A stretch of 64,000 nucleotides of DNA from a virus. The translations under genes and the position numbers were made by a program. Below are positions 1 to 64,000 of the stretch, in pieces. The first letter of the stretch is position 1; every line of letters begins with the position of its first letter. The notes under the pieces were generated by a model. It did no database searches and was not told the origin of the DNA. It was given only the letters and a program-made list of their open reading frames with translations. The stretch lies in the IMG/VR virus record IMGVR_UViG_3300032516_005094; one strand, 5' to 3'.

Positions 1-183
1 AATCTCCGTGACACTCCTATCACCTCTTTGCCCGCAGGGCTTAAGGTCGGTGGGAGGTTAGATCTCCGACGCACTAAGATCACCTCTTTGCCCGACGACT
101 TAAACGTAGAAGATAAGATCTACGTCGATGACCCCGCTAAAATTCAGTGCTCTGACGAGATAAGAAAGAAGCTCACCACATGA
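1..183 (+). CDS. 3' end of a leucine-rich-repeat protein (partial, runs off the window; not in the ORF track)
   Basis: Frame +1 reads NLRDTPITSLPAGLKVGGRL-DLRRTKITSLPDDLNVEDKI-YVDDPAKIQCSDEIRKKLTT*: two 20-aa LRR units plus a cap. The stop overlaps the next ATG (ATGA at 180-183). Confidence 0.85.
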   Translation, partial: NLRDTPITSLPAGLKVGGRLDLRRTKITSLPDDLNVEDKIYVDDPAKIQCSDEIRKKLTT

Positions 184-833
184 TCAACTTCTTTTCCCAA
201 GTAAAAAATAAATACTCTCTCGTCACCGCTGACTTCAAAACAACCCCTGCTTATGAGATTTTATATCACGGCTCAAGAGATCCGAGTTTAACTAAAGTTA
301 ATGACTATTCAAGCCATGGATTTTTTGACGCTATCTTTGCGGCTAAGGACTATGATGATGCACGTTCTCACGGAAAATATGTGTACGAAATACGACTAAA
401 AAAAGATGAAATACTAGAAGATATTCCTGAAACGGATCAAGTCTTATCTATAATAAAAGAAGAAACAAAGTTAAAAAATCGTAAAAAGGACACGGAATAT
501 AGTCGGGATTTGGATCTTTTATATTCAGTTATTGGTTTAGAAAAAAGCAGCGGTGATATTAGTCGATGGGTTGACTTTGACGACTACATAAAAGCACCAA
601 AAGATGCTGACAACTTTGAATTACTTTATCACAAAAATAAAATAACTAAACAAATTTTAGATAATATTAGTAATCTACTTGGTGAAGAAGATCCGATAAT
701 GCTTTGGCATGAAGCCCAGCGTATCCGAGGTGTTATTGCTAAAAAACTTGGTTACAAAGCAGTATCCATACAAGACGAACATGGTGTCAGCTACATTATT
801 TTGCCCTCGGTATTGTTAACACTCCTTGATTGA
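180..833 (+). CDS. Leader-tagged protein with an ADP-ribosyltransferase-like fold
   Basis: N-terminal leader MINFFSQVKNKYSLVTAD, then YHGS...GFFDAIFA...HGKYVY and C-terminal LGYKAVSIQDEHGVSYIIL, resembling phage ART-like domains. Confidence 0.5.
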   Translation: MINFFSQVKNKYSLVTADFKTTPAYEILYHGSRDPSLTKVNDYSSHGFFDAIFAAKDYDDARSHGKYVYEIRLKKDEILEDIPETDQVLSIIKEETKLKNRKKDTEYSRDLDLLYSVIGLEKSSGDISRWVDFDDYIKAPKDADNFELLYHKNKITKQILDNISNLLGEEDPIMLWHEAQRIRGVIAKKLGYKAVSIQDEHGVSYIILPSVLLTLLD

Positions 834-917
834 GATGATATTTAACTAGCAGAAAGAAGATCAGAAAATGAATGATCCTTCTTACCTGCCCTAGAATACT
901 GGTCTTAGCATAACCAC

Positions 918-1736
918 TTAACTTCCCCAATCAATTTCCGCATATTCAGGATCATTAATAATTTCAGTTACTTGGTTGATATTCTGTGTTTTTGTGTTTT
1001 CTATCCGTTGTTTAGCCATTTCAAAATACTCTGGCGCAATCTCGATGCCTACAAATTTCCTGCCTAGCTCGATTGCCGCTACGCCTGTCGTGCCGCTGCC
1101 CGTGAATGGATCGAGAACGGTGTCTCCTTCGTTTGACCAGCTAAGAATGTGGTCTTTGGCAAGCTGGAGAGGGAAGGTAGCTGGGTGTCCATTCTGATTG
1201 TGACCTATTACGAATTCCCAAATATTAGGTTTAGTCTTATCAATCTTAACTCCTCTAGGCGAGTGCCTGTCCCTTTGCGACCCATCCGCTTCAAACCACT
1301 GTGAGCCTCCCATCACTTGCTTGGATGGTATTTTTATGGGGTTAAAAGTTTTTGGTCTACCACTTGATAATATAAACATATATTCGAATTGTTGCTCGTA
1401 TCTATTGTGGGTTAGTGGTACATAATTTCGTTTACTGTAAATCATCGTATCATGTAAATTTAATCCCAATTCCTTAAAATATAGGGCTTGCTTAAAGCTT
1501 GTTCCTGTCTCGCTACCTTTAACCGTAGCATCCCCAACGACCCACACAATAACCCCACCAACCTTGATCACTCTGCATAACTCGCCCGCAATTTTCTCGA
1601 ATTCAAAAGAATAACCTTTATACTGGCGCAGATTGTCGTAAGGTGGGCTGGTCACTACCAGATCGATACTAGCATCTGGTATTTCTTTTAATTTTTCTGC
1701 ACAATCACCTAAAAGCAAAGTAACAGTATCCAGCAT
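918..1736 (-). CDS. DNA methyltransferase, N4-C/N6-A (beta class)
   Basis: Catalytic motif DLVVTSPPY precedes HPATFP and the SAM-binding VLDPFTGSGTTG...GIEI. Confidence 0.95.
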   Translation of the reverse strand: MLDTVTLLLGDCAEKLKEIPDASIDLVVTSPPYDNLRQYKGYSFEFEKIAGELCRVIKVGGVIVWVVGDATVKGSETGTSFKQALYFKELGLNLHDTMIYSKRNYVPLTHNRYEQQFEYMFILSSGRPKTFNPIKIPSKQVMGGSQWFEADGSQRDRHSPRGVKIDKTKPNIWEFVIGHNQNGHPATFPLQLAKDHILSWSNEGDTVLDPFTGSGTTGVAAIELGRKFVGIEIAPEYFEMAKQRIENTKTQNINQVTEIINDPEYAEIDWGS

Positions 1737-1780
1737 AAGTTAACTCCAAGATTCTAGTTTTAATCTATGGAGTTAACTTA
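1736..1780 (-). promoter_or_regulatory. Hairpin covering the methyltransferase RBS and start, with TAGATTAA between the arms
   Basis: Perfect 13-bp arms TAAGTTAACTCCA (1736-1748) and TGGAGTTAACTTA (1768-1780), plus 5 inner bp. The 3' arm on the minus strand contains GGAG and the A of ATG. Confidence 0.7.
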
Positions 1781-1797
1781 ACGATGTTTTACCGTTT

Positions 1798-2553
1798 TCA
1801 ACGGTATGAGAACATCTGTTTGGAATACTTGTTGTGGTAGGCAATGTATAAATAAAGATGCAGAAATAACCGATCAAGCCGCTTGGTTGTAACCCACGTT
1901 TTCCTGCGTAATCTCGATAGGTCGTGCCTTAATAAAGCACAAGTATGGTTGATACCGAATAGACTATCAAACCTACCGTCAGGATCTTTTCTTCCTGCTG
2001 GAATCTGCTTGATGTCAGCTTGCGGCATAGCCGCCTTAATGATTTTGGGATAGCAAGCAAGGGCATCTGACGCTACGGTGATCCTATCCTTGGCACAACG
2101 AGCTACTGTAGCCATAACCGACCTTCTAGCATCATCTCTGGTGTCATCACGTTCAATGCCTTTTAACCAAGCTAGGTCAGCCAAATGACCTTTGGCTTTC
2201 ATTGTTGCTATGCCAACGTCTATTATTTCCCCTGTTTTTGGTCTTACCGCCAACGAGATAGCTACTGGTTGTAACTTACTAACTTCAAAGGTTTCCATTT
2301 CATCAAACTGGACATAGGACGTTTTTAATTCACCATTATCAATGCGATCATTGTGTATTTTTAAAGCCTTAGATCCTAAGAATATCAGCTTATTGGCTAC
2401 GGTTTGTTGATGGCATTTTAATATCTTGGCAAGCCTACGGAGCGTCATACCAGAGGAGTATAGCTTGAAGATTTCTTCGTTTAAATAAGGCTTTTTCTGG
2501 TTTAAGGTGTCTCTGAATGTATGAGATGAAAATTTAGTACCGCAGGTTTTTCA
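1798..2553 (-). pseudogene. IS1-like transposase, N-terminally disrupted
   Basis: HTH (MTLRRLAKILKCHQQTV) then VQFDEMETF DDE-type motif. The frame stays open 34 codons upstream of the ATG (KTCGTKFSSHTF...KKPYLN) and hits an in-frame TGA at 2553-2551 where the first Cys of a CxxC is expected. No terminal inverted repeats found. Confidence 0.6.
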
Positions 2554-2710
2554 TACAAGTCTCCCTTCATTCTTAATAGACTTGTCGGATTTTCTGAGAA
2601 AAACTTAAATATTTATTCGAGTGTAATGGTTTCGTTTTTTATTTTAGCTGGTTGGCTTATGGGTAAGACCAGCATTGTGTAGCGGGTAAAAAAGCCTTCG
2701 ACAGAGCGGG

Positions 2711-2986
2711 TTAGTTAAAATTACCTGCCTTAATATTGGGTGTATCGATAATATCGAGTAATTCTGTATCGGGCAGATACCATTCACGCTTTCCATCAAC
2801 ACGGTATTTTTTGTAGATGTAATGAAAAAAACTTTCATCTTCTCTACTACCCTCTATTATTTTTAATATCTGTACATTTTGTGGCAGTGTCGCGGCTATA
2901 GTGGCTATGCGCTTAGTAGGATTGGCGGAATAACCAATCTTTATGCGGTATGGCGGCTCTGTTTCTTGTAAGAAATAAATCATCAA
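2711..2986 (-). CDS. GIY-YIG-like (T5orf172-type) domain protein
   Basis: IYFLQ...IKIGYSANPTKRI...E...H...R...EWY pattern. Confidence 0.75.
   Translation of the reverse strand: MMIYFLQETEPPYRIKIGYSANPTKRIATIAATLPQNVQILKIIEGSREDESFFHYIYKKYRVDGKREWYLPDTELLDIIDTPNIKAGNFN
2712..2752. repeat. 41-bp exact repeat, inverted relative to 54304-54344
   Basis: The reverse complement of 2712-2752 equals 54304-54344 (ATTATCGATACACCCAATATTAAGGCAGGTAATTTTAACTA). Confidence 0.95.
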
Positions 2987-3031
2987 AATCCAGAAAAATT
3001 ATAGGGTTGCCCGAAGGCAACCCTTATAAAA

Positions 3032-3253
3032 TTATTTAACTTCTGCCGCAGGTTGAACACAAGGAGGAGATACAACAGCTTTTTTCTTAAGGTGTTTTTT
3101 AGCTTTTTTTACTGCCGGTGCAGGTGCAGCCGGTGCCGCAGGCAATACTTCGGTTTTTACTTCAACAGGTTCTTTTACAGCTTCATCTAGTTTTGGTTTA
3201 CAAGCCAATGCTGCAGCAAACAATGCAGATACTAAAAGTGTACGTTTCATCAT
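3032..3253 (-). CDS. Small predicted lipoprotein with Pro/Ala/Lys-rich tail
   Basis: Basic N-terminus, hydrophobic stretch and lipobox-like AALA-C. Confidence 0.55.
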   Translation of the reverse strand: MMKRTLLVSALFAAALACKPKLDEAVKEPVEVKTEVLPAAPAAPAPAVKKAKKHLKKKAVVSPPCVQPAAEVK

Positions 3254-3456
3254 TATTCTCCTTTTTGATTAGATAATTCAGATTTTTGTTCTGCCTCAAT
3301 AATAAACTTTACAGCAGTTTCAAAATTAATCAAATCAATCATTTCATTTTTATTTAATGTTACGTCTTTAGAAGTAACTTTCTCCATCACAACTAAACCT
3401 TTTTCAAGAAAAGTAGAAATCTTTAATTCTGGTTTAGGCTGTTCTAACTCTGTCAT
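3253..3456 (-). CDS. Hypothetical protein
   Basis: ORF with GGAG RBS, coupled to the next gene. Confidence 0.55.
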   Translation of the reverse strand: MTELEQPKPELKISTFLEKGLVVMEKVTSKDVTLNKNEMIDLINFETAVKFIIEAEQKSELSNQKGE

Positions 3457-3480
3457 AAAATCTCCTAATTAAAATAAATA

Positions 3481-4077
3481 TTAATCACCTAGTGTCTCAT
3501 CTTCATGAGATAACATTTCAAAACCATCTAAAGGTGCTTCGTCTTTTTGCTCTTGCTCCGGCTGATATAACAAAGGAATAACCAAAGCAGCTCCACCTGT
3601 AGTTCTCATAATCATTTGCCTTAAAGCTTTTGGAATAATCCAAGGCAACCAAGGTCTTATTTTCGGATATAATAGTACAGTAAGTCCATGCTGCACCTTA
3701 GTAAAGGTACTAGGAGCAAGCGGCACTAAATCTTTACGGTCCACTTTCCATAAAGGACGTACTACAAAACAACCTAACGGTTGCCCTGGTGATGTTTCAT
3801 GCTCGATTTTTACTCGCCAAAAATCACCGTCTTGAATAGGCATAGTGTCGTTTTTAAACTGCTGGAGCCAATTCTTGTCGATAACCGCAATTTTATTGAG
3901 TGTCCAAGATACAAACGGATTTTTTTTGATTTGATGCTCTTGCTGATTTACATGGAATTTAATTACAGCTTCCATATTTATAACAGCAGATTTAAGCGGT
4001 CGGAGTAAAAATTGTTCTTCGGGAGTGAACTGTTTAAGGGTTTCTTCATCTAAACTTATAGGCTTAGTGTCTTTCAT
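3481..4077 (-). CDS. Hypothetical protein
   Basis: 198-aa ORF with GGAG RBS and TAGATTAA 37 nt upstream. Confidence 0.7.
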   Translation of the reverse strand: MKDTKPISLDEETLKQFTPEEQFLLRPLKSAVINMEAVIKFHVNQQEHQIKKNPFVSWTLNKIAVIDKNWLQQFKNDTMPIQDGDFWRVKIEHETSPGQPLGCFVVRPLWKVDRKDLVPLAPSTFTKVQHGLTVLLYPKIRPWLPWIIPKALRQMIMRTTGGAALVIPLLYQPEQEQKDEAPLDGFEMLSHEDETLGD

Positions 4078-4131
4078 AAGATCTCCCAGGAATAATTGTG
4101 AAAATACTCCTGTTTAATCTAATTAAGAAAA

Positions 4132-4155
4132 AACCCCACCTCGAAAGGTGGGGTT
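4132..4155 (-). terminator. Intrinsic terminator
   Basis: 10-bp stem AACCCCACCT/AGGTGGGGTT with a 4-nt loop, followed by a U-run on the minus strand. Confidence 0.85.
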
Positions 4156-4174
4156 AAATAAATATTTTAATTAA

Positions 4175-4322
4175 TTTAGAAGATCCAATCCAGCTCAACA
4201 CTCCTGATCCATCAGTGGTCTGTAAGAATCACATTTTCAGTTAGAGCGGCGTCCGGTGCTTTTATAGACACGTTGTGCGAGGCTCCACCGTCTTGTAAAT
4301 TAAGTTTTCCTCCAATAGCCAT
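4175..4322 (-). pseudogene. Remnant of a tail-fibre module
   Basis: MAIGGKLNLQDGGASHNVSIKAPDAALTENVILT, then after a frame break TTDGSGVLSW. This matches SVSLQAPTNLTSSVNLVLP...LTTDGSGNLSW in 14933-16987. Confidence 0.6.
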
Positions 4323-4435
4323 TTTCCATCTCCTTTTTTATATATCGATTTTTATTATAAAGGTGTAAAGCAACTTTTATATTATAAAAGTTGCTTAATT
4401 AAAAAAATTAATCGGTGTACTATTTAATCTATGTG

Positions 4436-5530
4436 TTAGATAAAAACTAAATACGGCGAATTATCTTGGGATAAACCAATGTGTGCCAGTGAAGCCGAAG
4501 CACCACCCTGAGCACTTATCTTAATATTAACTTGACCTGTGGTGCCTGACGTCCATGTGATAGCAGGATTTTTAGGTATCGAAAACTCTCTAGTACCGAG
4601 ACTTCCTGTATTTGCAACGGTTCCCAGCATAATATTATTATTTTTATACTTAATATAAAAAGTTACAATACATGAAAAATCAACATTTAAGCGGGTTATT
4701 AATTTATTTGGCTGACCAGATCCATCAACAATAAAAGGTAAATCCAGGCTATAAATAGCTGGAACACCGAGTAGGTTTAAATATTTTTTAGTATATTCAT
4801 TATTGATTAATACTACAGTCTCTTGCCACCTATTATCTATAGCAAGTGATACACCTGTAGCCGTGCTAGTAGCATTATTACTAAGTGTTAGCTGGCTAGA
4901 ACCAGTATTTACACCTGTAACTAGGCTATTTGCAGGTATGCCTGCTCCAGTAACGACTTGTCCTATAGCAATACCTGTCATACTAGAAACTGCTGAGACT
5001 GTAGCGGAGCCTGTCGTCAAATTACCTGTCACATTTATTACGCTAGATATTTTTATAGCGTCATTAAAAGGAGCTAAATATTCTTTATAGATACTAGCTT
5101 TGGGATTTATAACTCTGACCGGACGAGGTTGCAGGAAAAAAGAATTATTTAAAGGAGCACTGCCGCCTGGATACATAATCCAGCCAATTACCGTAGCATC
5201 CGTATAGTCCGTTTGTTTAAATATACCAGGAATTACTAACAGAAGGGCAGGCGAACCACCAATTACTGATGTGTCTTCGAGTTGATAAATGATCGTGTAG
5301 TTTGTAGGAAATGAAGATGCTTCAACTACTAATTCAGATATTTTACTTTCAGTAAGTACTACCCCATCAGGTAATAAACAAGATCCAGGGGATACATGCA
5401 AAATATTAGCAGCGCCTACTGAAAACTCTAGACCTTGTAGACGCCCTGGCTCCATCATGTTTGAAACTACAGTAGGCATATCTGCAGTCTCTATCAAAGA
5501 ACCAAATACGACTTGTCTTGTTTGCGACAT
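4436..5530 (-). CDS. Virion structural protein (tail/baseplate-associated)
   Basis: N-terminal GLEFSVGAANILHVSPG fibre-attachment-like segment and inserted module TGAGIPANSLVTGV...TLSNNATST. Lies in an operon with large tail genes. Confidence 0.55.
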   Translation of the reverse strand: MSQTRQVVFGSLIETADMPTVVSNMMEPGRLQGLEFSVGAANILHVSPGSCLLPDGVVLTESKISELVVEASSFPTNYTIIYQLEDTSVIGGSPALLLVIPGIFKQTDYTDATVIGWIMYPGGSAPLNNSFFLQPRPVRVINPKASIYKEYLAPFNDAIKISSVINVTGNLTTGSATVSAVSSMTGIAIGQVVTGAGIPANSLVTGVNTGSSQLTLSNNATSTATGVSLAIDNRWQETVVLINNEYTKKYLNLLGVPAIYSLDLPFIVDGSGQPNKLITRLNVDFSCIVTFYIKYKNNNIMLGTVANTGSLGTREFSIPKNPAITWTSGTTGQVNIKISAQGGASASLAHIGLSQDNSPYLVFI

Positions 5531-5540
5531 ATCTCACTTC

Positions 5541-8500
5541 CTAAATTACGAGCTGTAAATAAGCATTATTTTGAATATTAGTACCGCTAAAAGTTTTTAC
5601 AATAACATTGGCATATCTGTTAGTTACTAAAATTTTAGTAGTAGAGACTGAAAATAAAGCATCATTCTCAATCAGTGTAGGTGATGAATCACCCGTAGAC
5701 GTAGAATGATAATATAATTTAAAGTTACTTGGAATCTTACCTAAATTATGGTCAAACGTAACTGTACCATACGTCCCCGTAGAGGCACTATATGGTCCTT
5801 TTATTTCACTAATATAATTATCCTGATACCTATAATTTCTAATATCTGAAACACTAGTGCCGTTCCAAATACATTGACCTATAGGTAATGAAGTACGCGA
5901 CCGGACTTGTGTGGTCCGTGCTGTAAAATAACATTCTCTGTAACTTCTAATTTCGAAATATGTATTCACCGGAATAATATCTGGAACGTCACCCACTATA
6001 GTCATCGTATTGTTATCTACCACAGTAGCTATAGGTGAGAAAAAAGATCTCCCTGTAGCTGTGTTAACACTGCTCATCCAAAGTACTAATGGAATTTTAG
6101 ATGCGAGCATCGTGTTGATTAAAGGCTGTAAAGATGTATTTGATTTTATGGTAGAACTACCTGCACTAATAGCCTGCGTAGTTTTTCCACTCAAAACAAT
6201 CTGACCTAATTCTTGATCGACAAGAGTTATCGTATGTGTACCCGCTCCGGTATCTGTAATATCTATGCTACTTCCATTAGGAACTGTAGACACAGAAAAA
6301 CCGGCAACATCTACACCATTAACATAATATACAGTACCAGCCACTAAAGGTGCCGGAAGGGTATCAGTTGTAGAAAACTTAACGTGATCTCCAACTAATA
6401 AACCACTATAAGACAAATTAAATCTTTCAGTGTTTACGGTAATATCTGCTGGCACAAAATTGATCGCTATATTTCTTATTTGGCAATGTATGTAATAAGG
6501 TGTTGCTGAAGATGGTAAATTAGTAAAATCAACATCTAATGAGCGAGCAAAAGAATAATAATTACCGTTCAAAGCTACAATCAATGGATCACTTGACGTT
6601 CCCGCCACAGAAACTATTTTGGGATTTGCATTAGCATATAAAAACTGACTATTACCAAGAGTATCTGCCGGACCACTGACAATTTGATCTGGTATTGCTA
6701 GGTTACCTAGTGCTGTAGGTTTAAGATAATTGTCTGCAGTACCAGTAAGCCAATATGTTAAACCGTCAGATACATCTAAACGCTCTTTTAGTGAAGTGAC
6801 TTCTGGTTGTATCGTGCTTAATTTAGCATCTTCTAAATCTACATTTTGAATAGGAGTACCATCAGGATTTATTACCTGACTAAGCCTTGCAGTCAGATTT
6901 GCCGTTGTGCCTCTAGCTACTACTACTTCGCCAGTAGTAGGATCATCTAAAGCACTTAGTCTTGTGGCTAAAGCAGCTAAAGTTGTATTAGCCACTTCAG
7001 GTGTCATCTGATACAGAGAAAACGCATTAGCACGACTATCAGCACCAATTAGTCTTAACTGTACACAATAAAGCGAACTAGCTGTAGGTCCATTAAGCTT
7101 ATAAGCAGTGGGTGACAGTTGGCTCATCGGATAATAAGGCGACCAATCATTAGGTCCATAAGGCTGATTCACATAAATAGAATGTGTACCAGTACCCGTA
7201 GTGATCAGTTTTATAGCATCTCCACCTTTAGTTTTAGATACTTTGAACTGTAAACTTGTAGCACTAACCACATAATAAACTTGGTTGACAACCAAAGGTG
7301 AAGGAAGTGTCGCTGTAGTCTGGAAATAAACCGGATCACCATTCACTAGACCGTGATCAGTGATACTAATAGCACTGTCTACTGTGTCTGGTAAAATTAC
7401 ATCTGCTGGTATAAACGTATCAACTAATTCTGCAGGTTTGATTACCTGATATCTCCACTCCGCAGTTTCAAGTGGATAAAGTGCCTTAACGTAGCCTGTA
7501 GAGCCACGAGTTGATTTAGTTTCCCATTTATTACTCACTACATTAAAGACAGAATCAACCCCACAAGCAGTGTAGTCTACAAGCAGCCAAGTGCTCGCTA
7601 CTGATTCTTTTAACAAAATTAATTGAGCTGTGGCGTAACCACCTATTGTAATTAAGAGTTTAGTATTTGAGGGATGAATCTCAGCGTAACACCCACTTTC
7701 CCAAAGTGGGTTATTAATAGCGTCTCTAATATTTGTTAATGTATTTAATAACGAAGTTGGATCAACTAAAAATTCACCCAGAGTAGTAGTGGGGGATACT
7801 CTCGCTACTATTATTTTATTTGTGGCAATCTGAAGTTGATCTGCATTTTTTATATCTGCAACAGCATTAAAACCTAATACTGCTTTTAGACTTAAATTTA
7901 CCCAAGGGATAGCTCTAGATACATACGTCCATTTTTTCTCTGCCGATAAAAACCTGTTAGGTAAATGTGGTGTAGGTAGATAACCGTTAGTCGGTGACGT
8001 TATAGTGAAAGCTTCTAGTGGACTACTAAAGACGGCAGTTGTTAATCCAGCGCCTGAAAATTGTGGTAGCGTTACAATGAATTTCTCACCAATAACATTA
8101 CCGTTGAGCATTACATAATCACGAGTTGAAGATACTCGAACAGCCGTAACTCCTGTTTGGCTCGTAATTGCATTTACAGCGGTAACGATGGCATCCATTG
8201 ATCCACCGTGAGTACCCTGTGCTGTAACGGTGCCTATAGACACACCTGCTATTGTAAATGTGATGGTAGCAAGGGAAGTCGTAAAGTCCTGATTAAACAC
8301 TAGTTTCTGTCTATAACAAACAGTAAACCCGTCAGGAAATGCTTCAGGGCGCGTAAGCGATACGTTTGTATCTCCGGCAGTGGCTTTCCAACTAGAATCC
8401 CAAGTACCGTTATTAACCGTTGCTGCTATATTATTTCTGATTTCTGTATTACCTGTTACAGAACTTACAGGTATTTGTACTTCGCCTATATTTGCATTAG

Positions 8501-10562
8501 CAGTAGTAGAGACAAATGTTAAAACCTTTTTTTCAGCAAGGCGAATAGTCATGCCTTCTGTTACATATGAGAAATCCACACACTGAATTGTACCAGTAGC
8601 ATCCGTGCTAGAAAATTTATTCCAAGTCTCACCAAATTCTCTATCTTGATCTATCTCAAGTGCTAAACGCTTAACTTGATTAGACGGGGTAGTAAGCGGA
8701 GGGTCCATCAGTACATTAAACATTTCTTGTACTAACGAAGCATCAGTCTCAGGTACTAGTTGAGATAACCGAGGCTCACGCTGATCTGTATTTTGTATGC
8801 TAGTGCCTATGCTTCTAGCATCTGTAATACGCCTTGCACCTAGACCATCCCAGAAAAAAGATGCAACATTTGCTAACTCTTGTATTTCGGGAGCCTCACT
8901 TAAATTCGCCCACAACGATAAAATAGCCTCGTCGCCAGAATTATCTGGAACATCAGTAGTATTAGTGATTCTAATCGAGTTTATTTTTGTATATTTATAT
9001 TTAGTAACTCTAAATTGTAAAGGCTGTTCTACTAAATCAGTAGCAGATTGGTCCATATACTGAGAAGCTGTAAAACTAATAATGTCTTCTACTATCCCCC
9101 CGTTTGTATCAACACCATTTATAATCAAATTTAAATTCAAATTTGAATTTGGTGCTCTTGTTAGACCAATACTCCAACTAACGGCAACACCATTTAAAGG
9201 AGATTGATTTATATCAATTGTAGTTTGTTGTAAAAGATCGGTTACTTTTAAAACAGGGACTAAATTTTGTGGTGAAGTAACTAACGTACCGTTTGTGGTA
9301 CAAAGTACATTATACGCTTTTTTTATAGGTCCGAGTAATGCACTTAAATTTAGCGTATCTGAAGTCAGAGCATCTAACGACTGACCACCTGTAACAATAA
9401 AATCAACACCGCTCGCAGGTTGAGTGACAGTAAAACTCTGTACCCCTTGATTCAAATCCTCTGCGGGAGGCATAAGCGCGGATACAGCAAAATATTCTAC
9501 AACTAAAGATGAGCCATAATTCAACGGCTTTTCTAGTGGTGCAAGGATTAAATATCTTGTCCCAGGCTTCCAGTAATAAGGAACTGGCTTCCATGGAGTA
9601 CCACTAAAATACAGTGATCCCATACGAGTTGGGACTTTAGCTAATTTTACATAGTAACGTCCGCCTAGCTGAGAAAGTTCTGCATCTTGGGTTATTTCAC
9701 CCGTCTTATCTATTTCGATACGACTTAGGCTGATCAATTCAGTACAAAAAGTACCTGGATATCCATAAGAACTAAAGTCTTTAGAATAAACTCCACCCTT
9801 AGATGATAATTGCTGATAAAGGGTGAAACCAGAACTCGATAAGTCCTGAATACTCAAAGCATGAGGGTTATTTTCTGTGAAGACACCTGATCCTAAATAA
9901 GATCTATGTGCTTCATCACGAAAACTAAACCAAGGACGATTGAAAGAAAAAGTAGTCTGAGTTTGATCTATTGCTAAACTAAGGTTACCCGTTGTAGCAT
10001 TTTCAAGAACAGAAACTACAGCAATTACAACAAGATTAGCTAGTCGGTCAGGTGTAAAAAGCGAAGCATTTGAATAATCCGTTAAAGTAACTACAGTAAC
10101 AGCCTGACTTAAAGTGGAATCTGCACCACCATAAGGTGTAGTAGAAGGACGCTCGTTTCTAACTTCAACGGACGTGCCAAACCTGTTAAGCCTAGTTTCT
10201 GCACTGGCGACAAGTTTATATTCTATACATACTATATAGACTGTATTAGCTATTACGCTCGGTAAAGGAACTGAAGTTAGGTTAGCGTCTAGAATGATAA
10301 CTTGATAATTTGGTGTTACAGCGTAACCCTTAGTTATATCAAGTGTCTGTGTATTAGCAGCATTGACGCTCACATTTAATGGTCTGCCAGTTGTGAAGGG
10401 ACCAACAGCCGGATTGGTTTTAGTATTGTCTACAATACCAGGAGTACTTCCAATCAAAAGTCTTGTATAAAATTCTTGACTGTAAATCTTATGTAGAAAA
10501 GACCACTCATTGTAACCTGGGTTACTGTCAAAATTTATTTGTGGTAAAAGTATTTCAGTCAT
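5541..10562 (-). CDS. Large tail/baseplate structural protein (1673 aa)
   Basis: Thr/Ser/Val-rich beta-type sequence with two copies of the HGL...TLP..L...YYV...GTGTH module. Confidence 0.65.
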   Translation of the reverse strand: MTEILLPQINFDSNPGYNEWSFLHKIYSQEFYTRLLIGSTPGIVDNTKTNPAVGPFTTGRPLNVSVNAANTQTLDITKGYAVTPNYQVIILDANLTSVPLPSVIANTVYIVCIEYKLVASAETRLNRFGTSVEVRNERPSTTPYGGADSTLSQAVTVVTLTDYSNASLFTPDRLANLVVIAVVSVLENATTGNLSLAIDQTQTTFSFNRPWFSFRDEAHRSYLGSGVFTENNPHALSIQDLSSSGFTLYQQLSSKGGVYSKDFSSYGYPGTFCTELISLSRIEIDKTGEITQDAELSQLGGRYYVKLAKVPTRMGSLYFSGTPWKPVPYYWKPGTRYLILAPLEKPLNYGSSLVVEYFAVSALMPPAEDLNQGVQSFTVTQPASGVDFIVTGGQSLDALTSDTLNLSALLGPIKKAYNVLCTTNGTLVTSPQNLVPVLKVTDLLQQTTIDINQSPLNGVAVSWSIGLTRAPNSNLNLNLIINGVDTNGGIVEDIISFTASQYMDQSATDLVEQPLQFRVTKYKYTKINSIRITNTTDVPDNSGDEAILSLWANLSEAPEIQELANVASFFWDGLGARRITDARSIGTSIQNTDQREPRLSQLVPETDASLVQEMFNVLMDPPLTTPSNQVKRLALEIDQDREFGETWNKFSSTDATGTIQCVDFSYVTEGMTIRLAEKKVLTFVSTTANANIGEVQIPVSSVTGNTEIRNNIAATVNNGTWDSSWKATAGDTNVSLTRPEAFPDGFTVCYRQKLVFNQDFTTSLATITFTIAGVSIGTVTAQGTHGGSMDAIVTAVNAITSQTGVTAVRVSSTRDYVMLNGNVIGEKFIVTLPQFSGAGLTTAVFSSPLEAFTITSPTNGYLPTPHLPNRFLSAEKKWTYVSRAIPWVNLSLKAVLGFNAVADIKNADQLQIATNKIIVARVSPTTTLGEFLVDPTSLLNTLTNIRDAINNPLWESGCYAEIHPSNTKLLITIGGYATAQLILLKESVASTWLLVDYTACGVDSVFNVVSNKWETKSTRGSTGYVKALYPLETAEWRYQVIKPAELVDTFIPADVILPDTVDSAISITDHGLVNGDPVYFQTTATLPSPLVVNQVYYVVSATSLQFKVSKTKGGDAIKLITTGTGTHSIYVNQPYGPNDWSPYYPMSQLSPTAYKLNGPTASSLYCVQLRLIGADSRANAFSLYQMTPEVANTTLAALATRLSALDDPTTGEVVVARGTTANLTARLSQVINPDGTPIQNVDLEDAKLSTIQPEVTSLKERLDVSDGLTYWLTGTADNYLKPTALGNLAIPDQIVSGPADTLGNSQFLYANANPKIVSVAGTSSDPLIVALNGNYYSFARSLDVDFTNLPSSATPYYIHCQIRNIAINFVPADITVNTERFNLSYSGLLVGDHVKFSTTDTLPAPLVAGTVYYVNGVDVAGFSVSTVPNGSSIDITDTGAGTHTITLVDQELGQIVLSGKTTQAISAGSSTIKSNTSLQPLINTMLASKIPLVLWMSSVNTATGRSFFSPIATVVDNNTMTIVGDVPDIIPVNTYFEIRSYRECYFTARTTQVRSRTSLPIGQCIWNGTSVSDIRNYRYQDNYISEIKGPYSASTGTYGTVTFDHNLGKIPSNFKLYYHSTSTGDSSPTLIENDALFSVSTTKILVTNRYANVIVKTFSGTNIQNNAYLQLVI

Positions 10563-10596
10563 TAGTAGTTCCTATCATTCACCGAGGCTATTTAAT

Positions 10597-12096
10597 CTAA
10601 AAATAAATATGACCAGAATTATATCTCGAAACCCCGTCCGAATATGTAGCTTTCAGGGGAGCTAAATTTAAAAATATTGGTTTAAGAGAAAACCCACCTG
10701 CCAACCAGCGATCTTTACCGTAAGCATCTTCAGCACCCAATATATAATAACTCAAAGAATTTACTACTGATCCATCATACTGCCAAGACTGCATAACAAC
10801 ATGGGAATTAGGTGATCCTTCTATAGCAACAATTATGCGATCAATAGGTTTATCCGATTTTAAAAGTTTAGGTCGAGCTAAGAAAAGCGTATTACTAGGG
10901 ACATGGAATATTTGTTTTTCTTGAGGCTCAAACTGTATTGAAATAACGCACTCTGCTTGCGCGTAAAAAGGTATAACCCAGCTATGTTGTTTGTCGGCAT
11001 TCCATTTAGGAACTAGTAAGTCACTTGACATTATGAAACGACCATCAACATCTAACTCTGCTTGAAATGTCCCATTTTTACGATACTGAAAAAAACCTTG
11101 TATCCGCTGCCACAGTAAAAATGTATCAGCACTTATAGAACGCTCTAACATTTGATGGTTAGGTGCTACCACCTGCCAATCATTACCGTTTAATTGATTG
11201 CCAAAACTATCATAAGTTTTAAGCCCTAAAACCGTCTTGACTTTTTTTTGATATAATAAACCACCATAAAATGCATCGACTAAACAAGGTCCAATATCAT
11301 TTGGTACAGATATATCGCCGTCAGGGTAATTTAACCTTTTAAATAAAGGTTGGGCTTTTAAAAAAGAGATTAAACCGACACTTGGATTAAAAGATATAAG
11401 TGTACTTTGATTAGATAATTCGATCTGATACTGATATAAGATATCTGGTTCTGTACCACTACCCACTCTCGTAGTTAAAAGTGTCGCTGTTTTAACAGGA
11501 TATTCACTAAAGCTATCTAAAATATCAGGGGTAGGCGTACATAAGATAATATCTCCTGGCACCACCTCATAATAAGATTCCATGAGTAAATATTTACGAG
11601 TAAACGGTGAAGCAGATACTCCGAAAAATTTCATCGGAGTACCTATAAGAGAAACGTAGATATTATCTGTAGTGATATAGTCTTGTAGTAGAGGGTTTCT
11701 AACATCTAAACTAGTAGTGCTTACTAAATCATTTATGATGTTTAACTCACCTACACGCTCCGAAGTACCTATTCTAATAAGACACTCTAAATCATACCAC
11801 TTAGGTCTATCAGAAAGTGTAAGACGATAAGTATCTTTTTGAGCATTACTTGTTAAAAGGAATTTATTGTCAGGATTTACCGCTGTAAAATTAAAGCCAT
11901 AAGTTTTACCAAATCTTAAAGAACCTTGAAGTAATTGAGGATCAATAAAACGCGGACGCGAACGCACCTGCATCTTTAAGTTAGAATAGGTGTTAAGCGT
12001 ACCGGCTACAACATTTTCGATGTCTCTTAAGCGACCGATGGTAGACCTCACAAAATATGAGACACTAAATCTTAACCATAGTATATCAGAATACAC
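10597..12096 (-). CDS. Probable virion structural protein (499 aa)
   Basis: Long ORF (GTG start) heading the structural operon; no recognisable enzyme motif. Confidence 0.5.
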   Translation of the reverse strand: MYSDILWLRFSVSYFVRSTIGRLRDIENVVAGTLNTYSNLKMQVRSRPRFIDPQLLQGSLRFGKTYGFNFTAVNPDNKFLLTSNAQKDTYRLTLSDRPKWYDLECLIRIGTSERVGELNIINDLVSTTSLDVRNPLLQDYITTDNIYVSLIGTPMKFFGVSASPFTRKYLLMESYYEVVPGDIILCTPTPDILDSFSEYPVKTATLLTTRVGSGTEPDILYQYQIELSNQSTLISFNPSVGLISFLKAQPLFKRLNYPDGDISVPNDIGPCLVDAFYGGLLYQKKVKTVLGLKTYDSFGNQLNGNDWQVVAPNHQMLERSISADTFLLWQRIQGFFQYRKNGTFQAELDVDGRFIMSSDLLVPKWNADKQHSWVIPFYAQAECVISIQFEPQEKQIFHVPSNTLFLARPKLLKSDKPIDRIIVAIEGSPNSHVVMQSWQYDGSVVNSLSYYILGAEDAYGKDRWLAGGFSLKPIFLNLAPLKATYSDGVSRYNSGHIYF

Positions 12097-12241
12097 GTCA
12101 CTTAGTTAGCCATCAGCAATGATGCCAGAGGGTTTCTGGTAAGTGACACCAAGTATACCGAATACTTATATGGGGATAGTCTAGGCTAGTACCCTTAGCT
12201 ACGCTATAGATTATAAATAATAACTACTATTTGAGGTTTAA

Positions 12242-12586
12242 ATGAAATTTTTACATAAAGTTACAAGTCAATATGTTTTAGCCAAACCAGAAGCATCCGA
12301 AAAGATCTATTGGGGAAAGATATATCTTGATTATGATGTGAACATCTTGAAAAAGCACTTAGATGACATCATGACCGGCAAAGCCACAGAGCAATGGTAT
12401 TTTTCGGCTGCTTCAAAACTTGAAAAAGCTCTTGCTGGAGGCAAAGTTATTGAATTTTACCTAGATTCACCGACTGCCTTCGGCGGTATTCTTTATGCAA
12501 AAATTGAGGATAAAGTTATTCAAATTTCTAAAAAGAAACTTCGCATTAACGATGCTAAATTTTTATTAGATAGAATCCATCGCTGA
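12242..12586 (+). CDS. Leader-tagged hypothetical protein
   Basis: Starts MKFLHKVTSQYVLA. The first 24 nt are identical to the start of 31879-32397. Confidence 0.75.
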   Translation: MKFLHKVTSQYVLAKPEASEKIYWGKIYLDYDVNILKKHLDDIMTGKATEQWYFSAASKLEKALAGGKVIEFYLDSPTAFGGILYAKIEDKVIQISKKKLRINDAKFLLDRIHR

Positions 12587-12614
12587 ACCGCCACACGAGA
12601 ACAAAAACAAGTAT

Positions 12615-12875
12615 ATGATGAAATTTTTAAGTAAAATAATTGCACTACCAATTTCGACTGATCTTAAAGATCAATTAGATCCGAACAGCTTAGAAGTCGT
12701 CGAAGCGGAATTAAAAAGATTACAGTCTGAAGTGGCAGGTAAACTGTCGAGGCTGGAAAGCGTTTTAAAAAACGAACTTACCAAATCAGGCAGCTTAAAT
12801 AAGCTAGAATTATTTAAGAAAAACATACGGCTAGGTTTAGCTAAATGGCTTTATATGACCAGTATTAAAAAATAA
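12615..12875 (+). CDS. Leader-tagged hypothetical protein
   Basis: Starts (M)MKFLSKIIA. Confidence 0.65.
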   Translation: MMKFLSKIIALPISTDLKDQLDPNSLEVVEAELKRLQSEVAGKLSRLESVLKNELTKSGSLNKLELFKKNIRLGLAKWLYMTSIKK

Positions 12876-12886
12876 ACAGGTAAATA

Positions 12887-13189
12887 GTGCAAATTTTTAA
12901 ATTTATTTTTATTTTTTTTAGTGGTACTGCTTTTGCAGAAATTTTCTATTTAGATCGAGTAGAGATCAATTTATCTAAAATCAATAGTTTTTATAGTAAG
13001 TCCTGTAGTAACATAGCAGAGGTACAAGGATTTACTGAAAAACCTTTACGTTATAAAGTCTCTCTCGACTGTATTAATAGTAAAAATAGATCTATTGGGG
13101 AAAGTTTGTGGATAGATCCTAAAGATATATTACAGGTCTTAGAAAAAGAAGGCGCTAAAAGACAAACAGTGAAGCTGTTTTGCATTTAA
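12887..13189 (+). CDS. Small exported protein
   Basis: Signal-peptide-like N-terminus ending in AFA. Confidence 0.55.
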   Translation: MQIFKFIFIFFSGTAFAEIFYLDRVEINLSKINSFYSKSCSNIAEVQGFTEKPLRYKVSLDCINSKNRSIGESLWIDPKDILQVLEKEGAKRQTVKLFCI

Positions 13190-13226
13190 GGTTAAATACA
13201 TATTGAATTTAAATTAGGAGTGTTAA

Positions 13227-14108
13227 ATGTTTTTAAAAAAAGTATCTCAAAAATATAAAATATTAGCAGAAGATAAAAATCCTATAGAGAGAAGTCTGAC
13301 TTTATCTCTAACTCTTAGAGAGGCGGCTATTGCACTAGGTCACAAAGATTGGTTGTCGGTTAATGACTATTTGGATGGGGATTCTCACGATGATGTATAT
13401 CATGGGGGTATATCCGATGTTCAAGATGTTAGCGTGCCTGGTATGGCAGATGTCGAAAAAATATTCCCAAGTGAAGTAGCTAGTGCTCTTGAGGATGCAG
13501 AGAGGGAAGCCTATGCTTCTGCTCTAGGATCTGCGCGTAGAGATGCTTTAGTCGAGGGCTTTGAGAAGATACACGTTACAGGTGAGTATCAAAGTAGCGA
13601 CGGTGACATGATTTCGGCTGGTGGTGCCGGAGTTGAGTCTGCAACGTTAGGGGATGAAAAAATCGAACTCGTGATTAAAAATCCCGAACACCTGATAAAT
13701 GATATTGTAAACGGTGTCGGAAGGTGGGCACCACCTTTTGATCCTTACGAAAAAGCAAGTGATGAAGAAATAAAAAAACAACTGATAAATCATGCTGATG
13801 ATTATTTTGACGTATACGGCAGAAGAAAGCCAGATGTTCCTGATAGAATTTCTCCAGATAATGTAGACGAGGAACATTTTGCTTCAACAGTAGCTGAGTT
13901 ATGCGAGAATCTAAGCTTAGAGGAAATTGTAGACAATGTATTAGATGCTTTAGATAGTGGAAGGCTAGATTCTCAAAAAGAAGTTATTGATCTGGCAGCT
14001 AAATACTCAGGTAGTCCGCGTGATCAAATTAAAAAAAGTGTCTTAGATCATTTGAATGACAAATCTAAAAAATTTAGTGAAGCATCAGCAAAAGGGCTTA
14101 AAGTATAA
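13227..14108 (+). CDS. Leader-tagged acidic protein
   Basis: Starts MFLKKVSQKYKILAE; AGGAG RBS. Confidence 0.8.
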   Translation: MFLKKVSQKYKILAEDKNPIERSLTLSLTLREAAIALGHKDWLSVNDYLDGDSHDDVYHGGISDVQDVSVPGMADVEKIFPSEVASALEDAEREAYASALGSARRDALVEGFEKIHVTGEYQSSDGDMISAGGAGVESATLGDEKIELVIKNPEHLINDIVNGVGRWAPPFDPYEKASDEEIKKQLINHADDYFDVYGRRKPDVPDRISPDNVDEEHFASTVAELCENLSLEEIVDNVLDALDSGRLDSQKEVIDLAAKYSGSPRDQIKKSVLDHLNDKSKKFSEASAKGLKV

Positions 14109-14251
14109 TGACGTTCCCAGATTTCGGCAAAGGGATTCTTGTTTTGATATTGACCGGATGGGCATTTGCTCCGTTCGGTATATGGAAAATTGGCGAGATA
14201 CTTATTTGGTTTGTGTATTCTCACGTATCGGCATCTTACCAGAAAACTTGA
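14108..14251 (+). CDS. 47-aa membrane protein (not in the ORF track)
   Basis: TAATG overlap with the upstream stop; MTFPDFGKGILVLILTGWAFAPFGIWKIGEILIWFVYSHVSASYQKT. Confidence 0.6.
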   Translation: MTFPDFGKGILVLILTGWAFAPFGIWKIGEILIWFVYSHVSASYQKT

Positions 14252-14396
14252 GCCTTCATGTGTAACGGATACCTTTCAAATAGATCTTATCCAGGTGGGC
14301 TAGACTGTAGAACACCAAAAATTTGAAACCGGATTTGTATCTGGTATTTCAAACTTACAACCGTATTCAGCCATAATCATAGCCCATGCCGAGAAT

Positions 14397-14834
14397 CTAC
14401 CCTACTTTATTGAATAAACGAGACGCGGTGCTGTTCATTTCAGCGTGAGCTATAAAATCAGACTTTTTTGATTTTTTATTTGCAAGTATAGCCTCTCCGT
14501 ATTCGATAGCCTTTAGTCCAGCCTCAATTGCGGATTTATAACGAGGGTCGTCCGAGAATTTTTCTATTGCATATTTTTGACTTTGGACGAGGCGTTTTGT
14601 ACGTTCAATCAAAGCACTCAGAGGCTTTTTCATATCTGGGTGATCGGGTTTTGTGGGCTGCTGCTTGTTTGGTTTAAGCCAGTTTTGATATGCTAGTTGA
14701 GCTTGCTCGATTTCATTAGCCGACAAAAGTCCGATGCTCTTATTCAAAACATCATCACAAAAATCTTCAAAAGACATTTTAGCTGCACAAATCTTTGTGG
14801 TTGCCGCTGAAATATAGGATTGTAAAAATTTCAT
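14397..14834 (-). CDS. Leader-tagged hypothetical protein
   Basis: Starts MKFLQSYISA; GAGG RBS. Confidence 0.7.
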   Translation of the reverse strand: MKFLQSYISAATTKICAAKMSFEDFCDDVLNKSIGLLSANEIEQAQLAYQNWLKPNKQQPTKPDHPDMKKPLSALIERTKRLVQSQKYAIEKFSDDPRYKSAIEAGLKAIEYGEAILANKKSKKSDFIAHAEMNSTASRLFNKVG

Positions 14835-14932
14835 AATTTACCTCAGTAAAAGTTACACAATAAATCTTAGATTAACTAAAATAACTGGGGTTTAAAGCTG
14901 CTGTCTATTATTTTGAACAAAAAAGGGCAATT

Positions 14933-16987
14933 ATGGTTGATTTTATAGACAAAGGTATTTTAGTCGAGAGTGTAAAAAGTATTACAACATCAGCTAGTAC
15001 CTATGTGCTTACAGCTTCTGAGACTAGTATTTTACGTTTTACAGGCACGGTAGCGCAAACGGTTAAGCTTCCAAATGCTACTTCATGTTTAAACGGTCAT
15101 TACTTTTATATTCTTAATCGCTCCACAGAGGCTATAAGTCTCATATTGAATAGTAATGCATCGTTGACCTCCCTCGGAGTAGGCGCAGCAGTTACAGTAC
15201 GGCTTTTTGATAATACTACATCAGACGGTACTTGGGATAAAGCGTCCAGCCAGGGTACTGGTATAAGCCTACAAGAGGCTTATGATGCAGGTAATGTTAT
15301 TACTACTAGCTCAGGTACGGATGTTGTTATTGAGGGAACGGAATCTCTAAAAATTACCACAACGGGTGGTCTGGAAATAAACGACGTACCTATCATTAGT
15401 GATGGTAATCTTATTATAAAAACTACTGGTAGCCACGCTTTTGTCGTACAGCCGTCTTATTTATCTGGTACAAAAAACCCAGGACCATATTCAATTGATA
15501 TGCAGCTTTTAGTAGACAATGATTTAACTAAAACAGCTTCTGGTTATGCCTCGACAACTATCGGCGGTGCAAGAAATACAGCAGCAGGTGACTACTCTAT
15601 AGCTATAGGCGGTTTAGATAACGCGGTGTATGGCGATTATTCAGCACAGGTTGGTGCTACTAACAGCATAGTTAGCGGCGATTATTCAGCCGTGGTCGCT
15701 GGAACTGACAACATATGTAATGGTGACTATTCTTTTGTAGGTGGGGGATTTGGTAATCATCTTAACGGAAACCGTAGTGCAATTATAAATGCCTCATCTA
15801 GTTCAATAAGTTACGGTGTACTAGATTCTGCCATCGTTGCTGGTCGGGACCATACTATTACATCCGGTGAATGCTCTGTAATTATAGGAGGCACCAATAA
15901 TACAATAGCGGGCGATAGAGCAGTGGTATTGGGTGGTCAGTATAATAAGGCAAACTATTCAGCATCAGTCGTGGGTGGAATGGGAGCTTACGATTTAGCT
16001 CCAGGTGATTTTGTTTTAGGTAATGATTTTTTTGCAGCATCAACACCAATCGATGGAAAAGGCAATTTTTTTAGAGTAGCTGTGGAATCAGGGGATGTCC
16101 ATATAGGACGAAGCGAAGATCAAAATCCCGTATATGAATTAAATGATGTAACTATTATTCGTGATGATTATAACAAGGCTGCTGTGGAGTATAGTGGTTA
16201 CCCAAACCTTAATATTCCTAATTATTCAGCCGTTTATCTTACTACGACCGGCACACTTCCAGGGGGATTAACTCCAAATCAAACATATTATTTAGCATAC
16301 ACCAACGGGGGCGGTGGTTCTTTATTCTCAGATAGGGCTGCGACGGCAGTAACTATTACATCTCTTGGTTCAGGAACCCATAAACTTCATATTTTAACTC
16401 CCTCAAATAAATTACATTTGCATACGTCTAATTATAACAATGAAAGTAAATCAGTATCGCTGCAGGCACCTACTAATTTAACAAGTTCAGTTAATTTGGT
16501 GCTGCCAGGAAATATAGGCTCTGCAGGTCAGGTGCTTACTACGGATGGCTCCGGTAATTTAAGTTGGCAAAGTAATAAAAATATACTTGTTTATAATAAT
16601 ACAGAAATCAGCGGAACTGCTACTGGCGTTTTATTCACTTACACAATACCGGCAAATACTATTAAAAATGGGGATGTAATAGAAATAAGCGGTTACGGCA
16701 CGTCTTTGCCTTCGTCCGGTATATTCGCTGTATTTGCACAAATTGAAGGTCGGAAGCTCACCGACGCCTTAACGGATTCTACTACTCCTTGGACTTTTCC
16801 CGTAAAAAAATATGTATACGATGAGGCAGGTTCTAATCTTAAGTCTTTATCTGGTGGACCTTATTTAAGTGTTTTTTTTGACACTACGCAAGAGAACATT
16901 TTTAGAATTTATATGGATATAGATTCTGGATCGCCCTCGTATGAAGTCATACTTCAAACAACTGCCCTACTGCACTTCAAAAACTAG
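14933..16987 (+). CDS. Tail fibre/adhesin-like protein
   Basis: GGxxNxxxG repeats, one TLP/YY/GTH module, and the SLQAP...QVLTTDGSGNLSW fibre motif. Confidence 0.75.
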   Translation: MVDFIDKGILVESVKSITTSASTYVLTASETSILRFTGTVAQTVKLPNATSCLNGHYFYILNRSTEAISLILNSNASLTSLGVGAAVTVRLFDNTTSDGTWDKASSQGTGISLQEAYDAGNVITTSSGTDVVIEGTESLKITTTGGLEINDVPIISDGNLIIKTTGSHAFVVQPSYLSGTKNPGPYSIDMQLLVDNDLTKTASGYASTTIGGARNTAAGDYSIAIGGLDNAVYGDYSAQVGATNSIVSGDYSAVVAGTDNICNGDYSFVGGGFGNHLNGNRSAIINASSSSISYGVLDSAIVAGRDHTITSGECSVIIGGTNNTIAGDRAVVLGGQYNKANYSASVVGGMGAYDLAPGDFVLGNDFFAASTPIDGKGNFFRVAVESGDVHIGRSEDQNPVYELNDVTIIRDDYNKAAVEYSGYPNLNIPNYSAVYLTTTGTLPGGLTPNQTYYLAYTNGGGGSLFSDRAATAVTITSLGSGTHKLHILTPSNKLHLHTSNYNNESKSVSLQAPTNLTSSVNLVLPGNIGSAGQVLTTDGSGNLSWQSNKNILVYNNTEISGTATGVLFTYTIPANTIKNGDVIEISGYGTSLPSSGIFAVFAQIEGRKLTDALTDSTTPWTFPVKKYVYDEAGSNLKSLSGGPYLSVFFDTTQENIFRIYMDIDSGSPSYEVILQTTALLHFKN

Positions 16988-16995
16988 AGGTAAAT

Positions 16996-18978
16996 TTGAC
17001 TTTAGATATTTTATCAACTGGAGCACTTATTGAAGGGGTTAATGTTTTAACCACTTCTGCCTCAAATGTAATTTTAGACGCTAGTAGCTCTAGTTTCATA
17101 AAATTTGTTGGATCTGAAAGTCAAACAGTAGTGTTGCCTAACGCTCAAACTTGTTTAAATGGTCATCATTTTTTTATTATAAATAAATCCAGTCTAGAAA
17201 TTAATATCTTATATGAAGACAATAGTAGCTTTATATCTATAAGTCCTAACAAATACCAAAATATACGTTTATTTGATAATGCGACTTCTAACGGTGTTTG
17301 GGAAGACAGTCTATTTGGCTCTATAACAGGTGACCTTCAAGCCTGTTACGATTTAGGTAATACAATTATAACTGAGACAGGTAAAAGCGTTGAGATAACA
17401 GGTACTGGAAAATTGCAAGTAACCGGAAGTATTTTTACAGACTTCATTAAAGCATCAGGGAATTTACTTTTTAAGTTAGGTGGGAATAATTGTTTTGTTC
17501 TCGATTCTGTTGGAAGCCCTACTGAGAATATTACTCGTTACAATAACAGTGGAATAGAACTACAAACGCTTAAAGCTTCTTCTGCTCAAATTGGTTCTGG
17601 TACGCTTGGGACTATTTTAGGAGGCGCTAACAATTCGGGTGGTACTGTATTAGGTGGTAAAGACAATACAACAAGTGGTTACACAAACAGTATAATAGCG
17701 GGTTCTGAAAACTACTCATATGTTGGTTATTCAAGTATAATAGGTGGTTATAAAAATATTATAATCGGTTATAATATCATATTAGGAGGCGCGGAAAACA
17801 CAGGGGGTTCCGCTGGTGGTTATAATAACATTTTTTCAACCACTCTTGGGTCTTTTATTTTAGGTGGTCGTAATTTATTTTTTGGAGGCGTTAATTCAGT
17901 TATAGTAGGTGGTGCTGTTGACTATAATTTTTATTCTTTTTATTCGGATAGATGCGTGATTCTTGGTGGCTCCACGAACGCTCAACTTTCTGATAACTCT
18001 ATTGTCTGTGGTTTTGTGGGTATAGATACCACTAGCTGTGATTTTGGTATAGGTAATAATTATTTTCTATCTGACGGGTTTAGTGATAATGGCTATTCCC
18101 TTGGCTTTTTAGCTAAATCAGATACATGCAGTATGCATGTTGGAAATCAACAAAGCTATCTAAGATATTACGCTGCCTACTATATGTACGACTCTGAGGG
18201 AGTGTACGTTCCCGTACCTAGAGCAGGTACTCTATTTGGAAATCTAATTACAAATAATAATAATATATTTAATGGTCTTAAAGTTAAGTTACCTGATCTT
18301 TATTCAGATCAAATTTTTTATGTCGTGAACCGTACTACTGACGACTATCAGCTATCGCTGACTAAAAATGGGACCGCTATATCGCTCGATGAAGAATTCG
18401 GGAACACTACCTTCGAAATTGTCCAAGATAATAGATTGTACCTTCATACTACTAATACCAGTAATCAATCTGCTGCCGTATCTTTATCTGCTCCGACCGG
18501 TTTAACAGATGATGTGAACTATATTCTACCCGATTCTGTAGGAGCTAAAAATTTATTTTTAGCCACTGACGGCATTGAAAATTTAGACTGGCAGTATAAA
18601 GGGTTTACATCTACGACAAGTGTGCCTAGTACAGGTGATTTAATCACTAATACCTTATTCGCTAATACTTTGAACGATGGGGATGTGATTGAAATTTGTG
18701 GGTATGGTACTAACGCAGGTGCTGATAATATAACCGTAGTCGTTAAAATAGGAAGTAACGTAATTTACTCCCTTACTACTTCGGATACCGATTGGGTTTT
18801 ACCGACGATAAGGTTTATATATTCCTCGGTAGACACTAAATTGAAGACACTTATATACCAGTCTGGTGTGGAGAATATAAATTTCGACCGCACAATACCT
18901 AACGAAATAAAAATAACCCAATCGACGGCATTTAATATTACACTAGAGAATATTTTCTTTAATGTTTTGAGGTCTTGA
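16996..18978 (+). CDS. Tail fibre/adhesin-like protein, paralogue of 14933-16987
   Basis: Same domain order (LPNA.TCLNGH.F.I.N.S, LQ..YD.GN.I.T, GG..N repeats, SL.APT...TDG..NL.W). Confidence 0.75.
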   Translation: MTLDILSTGALIEGVNVLTTSASNVILDASSSSFIKFVGSESQTVVLPNAQTCLNGHHFFIINKSSLEINILYEDNSSFISISPNKYQNIRLFDNATSNGVWEDSLFGSITGDLQACYDLGNTIITETGKSVEITGTGKLQVTGSIFTDFIKASGNLLFKLGGNNCFVLDSVGSPTENITRYNNSGIELQTLKASSAQIGSGTLGTILGGANNSGGTVLGGKDNTTSGYTNSIIAGSENYSYVGYSSIIGGYKNIIIGYNIILGGAENTGGSAGGYNNIFSTTLGSFILGGRNLFFGGVNSVIVGGAVDYNFYSFYSDRCVILGGSTNAQLSDNSIVCGFVGIDTTSCDFGIGNNYFLSDGFSDNGYSLGFLAKSDTCSMHVGNQQSYLRYYAAYYMYDSEGVYVPVPRAGTLFGNLITNNNNIFNGLKVKLPDLYSDQIFYVVNRTTDDYQLSLTKNGTAISLDEEFGNTTFEIVQDNRLYLHTTNTSNQSAAVSLSAPTGLTDDVNYILPDSVGAKNLFLATDGIENLDWQYKGFTSTTSVPSTGDLITNTLFANTLNDGDVIEICGYGTNAGADNITVVVKIGSNVIYSLTTSDTDWVLPTIRFIYSSVDTKLKTLIYQSGVENINFDRTIPNEIKITQSTAFNITLENIFFNVLRS

Positions 18979-19526
18979 TGAGACTAAAGTACGATCAAGA
19001 ATATTGGGATAATTATTACGATGGATCTTACGAAGACACCTTCCATTATGGCTTTCAGTTAGACGGTGCTTTGAACTGTTGGAATAACCTGTATAAGGAA
19101 TCTCCTAAAAGCTTTTTAGACATAGGTTGTGGTCCAGGCTACACGCTACAAGCGGCAGAAAAATATATACCTAAAGTGTCAGGCATTGAATGCCAAGAAA
19201 TACCTAAAAAAGACCTTGTACATCCTAATGTAATTATAGGTAATTTCTTAGATATTTCAAAAACTATAGAACCGGTAGACTTGGTTTATTGTGCCTGCAC
19301 AATGTATATCCCATGGAATGAGCAGGCTTATTTTTTAGCTGAAGCTATGCGGCTTGCTAAAAAAGCAATCGTATTTCCAAATGCATATCTTTTTGAATCG
19401 GGAATACCTGATGATAAATTGAGAACTGTACTTTATACCAGCCGCCGTGATTTTAAATCGGGCATAGAGAGTTTAGGTAACTGGAAAAAATACGGCACCA
19501 TGTATGAATTTTTTTATCGTTCTTAA
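18975..19526 (+). CDS. Class I SAM-dependent methyltransferase
   Basis: FLDIGCGPG motif I followed by VSGIE. Confidence 0.8.
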   Translation: MMRLKYDQEYWDNYYDGSYEDTFHYGFQLDGALNCWNNLYKESPKSFLDIGCGPGYTLQAAEKYIPKVSGIECQEIPKKDLVHPNVIIGNFLDISKTIEPVDLVYCACTMYIPWNEQAYFLAEAMRLAKKAIVFPNAYLFESGIPDDKLRTVLYTSRRDFKSGIESLGNWKKYGTMYEFFYRS

Positions 19527-19563
19527 AATACGGTTTTTCCCAGAGCCACACAAATCTAAAATA

Positions 19564-19848
19564 TTAAAAAATATTAAAAATTAGACAAATATACTTTTCT
19601 CTGTTCCGCCTGATTCTATTCTCCCTGCGGCGGTCGGGTCGGGCTTTCCTTCCAGAGTAGCAGCACTTCTCGCTGCACCAAACTTCGCCATGACCCCATG
19701 GGATCGAGTGGTGACCAAAGGCTTTTTTAAATCTTATTTTTTTACCACATGCTAGGCAGCGAGACATTTCGCATATCATACTGGTCGTGTCGTGTCTGTC
19801 GTCCCCGTAGGGGAACCACTCAGCAAGTCGGACTGGGTAAATGCTCAA
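19564..19848 (-). CDS. Small Cys-rich (zinc-binding) protein
   Basis: CLACG...CSEKC. Confidence 0.5.
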   Translation of the reverse strand: MSIYPVRLAEWFPYGDDRHDTTSMICEMSRCLACGKKIRFKKAFGHHSIPWGHGEVWCSEKCCYSGRKARPDRRRENRIRRNREKYICLIFNIF

Positions 19849-19864
19849 GGCTCTTTTCCAAATA

Positions 19865-20293
19865 TTAATTGATTTTTTCTAAATCGATGACTAGTAAAGC
19901 TGGAATACTTTTCAGTCCCAATTTAGCTAGTGCTACCCAGCGGTGGGCACCTTCTAAAATATACAGTCCCTCATCATCGAGCACCACGATAAGTGGATCT
20001 ATATACTTGTTTTCTTTTATGTCAGCCGCTAGTTTTTCACTACGTTTCCAATCGTCGGCTGCATAAAACGCATGTTTTACATTAGCAAGTTCAGACAGGG
20101 GAATCTCTCTTGTACCTTTAAGTATCTCATAGTCGTTGAGACTTGACCGTATTGAACTGACGTTAGGTATGTCATCGGTAACACGTATATCACCGTCTAA
20201 TTTTTTAATTATAGGATATTTTTTGTCTAAATCTTTAAAATTTAAACCACTAATTATTTTGTATTTACTTACAATTAATTTTTTGTAACTCAT
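19865..20293 (-). CDS. Leader-tagged ParB/sulfiredoxin-like domain protein
   Basis: Leader MSYKKLIVSKYKIIS; DPLIVV...YILEGAHRWVALAKLGLKSIPALLV. Confidence 0.75.
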   Translation of the reverse strand: MSYKKLIVSKYKIISGLNFKDLDKKYPIIKKLDGDIRVTDDIPNVSSIRSSLNDYEILKGTREIPLSELANVKHAFYAADDWKRSEKLAADIKENKYIDPLIVVLDDEGLYILEGAHRWVALAKLGLKSIPALLVIDLEKIN

Positions 20294-20361
20294 GAAATTA
20301 ATCTTAAGTTGACAAAAATACTATAATAGATTCTCATAGCTAATATACCTATGGGAGTATT

Positions 20362-21378
20362 ATGAGTTATTTTGATTTGAAAAATATGGATAAAATGTCT
20401 GAAGAACAAAAAGCTCAAATTAATGAGTTTTTAAAAGCATATCCACAATTACAAATGCAAGACAAAATGGAAACGTCTCGGCAGTTAAATACACCTGCCT
20501 CCCAAGAGTTAGGCAAAAAAAAGCTATCTCTTGATATAGACCACGCTCAAACTATTTTAGTCGATGACGATTTTGATCCGATTGGTATAGAGCAACAACA
20601 GCGTGAGGAAGCAGCGCAGGCACCTAAACCTCTCCGTCCTTTAGGTACGATGAAAATCAGCGAACAATTTGGGGAACCTCAACAGTCGTTTGAATCCGAG
20701 GAGCAAATAAAATATAAAGAGCAGCGAGAGGTACAGCAAGAACAAGAGAGAAAAGATGCAGATGCAGCAGATTTAAGAAGGCGTCTAGAGGAAAAATCTG
20801 AACCGACTAGAAAAGCATTTTCTGCAGTTGGTAAAGTCCATCCTGTTGTGGCGCGTATGCGTCAGTCGCTTGGTATGCAGGATATAGAGACTACAGAGAC
20901 TTTAAAGTTTCACGGTATTTCATACGACATGAAAAGACTAATGCGTGAGGATTTAGGTAAGGCTTCATCCTTAGCTAGTGTTCGCACGGTTGATGATGTT
21001 GTTAATTTAAGGTCTTCTGTAGAAACGGCAATAGTAGCTTTTTCAGTCATCAGTATAGACGGTGTATCTGTTGCAGATGTATTTGAGGTTGCTTTTAAAA
21101 GAGGCAGTAATGACGTATTAACTTCAAGAGAAAGAAAAGATAAAGGATCGCAATTATTATTTGAATTTCTTATTAGTGCCCCCTCTGAAATAACAGATGC
21201 TTTAATTACATTTTATGAGCAATGTTTTCCTACCATCCCCATGAGCGATACGGTTTTAGCTTTATGCCCTGAAGCAGGATGCGAATATAAAGCCCTTATA
21301 CAGCCAAACGATACACGTTACTGTCCGTACCATGGTCAAGCATTAAGATCTGAAAGTACTCTGCCAAACCCTTCGTAA
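20362..21378 (+). CDS. Tail assembly chaperone (G-like)
   Basis: Two ORFs upstream of the tape measure gene; ends at slippery site A-AAC-CCT; C-terminal CxxxxC...CxxH. Confidence 0.6.
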   Translation: MSYFDLKNMDKMSEEQKAQINEFLKAYPQLQMQDKMETSRQLNTPASQELGKKKLSLDIDHAQTILVDDDFDPIGIEQQQREEAAQAPKPLRPLGTMKISEQFGEPQQSFESEEQIKYKEQREVQQEQERKDADAADLRRRLEEKSEPTRKAFSAVGKVHPVVARMRQSLGMQDIETTETLKFHGISYDMKRLMREDLGKASSLASVRTVDDVVNLRSSVETAIVAFSVISIDGVSVADVFEVAFKRGSNDVLTSRERKDKGSQLLFEFLISAPSEITDALITFYEQCFPTIPMSDTVLALCPEAGCEYKALIQPNDTRYCPYHGQALRSESTLPNPS

Positions 21379-21872
21379 GCGATCCACTGGAAATATACGA
21401 ACATGATCCGTCAGTGGCTCGCAGACTTTTGATTATGGCTCACTGGCGTAAAACTCCAGACGAGATAAAAAAATTAACCTCATCAGATTTAGAATTGATG
21501 GAGTTTGCATTTCTTTTATTAGAAAGAAGAAATAGCGAAACTACCGATAATATTTTTGGGACTATGTTAGGTACGTCTTGGGATGCGGAATCTTTATTAG
21601 GTAAAGAGGCTAATTCTAAAACGGACTTTACATGGGCATACCGTAGAAGAAAACCAAAGGTATTTTTGCCTGTAGTAACAGCACTTAATCAGAATCCTAA
21701 ATTTTCTAGTTACCTTAAACAAATGGCTTCTTCTGCTGTCAATAATGAGCGTGAAGATCCAAGTGTTATTTCCGCGCCAACTTGGGCAGACAGAAAAACG
21801 CAAGAATTTGTTGATCTGTCAACTGTATCGAAAGAGGAATTTAAGAAATTTGCAGGTCAATTTATTAATTAA
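21366..21872 (+). CDS. Tail assembly chaperone -1 frameshift extension (GT-like)
   Basis: The -1 frame from 21366 is open and in frame with ORF 21414-21872. Confidence 0.6.
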   Translation, partial: KPFVSDPLEIYEHDPSVARRLLIMAHWRKTPDEIKKLTSSDLELMEFAFLLLERRNSETTDNIFGTMLGTSWDAESLLGKEANSKTDFTWAYRRRKPKVFLPVVTALNQNPKFSSYLKQMASSAVNNEREDPSVISAPTWADRKTQEFVDLSTVSKEEFKKFAGQFIN

Positions 21873-21915
21873 TGCCGTTGCATTAAGATTTATTATCTTT
21901 AAGTGAAGGTAATCA

Positions 21916-24900
21916 ATGGCAGATAACAACTCAGACTTAAAACAAACTGAAAAAATTGCTGCTGCCTTGCAAGAACAATCTGCAAAGACTTCTGATGGGT
22001 TAGATAAACTCCAAAATAAAACAACTAAAGCTACTAAAACATTCTCTTTATTAGAGAAACAGTTAAAAGCAATTAAGAGATCTCAAAGCGAATACAACTC
22101 CGAATTAGAATCTACTAATTTAGTTTTAGCCAAAAATGAAAAATTAATAGAAACCGCTACTGATATGATGGTGGACTATTCGCTTAAAGGAAGAAAAGGA
22201 GCAATCGGTGTTGCCATAGAAGTAAAACGTGCGGCTGCTAATATGGCGGATTTAGCTAAAGAGACGATGAAAACATCTGCTACTTTAGATAGTCAAAGCA
22301 AATCATATACTAGTCTACTAGGTAAAATAGTTGAAAACGCGCAGGCACAAACTAAACTAAACGATAATATAAAAAAGAATATAGGTAATATAGGAGAACA
22401 AAAGAAAGCTTTAGAATCTTTAGTATTAAGTGAAAAAGAATATAAACAAGACCTGCATAAACTGGAATTGCAATTAGAGTTAACTACTGAGGCGCTGCAT
22501 AATCAAAATAAAGAATTAGTTGATTCCCATCAAAAACAAATAAATTCCATAAAGAATGCCGGAGCACAAGACAGAGCACTTGCAAAGATGCAAGGAGGTG
22601 TCAAAGCTTTAACGGCAGATCTTTCAGAAATGGCTGATAATAAACTATGGTCACTACTTGAAGATAATGCCGGTTATGCCCTGATGGTAAAGGGTTTAAC
22701 TATGATGAATAGTGCTACTGCAGATGCGGGTAAGCTATATAAAACAAATAGAGCTTTAGCTAGACAGTTTGGTGAGGATGCTAAATCAGGATTTACTGCG
22801 TATTCAGATTCCGTTCTAGAGGCAACAAAAACAGCTACTACATTTAAAAGAACAGCCGCAGCTTTAGGTATGGAAGAAGAAGAACTAATCGGTATAGGTG
22901 ATAAGTTGAGGCTTCAAGTAAAAGCAGGTGCTTTTGGAGCAGAAGGAAAACGTGGCGAAGAAACAATAAGAGGGCTAACTCGTGAGGTTGCTTATTTCTC
23001 AAAAGAAACAGGCGTAGATGCTGACAGTGCTATAGAGATGCTAGAACGTAGAATGAAGACTATGGGTATGAACGCACAGGAGGCAGGAGCCGACTTAGCC
23101 TCAGTGACCACTGTGATTAAACAAATGCAGATTGGTTTAAAGCCCGGAGTAATAGACATGGGCGAAATGTCTAAAATGATTGAGCAGGCTTCCACAGCAA
23201 GCGAATCTTATATAGTTGACACACGCCTAATGACGCAGGTGATGCGAGCCGCTGCCGTACAATCTCAAGAACTTGGAGGTAGCCAAAAAGCACAAAAATC
23301 TGCAGCAGAGGCTATGGGCAAAATATCTGCGGGTAAAACCGGTCAAGAATGGATGGATGTTACTTCAGGTATGGATTTAGCAAAAACTTTAAGGGATGCA
23401 CCAGAAGAAATATTAAAAAATTTAACGGGTGAAAAAAGAAAACTTATTGAAGGTATAAAAAAGGAACTAGATTCCGGCAAAATAGGCATACATCAAGCAG
23501 GACTTTTGCTGATGGAGGAAATGGGCGGAACGGACGCGGCTTTAGAAGCTAAGATGTCAAAAATATCTTTAATCGGTAAAGGTCCTGAGCGTTATAATAT
23601 TATTGCAAGACAATTAAATATATCTAACGACGCGGCAAGAGTTATGGTTTTCCAAATGGAGAAGGCACAAGCCAATAGAGAGCGAATGCAAAAAGCACTC
23701 AAAGGTGAAAAATCAGATATTGGCTTATCTGAACTGATGGCTAACCGTGCTGAAATGACAAACAAAGCGTTAGAAGGTTTAGATACCCAAGACCAGAAAG
23801 TAAGTGCGCTTACTAAGACCATGGGACTTACTCGAAAAGAAGCTCTCGAATATTTAAAAGTACAAGGTACTGGTGATGAGTTATGGGCAAAGCAAACAAA
23901 ATTCTTAGCAGATAAATTAGATCCAAACAAAAAATCTAAAACATCTATGGATCAACTCAAAGTCTTGCAAAAGCAAGGAAAGTCCAGTGATGAAATGAAA
24001 ACCTACTTAAAAGAGCAGTATGGTATTTCTGAGGATAATACTGATGCTCTTAAACTTATAGATGACGCGACAAGACAAGGTGGAGATCAGTTACAACAGA
24101 CGCTAATTCAATTACAGCAAACACAAAATGCAGCAAAAACAGAAGAACAAAAGAATTTAGAAGATTTTTATGATAAAATGGATAAAGGAATTTTAGGTGG
24201 TATAAAAGCAGAAATAGAATCAAAACTAGGTTTTGGTGGTCCCATAGTAATTGCTCTTGCTGGTTTAGCTGCTGCCATGGGGGGTATTGGTTTAAAACTA
24301 TACGGAACCAGTAAACTCACAACGCAAATAGGTGAGGCGTTAGCTAAACGTGGAGTAGGAAAAATTCCAGGTTTTGGGGGTTTTGGTGCCGGAAAAGAAA
24401 TTGCAAAAACAGCCGAAACCGAAGTTGCAAAAACATTAGAAGGAGCAGCAGCAAAAGGTATTGGTAAATCAGCCCTGTTAAAAACAGGTGGTAAATATTT
24501 AGGTACAGCAGCATTAATAGCAACTCAAGCCTACACTACACGGGAAGAATTCAAAGAAATCGAGAAATCTAATTTATCAACGGAAGAAAAAATAAGAGCT
24601 AAACAGAAATCTGCGGGTAAAGGTGTGGGTGGTGTAGCTGGCAGTTTAGCTGGTGCTGCTCTAGGTGCTAAAGGGGGTGCCCTCGGTGGAGCCGCAATAG
24701 GATCAATATTTCCAGGTCCAGGTACGGTCATAGGTGGAGCAGTCGGTGGGTTTTTAGGTGGTCTAGGTGGTGGTATAGTTGGTGGTCTAGGTGGTGGTGC
24801 TCTAGGTGGTAAGTCAACAGAAATGTTACAAGGATCTTTACCTGAAGGTGGTAACATAAATAAAGTTTCCATGCAGCAAGTTGAAGGAATGGCGGAAAAG

Positions 24901-25101
24901 CCGACAGTTCAAAGTCAAAGACCTAATTTATCTTACAGACAAACGGCAGCAAGTAACGTAGGACCAAAATTAGTAGCTCTGCCTGACAGCTTTAATTCGG
25001 CTGAAGATAGTGTTCTTGTAAAATGGCATGGCATAGCAGATTTATTTGCAATGATACAAAAGAAATCAGTAAACGTAGCAGGCTCCCGTGCGGGAGTTTA
25101 A
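21916..25101 (+). CDS. Tape measure protein
   Basis: 1061 aa, coiled-coil/helical A/K/E/Q-rich, C-terminal glycine-zipper stretch, downstream of the chaperone pair. Confidence 0.8.
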   Translation: MADNNSDLKQTEKIAAALQEQSAKTSDGLDKLQNKTTKATKTFSLLEKQLKAIKRSQSEYNSELESTNLVLAKNEKLIETATDMMVDYSLKGRKGAIGVAIEVKRAAANMADLAKETMKTSATLDSQSKSYTSLLGKIVENAQAQTKLNDNIKKNIGNIGEQKKALESLVLSEKEYKQDLHKLELQLELTTEALHNQNKELVDSHQKQINSIKNAGAQDRALAKMQGGVKALTADLSEMADNKLWSLLEDNAGYALMVKGLTMMNSATADAGKLYKTNRALARQFGEDAKSGFTAYSDSVLEATKTATTFKRTAAALGMEEEELIGIGDKLRLQVKAGAFGAEGKRGEETIRGLTREVAYFSKETGVDADSAIEMLERRMKTMGMNAQEAGADLASVTTVIKQMQIGLKPGVIDMGEMSKMIEQASTASESYIVDTRLMTQVMRAAAVQSQELGGSQKAQKSAAEAMGKISAGKTGQEWMDVTSGMDLAKTLRDAPEEILKNLTGEKRKLIEGIKKELDSGKIGIHQAGLLLMEEMGGTDAALEAKMSKISLIGKGPERYNIIARQLNISNDAARVMVFQMEKAQANRERMQKALKGEKSDIGLSELMANRAEMTNKALEGLDTQDQKVSALTKTMGLTRKEALEYLKVQGTGDELWAKQTKFLADKLDPNKKSKTSMDQLKVLQKQGKSSDEMKTYLKEQYGISEDNTDALKLIDDATRQGGDQLQQTLIQLQQTQNAAKTEEQKNLEDFYDKMDKGILGGIKAEIESKLGFGGPIVIALAGLAAAMGGIGLKLYGTSKLTTQIGEALAKRGVGKIPGFGGFGAGKEIAKTAETEVAKTLEGAAAKGIGKSALLKTGGKYLGTAALIATQAYTTREEFKEIEKSNLSTEEKIRAKQKSAGKGVGGVAGSLAGAALGAKGGALGGAAIGSIFPGPGTVIGGAVGGFLGGLGGGIVGGLGGGALGGKSTEMLQGSLPEGGNINKVSMQQVEGMAEKPTVQSQRPNLSYRQTAASNVGPKLVALPDSFNSAEDSVLVKWHGIADLFAMIQKKSVNVAGSRAGV

Positions 25102-25119
25102 TAAAAAAGGATTAAATCA

Positions 25120-25374
25120 ATGAAAAGTGTAAAACTAGCCAAGGCAATCAATAACGGTAACGTCCTTATTCGCACTGGGCGAAATGTGATGGGACAGATT
25201 TTTATTAAATTTAGAAACCCAGATGTCAAAGACAAAATAATTAGCGCATACCCGCTACAAGATCGGATGAAGCCAGAGAGCTTCACAAATTTAAGCCTAA
25301 CATATTCGGCTGAACAACTAAAAAATTCTAATCTTGAAGACCTAATCATGTCAGGCGACATAGAAGTTAAGTAA
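25120..25374 (+). CDS. Hypothetical protein
   Basis: ORF coupled to the HNH gene. Confidence 0.55.
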   Translation: MKSVKLAKAINNGNVLIRTGRNVMGQIFIKFRNPDVKDKIISAYPLQDRMKPESFTNLSLTYSAEQLKNSNLEDLIMSGDIEVK

Positions 25375-25925
25375 TGCCAGTTTTTCTTAAAAATGCCAAC
25401 AGTTTAGATACTTTTGCATGTGATTGCTGCGGAAAGGTATTTCCACGCATATCCATGCATGAGCATCATAAAATTAAAAAGGCGTCCGGTGGGCAAGATA
25501 CTAGAGACAATATAGCTATCTTAGATGCCCACTGCCATCATGCCTTACATCAAATAGAGGCAGCAGTTAAAAATGATAAAAAAAGACTGTTAGTACCTGA
25601 CCTATTAAAAAAGCTCTACCCTGATAACTCTAAAGCTAGAGAGTTTTGTTTATATTTAGCCATGACCGCTGCGGTAGGTTCAGATAGTAAAAATGCTGAT
25701 AATAAACCCGCACAAGGTATCGACTACTCTCAGTTTGACAGCGAGGAGTTAGTACACCTTACCCCACCTGCCGTACCGCCTTACATCAGAGACTTAGTTA
25801 ATAGAGTGGTCAGGGAAATGAGAACTCCAAAAGGGCGTAGCCTTGGGGTAGGGCGGTATTTACGTTTCCTTATCGAAGCAGACTTAAAAAAACGAGGCTA
25901 TAAGCTACAATCAGGCAAATCATAA
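25374..25925 (+). CDS. HNH endonuclease with possible C-terminal DNA-binding domain
   Basis: CDCCG...HEHHK...GG.D..DNIAILDAHCHHALH. Confidence 0.8.
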   Translation: MPVFLKNANSLDTFACDCCGKVFPRISMHEHHKIKKASGGQDTRDNIAILDAHCHHALHQIEAAVKNDKKRLLVPDLLKKLYPDNSKAREFCLYLAMTAAVGSDSKNADNKPAQGIDYSQFDSEELVHLTPPAVPPYIRDLVNRVVREMRTPKGRSLGVGRYLRFLIEADLKKRGYKLQSGKS

Positions 25926-26039
25926 AGCTCCTCTAAATAAGTCTCATCATCTTCACAGACTAGATCTTTTACCAATTTTTCAATCTCTAAATCCATAAAT
26001 TACCTTAGATTAAATTTATTAAATATTTTAGGGGGCTTT

Positions 26040-27479
26040 ATGAGGTTTATTGTTTTTTTATGTGCCTTATTATTATCTACTAATTCTTTTGCTTCAGAAT
26101 ATATAATTAAATACAAAAATCGTAGTTTTTTAAATTATAACCTTAAAGGTGAGCATTCTTTAGCAAACCTAGCCTTAGTTGATTTAACTGATAAAGAGTT
26201 AGATTCGGTTAAATCGGATAGCAACATAGAGTACATTGTCCCTAATTTCAAGTTACATTCTTTACTTGTCCCAACTGATGATTTGAAGCCGCAATGGTCT
26301 TTAAGCAAGATCAAAGCACAGGAGGCTTGGTCACTTGCGGGCAATAAGGGATCTAGAGAAGTACTGATGTCTATCATTGACACAGGTATTGACTACAATC
26401 ACTCAAGTCTACAAGGCAATATAGCTGCTGGTGGGTTTGATTTTCATGACAATGATGAAGATCCGATGGACGAGATTGGTGCCAACCCAGGTCATGGAAC
26501 CCACTGTGCAGGTATACTTGGTGCTAATGGCGATCATATAAGCGGTATGATGCAGACTACCAGCATTTTACCTATCAGGTTTTTGGGAGCTGATGGATCG
26601 GGTGATTTATTAGCTGGTATTAAATCGATAGATTACGCCATTGAGAAAAAAGTTAAAGTCATATCGGCAAGCTGGGGTGCTAACACAAGCGAAGAATCAG
26701 CAAAGCCTTTAGTTGAGGCGATAAAAAGAGCCGATGATGCGGGTATTGTTTTTGTGTCTGCTGCATCTAACGAAGGAGCAGACAACGATGTAACTGATGT
26801 ATATCCTGCAAATGCTGGCTTGCCTAATACTATCACTGTTGCTGCATCGGATGATTCTGATGGTAAACCTAGTTGGTCTAATTACGGTCGAAAAAAAGTA
26901 CACATAGCTGCGCCTGGAGAAGCTATCATCTCTAGTTTGCCTGATAATACATACGGTGAACTGTCAGGTACTTCAATGGCAACACCTCTCGTTGCTGGTT
27001 TAGTAGGCTTTCTACTGTCGCAGGATGAAACTCTTACCGGAGCAGAAATACGAGCAGTGTTACAAAAAACAGGAGATCAAATAGATATTATTAACGCTTG
27101 TAACTGTAGAATAAACGCTGTGGCAGCAACGAAAGCAGTTTTGAATAAAGATGAATGGCTAGTACCCTCGGCAGCAAGCTTAAACAAAAATGAAACACTA
27201 CAATTAAAATTAAAGAACGCTAAAAATAAACCAGTATTTAGTGTCTCAGACAGTAGCCTAGCAACAATTACAGACGATGGTTTATTGACGGCTGTGGGTC
27301 TAGGTAATGTTGTAGTGACGGCAAAGGATGGAGAAAAAGTTATTGATTCTTTACCAATATATGTAGGGGTAGATCTTCAGTGTCCGTTTGTTGCTCCTGT
27401 ATGCAGTATAATTTGTAAAGTTAATCCGAGTAAACCTTGGTGTGAGATTAAGAAATATAATTTCATGGAGGACTTATGA
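26040..27479 (+). CDS. Secreted subtilisin-family (S8) serine protease with Ig-like and Cys-rich C-terminal domains
   Basis: Signal peptide; catalytic motifs IIDTG, GHGTHCAG, AASNEG and GTSMATP. Confidence 0.95.
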   Translation: MRFIVFLCALLLSTNSFASEYIIKYKNRSFLNYNLKGEHSLANLALVDLTDKELDSVKSDSNIEYIVPNFKLHSLLVPTDDLKPQWSLSKIKAQEAWSLAGNKGSREVLMSIIDTGIDYNHSSLQGNIAAGGFDFHDNDEDPMDEIGANPGHGTHCAGILGANGDHISGMMQTTSILPIRFLGADGSGDLLAGIKSIDYAIEKKVKVISASWGANTSEESAKPLVEAIKRADDAGIVFVSAASNEGADNDVTDVYPANAGLPNTITVAASDDSDGKPSWSNYGRKKVHIAAPGEAIISSLPDNTYGELSGTSMATPLVAGLVGFLLSQDETLTGAEIRAVLQKTGDQIDIINACNCRINAVAATKAVLNKDEWLVPSAASLNKNETLQLKLKNAKNKPVFSVSDSSLATITDDGLLTAVGLGNVVVTAKDGEKVIDSLPIYVGVDLQCPFVAPVCSIICKVNPSKPWCEIKKYNFMEDL

Positions 27480-27667
27480 GAAAGTTTATTTTATTCGTTT
27501 CGCTATTATCACCGAATATGGCTTTAGCAGATACTCCTGCTCCAATTGATTTTGAAATCATGTCTACCGATACTGAAGTCGTCGCAGGCAAGTGTCCGTA
27601 TCCAAGCAAACGTATATGCGACTTTCTTTGTCGTGTCACACCACGTTTAGGCTGGTGCCGAAACTAA
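27476..27667 (+). CDS. Small secreted Cys-rich peptide related to the protease C-terminus
   Basis: Signal peptide ending in ALA; CPYPSKRICDFLCRVTPRLGWC. ATGA overlap with the protease stop. Confidence 0.75.
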   Translation: MRKFILFVSLLSPNMALADTPAPIDFEIMSTDTEVVAGKCPYPSKRICDFLCRVTPRLGWCRN

Positions 27668-27675
27668 TTTTGAAA

Positions 27676-27704
27676 TCCAGGTGCTGACGAGCGCAGCACC
27701 TGGA
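27676..27704. terminator. Hairpin/terminator
   Basis: 11-bp stem TCCAGGTGCTG/CAGCACCTGGA right after the peptide gene. Confidence 0.7.
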
Positions 27705-27952
27705 ATAATTTCTGTACTACACAAGATTCGTCTACGGTCAGACCTAATAAATTAACAGCTAAATTATAAGCATCTTCTTCATGCTCAATATTGTCACATA
27801 TCCAACCTAGAGCTTTGCAAATTTTTCTCGCATCGATCATTTCGTCCCCACTTTCAGTAATCTTTTTCTAACTAATTCGAGTACTTACTGCAACTCAAAA
27901 AGTACTTGCGGTGAAAAAAACTGCATGATACTAAAAATATATCTATTCTTTT

Positions 27953-28040
27953 AGGGGTATGGCGGAACTGGTAGACGCAACGGACTTAAAATCCGTTGAT
28001 CTTAATGATCGTGCCGGTTCGATTCCGGCTATCCCTACCA
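27953..28040 (+). tRNA. trnL: tRNA-Leu (anticodon TAA), CCA encoded
   Basis: Acceptor AGGGGTA/TATCCCT, anticodon arm ACGGA-CTTAAAA-TCCGT, long variable arm, T arm GCCGG-TTCGATT-CCGGC, 3' ACCA. Confidence 0.97.
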
Positions 28041-28233
28041 CCACCTTTTTACTTATTTCGCAATGATTTTAAATACTTACCGATTAAAACATATACAAAA
28101 AAACTAGTCTATAACCAACTAATATAACAGATGTTTTTATTTTATCACGCGGTTTTAGGGGGTTAAAATGATATAAAAAAAAGTTATTTCCAAAAACAAC
28201 CGATATATACCCATAAAGCAAGAGGAGGAGCTT

Positions 28234-28542
28234 ATGGGACGCGCCATCATCACTTACTGTACCTATGGAGCAGGGTGTAAAAACATAACGGAGCGCGGCA
28301 ATAGTACACCTACGGTTCTTAGGAATGGGCGCACTGTCTGTTCTTACTGTCTTAAGCGGGACACAGGGTTTGCTAGGCTGACTACCGATCCTCAAATGGT
28401 TTCTAAGATAGGTCGAGAAAAACGCGGTCGTCCTAGTCTTGACTTAGATGACCAAAAAAAACGTGAACGCCTTTTAGCGCAACGTGCTATCGCCCAACTT
28501 AAACAGCGACACAAAAATAAATTGCTCGATGAACTAGGTTGA
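28234..28542 (+). CDS. Zinc-finger/basic protein
   Basis: Four Cys (C...C...CSYC), RGRP motif, GGAGG RBS. Confidence 0.55.
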   Translation: MGRAIITYCTYGAGCKNITERGNSTPTVLRNGRTVCSYCLKRDTGFARLTTDPQMVSKIGREKRGRPSLDLDDQKKRERLLAQRAIAQLKQRHKNKLLDELG

Positions 28543-28601
28543 CTACAAAAAACCCTGAGCTACTAGCTTGGGTTAAAAAGGTTACAAAGTAAGGAAAAAC
28601 T

Positions 28602-28667
28602 ATGTTTAAGGATAGGGTTCAGGCGAAATATATCATAAGTTCCAACCTCCCTAATCAGAAAGGGTAG
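28602..28667 (+). pseudogene. Leader-only ORF (21 aa), probably truncated
   Basis: MFKDRVQAKYIISSNLPNQKG* after an AAGGA RBS; the frame stays open for 30 more codons after the TAG. Confidence 0.45.
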
Positions 28668-28855
28668 GACGTTCACAATCAAACATATGCTCCTTATAAG
28701 GGTAAAGCTGCGCCTGTGGAACCTGTTACAACTAATAAAAAAATTGTGCTTCTAGATTAAGTTTGATGAATTACTTTAAAAGTACAGTTCTTACAAAATA
28801 TTTAGTGTCGCAAAAGATGAAGACTATCCATGACCCGTCTAAAATTCAGAACGGT

Positions 28856-28935
28856 ATCCACGTCGATGACCCCGATAAAATCCAGTGCTCAGACGAGCTA
28901 AGAGAGAAGCTCAGATCATGATCAACTTCTTTTCT
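28856..28935 (+). repeat. Short copy C of the LRR-tail/leader cassette
   Basis: IHVDDPDKIQCSDELREKLRS* overlapping ATG-ATC-AAC-TTC-TTT-TCT; similar to about 118-197. Confidence 0.85.
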
Positions 28936-29076
28936 TATTTGTTTGAGTCACTAGAAAAATTCTATTCTGGTTTTCTAAAGGATGCTGTACCGCTGTGGCT
29001 GATTGCTGTTTTGGGGCTTTGGTTACTTGATACCCCCAAGAGAAAGAAATGTGTGAAAAATGAGCGAAGAATTTGA
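28918..29076 (+). CDS. Small membrane protein whose first six codons come from the cassette
   Basis: MINFFS, then unrelated YLFESL...VPLWLIAVLGLWLL. Confidence 0.5.
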   Translation: MINFFSYLFESLEKFYSGFLKDAVPLWLIAVLGLWLLDTPKRKKCVKNERRI

Positions 29077-29088
29077 TTTTCTAAACAT

Positions 29089-29335
29089 GGAGATTAGATC
29101 TCGACGGCACTAAGATCACCTCGTTGCCCGCAGGCTCACGGTCCCGTGGGTCTTTAAATCTCAGATACACTAAGATCACCTCTTTGCCCGACGACTTAAA
29201 CGTAAAAAATAGGATCTACGTCAATGACCCCGCTAAAATTCAGTGCTCAGACGAGCTAAGAAAGATGCTCACCACATGATCAACTTCTTCTCCCAAGTAA
29301 AAAATAAATACTCTCTGGTCACGGCTGATTTCAAA
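29089..29335 (+). repeat. Copy B of the LRR-tail/leader cassette
   Basis: 29169-29335 vs 73-239: 11 mismatches in 167 nt by manual alignment. The LRR fragment has no start codon. Confidence 0.95.
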
Positions 29336-29457
29336 TCAGTGCAAAAAAAGTTCGTTGACCAAGGAATAGAAGAGCCTTTGGTCAAGACTACCTTTCTAAG
29401 TTCAAAGCTCTCAGAGACAAAAATAAACTCTCTAACGCACCCATGAAGACTGACTGA
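29276..29457 (+). pseudogene. Leader-tagged gene with a frameshift at about 29386
   Basis: MINFFSQVKNKYSLVTADFKSVQKKF...PLVK. A one-base shift gives DYLSKFKALRDKNKLSNAPMKTD*, whose TGA overlaps the ATG at 29457. Confidence 0.55.
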
Positions 29458-30272
29458 TGCCTAAAGTTATCATACAAGTTTTACAAGACACACATTCCGA
29501 TCCCCATCATGAAAATTTATGGGGTAAAAAAATAGGTATGGGACTTGGTGATTTTATACGTGGTACTGTGCGTTTAAATCAAGTATGCAGAAGGCTCAAT
29601 TGTCGTTTAATAGTAGATACCAGCTTGCATGGTATTTCTTCTTTTACCCAATCTACAGATCACGAATATAAACATCTTATCACTGATACAGTTCCTTTTA
29701 TAAACATCAATAAACTCGATGAATATCTTTCCCAACAAAGCGACAATGTTCTTGTTTTATCTACTAATGACTTTTGCGATGAATCAATCACCCAAGAAGA
29801 CAAAAATCTAATTAAGAGCGTATTGCAATACAAGTCAGATTATAAGCACCGACATGAAGACTTTCTTAATAAGGATTATAAAGTCGTTCATTTTCGGTTA
29901 GATGACGAAAGTTTTAGAACGAAAGAATTATCATTTAATGACGAAATAAAGAACGCACTGTACAAATTACTTGATAAAGATACCCTATTTTTAAGCAATA
30001 ATAATAAGTTAAGAGAATTTGTTAGGTTTGAAAATTTAGCGCATGTGTTTGATTTTGAAGCTGCTCATTTTGGCGAGGCTAAAAAATCTCTAGAGGATAC
30101 TTTATTCGAGTTCAAAATTTTGAATAAAGCGCAATCAATTATTACCTATTCTGTTTACGACTGGATATCCGGCTTCGCTTATTGGTCACATAAAATTTAT
30201 GATGTGCCATTGTCTTCTATTAGATCTCTAGATCCATTAACTGTAAGCATTCCAAATGGAATTTTTGGCTAG
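29457..30272 (+). CDS. Putative glycosyltransferase (fucosyltransferase-like)
   Basis: MGLGDFIRG, VVHFRLDD and C-terminal EFKIL..A..I.TYS...W.SGF pattern. Confidence 0.55.
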   Translation: MPKVIIQVLQDTHSDPHHENLWGKKIGMGLGDFIRGTVRLNQVCRRLNCRLIVDTSLHGISSFTQSTDHEYKHLITDTVPFININKLDEYLSQQSDNVLVLSTNDFCDESITQEDKNLIKSVLQYKSDYKHRHEDFLNKDYKVVHFRLDDESFRTKELSFNDEIKNALYKLLDKDTLFLSNNNKLREFVRFENLAHVFDFEAAHFGEAKKSLEDTLFEFKILNKAQSIITYSVYDWISGFAYWSHKIYDVPLSSIRSLDPLTVSIPNGIFG

Positions 30273-31144
30273 TATTTCCTTTTGTGTATTGGCTTATAGT
30301 TTAAGCCAGCCCTAAACGATTCTTTTTTTTCTTTTTCTTTTATTTCATTAATTTCGATTTTAAATAATGGTTTAAAAGGTTCTGTGTTTAAAAAACCACT
30401 CGGTTTGAAATATCCATCACTTGAACAATGCATTCCACTACCGTCCAATCCTATATTTTTTATATATGTATATGTAGGCAGTAAATTTAATCCATCATGA
30501 TTTAAAACAGTCGCGTACCAAAATACCATCCAGGTATTTATTATACCGTTATTATTACCATTTAATTGAATCCAAAAATCTATACTTTCATCAAAATCAA
30601 ATTTATATTTGTTATCTTTATATTTATTGATTAAATCTTGGGGGTTTTTCTCAAAATGTTGCCAGCGATCCTTCCAAGTAGCCCATCCCCAGCAAAGAAA
30701 CAACTGACTAAAGAAAAAATCTTTTATTTCATCATTTTTTTCCGCAAAGGCACAAATATTCCAAACCTTTTTTTCTTGTTCATAATAATTCAAAGCATCG
30801 TTCATATAATTTAAAAATGTAGATGAAACTACTACATCATCTTCTAATATAATAGCTTTTTCTTTAGCATTTATTATTTCCGTAATACCTGAAATTATAT
30901 TTTTAGCTAATCCAATATTTGATTTTCTCTCTGTAAGTATCAAATTATTGAAATTATCTTTAAAAGATAAGATGACTTCTTTTGTTTGTGCTATTAGCGA
31001 TGCTTGTTCTGCATTGCGAGGACCATCTAAAAAAACAAACAGGTCTGATTGCTTCGCTAATTCGTTTTTACTTAGCGCAGTAAGAGATTCTTTAGTATGG
31101 TTGGGACGATTGAAGGCGAAAAATATAATTGGGGACAAAGACAT
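30269..31144 (-). CDS. Glycosyltransferase family 2-like
   Basis: PIIFFAFNRPNHT, FLDGPR, IILEDD, CWGWATWKDRW. Likely start is MSLSP at 31144. Confidence 0.8.
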   Translation of the reverse strand: MSLSPIIFFAFNRPNHTKESLTALSKNELAKQSDLFVFLDGPRNAEQASLIAQTKEVILSFKDNFNNLILTERKSNIGLAKNIISGITEIINAKEKAIILEDDVVVSSTFLNYMNDALNYYEQEKKVWNICAFAEKNDEIKDFFFSQLFLCWGWATWKDRWQHFEKNPQDLINKYKDNKYKFDFDESIDFWIQLNGNNNGIINTWMVFWYATVLNHDGLNLLPTYTYIKNIGLDGSGMHCSSDGYFKPSGFLNTEPFKPLFKIEINEIKEKEKKESFRAGLNYKPIHKRKY

Positions 31145-31889
31145 AAAACCTCTAGGCAATAAATACTGTGTAAGTCACATATATCCTATATTTAATCTAA
31201 CTAAAAATTTTAGATTAATTAGCCCTGATGATAAGTCTTTTCTTTGTGTCAAAGATGACCATTTTGGTGCTGAATATTCGGGTGAGTTTCTATCCGAATA
31301 TACCCAACTTTTTGCGTTGGCTGAATATTTAAAAACAGAAAATGATGAGTTTGTTCATCTTTTTCAGTACCGCAAATTCGTCAGTGATGCACCAAATCTA
31401 AGAAGCAGTAATGTAAATCATTACAAAACCTGTAAACCCGACGAAGTAGACAGCATCATAAATTTTTATGAAGATAAAATATTAACTACAAATGTAATAC
31501 CTTATAAAAATACAGCAGCCAATTATGCACAAGTACATATTATAGAAGACTTTATATGCTTAACACTTGCGATGAAAGAATTTGGTTTTAGTAATAAAGA
31601 GGTTAAACGATTTATAAATTTGAAATATCTTTTAGCTGCATCTTCGTTAGGTAGCTATCCAAGAAAGTTTTTTATTGAGGCTATGGATACACTAAAAAAG
31701 GTGTGGCATATATTCTATAATAGTTATTACGAAGAAAGACAAGGCTACCAGCGTAGGGTTGGGGGATTCTTACTTGAAAGGCTACACAGCTTCTTATTAG
31801 TTGATTATCTGGCAACAACAAATATACCCTACGTTCATGGGCATATTGTTGTCGTCACAGATGATGGGATAGTAAAAGTTACCACTTAG
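31145..31889 (+). CDS. DUF4422-like sugar-modification protein (start uncertain)
   Basis: LSEYTQLF, HLFQYRKF and RVGGFLLERL motifs; no ATG near the expected N-terminus. Confidence 0.5.
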
Positions 31890-32397
31890 CTAAGAAAATT
31901 TGAGCGGCTTGTTGACCTACATCTTTAGGTAGTACTTTTAATGCCGCAGAAGCTCTACGTTGCGCTTTGTCTTCATCTTGGATTGCCTGAGACATTTGAT
32001 TAACTAACGATAGCATTTTAGTTTTGTCGCCGTTAGCTTTAAGTACTATATCTTTAATGCGGGCAATATCCTTTAATCCTGGTTCCGCTCCTTTAATATC
32101 TTTATGTAAGCTGCCGGAATACGTTATCCCGTCTGCTTCATCTTCAGAAATATTTTCTTGCCGGATATCTTCGTTCTCACGTAAACCCATTATGTAATGA
32201 GCAATGTCCGACAATTTATCTGCCGCTGTGGATATCTTAGCTTTAACCCAGTCTGGCGCATTTTGATTTAGTGTTAAATGCTCGCGGATTTCCTCGACAT
32301 GGTGGCAAATAGATCCTAACTGGGAAAAAACCATACTATTCGTAATGGGATAGCCTGCCATATCTTGTAAAGCTGTAACTTTATGTAAAAATTTCAT
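31879..32397 (-). CDS. Leader-tagged protein
   Basis: Starts MKFLHKVTA; contains PDWVKAKISTAADKL and DIARIKDIV.KANGD segments. Confidence 0.75.
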   Translation of the reverse strand: MKFLHKVTALQDMAGYPITNSMVFSQLGSICHHVEEIREHLTLNQNAPDWVKAKISTAADKLSDIAHYIMGLRENEDIRQENISEDEADGITYSGSLHKDIKGAEPGLKDIARIKDIVLKANGDKTKMLSLVNQMSQAIQDEDKAQRRASAALKVLPKDVGQQAAQIFLAKW

Positions 32398-32732
32398 ATT
32401 GTCTCCAACAAATTAATAGTGAATACTAAATCTAGTAATGTCCACGGAAAGTCTCTCTTTTGCGTTTGCGGGTACTTTAGGCTTGGCTTTTAGCTTTGGT
32501 AAATTTTTGAATACGATCTAACTCAGGACTGGGACGCTGCTAACTGGGGTATTTTTAGGCTTTATAAAGAAATACACAACAAGCCCAATTTAACCATCGC
32601 GGAATTCTATAATATCAAGACAAAAGAACAAGATGAAAAAATAGATGAACTTTTAGCTCAACTGAGAACTAAAGGTCCGATTAAAGTTTATGGGCAAGAG
32701 GATATTTACAAACTTTCGGACGTGGAATAATT

Positions 32733-33002
32733 ATGGGTGTAATTTTAGAATTTAGAAGACCTAAGAAAAAATTTAAAAAAAGGGATGCGCGATTCAAGAA
32801 AGGTGGATATCACCTGCACAGGTACAATAAAGTTGACCTGGCTTTAGAATGCAATAAAGCTTTAAACGAATTAGAAATTACATCAAGAAAATATAAAACC
32901 GATAAAGAAAATAGCAAAAGAAGAAATGATCTAATAAAAAATATATTTTTTTCTATAATTATAGTAGAATTACTAGTAATAACTTGGAAAGTTTTTCATT
33001 AA
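32733..33002 (+). CDS. Small protein with C-terminal membrane anchor
   Basis: Basic N-terminus and hydrophobic C-terminus. Confidence 0.6.
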   Translation: MGVILEFRRPKKKFKKRDARFKKGGYHLHRYNKVDLALECNKALNELEITSRKYKTDKENSKRRNDLIKNIFFSIIIVELLVITWKVFH

Positions 33003-33059
33003 AACACTGGTAATTTGGAAAGTATTTCATTAAGAATTGGTAATTTGGAAAATATTTAT

Positions 33060-33509
33060 TTAAGCTCTTTTCTTCCTGCCACAGTCGGTAAATAAGCCAG
33101 TTCTTTCTTTAGCTGTTTTTAGTCTATGGCAATGAGCACATAGGACTTGGCATTTACCTATTTCTTGTTCGATACTTTTCCACGAAAAATTACCTACCAT
33201 TGCGCTTACACTTGATAATTTCTTACCTTTAATATGATCGAATTCAAGTAATATTGGATTGGTTTCACCACAATGAGCGCAGGGGTTTAATTTTAGAAAA
33301 TTAAATAATTTGGTGACGGTTTCAATCTTATAATTTTTTCTATTTAATTTTGTTTTCTTCTTGTGTATTTCTTTATTTTTTAAATACCAAGTATTTGCGC
33401 GTTCATTGTGGCAGGGTTTACAGTAAGAGGCTCTGATATTTTTAAATTTGTTTTTGAAACTAAAGTCTTCAATATCTTTTTCTATGTTACAAATAGAACA
33501 AGTTTTCAT
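33060..33509 (-). CDS. HNH endonuclease
   Basis: CSIC...CKPC zinc site; CAHCG...EFDH...VLCAHCHRLKT. Confidence 0.9.
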   Translation of the reverse strand: MKTCSICNIEKDIEDFSFKNKFKNIRASYCKPCHNERANTWYLKNKEIHKKKTKLNRKNYKIETVTKLFNFLKLNPCAHCGETNPILLEFDHIKGKKLSSVSAMVGNFSWKSIEQEIGKCQVLCAHCHRLKTAKERTGLFTDCGRKKRA

Positions 33510-33528
33510 GCTAGATTTCTCCTAGCAT

Positions 33529-33951
33529 TTAACCTGTAGAACCAAAACCGCCTGTTCTTTTGCCATCAGTCAAAAACTTGGTTGGTCGAAAAGCAAGACC
33601 GAAAACAAGTTGTGCTATTCGATCTCCTTTTTTTATCTCAAATAATTTCCAGCCATGATTAATCAATATTACTTTGATAGTATCATGGTAGTCTAAATCA
33701 ATAGTTCCTGGCGTATTAAGAACCGTAATATAATGTTTTGCAGCAAGACCTGATCTTGGTCTTATCTGGGCATCTATAATTATATTACTGCCAAAATCTT
33801 TTTGTAATTGAATGAGATCATCTTGATTAAAAAGATCTTGTAGATATATGCCCGTATCTACAATAGTTCGTTCTCCAGGCGCGATATCCAAATCTTGATT
33901 TGCGGGCAGATCCAAGCCGGTCGCTAAAGATGTTTGATATTTTAGTTCCAA
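33529..33951 (-). CDS. dut: dUTPase (trimeric)
   Basis: GLDL, RPRSGLA, GTIDLDY, GDRIAQL and RTGGFGSTG motifs; TTG start. Confidence 0.95.
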   Translation of the reverse strand: MELKYQTSLATGLDLPANQDLDIAPGERTIVDTGIYLQDLFNQDDLIQLQKDFGSNIIIDAQIRPRSGLAAKHYITVLNTPGTIDLDYHDTIKVILINHGWKLFEIKKGDRIAQLVFGLAFRPTKFLTDGKRTGGFGSTG

Positions 33952-34136
33952 AGTACTTGTACTTCTTCTTCAGCCCAGTCTTGCATTTTCTTTTTTAGTT
34001 TGTCAGCACGGGATGTATCTAATTTTTTTCCTGTTTTTTTCTTATATACTTCGAGTATAGCGTTCATAGCTGCCTCGGTAGCTTCATTCAACCAAGGCAC
34101 GTAATCTTCGGCTGTTATTTTTTTCAAAAAGCGCAT
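33942..34136 (-). CDS. Leader-tagged small protein
   Basis: Starts MRFLKKITAE; GGAG RBS. Confidence 0.65.
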   Translation of the reverse strand: MRFLKKITAEDYVPWLNEATEAAMNAILEVYKKKTGKKLDTSRADKLKKKMQDWAEEEVQVLWN

Positions 34137-34193
34137 TTGATCTCCTAGAAAAATCCGGTAAAGTTAATCTTATTGAACTTTATTGGGGTACTT

Positions 34194-35204
34194 ATGAATA
34201 CTATATTGGTTACGGGTGGTGCGGGTTTTATTGGTTCTGCGGTAATAAGAAAGATACTTCGAGACACCGATGATATTGTGATCAATTATGACAAATTGAC
34301 TTATGCTTCCAATCTATCTTTTTTTCACGATACTAAAAAGCTATATCCAAATCGGTATTTTTTCATACAAGCCGATATTTGCGATTCAAGTATTTTAAAT
34401 TTTACTTTTGAAAAATATAAACCAACTATTGTTATGCATCTTGCGGCAGAATCTCACGTTGACAGGTCCATTGATTCTCCGCGCATTTTTATGCAGACCA
34501 ATTTTATTGGCACTTATGAGATGTTACAATCAGCAAGGATTTATTATGAAAAGCTTGATGAATCCTCTAGAAATAAATTTAGATTTCATCACATCTCAAC
34601 TGATGAAGTTTACGGCACATTGGGTGATACAGGACTTTTTACAGAAGAAACGTCTTATGCACCTAATTCACCATACTCAGCGAGTAAAGCATCTAGTGAT
34701 CATTTAGTTCGTGCGTGGCATGAAACATTCAGTTTGCCCACTTTAATCACTAACTGCTCAAATAATTATGGTCCCTATCAGTTCCCAGAAAAATTAATAC
34801 CTTTAATTATTTTAAATGCTTATAACCAAAAACCCCTACCTGTTTATGGTAAAGGCGATAATGTACGAGACTGGTTATATGTTGAAGATCATGCTGATGC
34901 TTTATATTTAGTGGCTACTGAAGGCAAAATCGGTGAAACCTATAATATAGGCGGCAATTGCGAAAAGACAAATTTAGAGGTTGTTGAACGTATTTGTGAT
35001 TTAGTTGATGAGATGGAGGGACCAACTAACAGACGCTCCCTTATCAGTTTTGTAACCGATAGATTAGGTCACGATAAACGCTACGCGATTGATGCCAGCA
35101 AAATTAAGAGAGACTTAGGCTTTGAGCCTAAAGAGACATTTGAGACGGGTTTAAGAAAAACAATAGCCTGGTACTTGAAAAGGCTTGACAACGTACCCAC
35201 CTAA
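34194..35204 (+). CDS. rfbB: dTDP-glucose 4,6-dehydratase
   Basis: [52 protein letters not shown]. Confidence 0.97.
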
Positions 35205-35215
35205 TACTAGATGTT

Positions 35216-35620
35216 TTGCTAAAGCATCTAGGAGGCTTCATGGCTAGTGTAGCTGCACGTTTACCGAGACAAAGAATATCCGATAACCCAGGTGTGTTGC
35301 AAGTCATCCCTTACGTTTCTATGGCATACAGTCATGATAGTCTAAGAGATATAGCGAAAAGCCGTGGAATAGACTTAAATCTATTAGAACCAGGGCAATT
35401 TGTAATGTTTTTTAATAATAAATGGGATGCCTTTAAATTATTTGGTGCCAATAATACATTTGCTTATCATCGAAGCCTTGCAGGTAGTTTTCTTACCGAC
35501 AAAGGCTTGAGATCGATACCACCATTCTTCGATGGTAAAAGAGTTATTTACACCGCAGAAGTAGCAAAATGGGCAATCAAAAATTACGCAAGATTGTCGT
35601 CCGGTAAATATAAAGGATAA
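35216..35620 (+). CDS. Possible IS66 accessory (Orf2/TnpB-IS66)-like protein
   Basis: VSM..SHDSL...PGQFVMFFN.K.DAFKLF...F.YHR.L..SF aligns by eye with vDMR..fDGL...G.lfvF.N..rD.iK.l...yykRL...F. Confidence 0.35.
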   Translation: MLKHLGGFMASVAARLPRQRISDNPGVLQVIPYVSMAYSHDSLRDIAKSRGIDLNLLEPGQFVMFFNNKWDAFKLFGANNTFAYHRSLAGSFLTDKGLRSIPPFFDGKRVIYTAEVAKWAIKNYARLSSGKYKG

Positions 35621-35623
35621 ACC

Positions 35624-35947
35624 ATGAAAGCATTGTCACCAGCAGCAGACAGAGCCTATCGCCTTTGGAAGGAAGCCAAACAAAAAAACCCAGAAGAAAC
35701 CACTGAATCAATACTTAAAAGACTGAAATTAACTGCTTCTACTTTGCACAGAGGTAGAGTTTATTACGAAAAAAATAATAAATCAACTAAGCTTAAGCCT
35801 AAAGTAATAGCTGTGCCGCCAAATTTAGGCTTACAACCAAGCATTAGTGTCGTAGCCGGTCCGAACGATCAATCGATGCTTATAGTAGGTAATACGCAAT
35901 CTGTAGCAGAGATTGCGTCCACGATTCTGAAATCTTGGATACCTTAG
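35624..35947 (+). CDS. HTH-like protein
   Basis: Helical N-terminus (ESILKRLKLTASTLHRGR) followed by a Pro-rich linker. Confidence 0.4.
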   Translation: MKALSPAADRAYRLWKEAKQKNPEETTESILKRLKLTASTLHRGRVYYEKNNKSTKLKPKVIAVPPNLGLQPSISVVAGPNDQSMLIVGNTQSVAEIASTILKSWIP

Positions 35948-36228
35948 CTACCAAAGCTGATCGTTTGCTCTGGGTTTTTAGCGTATTTAGCTAAAACCAC
36001 TTTGATCTTGCGTGGGCTAGCAGTGACATGGCTGACGGTTAATTGATAACCAGTAGCCGTAGCCGCTAAGTCCCAGCTAATCGTGTCTTTTTCATTTTTC
36101 GTCAAGATATCCACAAAATCTACCAAAACTGCATTCGGGGTAAAGTCACAATCTACAGTGTAAGAATCTGTGCCTTTAACAAGTTTAAAATCAGTTACAC
36201 GTTTTTTTAAAAAATTCAAACTAGCCAT
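35944..36228 (-). CDS. Small probable structural protein
   Basis: GGAG RBS before MASLNF; TAGATTAA 39 nt upstream. Confidence 0.5.
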   Translation of the reverse strand: MASLNFLKKRVTDFKLVKGTDSYTVDCDFTPNAVLVDFVDILTKNEKDTISWDLAATATGYQLTVSHVTASPRKIKVVLAKYAKNPEQTISFGS

Positions 36229-36336
36229 CGTAATTCTCCTATTAAATAAAGGCATACCCTTTATAATTAATCTAGTAAGAAAGGTTTAATTATATTATAT
36301 ATTCGTATTCTACAGAATTAGTTCTTAGGAGTTACG

Positions 36337-37053
36337 GTGGATTTTTCAGTATTAATACAAAAAAAATGCCCAGCCTTCCCTGTTTTAATACCTACTTTCA
36401 ATAATCCTACATATCTCAGGTCGATGACCGAACAATTATTTAAATACAATTTAAATGATCTAATTATCTTAGATAACCATTCTTCTACTCCAGAAATGCT
36501 TGAGCTATTGCAGAGTTTTGAATGTGTCGTAAATACTGATGGTCCTTATGATTATTTAGAAAATAAAAATTTTTATGATTGGTTGCCAAATTATTTTATA
36601 ATAACCGATCCAGATATAGGCTTTAATAAAGAATTACCTAATAATTTTATAGAAATATTTAAAGAAATATCTGAAAAATACTGTAAATTCAAAGTAGGTT
36701 TTGCATTAGATCTAGATCTTAAAGAAGAAAATATTTTAGATTTGCCTGATTACCATGTGCTTAATGGTATAAATGTAACAGCAAGGCACTGGGAATCTTA
36801 TTTCTGGATGCATGAAATCGGTAAAAATGAATTAGGTGATCCAATATATACAGCTTGGCTCGATACCACATTCTGCTTGGTCAACAAAAAATATCTAACC
36901 GATCCATGTAAAAATGCAGTACGAGTAGCAGGTAAATTTACCAGTCAACATTATGGGTGGTATAAAAATCCATCCGTACCTAAAAATGAATTAGAAACTT
37001 ATTACAAATTAGCAAACGAAAAAAAACAAATCTGGACGCATATCAAATTATAA
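36337..37053 (+). CDS. Glycosyltransferase family 2-like
   Basis: VLIPTFNNPTYL, IILDNHS, FIITDPD, DTTFCL. Confidence 0.7.
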   Translation: MDFSVLIQKKCPAFPVLIPTFNNPTYLRSMTEQLFKYNLNDLIILDNHSSTPEMLELLQSFECVVNTDGPYDYLENKNFYDWLPNYFIITDPDIGFNKELPNNFIEIFKEISEKYCKFKVGFALDLDLKEENILDLPDYHVLNGINVTARHWESYFWMHEIGKNELGDPIYTAWLDTTFCLVNKKYLTDPCKNAVRVAGKFTSQHYGWYKNPSVPKNELETYYKLANEKKQIWTHIKL

Positions 37054-38115
37054 AGTCACGACAACTCTAAACGTCCATAGGCTACGATCTGTTTTTGCGA
37101 ATATCGGAAAGTGTCCATGGGCAAACAGAACTTTACGTCCGATCTCCATAGGGTGTGTGCTTTGAATAATTGTAGCCCACAGTCCTACCTCACCGTAAGC
37201 GTTCATACCTACTGCACCATCAGGTATGCGTAGTACAAACGAAAGAGAACTATCGGTAGGTCTTTCTATTCGTCCATCTGGTAAAAGAAAACTCCCTAAT
37301 ATGGGAGGTACAGGATATGCGGCATCAATTAGAGCATTAGATATAGCTAGGCTCATAGGCGTAACTTCAAAACTAGACGCACCAGGAACCTCTAAATGAT
37401 TTATCGGATATAAATTAGCAGTGGGTAGAATCGAATGAATACCTGTACCTTGAGTAGTAATATTTAAAGCGTTTGGTGTGTTTAAAGTAGTAGAAAGTTT
37501 AAAGGTGTCTTTATCTATTACTTCTATATAATATTTTGTCCCAGTCACTACTCCATTAGGTAATGTGCCTGTAGTCGCAAACTCACATTCCATATAGTTT
37601 ACTAAACCGTGATTAACTAAAATTATTTCATCGTTACTTACGTTAATAGCTGCAGGCAAAAAATTAAAATCTTTACCAGTTAAAACATTTCCATAAACTA
37701 TCGATGTAAAACGTAATTTGGCAGGTTCTAGGGGATCTATATCTGCTAAAATTAGTCTATATATACCTGGATCTTTTGAATCGTTTACCGCTTTTAATAT
37801 GTTATCTGCCGTTTCCTCTGCCGTACCTCCGACTACCCAATGTGTATCTTTAATAAAAGACACACCATTTAATACTATTTGATCTCCAGCTTTCCAATTT
37901 GAGTTACTGATAACCTCTATATACCCTACAGACTGATTTGTATTATCGACTATAGGGGTTATTTTGACGGGGTTAGTAGCGTCATAACCACCTCTGCCCA
38001 TTTGCCAGCCATCTACGGTAAACAAACATTCAGTCCCAAATTTCATTCGCGCTAAAAGGTTTCTACCTTCAAGGGTAAGCTGGCATAAGATTGTATCTAC
38101 AGGATCAGTAAACAT
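37048..38115 (-). CDS. Baseplate/fibre-collar-like structural protein with inserted modules
   Basis: LTLEGRNLLAR...GRGGYD N-terminus and LFAHGHFP C-terminus, paralogous to 43738-44703. Confidence 0.6.
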   Translation of the reverse strand: MFTDPVDTILCQLTLEGRNLLARMKFGTECLFTVDGWQMGRGGYDATNPVKITPIVDNTNQSVGYIEVISNSNWKAGDQIVLNGVSFIKDTHWVVGGTAEETADNILKAVNDSKDPGIYRLILADIDPLEPAKLRFTSIVYGNVLTGKDFNFLPAAINVSNDEIILVNHGLVNYMECEFATTGTLPNGVVTGTKYYIEVIDKDTFKLSTTLNTPNALNITTQGTGIHSILPTANLYPINHLEVPGASSFEVTPMSLAISNALIDAAYPVPPILGSFLLPDGRIERPTDSSLSFVLRIPDGAVGMNAYGEVGLWATIIQSTHPMEIGRKVLFAHGHFPIFAKTDRSLWTFRVVVTL

Positions 38116-38124
38116 TTATTTGCC

Positions 38125-41100
38125 TCACAAATTATCCGCAGTTGAACTAGCGGCTAAACCTGCTGCCGTACTACCACCTAGCCAGTTTCCTCTGGCAAAG
38201 ACAGAAGTAGCCGGTCCATTAACGTAATTAGTAAAACCACTAAAGCGTAAACCAGATATTGATTGGTAACCAGTAGTTAGTTGAAATGCAATTGTAGAAC
38301 TCGTAGACGTTAATACCGTATTGTAGCCAGATCCTATAACAGTAATACCTACAGGTACATTTATTGCGCTGCTGATACTATAATTACCGGCACCTATAAA
38401 TACTGTTTTTATCTGGTCATCGTTTTCTGCCGCATCAACGGCAGCTTGAATACAAGCATCTGTCAATCCGACAAAATCACCACGCCCTAAATGCGAAGCA
38501 ACAGTATAACAAGTTTTATCTAAGTTTTCAGGAGCGCCAAATATTTTTGTATTAACCGCACCATCTATTAAAGGAAACATAGGCGTAGAAACTATTTCAT
38601 ACCGAGTTGTAATTTCAGAACCAAATATATTTCTTTCAAATATATTATCTCTACCTTCAACTCGTATGCCTACTCCAGTACCCTCAAACCTAAATCCTGC
38701 TATACGGCACCGACTAGCTTCGACAGTTATTAAAGGATCACCACCGGACAAAATCACGTCCGAACCCCAAGCCTCTAAATCAATATCATTGCGGCTTTGT
38801 GGTATGGTGAAACCAGTATATGTACCTGGAAGCACAACTATTTTAGCGCCGGTCAAAATATTCCAGGTTAAACTAGCCGAGGCAGGCATGGTAAAGTCCC
38901 ATGGCTTACTATCGTCACGCTCTACAACAATTCCTGTAGCATCCTCAATACTCACAATTTTGAAACTGCCGGTATTGTTACTGCCAGCTACCGTGCTCCT
39001 AATATAGATATACCTATTTAATACATCTACATAATTAGGATCGCTTTGATCTAAAAACTCTAACAAAACAGGCGTTGAATAATCACGGAATATCGCCTGA
39101 TTAGAATTCATCCCCGCAGTGATAGCGCCCGTATTGGTTGAGTTTGGTGAATAAGGCAATTGATTAAGAGCAATATCAATTCCGCTTGGACCATTTATAT
39201 CTCCAAACGAACGCTTACCATCACCCACAGTCCAGGAAGCAATACCGTCAATTGGTGCTCCTGTTTTTTTGGTAAATACGGAGCGAGAACCAGACTTAAA
39301 ATTATATTTACGTTCAGCGGTAATAAGACTATTGCCTGCCTCTACAAACGTAACATTGTCTATCGTATTTTCATTACCGTTAACCGTGACACCGTACATA
39401 TTGTAGCCGGTATCTATATTATTCAAAGCCTCTAAATGCAGGTCTTTAATCGTATTAAAGTCACCTGAGAGGTTCACTACCTCTAAATCACCCGCAAGAT
39501 GATTAGCTTGAATTTTAGTGCTGTAACCCGCACCTTCTATAAAATAATTATCTCTATCGACGCCTGGGTTAATGGCATTGAATATACCAGCACCTACTTT
39601 TAACTTAGTCCCACTAGGCTCGTTTAACAGAGCTTGGTTGATGGCGTCCGCACCACAATAATCACCAAAGCTAGTTGTACCGTCGCCAATAGTTACTATA
39701 CCCGCAGTGTTTGCCCTTGCCGTATTTGCAGCAAACAAAGGATGGAAATTGTAATGACGAGCATTTGTTACTGGTAATTTTAATTTTACGTTTACAGCAG
39801 CGGAGAACGTCACACTGGATTCAAAAATATTATATGTGCCACTACAATCAATACCTGTAGCGCCGTCACAGACCAAATTTTCAAACTTATTACCGTTACC
39901 AGAGACGGTTATAGATGTCGGACCATTTATGAAAACTTCATTAGCACCGTACCCTTTAAAATAAAAATTATCTTTAGTACAAGTAAAAGAGTTATAAGTA
40001 CCAGGATAAATTAAAATTACGTCACCCGCTTCTGCAACAGCAATCGCGTCATTAATGGCGCTGGGTGAATTAAAATCACCAGTAAATTCACCTAAGATCC
40101 CATCAGTACAAGTATAAGCTCCTGTAAGATTTTTCTTAGAGAAAAAAGTGCCTCCAGCTTGCTGTATAGGTGTTGCTGAAAAATTTCTTGATACCAAATC
40201 TGTAAACTTTGGGTTGACTATGTCTGGTGTACTTGCATTTTCAGTAAAGTTAATTGCAACAGAACAAGAATCAATGACAGCGTCGTTTAATTTAAAATTA
40301 GCTGCATTGACATTTAAAGCAAACATCGCTGCCGACACCGTATGATTGCCAGTTCCTTGAGAATTAAAATCTACGGCACTGCCCGATGCGGTTAAAGCAA
40401 GCTGAAAAGTATTATCTGTTTTATTTATGATGTAATACGTTAAGCCCGAAATTATGCCAGTAGGTAAAGTTCCAGATGTTATTATATTTACAGCCATGCC
40501 TGCTTTAAAGACATGTGCTATACTCGTAATAACATCCGTTCCAGAATTCCAATTTGAAAAATTAATTGAAGCACTAGGTGATGCGGTATCGTTTTTTATA
40601 ACCGCGCCCTTACTAAATTCTAAAGTTATATCATCAGTGGATATAATACACTGACCTGAATATGTACCAGGCAGTAACTTAACCGTATCTCCTGATTTAA
40701 CCACATTCATCGCTCTGGTATGGGCATCGGTCCCCGTAAAATGACCAACCGATGTTACACCATCACCACAAAGTATTTCCGCTCCCCACTCCCTAGCATT
40801 TCCTGCTTGGTAAGGGTACATTTCAATACAACCAGCCGTTGTATCAATTACGATACCAGTATTAGTTGAATTACTTTTTACTGCTACCGATGCAAACAGC
40901 CATTCACCTTGTGTAAAAGCTAAATTTGGTAACGCTACGTCTTCCAGATTTAAATGGAATATATTATCAGTACTTTTTTCTATGTAATTAGCTATGTGAT
41001 AAACATTAACTTTACCTGTTTGATTTAATGTCAACACATAACGTGTCCATGTGTTTGCAGCAGGCAAAGTCACCAGAGTAAACGAATTTACAATTCCTGC

Positions 41101-43725
41101 AGTACCAGTTCCTGTTAAAAAATTAATATCAAACGTATCACTTATCGTTGCGAATGTTCCCGATACAGCACGTCTATATTTATAATTTTGTAAATTAGAC
41201 GACACAAAAAGATCAGCAGGTAAGGTCACTGTAGTATTGGCTACACCAATACCTTTATTAAAACGTAACTCACTTACTTTATTTTGAATGTCTCGCAAAT
41301 CTGCAGGTATTATACGCTGCGGTCCGGCAAGCATATCGTAACCTACTAGCCGTGTCCGTTCTTGGCTTGCCGACGAATATAATATTGCAGCATCACCATT
41401 ATCAATATTTTGGCTTAATTTTACAAAAAGTTTTACTGGGTTACCTAGCGTAGCATCATCGAGTTTCGGGTAAATTCCAAGGGAATCCGCATCGGACGAC
41501 GGGTTTAGAACATCTGATAATCCTGAATTTTTATATAACTGTTCGACTGTAACTTTAGAAAAGTCTACTTGTGTATATTCTACAGGACCACCAGGATATG
41601 CGACTGGATCTAAGGAATCCTTAAAAACAACATTAAAGAATTTAAAACCGCTAGTAGTTTCATTACCTACAACCCAACGTCCACTAGGTAGTTCTATGCT
41701 GTTGTTACCTTCGCTAATTGTTATGTTACGTCTTTCACCGCGCCATCTCGCTTCTGTGAGAAATCTATTAGTTCCGCTTGGAACTTCTGTGTCTGCACCG
41801 ACTAGCGCATCGCCTAAGTCAGCGGTTAAGACTGAGCTATCTTGCTGGGTAACAAAACGGTTTGTAGACGAGGGAACACCCCGTGTACCACTTAAGGCGT
41901 CTTTTTCATTTTCTGTTAAATGCTTCTCATTTAACAAAAGATTTCTACGGTGAAAATCTAATAGGGTAGAAGTAGCAGCAGAGGTAAGGTTTTTAAAAAC
42001 TGTACCATCAAATCCCCAAAGGTCTAAAGTGCCTTCATCACCGAACTCTACAACATAAATATCACCCACTCGCAAATCTATAGGTGCATCAAGACCGGAC
42101 AGTGGATCTAACCCACCTGTAAAAGTATTTCCACTCAGCACAATTTGTTTTTGTGCCGAAGTATAACCAGGCTCACTGGAAGCCAAAGTATAGCTGTTAC
42201 CTAAAACTCCTGCATCTTTAACTTGTAACTGTAAAGATGAACCAATAGCGGTAGCTTTTATTAGTGGAGCTAGCCTCGAACTAGTAAAAGAATTTTCAAA
42301 ATGTTCTGCTGTTGTAGCCGCATTCTCACCAATTTCTACAGCATTAGTAGGTAAGGACAATCCAGATTTAGATACTTGACCTAGCCCACTTACTGCCGTG
42401 GGATATCCACTCATTTTAAAAGTAAAAGTCTGGGAATCTATAACTGTATCTACAACACTATTTACATTAAAAGAAGGATCGGCAACTCCTGTAATAACTA
42501 TAGGCATAGTTTGAACTAAACCATGCTGAACACCTGGAGCAGTTTTAGCTATTACGCTGCATATAACGTCTGATTTAATGGCGTTTCCATTACCACTAGC
42601 CTGATATACCGTATGCGTGCCTGTACCCGCATCACTTAAATCAATCTCGGAACCATTAGAGGTTAATGATACTTTAAAAGTATTGGCAAGAGCACTAACA
42701 ACATAATAAATAGTCGTGTTATTCAATCCAGCAGGTAAATTTCCAGAGGATGAAAAGATAACTTGTTGACCATTTAACAAACCATGATTTGTTTTATTTA
42801 TTGTATTTTCAACTATATCTACGGTAAAAGTAAAATACTTACCTACTTCAATAGTTGAATTATCATTTTTCTTAAATCTAAATTCCTTAGAAGATACTAT
42901 AGAGGATACAGACCAGACACCATTTACATTGGCGGCTGGAGTATCAGACAACCTAATGCCATCACCTGTACTTAAATTATGAGCAGTTGTGGTTGTTACA
43001 GTTACGGTATCGGAAGTACCTAATTTATTTATAGAAACGATATTAACTTGACTTGGATTAACACGCGACAATCCTGGTATATTTAAATCACCAAGTTTAA
43101 AATTTATAGCCGGTACAAAAGGAAATATCTCAGAAATAGCTCCTGCCGCAATCGTTACGGTAGTGTTTTCAGCAAAATTATTGCCCACGAGATTTACTTC
43201 GGCATAAGCAGGAAAACCGCTTACCGCTGGGAGATCCGCTACAGTAGATACAACCCCTCGTACAATATTACGCCTAAAACCCTCTACTGAATCGCGGAAA
43301 GAAAGGTCTATGTCTGAAGGTAAAACTTTTATTGCGCCTGCCGGAGGACTAACTAAACCAAGTCTAACGAGTGATTCTTTATCAGGATCTATATCAAATT
43401 CACCTAAAGTCATGACTTCTAATGAAGCTATAGGTGCGCTACCTACAAGATATTTTGCTCTTAAGACTACTACATTTGTAAGACCTGCTTTTACCGGCAA
43501 GACGTATTCGGAGTTTTTATTTCTTAAAACCATCCCTTCAGGTGAAATCGCTAAAAATACCCAAGGTTCTCCAGCAGTTCCAACAACTCTGATCTGAAGG
43601 GAGTTCGGTTCTGGTATTAAATTACCACCGCGAAAAATACCTTTAGGTACAAGACCGGCTAATCTAGCGTTTATATTTTCGGTGCTGTCTGTATTGCGAA
43701 ATCCTAATAAAGTTTCAATCGTCAT
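38125..43725 (-). CDS. Large tail fibre/spike protein (1866 aa) with repeated beta-helix starts
   Basis: Five GD(F)xG...AI..A.....GD.V....GTY units and two TLP/YY/GTH modules. Confidence 0.75.
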   Translation of the reverse strand: MTIETLLGFRNTDSTENINARLAGLVPKGIFRGGNLIPEPNSLQIRVVGTAGEPWVFLAISPEGMVLRNKNSEYVLPVKAGLTNVVVLRAKYLVGSAPIASLEVMTLGEFDIDPDKESLVRLGLVSPPAGAIKVLPSDIDLSFRDSVEGFRRNIVRGVVSTVADLPAVSGFPAYAEVNLVGNNFAENTTVTIAAGAISEIFPFVPAINFKLGDLNIPGLSRVNPSQVNIVSINKLGTSDTVTVTTTTAHNLSTGDGIRLSDTPAANVNGVWSVSSIVSSKEFRFKKNDNSTIEVGKYFTFTVDIVENTINKTNHGLLNGQQVIFSSSGNLPAGLNNTTIYYVVSALANTFKVSLTSNGSEIDLSDAGTGTHTVYQASGNGNAIKSDVICSVIAKTAPGVQHGLVQTMPIVITGVADPSFNVNSVVDTVIDSQTFTFKMSGYPTAVSGLGQVSKSGLSLPTNAVEIGENAATTAEHFENSFTSSRLAPLIKATAIGSSLQLQVKDAGVLGNSYTLASSEPGYTSAQKQIVLSGNTFTGGLDPLSGLDAPIDLRVGDIYVVEFGDEGTLDLWGFDGTVFKNLTSAATSTLLDFHRRNLLLNEKHLTENEKDALSGTRGVPSSTNRFVTQQDSSVLTADLGDALVGADTEVPSGTNRFLTEARWRGERRNITISEGNNSIELPSGRWVVGNETTSGFKFFNVVFKDSLDPVAYPGGPVEYTQVDFSKVTVEQLYKNSGLSDVLNPSSDADSLGIYPKLDDATLGNPVKLFVKLSQNIDNGDAAILYSSASQERTRLVGYDMLAGPQRIIPADLRDIQNKVSELRFNKGIGVANTTVTLPADLFVSSNLQNYKYRRAVSGTFATISDTFDINFLTGTGTAGIVNSFTLVTLPAANTWTRYVLTLNQTGKVNVYHIANYIEKSTDNIFHLNLEDVALPNLAFTQGEWLFASVAVKSNSTNTGIVIDTTAGCIEMYPYQAGNAREWGAEILCGDGVTSVGHFTGTDAHTRAMNVVKSGDTVKLLPGTYSGQCIISTDDITLEFSKGAVIKNDTASPSASINFSNWNSGTDVITSIAHVFKAGMAVNIITSGTLPTGIISGLTYYIINKTDNTFQLALTASGSAVDFNSQGTGNHTVSAAMFALNVNAANFKLNDAVIDSCSVAINFTENASTPDIVNPKFTDLVSRNFSATPIQQAGGTFFSKKNLTGAYTCTDGILGEFTGDFNSPSAINDAIAVAEAGDVILIYPGTYNSFTCTKDNFYFKGYGANEVFINGPTSITVSGNGNKFENLVCDGATGIDCSGTYNIFESSVTFSAAVNVKLKLPVTNARHYNFHPLFAANTARANTAGIVTIGDGTTSFGDYCGADAINQALLNEPSGTKLKVGAGIFNAINPGVDRDNYFIEGAGYSTKIQANHLAGDLEVVNLSGDFNTIKDLHLEALNNIDTGYNMYGVTVNGNENTIDNVTFVEAGNSLITAERKYNFKSGSRSVFTKKTGAPIDGIASWTVGDGKRSFGDINGPSGIDIALNQLPYSPNSTNTGAITAGMNSNQAIFRDYSTPVLLEFLDQSDPNYVDVLNRYIYIRSTVAGSNNTGSFKIVSIEDATGIVVERDDSKPWDFTMPASASLTWNILTGAKIVVLPGTYTGFTIPQSRNDIDLEAWGSDVILSGGDPLITVEASRCRIAGFRFEGTGVGIRVEGRDNIFERNIFGSEITTRYEIVSTPMFPLIDGAVNTKIFGAPENLDKTCYTVASHLGRGDFVGLTDACIQAAVDAAENDDQIKTVFIGAGNYSISSAINVPVGITVIGSGYNTVLTSTSSTIAFQLTTGYQSISGLRFSGFTNYVNGPATSVFARGNWLGGSTAAGLAASSTADNL

Positions 43726-43737
43726 GCCAGTCCCGTC

Positions 43738-44703
43738 TTAAGTTTGTAAATTTACAATAAAGGTTTCACGCGCTGAAGACAGCTTGTATGATGCGGGGAA
43801 GTTAGCTATAGCATACAAAAAAGTACTGCCTATCGCGGGAGCACCAGCAGGTGTGGAATCTAAATTCGTAACCGTCAACACTCCATCTCCACTACTAGTA
43901 AAGTTTATTGGTGCTCCATTAGTTGTCTCAGATAATTTAAATGTATTGAGTGTAGCATACACTACATAATAAGTTTTATTTGGTAACAGTCCTGCAGGAA
44001 TCGTTTTATTAGAAAGTAAACTAACAGGTGTGTTATTAGCTAAACCATGATTGGTAACGCTAAAAGTATCATCCGTCGTCAGTCTTACCGAATGTGTTCC
44101 TGTACCTACAGAAGTCAATGCTAATGCTGTACCACCAGAGGTTAAAGATACCTGGAATGAATTTGTGATAGCGTTTACAACATAATATTCCGTTGTGGCA
44201 GTTAACCCAACAGGTAAGGTTCCATCAGTAGAGAAAATAACTTTGTTAGTATTCACAAAACCATGTGTCGGTACATTGAAAAACGAAGTATGAGTAGGAG
44301 CTACGTCTAAATAAATAGCCAAAGGTGTAAAAGTCTTTTCAGAATTACCCGCTATCACTTCCGAAGGTGTCAGCAAGATAGAGGACTGAGGAATGAAAGT
44401 AACCGTTGCTATCAAAGCAAAATTAGAAATCTGACCTACTCCTTGTCCTGGCTGGAGAACACAAGTCCACTGGGGACAAGTAGGGCTTACAAGCATACCG
44501 CTATCAATTGGCTGCGGTCCAAAAAATTGTCCTGGCAGGTCCGTTACATCCAAGTCTAAAGGTAGCGCCAATGTCGGATTACTAGGATCGTGACCACCAG
44601 AACCTACGGAAAAATAGTCGATGCGAAAACCATAGCCATACAAAAGACCTTGTGCTTCATATTTACGAGCTGTATTTGTTAAGCTAACGATAATGTCTGT
44701 CAT
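43738..44703 (-). CDS. Baseplate/fibre-collar-like structural protein
   Basis: Paralogue of 37048-38115 (GSGGHDP.NP; LYAIANFP); two tandem TLP/YY/GTH modules. Confidence 0.6.
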   Translation of the reverse strand: MTDIIVSLTNTARKYEAQGLLYGYGFRIDYFSVGSGGHDPSNPTLALPLDLDVTDLPGQFFGPQPIDSGMLVSPTCPQWTCVLQPGQGVGQISNFALIATVTFIPQSSILLTPSEVIAGNSEKTFTPLAIYLDVAPTHTSFFNVPTHGFVNTNKVIFSTDGTLPVGLTATTEYYVVNAITNSFQVSLTSGGTALALTSVGTGTHSVRLTTDDTFSVTNHGLANNTPVSLLSNKTIPAGLLPNKTYYVVYATLNTFKLSETTNGAPINFTSSGDGVLTVTNLDSTPAGAPAIGSTFLYAIANFPASYKLSSARETFIVNLQT

Positions 44704-44712
44704 GTAAATCCT

Positions 44713-47700
44713 TTACGAATTAAACACCACTATATTTTCAAATTTACCCGCTACATGCTGAAACTTCATTCCGCTCAACATACTGTCTGCCGTTGCAATA
44801 TTAAAGACCACAAAGTAGTGATATCCTGTGCCGTTAGGCGGTAGTCCCTGTACCAGCAATAAATGTCCTAATACACTGAAATTCTGCTTCTGAATACCAT
44901 CCAAGGCACCTACTTCTTGTACGGCTAATGAATCTATAGTCAGAGGCGTAATAAAAAACTCTTTTAAAAATTCTTTATTTCTTGTGTAGTATTTTACAGG
45001 ATTAGCTAGAACTGTATTCTCTATATTACCATAAGTTAATTTCGTTTTAGAATATAGAGTAAAATATCGCTCACGTACTTCACCTAGTACTAAAGCATAA
45101 GAATTTTGTGTATAGTCAAGGTTTGACCAGTAGGTAAGCGGGTTAGCAACACTGTCTAAAGTAAGTGTCCCCGTATTTGGGAATTGTAATACCAAATGAC
45201 TGCCCGTAGCACTTGCATCTAACAGATACACAATAGGTCCAGTTATTGTGTATGCAGTGCCGCTGTTAGGTGCTGTTATTTTCCATGTACCTTTAATCGT
45301 TAAAGCCTTCATTGCTTCAAGTCTTAAAAGGTTTGTCGCTGGTAAATATGAGGCACTTATAGATACCATAGCACCGAAATATAAAAGACCAGCACCAGGA
45401 CCGCCCTGTATTCGAGTATTGCCGCAAATTAAAGGAAATTCTCTCGCATCAACCGCATTTAAACTGCCGGAAGGTAAGTTTGCGTCTGAAAATAAATTAC
45501 TTGGCGATGCGTCCGCTGCGTAAGGATAGCGGAGTGTTAAAAAGGTCCCAGGCTCACGTTCAGCTATAGGCAAGTTATCTCTATATGAGATAATATTATA
45601 ATCGTAATCGTATTCGACTATGAGCGGTCTACTAGCACTGGCATACTCCTCTCTGTAACACCGATTACCTAAAGTAAGTAAACGCCCAGATCCTAAAGCG
45701 GAATCACCTAAAGTTTTAAATCCGTTACGGCTGATACGGATAGAATAATGTCTATCTGTTCTACCAGATCGTTCGGCACTGTATAATAATTTACCGTCGC
45801 TGGTAAAAGAGTGGTCACCGTAGTCAATTTCTTCCTCACCTAAAAAGCCTATTAAACGCCCTTTAGCAGCAAAAATATTTGCAACGTCTGTCGCAGTAGC
45901 TGGGAATCTAAATACGCCCATTTCTTGATTATCAACGGCTGTACCGGCTTGTGTTAAAGGAGAAGCAACAACAATGGCATCGTTGCTAATATAATATCGG
46001 GGATTAAAAACTCTATTATAGACATCAGATATATCGCTGCTATACACACTAAAACCTGAGACGTAAGAATTAGATTTAGCAATCCTAGCATTAGCACCGT
46101 CATACCCTCCGAAAACCCAGTATTGACCAAGACTATTTACAGCCAATACCGGTTTATTAAATCCCCCACCTGTAATTTGACCACTAGTCGCCCATTGATT
46201 CAAGGAATGTACTCTATAAAAAATAAGCAAATTACTAGAAATATCCGAAGTACATAAAACAATGTCACCGTTATTTACTAAAATAGGTTTGCATGGATTT
46301 AACCCTGCATTAGCTACCATCTCAGCAAGTGTTTTATCGCCGGATACGGCACCTATAGTTTCTAAACTCCAGTCACCTGCCTCTGTTCGCCTATAGAAAG
46401 CGACTTGACCACCTTCTCTTGAATTATCTTGAACTACAATGTCCCAAGTAGCCGTAACGGTATTATATAAAATTCGAGGCGTAGAGCCACAAGCTGATAT
46501 ACCTGCAGGATTTAGTGGTGCAAAACCACCACGCTCGTAGGCTAGTACTGTTTCAGTTTCAATATCCCAAAGTAAAAAACTTAATACGTTACCTATACCG
46601 CTATTAGCATATACAAAGGCTACCTGTGTTCCATTTGTGGCAAAATCATAGTCTCCAGTAATGGCACCTAAATTAGTGACATCATAATTTCCACGCAAAG
46701 TAACATGATTTGGCGTCAGTTCTGTCTGTCTTGTTCGTCTCGAAGAATCGGCAATCCATAAATAACCACCCCGATTAACACCCGACCATAAACTGCCTTC
46801 TTTAATGCCGTTACTTGTACGCTTTATATGTTTTACATAAGATCCAGCCTCACTCCAAAAAATTCCATCACCTAAGCCAGGATCTAAACCAATACCTGCG
46901 GCTTGAATATTTGCTGTATCAGTTTTTGCCCAACTACCGACCGATACGCTTGGTTCTCCACCTCTCAGCGAGCCGACTTGTGGAATATAAATAGAGGTTC
47001 CCGTACTACTAAAACCTAGTAATTTAGATGTATATTCCAATTTACTAAAAGAAATAACAGAGGTAAAATTAGAATTACTTCCCCCTAAAGTGATGGTAAT
47101 AAACCCTTGACTACACAATAAATAAAAAACATAAGGAGAGTTAAGACTGTCTGTATTATCCCCTGTAATTTTATTTGTAATAAGTGCTTTAGTAGACGGT
47201 ATAGTGAATTGATTTAAGTTTGATTTTATATTAGTCCAGCCAGCAAAGTTTGCGACGACTTCGTGGTGTGCAAAGAAAACAGTATAATTGTCTGCTCTTT
47301 GAACTGCAAAAAAGTTAGTTCTAGAAGGTGCATGATAAAATGCGCCTAAGAAAATATCTGCTGAGTTAGCTGTGGCATGTATGACAACAACGTCCACACC
47401 AGCACCAGCAGCTTCAGCGAGACGAACTCCTGTATAAGATCCTGAAGATCTATTATAATTAAATACTGTAGGTCTATTACTCCTAGCATTGTCTGCAACA
47501 TAGAAATTTATAGCCGTAGGAGATACCGCAGCATATCCCTTTAACTTAGTGGCTCCCGTAGCTACATATAAAAAGCTGTTAGCTACGGCAGCAGGCACAA
47601 GTGTATCACTTACGTCAGATACAGAATTTGTAAGAGTGGTAGATGTCCAGTTACCTGTCGTACCATTTCTTTTCCAAACGGTAGGTCTATTACTCCGCGC

Positions 47701-50700
47701 TGGGTTACTAACTAAAACCCAGAGATCTCCAGCACTGTAAGTGTCATAAATTGCAATACATCCCTGTGACGTACCTGACACACCTAATATCTGAGTAGTC
47801 CAAGTCCAAGTTAAAGCGTCTACATTGTAAGAGCTTATTTGAGCAGTAAAGGCACCTGTAGAAGTTTTTGCACCTAAAGCTATAACTTCTTGTTTTATAG
47901 GGTTTAATACCCAATAATGAGTTTGAAAATCATCAAAATCACCCTGTACACTATATAAATAAGAGGTATCTTTACCTCCACCTAAAATAAAATTATAAGA
48001 GTTATTGGTGTAGACAGCTAACCAAGCACCAGAAAATTCGTCGTATGCAAAATTTATAAGATCAAAAGACGAAAAATCGAGTATTTGAGAATACCAATAT
48101 GTTCCAGCGAAATTAATTAGTTTACCTTTTGAACAAGGCAAGCCTGTCGTATAGGAAACTCCGTTGTCTAAAGTCTCAAATAAGTCTTTAGTGTCCCTTA
48201 AAGTATTATACGCGGAGTCTTTTAGACTTGGACCTAATAATCCACGGTCCCCAACATCTTGTGTATATGCTCTTGGTACATAGTTTAAGGTATTATTTTT
48301 TAAACTATACCTAACTGTATAACCATTTAGTGTCGTAAAATAGGTAAAGTTATCAGTTTGAAGTGCATAATCCGCTTGCCCTCCTAGAGGGAATGCTCCA
48401 AGAATTCGACTTGAAGCAAACGGTAATAGTATAGAAGTATATTCGTCAATTACCGGACTATATGTAGCCCAAGTGTTCAAATAAGGGTTATACGCTGCAA
48501 TTGCACCTGCCGTCGTCAAAATGCCAATAGATACTCCAACAAAACTAAGTGCTGTAAAGTCAGGTACAAGTGGGTGACCTGTAACTTTTGACCAACTGCT
48601 ACTTACGCTGTCAAAAACATAAAGACCGGATGTAGGAACTAAAGCATAGGTCAACTTAAATGCTTGAACTATATGAGTAGGTCTTGAGGGTAAACCTACT
48701 GTAGTATCTAAGTAATTTCCAGCTACCGGATCTGTAGAAAACTCAGCATCCGAAGTAACTGGTTCTAAACTTAAGTTAGTCCTCTCATATAAATTTTCTA
48801 AAAGTTTAGATTGGGCACCTAATTTTGTAGTAAGGTCTGCAGCGGTTCCCGCAGCAAATCCATTAAATGGTGCTGAAGGATTTTTAATATCAGTTACACC
48901 TATAAACCTAGCCAATGGCAGCAGCGTACCTTCAATATCAAACGAGGTCATGCCTGTCAAAAGCCTAAAACCCTCTAACCAAATTGCCTGGTTACCACCT
49001 AAGCCTACTGCTAAAACAAGACGCCATGCATCTGTAGATGCAGTAAGTGGTAAAGGGTAGGCGGCAACCATAGGAGTTAAAACTATATCAGCAGCATCTA
49101 ATGTTTGATTGATTTCTACATAAAGAACTTGTCCTGCATCTAAAGCATAACTTGCAGAATTAACTACCCACCTACCTGCTCTAGCTAAAGTAGAGTGAAT
49201 GTAAAAAGTAGGAACTGATAAATTGCTGCCGTCCCAAGAACCCACACCAGCCGTAGGTACTCCAGTGGGATCGTAAGTAGGATCGTTTGAAGATAAAAAG
49301 AAATTTCTTTCCTCAAAGCTTCTTTGTAAAAATAGGTCTAAGTTACTAAGTATATCTGTTAAATTATCTGCACCATTTGTCGTAAAATTATTACTTAAAG
49401 TCGCGCTTGATGTAGAAAGCGTAGGCTGTCCTGTATAATTTGCAAGCGGGAGAGCAAAGTTATTTTGATTTACATTTGGTGTGTTCGGGGTGTTGCCGTA
49501 CCTAACCGATGTGGTGCCATAATCATAAGAGAGGATTAAAGAATCATTCGATCCGAAATGGTTACCGACCAAACGAGTATTTGAAACAGAATCGGATAGT
49601 ATTAAGTATGAATATCCGACCAAAGTAGAATCGAAATATGAATTAAAACAACCACAGTCGTTACCTTCAACTTTTAAAGCACCATAATTAAAACTACCAA
49701 CAAATGAACACCAATTTATATTATTTTGGAAACTTTGTAAAATTATCCCCTGCGATGCTGCACTTGCCGTATCTTCAATACGGCAGGATATTACTTTATT
49801 TCTATACCCCGCTACCTGAAGTCCTGCGTATGTAAAATTAGTTATTAAACATTTTTCAATAATACATTTTTCACCGGATATCTTAACGACAGCTTTTGTC
49901 GTTGCTGATGGTGCTTGTATTTGTAGTTTGTCTAATCGACTGGAGGAACCAGTTAATTCAAATGCAGAAAAATTACCACCAGCTACTATGATGGCTGTTT
50001 GGGGATGTACGCCCTCAATGCATATACCTGAAGGTACTGTAATGGTCTTAGTGAAATTATATGTACCAGGAATAACTATAATCCAACCACCATTAGCATT
50101 GCGCGTCAAAATAAAATTAATAGCCTGAGCAAAAGCCGTGTCGTCGTCTGATTCAAAATCAGCATTAGATCCCGCAGGTCCAACGGTGACAAATCCCTTT
50201 TTGCCTAACAGTTGATTAGTTAAATAACTATTTGTAATTAAGGCATTACTTGAATTAGGAGTGTCGGAAGCGTTTAGGGCAGCAATTTGGTTAGAAGATA
50301 AGCCTGTTAAGTTAGTTGTCTTTAATACATTATCCCAAGGATCTCTTAAGCGTACATTAAATGCCTTTAAAAGAGAGTGTACGCCTGTACCTTGATCGGT
50401 CAAAGTAATTGCAGAACCTTGGTATGTTGCTGAAAGCCCAAAATTATTGGCATCAATATATTTGACATAATAAGTAGTAAATGCCTGCAAAGGTGCAGGT
50501 AGCGTTGTTGTTGTGTAAAAATAAACAGCTTGCCCGTCTATTAAACCATGGGAATTTATGTTAATTACTAAACCTGTAAATCCAACAACAACACTAGACA
50601 ACCAAAGGGCTGTAGCCGTAAATTGCGTCCAATTATTGCCCGCATCACTAGAAACATAAGCAAGCTGACTAGGAGCATCCGCGACAACTACAACCTGACC

Positions 50701-51573
50701 CCTAGGATTACAAGCGATAGTATAACCGGCATATAGTGCTTGCGTCCATGTGACACCACCATCGCCGGATATTAAGGTAGTACCCATACCACTACACGCA
50801 AATATTTTAGTACCATCGGCACTACAAGTTATATCTCTCCAAGGTTGAGACGTTGGCAAAACAGCCTGTGTCCATGTGGCACCACCATCAGTCGATAGCC
50901 AAATATTTTGGTTTTCTATAGCCGCTAGTATAGCGCCGTCAGCACTACAAGCTATACCATACCACGTAACTTGTGGAACGAGTGCTTCTTGCCAAGTCAA
51001 ACCGCTATCAGTCGATAGCCAAATACTACCACTCCCAAGCGCACCGGCAGCTATTTTAGTACCATCGGCACTACAGCACACACTAAAAAAACCAGATTCG
51101 CCTGGAATAGGATATTCTGTCCAAATAGCACCGCTGTTATCAGAAATAACGATAGAATTTGAATTGTAAGCAACTGCCACTATTTTAGATCTATCGCTAC
51201 TACAAGCAATATCTTTATAGCCGTGTGAAGGTGACGAAGTAACAGTCCAAGGACCTCCACCATCACTAATGTAAACTTTTTGACTTTGTATATTAACTGC
51301 AGCTAATTTGGTGCCGTCACTGCTAGCGCAGATTCCGTACCATACACCAGGAAAAGCTTGTGTAGAAAAAATTGTTTTATCCGTCGAGACATAAATATTG
51401 CCACCATAGGAGCCTAAAGCAATAAGTCCTGTCGTAGGTCCTGTGGTAACTAAATTGGGTAAGAAATTTACCGCAGCATCTAGAGCATGTGCAGAACTCG
51501 TTAAAACTACAGTATCGTCTATACCAGCAGAAGGTGGATTAGTGACCGATAATGTATTTATTTTTTGATTCAT
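44713..51573 (-). CDS. Very large tail spike/fibre protein (2286 aa): Asp-box propeller plus beta-helix
   Basis: Six S.D.G.TW-type Asp boxes near the N-terminus, then DDTAFAQAI...IPGTY pectate-lyase-like helix. Confidence 0.75.
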   Translation of the reverse strand: MNQKINTLSVTNPPSAGIDDTVVLTSSAHALDAAVNFLPNLVTTGPTTGLIALGSYGGNIYVSTDKTIFSTQAFPGVWYGICASSDGTKLAAVNIQSQKVYISDGGGPWTVTSSPSHGYKDIACSSDRSKIVAVAYNSNSIVISDNSGAIWTEYPIPGESGFFSVCCSADGTKIAAGALGSGSIWLSTDSGLTWQEALVPQVTWYGIACSADGAILAAIENQNIWLSTDGGATWTQAVLPTSQPWRDITCSADGTKIFACSGMGTTLISGDGGVTWTQALYAGYTIACNPRGQVVVVADAPSQLAYVSSDAGNNWTQFTATALWLSSVVVGFTGLVININSHGLIDGQAVYFYTTTTLPAPLQAFTTYYVKYIDANNFGLSATYQGSAITLTDQGTGVHSLLKAFNVRLRDPWDNVLKTTNLTGLSSNQIAALNASDTPNSSNALITNSYLTNQLLGKKGFVTVGPAGSNADFESDDDTAFAQAINFILTRNANGGWIIVIPGTYNFTKTITVPSGICIEGVHPQTAIIVAGGNFSAFELTGSSSRLDKLQIQAPSATTKAVVKISGEKCIIEKCLITNFTYAGLQVAGYRNKVISCRIEDTASAASQGIILQSFQNNINWCSFVGSFNYGALKVEGNDCGCFNSYFDSTLVGYSYLILSDSVSNTRLVGNHFGSNDSLILSYDYGTTSVRYGNTPNTPNVNQNNFALPLANYTGQPTLSTSSATLSNNFTTNGADNLTDILSNLDLFLQRSFEERNFFLSSNDPTYDPTGVPTAGVGSWDGSNLSVPTFYIHSTLARAGRWVVNSASYALDAGQVLYVEINQTLDAADIVLTPMVAAYPLPLTASTDAWRLVLAVGLGGNQAIWLEGFRLLTGMTSFDIEGTLLPLARFIGVTDIKNPSAPFNGFAAGTAADLTTKLGAQSKLLENLYERTNLSLEPVTSDAEFSTDPVAGNYLDTTVGLPSRPTHIVQAFKLTYALVPTSGLYVFDSVSSSWSKVTGHPLVPDFTALSFVGVSIGILTTAGAIAAYNPYLNTWATYSPVIDEYTSILLPFASSRILGAFPLGGQADYALQTDNFTYFTTLNGYTVRYSLKNNTLNYVPRAYTQDVGDRGLLGPSLKDSAYNTLRDTKDLFETLDNGVSYTTGLPCSKGKLINFAGTYWYSQILDFSSFDLINFAYDEFSGAWLAVYTNNSYNFILGGGKDTSYLYSVQGDFDDFQTHYWVLNPIKQEVIALGAKTSTGAFTAQISSYNVDALTWTWTTQILGVSGTSQGCIAIYDTYSAGDLWVLVSNPARSNRPTVWKRNGTTGNWTSTTLTNSVSDVSDTLVPAAVANSFLYVATGATKLKGYAAVSPTAINFYVADNARSNRPTVFNYNRSSGSYTGVRLAEAAGAGVDVVVIHATANSADIFLGAFYHAPSRTNFFAVQRADNYTVFFAHHEVVANFAGWTNIKSNLNQFTIPSTKALITNKITGDNTDSLNSPYVFYLLCSQGFITITLGGSNSNFTSVISFSKLEYTSKLLGFSSTGTSIYIPQVGSLRGGEPSVSVGSWAKTDTANIQAAGIGLDPGLGDGIFWSEAGSYVKHIKRTSNGIKEGSLWSGVNRGGYLWIADSSRRTRQTELTPNHVTLRGNYDVTNLGAITGDYDFATNGTQVAFVYANSGIGNVLSFLLWDIETETVLAYERGGFAPLNPAGISACGSTPRILYNTVTATWDIVVQDNSREGGQVAFYRRTEAGDWSLETIGAVSGDKTLAEMVANAGLNPCKPILVNNGDIVLCTSDISSNLLIFYRVHSLNQWATSGQITGGGFNKPVLAVNSLGQYWVFGGYDGANARIAKSNSYVSGFSVYSSDISDVYNRVFNPRYYISNDAIVVASPLTQAGTAVDNQEMGVFRFPATATDVANIFAAKGRLIGFLGEEEIDYGDHSFTSDGKLLYSAERSGRTDRHYSIRISRNGFKTLGDSALGSGRLLTLGNRCYREEYASASRPLIVEYDYDYNIISYRDNLPIAEREPGTFLTLRYPYAADASPSNLFSDANLPSGSLNAVDAREFPLICGNTRIQGGPGAGLLYFGAMVSISASYLPATNLLRLEAMKALTIKGTWKITAPNSGTAYTITGPIVYLLDASATGSHLVLQFPNTGTLTLDSVANPLTYWSNLDYTQNSYALVLGEVRERYFTLYSKTKLTYGNIENTVLANPVKYYTRNKEFLKEFFITPLTIDSLAVQEVGALDGIQKQNFSVLGHLLLVQGLPPNGTGYHYFVVFNIATADSMLSGMKFQHVAGKFENIVVFNS

Positions 51574-52526
51574 TTTTTAAGCTCTACAAAAAAATGATGG
51601 AAAAGATCATCAATTGTTTTTTTGACATCTTCCATATTAAAGTCTCTTAAATCTTTTCTATACAGGAATTTTCTATCCTTTAAATCCGGATTAGAATACT
51701 GAAGGTATACCTCAATTTCTGCGGCTGGATCAGTCGAGTGCTTATATTGTACCAGTTTTTCTCTATTAGATAATTGCTGCTTTGGGGTTGCTATGATTTT
51801 TAAACTTAAATAGTTCTTTTCATATTCCTCTTTAACATCTTCTGGCTTATCACTTATAATACTTATGCCTGCCTTTATTATATTTTTTTTATCCCAAGAC
51901 TCAAATTTTTTAATCGGATTATCTGCTTTAACCTTACCAAACTTTGCACCTTGGTCTTTAATATAGTCGAATATTTCTATGACCTCTTTATAACCACTGC
52001 CAGTCGAGGGGATTAGCTTGGCTTTAATTTTGGTCGGATCTAAAACTAGCAGTTGTACTTCGTCTGAAAAGATTGAATCCGTATCGTCAAACACCGCGTC
52101 GTAACCTGCCTGCCTTAATAACTTATTGAAAAGACCAGACTTTCTCTCAAAGACCTGCTGTAAGCAACTCCAAGCGGCTTTAGCTGGTTTGTCGTGTTCT
52201 AGGAAGTAGTCGAGTTTATCGGGTGAGACTTTAAGTTTTTTGACTAAAGATCTTGCATCTTCCTCAGTTTTTATGTCTGATAGGTCTAAGACTTTAAGAG
52301 AATCAGGTACATCGACAGCAAATTTATATTTTTTCTTATGCCAGCTTCCTTTTGTACGGAAGTTTTCTGGGAATAAATAAATAGCGGCTGGATCACGATG
52401 CCAAGTCTTGGGATTTATTTTTAATTCGGGAAAGTCCGAGTAATGTACAAATCTACCGCGCCATTTTTGGTAATCTGCCAAAATGTATTTTGTTTTTACC
52501 TTAGCGTTGAACAAATAAAACCTCAT
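51570..52526 (-). CDS. Leader-tagged protein with an ADP-ribosyltransferase-like fold
   Basis: Leader MRFYLFNAKVKTKYILAD; FVHYS...INP...DPAAIYLFP and LRQAGYDAVFDD...EVQLLVLDP. Confidence 0.5.
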   Translation of the reverse strand: MRFYLFNAKVKTKYILADYQKWRGRFVHYSDFPELKINPKTWHRDPAAIYLFPENFRTKGSWHKKKYKFAVDVPDSLKVLDLSDIKTEEDARSLVKKLKVSPDKLDYFLEHDKPAKAAWSCLQQVFERKSGLFNKLLRQAGYDAVFDDTDSIFSDEVQLLVLDPTKIKAKLIPSTGSGYKEVIEIFDYIKDQGAKFGKVKADNPIKKFESWDKKNIIKAGISIISDKPEDVKEEYEKNYLSLKIIATPKQQLSNREKLVQYKHSTDPAAEIEVYLQYSNPDLKDRKFLYRKDLRDFNMEDVKKTIDDLFHHFFVELKK

Positions 52527-52555
52527 TTTTGTTTAGACTATTAAATCTGATTCGG

Positions 52556-52599
52556 AAATAAACAGTTGCGCGTATCTAAATAAACAGTTGCGCGTATCT
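52556..52599. repeat. 22-bp tandem duplication in a divergent intergenic region
   Basis: AAATAAACAGTTGCGCGTATCT x2, followed by GTATG x3. Confidence 0.9.
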
Positions 52600-52651
52600 A
52601 AACGTATGGTATGGTATGGTCTGGTCAGTTTTAATTGAGTTTTAAAAGGAG

Positions 52652-53116
52652 TTGAAAATGTCAGAGACACAAGACGTTGTAACGGTACACCCAGGTCAAA
52701 CGCTTCAATTTGTTGTAGAGGAAACTGTACTTAAAACTACCCCGTTTGGTATTTCTTCGCAGACTACTCAGAAATTGGTGCCCTTGACGTATGAGCAAAT
52801 TATTGCCAACTTCCAAGCGCAGACCAAGCCCAATAAAAATCAGATCAAAAAAGTACCCTCGGCTTCTAGAGCCTTTAACCGTTTTTGCAGCTTGTCTCAA
52901 ACAGCATTAGAAACAGGTTACGGTCATTTAGGTGCGGCTGTTGAAAAGCCTAAAGTAGCTGAAGACCTTGTTGAGAAGATCAAAGAGTATCCACAATCAT
53001 TGTTTTACGCGGTGACTGAGAAGTCTAAGAACCACCTGCGGTTCATTTTCAACAGCTCGTATTTGACTTCGGATCAAAAAAACGAAGTTAAAAACTTCTT
53101 AAGTAATCTTACCTAA
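52652..53116 (+). CDS. Hypothetical protein
   Basis: AAGGAG RBS; followed by a terminator. Confidence 0.7.
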   Translation: MKMSETQDVVTVHPGQTLQFVVEETVLKTTPFGISSQTTQKLVPLTYEQIIANFQAQTKPNKNQIKKVPSASRAFNRFCSLSQTALETGYGHLGAAVEKPKVAEDLVEKIKEYPQSLFYAVTEKSKNHLRFIFNSSYLTSDQKNEVKNFLSNLT

Positions 53117-53121
53117 AAATT

Positions 53122-53153
53122 AGGTGGTGACCTTTTATGGTCGCCACCTTTTA
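53122..53153 (+). terminator. Intrinsic terminator
   Basis: 11-bp stem AGGTGGTGACC/GGTCGCCACCT (one G-U pair) plus T-run. Confidence 0.8.
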
Positions 53154-53390
53154 AATTCGTTTATGTTTTTCATAAACACCGTTAACCCCACGTAGCGCCG
53201 TCCCAGTCAATTTTGCCCTGGATTTCAATTGCAAAAAATGTCATGCACCCAATGCCAAGCCACCATCCCATCTTCGTCCACTAAACGGGGTGGTGGCACC
53301 TGTAAGGGGTATGGCGACAAGAAAAGCTTGTGAAGGGTGCCCACTTTAAAACAAAAAAGCCCGTGGTTTTAGATAACTATAGCTTTTCCC

Positions 53391-53417
53391 TAAATTTATT
53401 CCAAAATCTGCCGATAA
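53391..53417 (+). promoter_or_regulatory. sigma28-type promoter
   Basis: TAAA-N15-GCCGATAA, about 24 nt before the ATG at 53441. Confidence 0.75.
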
Positions 53418-53440
53418 GTTTTGTAACAGGGGGAGCTAAC

Positions 53441-53887
53441 ATGAAAGCCTTACTCGAAATTTACTTGTCAGATATTTCAAGGATAGCTTTTTTGTCAAGT
53501 GGGATGACGGAAAGTATTTGCAGACAAAATGCTTGGTGCTTCGTTCACAAAAGCGAGAACGATGGGGAACGCGAACTTAAGAGCGGTCGTATCGTAGACG
53601 TTGCTGACGAGTTAGTCGCGATCTGGGACGGTGATGACCTGAGTGCCATCAATACAGCGCGTGCGACTCTGAAGCTTGTAAACGGCATCTTGCACTGTAA
53701 AGCAACAAGTGACGCCCCTAGCGATGACTTGGTTTCCACTTGGAATGCTTCTGATGCAGCGGCTGACTACGAAGACAGAAAAAAACTTGAAACTGAAAAA
53801 CGAAACCTGCTGATCAAAAGCTTAAAGAAAATGTACGAAGACACGGAAGCACGCGGCTATTACGGTCCAATTGCTGGCAGTCTGTAA
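53441..53887 (+). CDS. Hypothetical protein
   Basis: GGAG RBS before the ATG at 53441 (the ORF-track start at 53330 is probably too long). Confidence 0.7.
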   Translation: MKALLEIYLSDISRIAFLSSGMTESICRQNAWCFVHKSENDGERELKSGRIVDVADELVAIWDGDDLSAINTARATLKLVNGILHCKATSDAPSDDLVSTWNASDAAADYEDRKKLETEKRNLLIKSLKKMYEDTEARGYYGPIAGSL

Positions 53888-53896
53888 TTCAAACTG

Positions 53897-54223
53897 TCAG
53901 GTCTTCCAGCTTCTGGTGCTTCCTCGTCCTACTACTGGTTGTTCGTTACGTTTTACTATTTTCCATCCCGTATTAGTTTGAATAAGTAGCCGCGTTTTAT
54001 CCCAAGAGTATACACCATGGGTATCATTAGGTGCCTCACCACCAAAAGTTGGAAGGTTTGACATATCCCTGTCGCTGAGAATCGGTTCGTCCCTCCGCGC
54101 ATCGCTCTGTATTTTTTCTAAAAGCTCCTCTAAAGATTTTACAGACTTTAATTTCTTCCGTGCGATTTCCTGTGCTCCCGATACGACACAGTATTTGGAT
54201 TCCAATTTTTGCAAAAAAGACAT
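53897..54223 (-). CDS. Leader-tagged small protein (LPTFGG...WD motif)
   Basis: Starts MSFLQKLESKYCVVS; DMSNLPTFGGEAPNDTHGVYSWD. Confidence 0.7.
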   Translation of the reverse strand: MSFLQKLESKYCVVSGAQEIARKKLKSVKSLEELLEKIQSDARRDEPILSDRDMSNLPTFGGEAPNDTHGVYSWDKTRLLIQTNTGWKIVKRNEQPVVGRGSTRSWKT

Positions 54224-54303
54224 ATCTACCTTCCTTTATATTTATATATTTCACACACACCCAATCTTATGAAGGCATATTTGTCCAGGGCATAAACGCA
54301 TTT

Positions 54304-54344
54304 ATTATCGATACACCCAATATTAAGGCAGGTAATTTTAACTA
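54304..54344. repeat. 41-bp exact repeat, partner of 2712-2752
   Basis: Exact reverse-complement match. Confidence 0.95.
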
Positions 54345-54529
54345 GATTTATTTCTATTTTTTTCCTGATAAATTGTCTTTACCTCGATGACACCTTCGCT
54401 GACTAATTTTTCGACTTCTTTGACCGCTATGCGAAGTGCGCTGGCGTACCCACTGCGCCAACCATACCAATAGCTTAAGTAGAAACCAATAATGAACAGC
54501 CCGACTTCTAAATAAAAATTATCAAACAC
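54338..54529 (-). CDS. Small membrane protein
   Basis: Hydrophobic segment followed by GWRSGY. Confidence 0.55.
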   Translation of the reverse strand: MFDNFYLEVGLFIIGFYLSYWYGWRSGYASALRIAVKEVEKLVSEGVIEVKTIYQEKNRNKSS

Positions 54530-54541
54530 GTTCGCCTCATG

Positions 54542-55150
54542 TTAAGACTTGGACAGATACGCCTTCATAAACGCATTTGTCTGGTGGTTATTAGCCTCAT
54601 ACACTGAGGCAAAGGTGAAGCTGCGTCCTGCGTGTTTTCCGCGCATGATCTTTGAATATGCATTGTTTATCCGGTCGGGATGAAAAGTACCGTATGAAAC
54701 GGCTGTACCGTCTTTGTAAACGCCAAAGACTTCTTTATCTGTGCTGCCCTTCCAAACAAAGGCGGTCTGCTCATATTTTTTTGTAAGCTTCTCAAGTACG
54801 TCTTTTAGCTCACCTTCGCGGGCTAATGGTGCAGCGATAAATAACGAATCTTCTGCTGCACTATCCGGCACCTGATCTCCGGTTTCAGACCAATAACCTT
54901 TCAGCCAAAAATAACCAAAACCGGATTGCCTAATATCTTTGGCTAGTTGCAAATTTGCTTGCAGATTTTCTTCGCGGCTTTGCGTGCTTTTAAAGGCAGT
55001 TATAATACCGAAAGCATTATCTTTTTTCATATGTTGCCATATACGCGAAAGACTACTGCCGTCTACCTCAGTATATGCGGTTAAAAATTGCTGCTCTGAT
55101 ACAGAGGACGCAAGCTGGTATTTTTCTTGGATTTTATTTAAAAACTGCAT
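54542..55150 (-). CDS. Leader-tagged DUF3293-like protein
   Basis: Starts MQFLNKIQEKYQLA; SSLSRIWQH...FGIITAF...N.QL..DI...G.GY..LKGYW...EDSLFI. Confidence 0.6.
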   Translation of the reverse strand: MQFLNKIQEKYQLASSVSEQQFLTAYTEVDGSSLSRIWQHMKKDNAFGIITAFKSTQSREENLQANLQLAKDIRQSGFGYFWLKGYWSETGDQVPDSAAEDSLFIAAPLAREGELKDVLEKLTKKYEQTAFVWKGSTDKEVFGVYKDGTAVSYGTFHPDRINNAYSKIMRGKHAGRSFTFASVYEANNHQTNAFMKAYLSKS

Positions 55151-55380
55151 AGTTACCTCACAAATTAATCTATATATCTTATCGGTATTTTAGTAAAGAT
55201 CCTTTACAATTGTGTTAGGTGCTTATAAAAGCCCATTGCTAAAAAAAGATAGCAGGCAGGTCGTTGTTACCAACTACCTTTAATTACCATAATAATTACC
55301 ATAAATGTACAATTTTGTACATAGTTTGATATACCTCTTTCGGTTTTTTTAAAAAAAACTTTAGTTATATAAAATAATAT

Positions 55381-55408
55381 TAAAGTTTTATTTATTTTTT
55401 GACGATAA
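55381..55408 (+). promoter_or_regulatory. sigma28-like promoter (16-bp spacer) for the SNF2 gene
   Basis: TAAAGTTT...GACGATAA, 26 nt before the ATG. Confidence 0.55.
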
Positions 55409-55433
55409 AGTATTATATTTAGGAGATATTAAT

Positions 55434-57473
55434 ATGTTAATTGAAACCAAACAAAATGATTTGCTTACATGGCTAGGCGATCAATTGGATGCGACTGACG
55501 AAGTACGCGAACAAAATGGTATTGGTTTCAATAAGTTTGACAAAGGCACTTGGCGGCATGTTCGTGGCAACGAAGATGCAATGAAAAAGCTTTTAGCCAA
55601 GTACATGAAACAGCTTAGTAATCGTTTTGGTAACGATACGATTACGGCAATAGACTGGACTACAAAACAAGCTATTGTAGTAGTTGCTGTAGATAACTTC
55701 GGCTATACTCTAAAGTTAGAAACCGTTATTAAACTCGACCGTGATATCTTTATGGAATACGTTAATTACGTTAAAAAAACGGGCGGTCGATTTGCAAATT
55801 ATTTGTGGTCGGTGCCTAAGAATTACGATTTTGATGCTCTCAGAGCACATCTTGATAAATATAATATTGCTGTGAGTGACATTCCTACGGGAGAAAAACC
55901 CCAACAATATGGTGTATATGTATCTAAATCTGTTAGTGGTTTGTATCAAGTAAATCATGCTTATTGCGAAAAACTCAACGCAGCTTACCGGAACGCAGAG
56001 GAGACTAGCGGTGTTTTGGGGTTTGATTGGGATACGAAAGCACGCTTAATCGGCAAAGATCAGATTGAAGATTTGGATGAAATGCTAGGGGTAATCCGTA
56101 ATTACTATCCTACATGGACCGTTAAATATGATTTCGATATCGAAGCGGAGCGTGCCCGCCTAGCGGCTGAAAAGAACGCGCTTCGCTTTGACGATGTAGG
56201 TATGCAAAGTTTGCTGAATGAAGGTATGAAACCACTACCTTACCAACTCGAAGGTTTTAAATATTATGTAAAATTTAATGGTTGTGCTTTAAATGGCGAC
56301 GATATGGGACTTGGTAAAACATTTCAAACACTTATGTATGCCGCCCATGCCGGTCTGAAAACGGTGGTTGTTTGCCCTAAAAACGTGCGTAGGCAGTGGT
56401 TACAAGAGGCTAAAAAATTCTTTAAAGACGGAATTTTCCAAGGCTTAGAAATTAATTCTTTATCCAAGCTAACTTCCCTTGCGGGTTATAACCTAGTGAC
56501 AATCAATTATGAGATTGTCGATAAGTTTTATGATCTACTGGCAAATGCTGGATTTAACTTACTTGTGATTGATGAATCCCACCGGATTAAAAATCCAGAC
56601 GCAAAAACTACTAAACGTATTGTCTCTCTTGCCGAGAAATTTGCTCACCGTATTTGTCTATCCGGTACACCTATCAAAAATAAAAAACAGGAATTGTTTA
56701 CTCAGGCAAATCTAATAGCGCCTAAGACGTTTAAGTCTGAAGGCGAAGTTATTTTTAGCCGCACGTTCGATGTACGCGAAAAACTCAAAAATTTCTTCTT
56801 TAGACGTACAAAAAAACAAGAGTTGAAAGACCTACCAGAAAAACTGCGTTCCATTGTTTCAATTGAAGCAAAAGGTCGTCGGATGCCTGATTTATTCAAA
56901 GGGTGTCTGATTGGTGATATTGCCAGTATTAAATCCTCGCTAGCTCAGGCTAAAACGCCTTATACTATTGATTTTGTTGACGATATACTCGACAATACCG
57001 ATTCCAAAGTTATCGTTTTTAGCGACAGTGACGATGCGGCAAGTGCCATCGCTAAATACTTCGGTGAGCGTGCAGTGCTCCATATTGGAGCTACTAGCCA
57101 TGAAAAGCGTGAAGTAGCAAAAATAACTTTCAATGATGAGACATCTAAAGTTCGAGTTTTTGCAGCGACTACGGGATCGGCAAGGGAAGGTCTAAACTTA
57201 ACCGTAGCAGATAAAGTTGTGTTTAATGATTTACCATGGACACCAGCAGATCTTAATCAGGCAGAGGCTCGCGCACACCGGCTTGGTCAGAAAAACTGCG
57301 TCAACGTCTACTGGATGCAAGTTGACCGCAATGAGTTTGATACGCGATCAGTAGAAATTATTAAAAATAAAATGAGAATTTATGAAGCATTAATTAATGG
57401 CAAAAAATTAACCGAGGAAGAACAAGCTGTAATGAAAAAAGGTCTTATTTCAGACCTTTTAGAAAAACCGTAA
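55434..57473 (+). CDS. SNF2-family (HARP-like) helicase/translocase
   Basis: GDDMGLGKT, VIDESH, LSGTP, REGLNLT and QAEARAHRLGQ motifs. Confidence 0.95.
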   Translation: MLIETKQNDLLTWLGDQLDATDEVREQNGIGFNKFDKGTWRHVRGNEDAMKKLLAKYMKQLSNRFGNDTITAIDWTTKQAIVVVAVDNFGYTLKLETVIKLDRDIFMEYVNYVKKTGGRFANYLWSVPKNYDFDALRAHLDKYNIAVSDIPTGEKPQQYGVYVSKSVSGLYQVNHAYCEKLNAAYRNAEETSGVLGFDWDTKARLIGKDQIEDLDEMLGVIRNYYPTWTVKYDFDIEAERARLAAEKNALRFDDVGMQSLLNEGMKPLPYQLEGFKYYVKFNGCALNGDDMGLGKTFQTLMYAAHAGLKTVVVCPKNVRRQWLQEAKKFFKDGIFQGLEINSLSKLTSLAGYNLVTINYEIVDKFYDLLANAGFNLLVIDESHRIKNPDAKTTKRIVSLAEKFAHRICLSGTPIKNKKQELFTQANLIAPKTFKSEGEVIFSRTFDVREKLKNFFFRRTKKQELKDLPEKLRSIVSIEAKGRRMPDLFKGCLIGDIASIKSSLAQAKTPYTIDFVDDILDNTDSKVIVFSDSDDAASAIAKYFGERAVLHIGATSHEKREVAKITFNDETSKVRVFAATTGSAREGLNLTVADKVVFNDLPWTPADLNQAEARAHRLGQKNCVNVYWMQVDRNEFDTRSVEIIKNKMRIYEALINGKKLTEEEQAVMKKGLISDLLEKP

Positions 57474-57494
57474 CCGCTTCTTAAAAGAGATATT

Positions 57495-57827
57495 TTAAAA
57501 ATCATCTAATATCCCCAGCACGACACTGCCGTCTTTCAGCAACAGCGCGTCCCAAGTGGTATTCTTCCGCCTATCGTAATCGCCACACCAATCATCGTCG
57601 GTAAGGTCCGCGAGTAGCTGCATGATTTGACGAGCCTGCTCTTGACTTGTAACTAGTATTTTCTTCTCCAACGAAACTCGCCAACCATCATCGTCTTCAA
57701 CAACTTCAGCCTTTCCCGCGAGCATCTCCTCGTACACCTCTGAGAGCCGCGTCTTGGATTGCTCAAACAAGAGAGCACCGTAATCCCCGTCCCCGCTAAT
57801 TTTGAAAACCAGTAGCTCCACCAACAT
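57495..57827 (-). CDS. Hypothetical acidic protein
   Basis: ORF only. Confidence 0.55.
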   Translation of the reverse strand: MLVELLVFKISGDGDYGALLFEQSKTRLSEVYEEMLAGKAEVVEDDDGWRVSLEKKILVTSQEQARQIMQLLADLTDDDWCGDYDRRKNTTWDALLLKDGSVVLGILDDF

Positions 57828-57872
57828 ATTAAAACCCCATTAAACCCTTTTGACTAACAACCCATACAGACA

Positions 57873-58139
57873 CTATTTGTTGTGTGGTCCGTTCTTCCAA
57901 AGCCCTCGGCTACTAACAAAATCCGAAACATTAGTCTCAGATATGACAACTTGTTCTCTCATTATTCGGTAACCTTGTTGAAAGTAGCAAGGCATCTTCA
58001 TTCTTTTAGTGCCGTACTTTTTAGTACACTTTTCTTTTTGCCTAGCAGCACTGATATTCAACGCTTTGCATAGCGCATCTACACTCACGTAACCCTCGAT
58101 TATGTCAACATCTATACCATCAACTGTCATATTTCTCAC
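57873..58139 (-). CDS. Antirepressor N-terminal-like DNA-binding protein
   Basis: YVSVDALCKALNI...QKEK pattern. Confidence 0.45.
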   Translation of the reverse strand: MRNMTVDGIDVDIIEGYVSVDALCKALNISAARQKEKCTKKYGTKRMKMPCYFQQGYRIMREQVVISETNVSDFVSSRGLWKNGPHNK

Positions 58140-58380
58140 CTACTTGTCTCCAAGACCAGATTTTGCTGACAGCATATCTATATTTTTTCGTTTGCCAAGA
58201 ACAAAATTGGCATGTACGATATTAGGCAAATAATGCTGGATTGCAATCCGATTTGAGAGTATTCAAATGGTACGGGGTCGAACCCTTACACTTTAAGACC
58301 TAACCGCTAGGGATCATGATCTCTCAGAGTTTTATTTTTTAGTTATTAGTTTTATTGTCAAAGACCAAACTAGTCGCCGA

Positions 58381-58740
58381 ATGGCTACGAAAACTATTAA
58401 TATCTGGGTTTATTTTGTCAACAATTATTTAGCGAGCTACGCTCGCAGAATACTTTATATCCCCGCCCTAAAGGATGATAAAATGGCTTTTGATGTGAAT
58501 TTGCTACTTAAATTAGCATGTGATGAAGACGCACCCTCCATTATTAGATTGGAGGCTAAAAAAAAATTACGTCATTATGGCTATAGCGAGATTCTAGATC
58601 AGCGAGTAGCCGAGCATATGATAGAGTTAAAAGCTAAAGTACGCCAAGAGTGCGTCGAAAAAGATCCATTAAATGGTGGTGATTTTTTTGATCAAACCAT
58701 AGAAATGATTCATCAAGAGCTGAAAAATATTAGAATTTAG
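58381..58740 (+). CDS. Hypothetical protein
   Basis: ORF only; start uncertain. Confidence 0.5.
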   Translation: MATKTINIWVYFVNNYLASYARRILYIPALKDDKMAFDVNLLLKLACDEDAPSIIRLEAKKKLRHYGYSEILDQRVAEHMIELKAKVRQECVEKDPLNGGDFFDQTIEMIHQELKNIRI

Positions 58741-58955
58741 ATATTATGCCCTATAATAAAAATACCACCCGAAAAAACCGCTTCAATAATAGACTTCAGA
58801 TACCAAATCAAAAACCCGCCCAGTATTGTTAATACAAAGACGCATAAAATCGCAGTAAAACCTAGCTTTTTCATACGACCTCTAATCTAAGAGGAAATAT
58901 TAAGGGATCGTATATAATCTACTTAAAAGGACGCAAAAGTAAAATACTTAGATGT

Positions 58956-58982
58956 TAAAGTTTTAGGTTAAATAGCCGATAA
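58956..58982 (+). promoter_or_regulatory. sigma28-type promoter (perfect consensus)
   Basis: TAAAGTTT-N11-GCCGATAA, followed by a GGAGG RBS and the ATG at 58996. Confidence 0.85.
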
Positions 58983-58995
58983 GTATCATAGGAGG

Positions 58996-59217
58996 ATGAT
59001 GCTCATGTCATATTTAAAAGCTAGGCTATGGATTTTTCTAGACAAAATATTTATTAAGGAGAAGTCCTATCAGATCATTTCGGATGGGCAGGATGTTAAT
59101 ATTATTGAGGTGAAAGCCCTGTTTCCTTGGCGATGCAGCGCCTTGGTACAGGAGTTGATGGCTACGCATCATAGCCAGCCTAGCCGCTTATACCTTAACG
59201 GCAACAGGCTTATGTGA
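58996..59217 (+). CDS. Hypothetical protein
   Basis: GGAGG RBS, sigma28 promoter. Confidence 0.65.
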   Translation: MMLMSYLKARLWIFLDKIFIKEKSYQIISDGQDVNIIEVKALFPWRCSALVQELMATHHSQPSRLYLNGNRLM

Positions 59218-59218
59218 A

Positions 59219-59875
59219 TTAACTAAGTATTATGTGCTTTTCTACTTGGAAATTTTGCCACAATTGTAAAGCATTAGGCTTAGTAGTTTTACCAGTTATT
59301 AGTTTATTTAATGCTGGAATAACTATTGTTTGCACCTTCGTTAAGTCCTCTTTTTTAAATCCTAAAATTGATACATGCGGACGTTTTGCAAATCCTTTAT
59401 CTTCCGGAGCTGTAAACTTGAATCTCCCCTTTAGATACTTTTTAAATTCTTCTTCTTTTTGTGGGGAATCTAAATCTAACACTAAATAGTTTAAACCGGA
59501 CGAAGGTGCCTCTAAAGTAGAAATTTTCAGCATTTTATAAGTGGGTATATGCGACTTAGCTATGCTTAATACTGATGCAAATTCCTCTATTTTCAATTTA
59601 TCAAACATCCCTATGGAAACGTGACACCAATCATTGCCTTTAGCATTTGGGTTTAAATTAAAACCTTGCTCCAACATTCTGTAGGCGCTGCCCGCGTGCC
59701 GTTCTTGTAATAGATCAAACGGAATATTTGCAGTCTTAAAAAGCCTTAGACTTGTTTGTAGTAAATTTTGAAAAAAATCAGGATCAAACTCCCATGCTAA
59801 TAAAGCCTTAGTGTAGACTTTGTCTGCAATCACCTGATATTTTTGATTTATTTTATTTAAGAAAGTCAAGGACAT
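59219..59875 (-). CDS. Leader-tagged 2H phosphodiesterase (Acb1/LigT-like)
   Basis: Leader MSLTFLNKINQKYQVIAD; two HxS motifs (WCHVSIG, RPHVSIL) with YLVLDLDS between them. Confidence 0.7.
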   Translation of the reverse strand: MSLTFLNKINQKYQVIADKVYTKALLAWEFDPDFFQNLLQTSLRLFKTANIPFDLLQERHAGSAYRMLEQGFNLNPNAKGNDWCHVSIGMFDKLKIEEFASVLSIAKSHIPTYKMLKISTLEAPSSGLNYLVLDLDSPQKEEEFKKYLKGRFKFTAPEDKGFAKRPHVSILGFKKEDLTKVQTIVIPALNKLITGKTTKPNALQLWQNFQVEKHIILS

Positions 59876-59927
59876 ACAGGCGCTCCATAAAAACCCCAAT
59901 TTACACGTTTAGTTGAATCTAATTAAC

Positions 59928-59954
59928 TAAAGTTTTTTTTGTATCTACCGATAA
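59928..59954 (+). promoter_or_regulatory. sigma28-type promoter
   Basis: TAAAGTTT-N11-ACCGATAA, followed by GGAGG and the ATG at 59978. Confidence 0.8.
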
Positions 59955-59977
59955 GTATTAAAGAAGGAGGAAATTAC

Positions 59978-60265
59978 ATGCGTAAGCAAGATGGGGAAAT
60001 TGTGTGGACAGTGGAACAGATGCTTAGGGATGGGCAGGTAGTCCACGTTCTTAGGTTCGAGCGTCAGGTTCAGGGCATGTATGCAGGACAATACCATCCG
60101 TTTTTCTGGACCATGCCTATGATGTTTTTGTCTAACTTCATCGAACCAGACTACGAGCACTGGGAAGCTTATTGTGGTGATGAGCTTATCGACAGCAATA
60201 TAGTTCTGATAAACGGTCGCCTTGCGACTACACAAGAAAAAAGCCAGATGGAAGAAAGTATTTAA
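59978..60265 (+). CDS. Hypothetical protein
   Basis: GGAGG RBS before MRKQDG. Confidence 0.65.
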   Translation: MRKQDGEIVWTVEQMLRDGQVVHVLRFERQVQGMYAGQYHPFFWTMPMMFLSNFIEPDYEHWEAYCGDELIDSNIVLINGRLATTQEKSQMEESI

Positions 60266-60287
60266 ATTATAACGCACAGGTGAACCT

Positions 60288-61268
60288 ATGAAATTGCTAC
60301 TTTTTTTAATCGTGTTGTCTTTCAGTCCTTTATCTTTTGCACAGACAAAGACCTGTGTGGATTTAAGGTCGTCTGAAATTTTCAGAAAAATAGACGAAAC
60401 TACTTATTTAGCTGTTTTTGTTATACATGATATTCGCGGTCGTATGTATACCCGTCAAGAGTTTGCGGTTAAAACAAATAATAACTTTCAACAGGGCGAT
60501 GCCGTATCTTTTTTTGGTGATTTATCAGGTAAACAAAAATTTATGGAAGATGGGTTTGAGAACTCCGTAGATTTGTTCGTAGAAAATATAAAATGCACAA
60601 AGAATTATGAAGATAAACAGGCGAAGTTACATTATCTAGATAAAAAATCGCAAGATATTTATAATATCATAAACAATGAAATTGAAAATGAGGCATCTAT
60701 AAAAAAATTAGATAAATTAATTTCAATATTTCCCGATTCAGATAAACTTTATTTTTTTAAAACTGCTTACGATGCAAGTATTAACGGCATTAACGGAAAA
60801 TTAAAATTTGCAAAATGCATATATAATAAAATTAAGAAAAAAGATGAGTTTAAAGCAATACTACCGTCTAAGGGAATATCTTTAATATCAGAGGTTCAAT
60901 ATAAGAACCTTAATAAAATTAAATTTTTAGTAGAAGATTTGGGTATGCCTATAAATGAATTTTTTGAAGAATATTCAGTAAAAAAGAATCCTTTGAGTAT
61001 AGCGATAATAAATCAAGATTTAGACACTATTAAAAGCGTATTAGCTTTAAAAGCAGACACCAATTTAAAAACAAATGACTACGACACCTACAAAGAAAAT
61101 AATACTGTGTATTTAAAACCAACTGAAATACTTTTACTAAAGTTAAAAGCAATAGAAGACTTCTGTATTAATTCTACAGGAAAAAGTCCGTGTGAACAAA
61201 AAACAGAAGATATCAATCATATAAATGAAATTATGGCGCTGCTTAAACAATACGGAGCCTACAAATAA
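60288..61268 (+). CDS. Exported protein with ankyrin-like repeats
   Basis: Signal peptide; IKFLVEDLGMPIN...KNPLSIAI.NQDLD.IK.VL...ADTN. Confidence 0.55.
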   Translation: MKLLLFLIVLSFSPLSFAQTKTCVDLRSSEIFRKIDETTYLAVFVIHDIRGRMYTRQEFAVKTNNNFQQGDAVSFFGDLSGKQKFMEDGFENSVDLFVENIKCTKNYEDKQAKLHYLDKKSQDIYNIINNEIENEASIKKLDKLISIFPDSDKLYFFKTAYDASINGINGKLKFAKCIYNKIKKKDEFKAILPSKGISLISEVQYKNLNKIKFLVEDLGMPINEFFEEYSVKKNPLSIAIINQDLDTIKSVLALKADTNLKTNDYDTYKENNTVYLKPTEILLLKLKAIEDFCINSTGKSPCEQKTEDINHINEIMALLKQYGAYK

Positions 61269-62314
61269 TAATGCAGCATCATAACTGTAGACGTTATTAT
61301 ATCGGTATAATTATATGCTAAAGATACCTCTAGGTGCGGTCTAGGAAACCATTGTGCTTTAGCCTCCCATTCGTTTATGGTGGTACGCCTTTGATACGAT
61401 CCTACAAGATGTAATCCTTTAAGGATTTCCCAACCGAGTTGGTTAGTTGAAAAAATATCTTGCTGATTTGCTATGTCAAATTCTGTAAGAAGATAAATAT
61501 CTTCAGTCAAACCAAGTAACCCATAGGCACCGTAGTATAAATTCACGCTTGGGTTTTCTAAATCCTGATTGACCAGATAGTAGCTGCTAACTCCTACTTG
61601 CGACTTTTCACCCACGTAACCTGCCAGCCTAGTAGCTATTCCAGTCTCATTAGTCCTAATCGTATAACCTTTCCGGCTACCCATATCTAAAACAGGACTA
61701 GTACCTACTGTAGGCGTAATAAAAATCTCACCTAATTGGTTCTTGTAAGCAAACTCTACGTTATAGCTTTCTTGTCCTTGATCCCAGCCTAGTCCACGCC
61801 TTGTAGCTACCGTGTGGTCATCGAATAAAATTCCGTAGGCTGGAAAAAATTTCCCAAGACGTACACTTAAATTCTCATTTAAATTGACCAATAAATAACT
61901 ACGTCTACTTTCTATCTCGTTTAAATAATAACCAGCAGAGACAGCTAAAGTAACGGTTTTATTTAGACTAACTGCTAACTCTACATCGCGCTGCATCCAG
62001 AAATTATTTTTATTTGTAACTATGTACCTAAAGTCACCACCTATAAGTAACGACAAATCTTCTTTAACTACTGTACGCTCCATAGGTAAATACGGATCTA
62101 GGGCACCGTGTAAAGGCTGTGCTTCTTTTTTATCACTAAAAGTACTTAGAATATCAGCCGCTGTGTCACGCCCATAAGACGTTAAAATACCACCGCCCGT
62201 AGGGCTGATGTGACACGAAGAACAGCTTGAGTACCCTAGTCTGGTATTCGAAGGGAAAGAAAATGCAGAGGTAGAAAGGAGCAGGGAAATAATTACGATT
62301 AAGTTTTTCATCAA
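61259..62314 (-). CDS. Outer-membrane beta-barrel protein with N-terminal CxxCH
   Basis: Signal peptide; GYSSCSSCHISPTGGGILTSYGR; amphipathic strands ending in the aromatic MMLHYYL. Confidence 0.75.
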   Translation of the reverse strand: MMKNLIVIISLLLSTSAFSFPSNTRLGYSSCSSCHISPTGGGILTSYGRDTAADILSTFSDKKEAQPLHGALDPYLPMERTVVKEDLSLLIGGDFRYIVTNKNNFWMQRDVELAVSLNKTVTLAVSAGYYLNEIESRRSYLLVNLNENLSVRLGKFFPAYGILFDDHTVATRRGLGWDQGQESYNVEFAYKNQLGEIFITPTVGTSPVLDMGSRKGYTIRTNETGIATRLAGYVGEKSQVGVSSYYLVNQDLENPSVNLYYGAYGLLGLTEDIYLLTEFDIANQQDIFSTNQLGWEILKGLHLVGSYQRRTTINEWEAKAQWFPRPHLEVSLAYNYTDIITSTVMMLHYYL

Positions 62315-62330
62315 TTACAAACCTATAAAA

Positions 62331-62849
62331 TTATAAATTGGCTTTTACGTTTACAGTAAGCTCATTGGCTACCGTCACACCTAAATGTGACGGGATACCA
62401 ACAGACGGAAAATCAGAAAGTTTAATTTTAAATTTAGCGTCTAATAGTTTTCCTGTCACCGTAAAAATTACATCAACTGGTTTTGTCTCGTCTTTGAGCG
62501 TAAGTAATCCCTTGGCAGTAATTTCTTTACCCTCAAGATATGATTGATTTTTTAAGACCAATTTAGCTTTTGGGTATTTATCTACCATCAAATATTTATT
62601 CTTCATATGCTCATCACGTAACTCTATACCTGTTCTGTAATCTCGTAAGTCTACAGTTAAAGCGCCAGACACTTTTCCACCATCAGCATAAATAACTCCT
62701 TCTGCCGATCCACCTTCGGCATTGATTCTAAGAAAACCTGGATTTCCTACTGCTTGCCAGTCTACTTTATTATTATTTTTATTAAACGTATAAGTAGCTG
62801 CCAAAGCATTTCCGGCAAATAAAAAACCCAAAAATAAAAACTTTTTCAT
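62331..62849 (-). CDS. YceI-like lipid/isoprenoid-binding protein
   Basis: Signal peptide; TGIELRDEHMKNKYL...KYPKA; GLLTLKD.TKPV. Confidence 0.85.
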   Translation of the reverse strand: MKKFLFLGFLFAGNALAATYTFNKNNNKVDWQAVGNPGFLRINAEGGSAEGVIYADGGKVSGALTVDLRDYRTGIELRDEHMKNKYLMVDKYPKAKLVLKNQSYLEGKEITAKGLLTLKDETKPVDVIFTVTGKLLDAKFKIKLSDFPSVGIPSHLGVTVANELTVNVKANL

Positions 62850-62900
62850 ATTTCACTCCTCTCAAAATTTTTGTTCAATTCCGCAATCACGATAAGAATT

Positions 62901-63254
<354 letters not shown>

Positions 63255-63263
63255 ATCAACCTC

Positions 63264-64000
63264 CTATTCTTCATCTTGAAATAAAGCCACATCTTTTATT
63301 AACTGTTGAAGCACTAGTGTAAATTGCTGAAATGTAACCGTACCACCAGTAAGTAATTGTCCAATTTGATTTTTAGCCGTTGGACTTGTATTCAATGCCT
63401 GCGCGAATTCTTCTTTAGTAAGAAATAAAAAGGCTGCAGCACGTTGTGCATCCCAATTGAGCTGTAATTGATCAGTGACCTGAGTAATTGGATCGGCATC
63501 TTGTGCGTCAACACCTATAGTGTTCATAGCACGCGCAAAGGTTTTTCTATCTGCTGCAAAGATTGCCTGGTTAGATGCCGAATTGTGATAAAGCTGCTGT
63601 ACTAACTGCACATCACTGACCGGATTAAACTGTGCTGCGTTAGCATTAACATGATCTAATATTTGATCTTGCATTGAAATTAAACCAGCACTATGACAGC
63701 GAGTACAACTAATAGCGTTTATAATTATAGGTGTTACAGGACTTTTATTATCTGCCACAACAGTGATGGGAGCTTCGTTTTGTCGGGCACCTTTAGCATC
63801 GAATAAAGCATAACCTTGTAAGCCGTTGGGTAACGTGTAAATAACTTCCGATGCATCATGCGTAAAGTTCTCTTGCCCACCAGTTTCGGCTAGTAATGGT
63901 ACTTGGAATAAGTTTTTAGTGTTAATACCATTAAAAGTAATTTGATTATTACCTATAGCTGCAATGGCTGCTGCCGTCATAGTAATTTGGCGCTGACCAG
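63264..64000 (-). CDS. c-type cytochrome domain protein (partial, open to the window edge)
   Basis: HDASEVIYTLPNGLQGY...AISCTRCH; the frame is open beyond the ATG at 63980. Confidence 0.75.
   Translation of the reverse strand, partial: GQRQITMTAAAIAAIGNNQITFNGINTKNLFQVPLLAETGGQENFTHDASEVIYTLPNGLQGYALFDAKGARQNEAPITVVADNKSPVTPIIINAISCTRCHSAGLISMQDQILDHVNANAAQFNPVSDVQLVQQLYHNSASNQAIFAADRKTFARAMNTIGVDAQDADPITQVTDQLQLNWDAQRAAAFLFLTKEEFAQALNTSPTAKNQIGQLLTGGTVTFQQFTLVLQQLIKDVALFQDEE

Follow-up and report, generated by a model that had tools for sequence, protein, structure and literature searches.

In bacteriophage T4, the capsid-targeting sequence (CTS) of IPI, IPII, IPIII and the Alt propeptide is a 10-residue N-terminal peptide ending in L/I-x-E, the cleavage rule of gp21 (PMC9026906), and the set of proteins carrying it includes anti-restriction proteins. 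For bacteriophage P1 DarB, an N-terminal signal of at most 30 residues suffices for capsid loading, with counter-defence proteins delivered together with the DNA (PMC9024508). The Dar proteins of P1 lack a consensus N-terminus, and the huge phages phiKZ, 201phi2-1 and SPN3US, which package many proteins after proteolytic maturation (>50 head proteins in SPN3US), have propeptides of variable length in which the one common element is a short cleavage motif ending in Glu, not a leader. In polyvalent proteins of phages and conjugative elements, many effector domains are combined in one delivered protein, and in eCIS (PVC and similar) an N-terminal region of the payload steers unrelated effectors into a tail-like particle; these payload signals are ∼50 residues long and are not known to have a clear consensus.

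A leader peptide fused to unrelated enzymes starts approximately one in six genes of the huge phage represented by a 64,000-nucleotide stretch of viral DNA (the window; Table 1), with ∼25 tagged genes among ∼148. Its long form has 13–17 residues, with the core F-x-x-[KQR]-[VI]-x-x-K-Y-x-hydrophobic-x-[A/S], in which F, V/I and Y form a hydrophobic stripe at four-residue spacing, followed by two aliphatic residues and one small residue. As in T4, this is a short, portable N-terminal peptide common to unrelated, fast-evolving small proteins, the cargoes include an ADP-ribosyltransferase (ART), and the genes are hypervariable between related phages; the T4 peptide, however, ends differently and marks approximately four genes, whereas here the pattern is F-x-x-K-V-x-x-K-Y-x-hydrophobic and neither a gp21-type protease nor T4-type head genes were detected. 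One consensus extends across dozens of genes, unlike the P1 Dar proteins, and the cargo repertoire overlaps with that of polyvalent proteins (ART, ParB-like, NUDIX), although the cargoes are encoded by separate small genes, each of which has a tag and a promoter to itself, and not as one giant fusion.

Table 1. Leader-bearing genes and gene remnants in the window (coordinates on the strand as presented).
Coordinates	Strand	Feature	Leader, upstream box and other details
1..183	+	3' end of LRR gene	464 aa; N-terminus, outside the window, has leader MINFFSQVKNKYSLVTAD
180..833	+	Tagged gene, AcrIF11-like ADP-ribosyltransferase cargo	Long leader, codons 1–17
12242..12586	+	Tagged gene, cargo without assigned family	Long leader MKFLHKVTSQYVLA
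12618..12875	+	Tagged gene	Short leader MKFLSKIIA; orthologue in relative G001 retains leader
13227..14108	+	Tagged gene, cargo without assigned family	Long leader MFLKKVSQKYKILA
14397..14834	-	Tagged gene	Short leader MKFLQSYISA; promoter-like box 14861–14868
19865..20293	-	Tagged gene, ParB_N cargo	Long leader MSYKKLIVSKYKIIS
28602..28667	+	Leader-only remnant	21 codons
28766..28921	+	Further leader ORF fused to LRR-tail fragment	MNYFKSTVLTKYLVS; box 28753–28760
29276..29446	+	Truncated copy of tagged LRR gene N-terminus	56 codons
31879..32397	-	Tagged gene	Short leader MKFLHKVTA; box 32427–32434
33942..34136	-	Tagged gene	Short leader MRFLKKITA-E; box 34164–34171
35944..36228	-	Weak further leader member	MASLNFLKKRVTDFKLV; box 36267–36274
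51570..52526	-	Tagged gene, first in operon	318 aa; 3' end overlaps start of 2286-aa fibre-like gene
53897..54223	-	Tagged gene	Long leader MSFLQKLESKYCVVS; other tagged cassette in its place in variant L004
54542..55150	-	Tagged gene, S-AdoMet lyase family cargo	Box 55165–55172
59219..59875	-	Tagged gene, 2H phosphoesterase cargo	Predicted fold

All 14 gene starts listed in the initial annotation carry the leader and are translated as described there, two of them being gene remnants, and the set is larger than was claimed, with at least two further copies in the window (28766 and, weaker, 36228), ∼9 across the 58 kb of genome next to it and at least 13 in a 236-kb distant relative. A long-form regular expression gave 11 six-frame matches in the window, eight of which are ORF starts. 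With an HMM trained on nine window copies, distinct matches of ≥8 bits in the window and population variants were all N-terminal except for one C-terminal match, and held-out DNA was matched at ≥7 bits almost only at N-termini (N-terminal versus other: 5 versus 1 in the adjoining 58 kb, 13 versus 2 in the 236-kb relative), with 0 and 3 matches in the respective reversed-sequence controls. These matches exclude a chance origin of the shared leader. Large fibre-like proteins, the tape measure, helicase, dUTPase and sugar enzymes lack the leader, as had been noted initially. Some leader-like motifs are internal and lie at junctions between domains (e.g. 214-aa protein, P0009).

Information in the leader, summed over codon positions 1, 2 and 3, amounts to 9.6, 13.5 and 5.3 bits, respectively; since conservation tracks codon position in this way, selection, as read from the codons, targets the leader peptide and not RNA or DNA. 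Both codons are used at conserved aromatic residues (F: TTT 12, TTC 9; Y: TAT 12, TAC 10), conservative substitutions are common (I/V/L, K/R/Q, A/S), and the copies at 180 and 29276 differ at four nucleotides, all of them, as first reported, synonymous. The motif is kept in a relative of 47% GC, compared with 38% here, and the leader persists in a relative with no more than 25–80% identity across the shared proteins. An RNA or DNA element at the conserved start, be it a translation-initiation region or a repressor site of T4 RegA type, would suit the AT-rich starts and the recurrence of ATGAAATTTTTA; the codon-periodic conservation, the freedom of synonymous codons at invariant residues and the common conservative substitutions make it very improbable, as does the finding that between the promoter-like box upstream and the ATG no sequence is common except the ribosome-binding site.

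The same data bear on the proposal that the leader is mainly a recombination cassette, in which a conserved 5' gene end and promoter serve accessory-gene swaps and the peptide has no targeting role. Breakpoints lie exactly at leaders, with variant L009 joining foreign DNA at window position 178, 2 nt upstream of the ATG that opens the ART gene at 180; the LRR and ART genes have 60 nt in common and diverge thereafter; the tagged genes at 12242 and 32397 have their first 24 nt exactly in common; and cassettes have been swapped in L004, L012 and L033–L036. In most leaders, nevertheless, the nucleotides diverge but the residue pattern does not, third codon positions are information-poor, the duplicated pair differs only synonymously, and the pattern persists at a different GC content, so that this explanation is considered improbable. 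Recombination at leaders also occurs in T4 internal proteins and is therefore compatible with targeting.

The cargoes bear out the initial reading of the leader as a modular tag that is placed at the N-terminus of unrelated folds and works at the protein level. Relatives of one cargo family variously bear the tag in its long or short form, lack it or begin with some other N-terminal domain, and orthologues retain the tag although its sequence diverges, the G001 orthologue of 51570..52526 keeping K-Y-x-x-A-S. In AlphaFold models, the tag is detached from the cargo fold at pLDDT <50: in the 180..833 protein this applies to residues 1–21, with the fold beginning at residue 25, and in the 59219..59875 protein the model places the leader outside the cargo fold as a helix of low confidence (residues 3–12). 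Cargo folds are unrelated to one another, comprising ART, 2H, SAM lyase, ParB_N and LRR, with NUDIX in the relative, where a tagged NUDIX protein matches a portal-protein PHROG over the C-terminal part of the latter. The 180..833 protein belongs to PF26151 (precomputed) and matches AcrIF11 (6KYF) in Foldseek at E 4e-8, upholding one of the two ART-like folds proposed initially; the other, 13227..14108, was not confirmed, showing no match to the 180..833 ART family (hhalign probability ∼1%). For 59219..59875, the 2H assignment is backed by 43 PDB matches (E ≤1e-3), with Usb1, CPDase, LigT and poxvirus cGAMP PDE at the top and phage Acb1 following at rank 48 (E 1.1e-3), and the ParB-like reading is backed by a ParB_N domain in 19865..20293. 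The cargo of 54542..55150 matches S-AdoMet_lyase and, weakly, DUF3293. Several tagged cargoes belong to families known for counter-defence.

A non-classical signal for export from the host cytoplasm might be suggested by the N-terminal position, mostly basic character and terminal small residue of the leader, and is most unlikely. No hydrophobic core is present (maximum 9-residue Kyte–Doolittle mean ≤1.4), in agreement with the original exclusion of a Sec signal, and the leaders contain no twin-arginine motif, lipobox or double-glycine motif; true Sec signals of the same genome look very different (e.g. 26040, 62849), and the cargo targets are cytoplasmic (SAM, NAD-dependent modification, nucleotides, DNA). 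Double-glycine and RiPP leaders differ at the boundary, where here A or S precedes E, D, G or S, and no C39 peptidase transporter or maturase was found in Pfam or PHROG scans. Net charge averages +2.1 and varies from -1 to +4, a spread that makes a membrane-binding cationic helix less likely. The description of the leader as amphipathic did not hold, its helical hydrophobic moment being 0.278 versus 0.258 for shuffles, and this value, together with the lack of any shell family among the scanned proteins, speaks against microcompartment or encapsulin targeting. Among 29 leaders, A/S is followed by an acidic residue in 13 (E in 7, D in 6), the boundary shows no strict cleavage motif, and the gp21 motif L/I-x-E does not mark the tag end, L or I seldom standing two residues before the post-A/S residue.

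A promoter-like box, [AT]AGATT[AT][AT], lies ≤80 nt upstream of 13/25 tagged genes versus 17/124 others (Fisher p = 8e-5), against a chance rate of ∼0.4 per kb per strand, and is absent from half of the tagged genes; in the relative, an AGATT-type box is found 30–45 nt upstream of at least 10/19 tagged genes. The leader is a portable tag that is N-terminal, under peptide-level selection, modular, conserved across lineages and linked to this box. Among the 17 untagged genes preceded by the box are the tape measure, two fibre-like genes (1673 and 684 aa) and the amidase lysis cluster; none is a replication gene. This company of fibre, tape-measure and lysis genes fits late expression of the tagged genes and is the one ground on which we infer lateness.

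The features of the tag, the box, the two tagged genes standing first in tail-related operons and the counter-defence cargoes fit late synthesis and virion loading, and a virion-loading tag is considered the best reading, held with about even confidence. The tagged proteins would be synthesized alongside tail, fibre and lysis proteins, the hydrophobic stripe of the tag would dock on a conserved component of the assembling virion, and the cargo enzymes, built into head or tail and possibly freed of the tag at A/S, would be injected with the DNA at the next infection, the moment at which counter-defence enzymes may be most useful. The original packaging-tag interpretation is partly supported, by the modular N-terminal tag, by the box common to structural and lysis genes and by the counter-defence families; the T4 cleavage rule is not followed, and amphipathicity and the second ART fall away. 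Tagged genes heading tail-related operons, a likeness to eCIS, suit a tail-linked role as well as a capsid role. The lineage carries replication, RNR and lysis genes, and the 236-kb relative has matches to baseplate wedge and head–tail connector; because of the replication and lysis genes and the connector match, the gene content points to a true phage rather than a tailocin, although no capsid gene was seen. Neither major capsid protein, portal, terminase nor prohead protease was found in ∼132 kb of the lineage or in the 236-kb relative, so that no receptor or protease can be named; PF03420 and PF07068, used to look for a gp21-family (S77) prohead protease and a gp23-type capsid protein, had no match in that relative, control genomes were likewise unmatched, and the head module of the lineage was not recovered.

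The number of tagged genes, far above the handful of packaged proteins in T4, counts against virion loading, as do the tagged genes that lack the box, the variable residue after A/S and the failure to find head genes. The large number would suit a docking or sorting signal acting at the protein level on a non-virion target, such as an intracellular assembly or compartment built by the phage, a chaperone or activating partner shared by the cargoes, or a protease, with the tag as a timing degron. The evidence for a modular, exposed peptide applies equally to such docking, which would also accommodate the internal leader-like motifs at domain junctions and the lack of an identified head component. 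The two tail-operon heads, and the occurrence of the box at fibre, tape-measure and lysis genes as well, instead point to particle assembly, and no candidate compartment or adaptor gene was found; a non-virion target is accordingly regarded as rather unlikely.

If the tag loads virions, the N-terminal capsid-targeting principle of T4 and P1 would extend to an unrelated, uncultured lineage of huge phages and, at ∼1 gene in 6, to a much larger scale. We suggest, tentatively, a phage clade that loads at least two dozen enzymes by one 13–17-residue tag and a dedicated late-type box as a pre-made counter-defence arsenal, in which AcrIF11-like ADP-ribosyltransferase, 2H phosphoesterase, SAM-lyase-family, NUDIX, ParB-like and LRR proteins would be represented. 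The injected effectors of such phages would then be predictable from DNA sequence alone, approximately twenty proteins annotated without function would be flagged as candidate counter-defence or host-takeover factors, and a compact tag for packaging foreign proteins would become available. Should the tag dock elsewhere, it would still mark a large co-regulated gene class missed by existing annotation.

The intact leader-tagged LRR gene (464 aa; LRR_4 in Pfam) lies at L010:896-2290, ending at window position 183, and is also present in L014. A decayed cassette array, which includes ORF 28766..28921, spans 28.6–29.5 kb.

The leaders align gap-free when anchored on the tyrosine of their core, F-x-x-[KQR]-[VI]-x-x-K-Y-x-hydrophobic-x-[A/S], which is residue 10–14 in all leaders but one. 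Relative to that position, F(-8) is found in 21/23 leaders, [VI](-4) in 22/23, K(-1) in 19/23 and Y(0) in 22/23, with an aliphatic residue at +2 in 21/23 and A or S two to four positions after. What is conserved is an F, V, Y stripe at four-residue spacing together with an aliphatic pair; it is not charge (net charge spans -1 to +4), nor the amphipathicity first ascribed to the leader, the helical hydrophobic moment being 0.278 vs 0.258 in shuffled leaders. The short form (e.g. MKFLHKVTA) is the long form minus the five-residue K-Y segment, and the copies at 12242 and 32397 are identical over their first 24 nt, the K-Y segment being the only difference. All 14 leader starts listed in the initial annotation are real and translate as claimed, but two mark remnants rather than intact genes (28602, 29276; Table). 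Further copies occur in the window, ∼nine more in the adjoining 58 kb of a genome extended to ∼132 kb by joining overlapping metagenome contigs, and several in variant cassettes from other samples (L004, L009, L012, L034); tagged genes total ∼25 of ∼148.

A profile built from nine window leaders was run on sequence unseen by it (threshold 7 bits or more), returning 5 N-terminal matches and 1 other in the 58-kb extension, with 0 in the reversed-sequence control. In G001, a distant relative from IMG/VR (236 kb, GC 47%) with 57/148 proteins in common at 25–80% identity and an assembly riddled with frameshifts, there were 13 N-terminal matches and 2 others, against 3 in the reversed control; N-terminal matches dominate in both, and the two exceptions in G001 are leaders without Met owing to frameshifts or alternative starts. 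An IMG/VR search with the leader written as a degenerate DNA motif returned 10 stretches, nearly all chance. Leader conservation is codon-periodic (9.6, 13.5 and 5.3 bits of summed information for the first, second and third codon position), the invariant F and Y make free use of synonymous codons, the only conserved nucleotide at the aliphatic position is the middle T, and the pattern is kept despite a GC change from 38% in the lineage to 47% in G001. Codon periodicity and persistence across this shift show that the peptide is what is under selection, rather than an element at the RNA or DNA level.

The cargo folds are mutually unrelated, and include an AcrIF11-like ADP-ribosyltransferase (ART; PF26151, precomputed; Foldseek 6KYF, E 4e-8), a 2H phosphoesterase, an S-AdoMet-lyase family protein, a ParB_N protein, an LRR protein and, in G001, a NUDIX protein. 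The 2H and ParB-like assignments of the initial annotation are upheld, as is one of its two ART-like cargoes, the AcrIF11-like protein; the other, at 13227-14108, is not detectably an ART. Both H-x-S motifs of the 2H cargo are invariant, and 43 PDB structures match it at E 1e-3 or better (Usb1, CPDase, LigT, cGAMP PDE), with Acb1 ranked 48th (E 1.1e-3). The ART cargo has relatives of four kinds, bearing the long tag, a short one (M-S-Y-x-Q-R-I-K-L-L-S-A), none at all (P0015) or another N-terminal domain (P0005). Orthologues of the SAM-lyase-like and 2H cargoes (38–57% identity) retain the tag, which is more diverged than the cargo, and in AlphaFold models two tags lie outside the folded domain with pLDDT below 50, one of them as a short helix (residues 3–12). 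The tagged NUDIX hydrolase of G001 also matches the C-terminal part of the portal-protein PHROG phrog_15528, so a NUDIX-type domain may be physically fused to the portal in some phages.

Most tagged genes form transcription units of their own, the median gap upstream being ∼110 nt. A promoter-like box, [AT]AGATT[AT][AT] (core TAGATTAA or TAAGATTAA), has a genome-wide rate of ∼0.4 per kb per strand and precedes, by at most 80 nt, 13/25 tagged vs 17/124 other genes (Fisher p = 8e-5), an enrichment absent for the box in reverse orientation. Among the untagged genes with the box are those of the 1673-aa and 684-aa fibre-like proteins, a methyltransferase, the secreted S8 protease and the tape measure, as well as the lysis cluster (membrane protein, S8 protease, second membrane protein, amidase); no replication gene belongs to this set. 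From the company it keeps, we infer that the box is a late-type promoter, and it is a candidate phage-specific promoter, possibly late; of 19 tagged genes in G001, at least 10 are preceded by an AGATT-type box at equal distance. In two cases a tail-related operon begins with a tagged gene. The gene of the 318-aa protein at 52526 overlaps at its end with the beginning of the gene for the 2286-aa fibre-like protein; the second, a 116-aa gene, leads a block that is also conserved in G001, in which one protein has language-model features similar to those of tube or tube-initiator proteins, as a lead only. A sigma factor is among the genes of the lineage. A second, sigma-28-like motif (TAAAG-N14-15-CCGATAA) has 8 copies in 122 kb, most of them preceding small genes on the strand opposite the main operons.

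The most economical reading of the tag is that of a virion-loading signal, to which we give an even chance; loading combined with cleavage is a good deal more doubtful. Tagged proteins would be synthesised together with structural proteins, bind by way of the tag to a conserved component of particle assembly, and be carried in the particle to act upon arrival. Enzymes such as a SAM lyase or anti-CRISPR ADP-ribosyltransferase, if made late, would be of little help to the incoming genome unless carried to the next infection. The first 30 residues of P1 DarB provide a precedent, and in T4 a capsid-targeting sequence of 10 residues suffices, with residues 4 and 7 used for targeting and 8 and 10 for cleavage at L/I-x-E (PMC9026906, PMC3012670, PMC9024508). 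In contrast to T4, the leaders here do not follow the L/I-x-E rule, and gp21-type and gp23-type genes were not found by weak searches; neither point lends support to placing the leader in the T4 system. Genes for a capsid, portal, terminase or prohead protease were not found in ∼132 kb of the lineage, and family searches of the frameshifted G001 assembly (S77, Gp23, Terminase_6N, Terminase_6C, TerL_ATPase, HK97 capsid, S78) gave no match, those for S77 and Gp23 being weak in that control genomes were silent as well; such genes may nonetheless be encoded in G001. Three S8 subtilases are encoded by the lineage, one secreted, one adjoining RNR and TnpB genes, and one of 337 aa that is cytoplasmic, without signal peptide and with an intact D-H-S triad; the last is a conceivable leader peptidase, but it is located in the lysis cluster. 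Literature searches turned up no account of such a leader, or of one like it, shared by many genes of a huge phage; what is new is the consensus, the promoter box dedicated to it and the set of cargoes.

Leaders double as recombination points. In a variant contig, foreign DNA is joined 2 nt upstream of the ATG at 180; the LRR and ART genes have 60 nt in common and diverge beyond, and the four nucleotide differences between the copies at 29276 (LRR) and 180 (ART) are indeed all synonymous, as originally reported. Within a 214-aa protein, a second leader-like motif lies internally, at the exact site of an inserted segment in another variant.

This 214-aa protein occupies a hypervariable cassette site between the SNF2 and DnaB genes, with a short leader at its N-terminus and the long-leader-like motif (TFRVKAKYEIGSA) mid-protein; other variants are split or truncated precisely at TFRVKAKYEIGSA. 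Decayed LRR-tail/leader fragments at one window locus are pseudogene debris from repeated leader-mediated recombination. Insertions in two population variants each hold a 329–335-aa Zn-ribbon protein, possibly a transposase and with no Pfam match, adjoining a small leader-tagged ORF.

Coordinates of features in the window, in overlapping or variant stretches of the same lineage (L004 to L053) and in the relative G001 (L056-L068)
Feature	Location	Remarks
Leader remnant	window 28602	21 codons
Truncated copy of leader-starting 464-aa LRR gene	window 29276	3' end of intact gene: window 1-183
Additional leader	window 28766	
Additional leader, weak	window 36228	
Decayed LRR-tail/leader fragments	window 28600-29450	ORFs of 21, 51, 52, 51, 56 codons
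Tagged NUDIX hydrolase	L068:5903-6451	G001 177903-178451
S8 protease, secreted	window 26040-27479	signal peptide
S8 protease, 337 aa	L038:1206-2219	
S8 protease, third	L053:19695-20555	
Box T(A)AGATT[AT]A	window 1760-1767, 4114-4121, 10592-10599, 14868-14875, 21885-21892, 26006-26013, others	12-65 nt ahead of fibre-like, tape-measure, S8 protease, methyltransferase, lysis and tagged genes
TAAAG-N14-15-CCGATAA	window 53391-53417, 55179-55206, 58956-58982, 59928-59954	four more in genome extension
Sigma factor	L038:5584-6900	
SNF2/DnaB cassette site	L025:1569-2213 vs L036:4674-5772, L033:10401-10859	
Insertion, L012	L012:1650-3270	at window ∼1460; methyltransferase gene split
Insertion, L004	L004:5880-8370	PemK toxin-antitoxin pair
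5.2-kb linking stretch	L009:4830-10000; L007	1131-aa SNF2 helicase, tagged ORF (MTNWLKKVKEKYEDI)
Huge-phage-type genes	L049:9386-9586; L053:14447-17737	
c-type cytochrome/YceI/exported-protein operon	window 60288-64000 and beyond (L025)	
DnaB gene with intein	L035:11933-14830	965 aa vs 494 aa

The source of the window (GC 38%) is an uncultured large phage. Many metagenomes from freshwater sediment hold contigs that match the window at ∼99% identity or more; the lake-sediment samples fall under JGI 33000317xx-33000357xx and ENA ERZ27247xxx-ERZ27248xxx. Besides three fibre-like genes (1673, 1866 and 2286 aa) and a tape-measure-like gene, the window encodes methyltransferases, a dUTPase, an SNF2 helicase, an HNH gene and the secreted S8 protease; the extension adds DnaB, a second SNF2 helicase, Mre11-like and SbcC-like proteins, a clamp-loader-like ATPase and RecA, the sigma factor, an amidase lysis cluster, tail-related genes, two further S8 proteases, RmlA, RmlC, RmlD, a GH31 glycosidase, ribosomal protein S21 and ribonucleotide reductase. 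The closest cultured matches of RecA are jumbo phages (25–29% identity), and huge-phage-type features include S21, both class I ribonucleotide reductase subunits, a DHH phosphoesterase and a pentapeptide-repeat protein. Single-protein searches of IMG/VR found no relatives, and the ESM Atlas gave no usable match for the conserved 362-aa and 512-aa proteins. TGA recoding in G001 was considered, read-through more than doubling the long ORFs, but the products are W-rich junk and homologues split between adjacent frames identify assembly frameshifts. In the variant contig L009, a 5.2-kb stretch runs from window 51441, at the N-terminus encoded by the 2286-aa fibre-like gene, to window 178. This join hints at a self-contained element of 57 kb, a reading that is rejected, as other contigs run the window into a much larger genome. 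The c-type cytochrome/YceI operon might be read as host flank, but in many samples the contigs that hold it extend into DnaB, SNF2 and RecA genes of the phage, so it is phage-borne. In one population variant, the DnaB gene is interrupted by an intein with a LAGLIDADG endonuclease.
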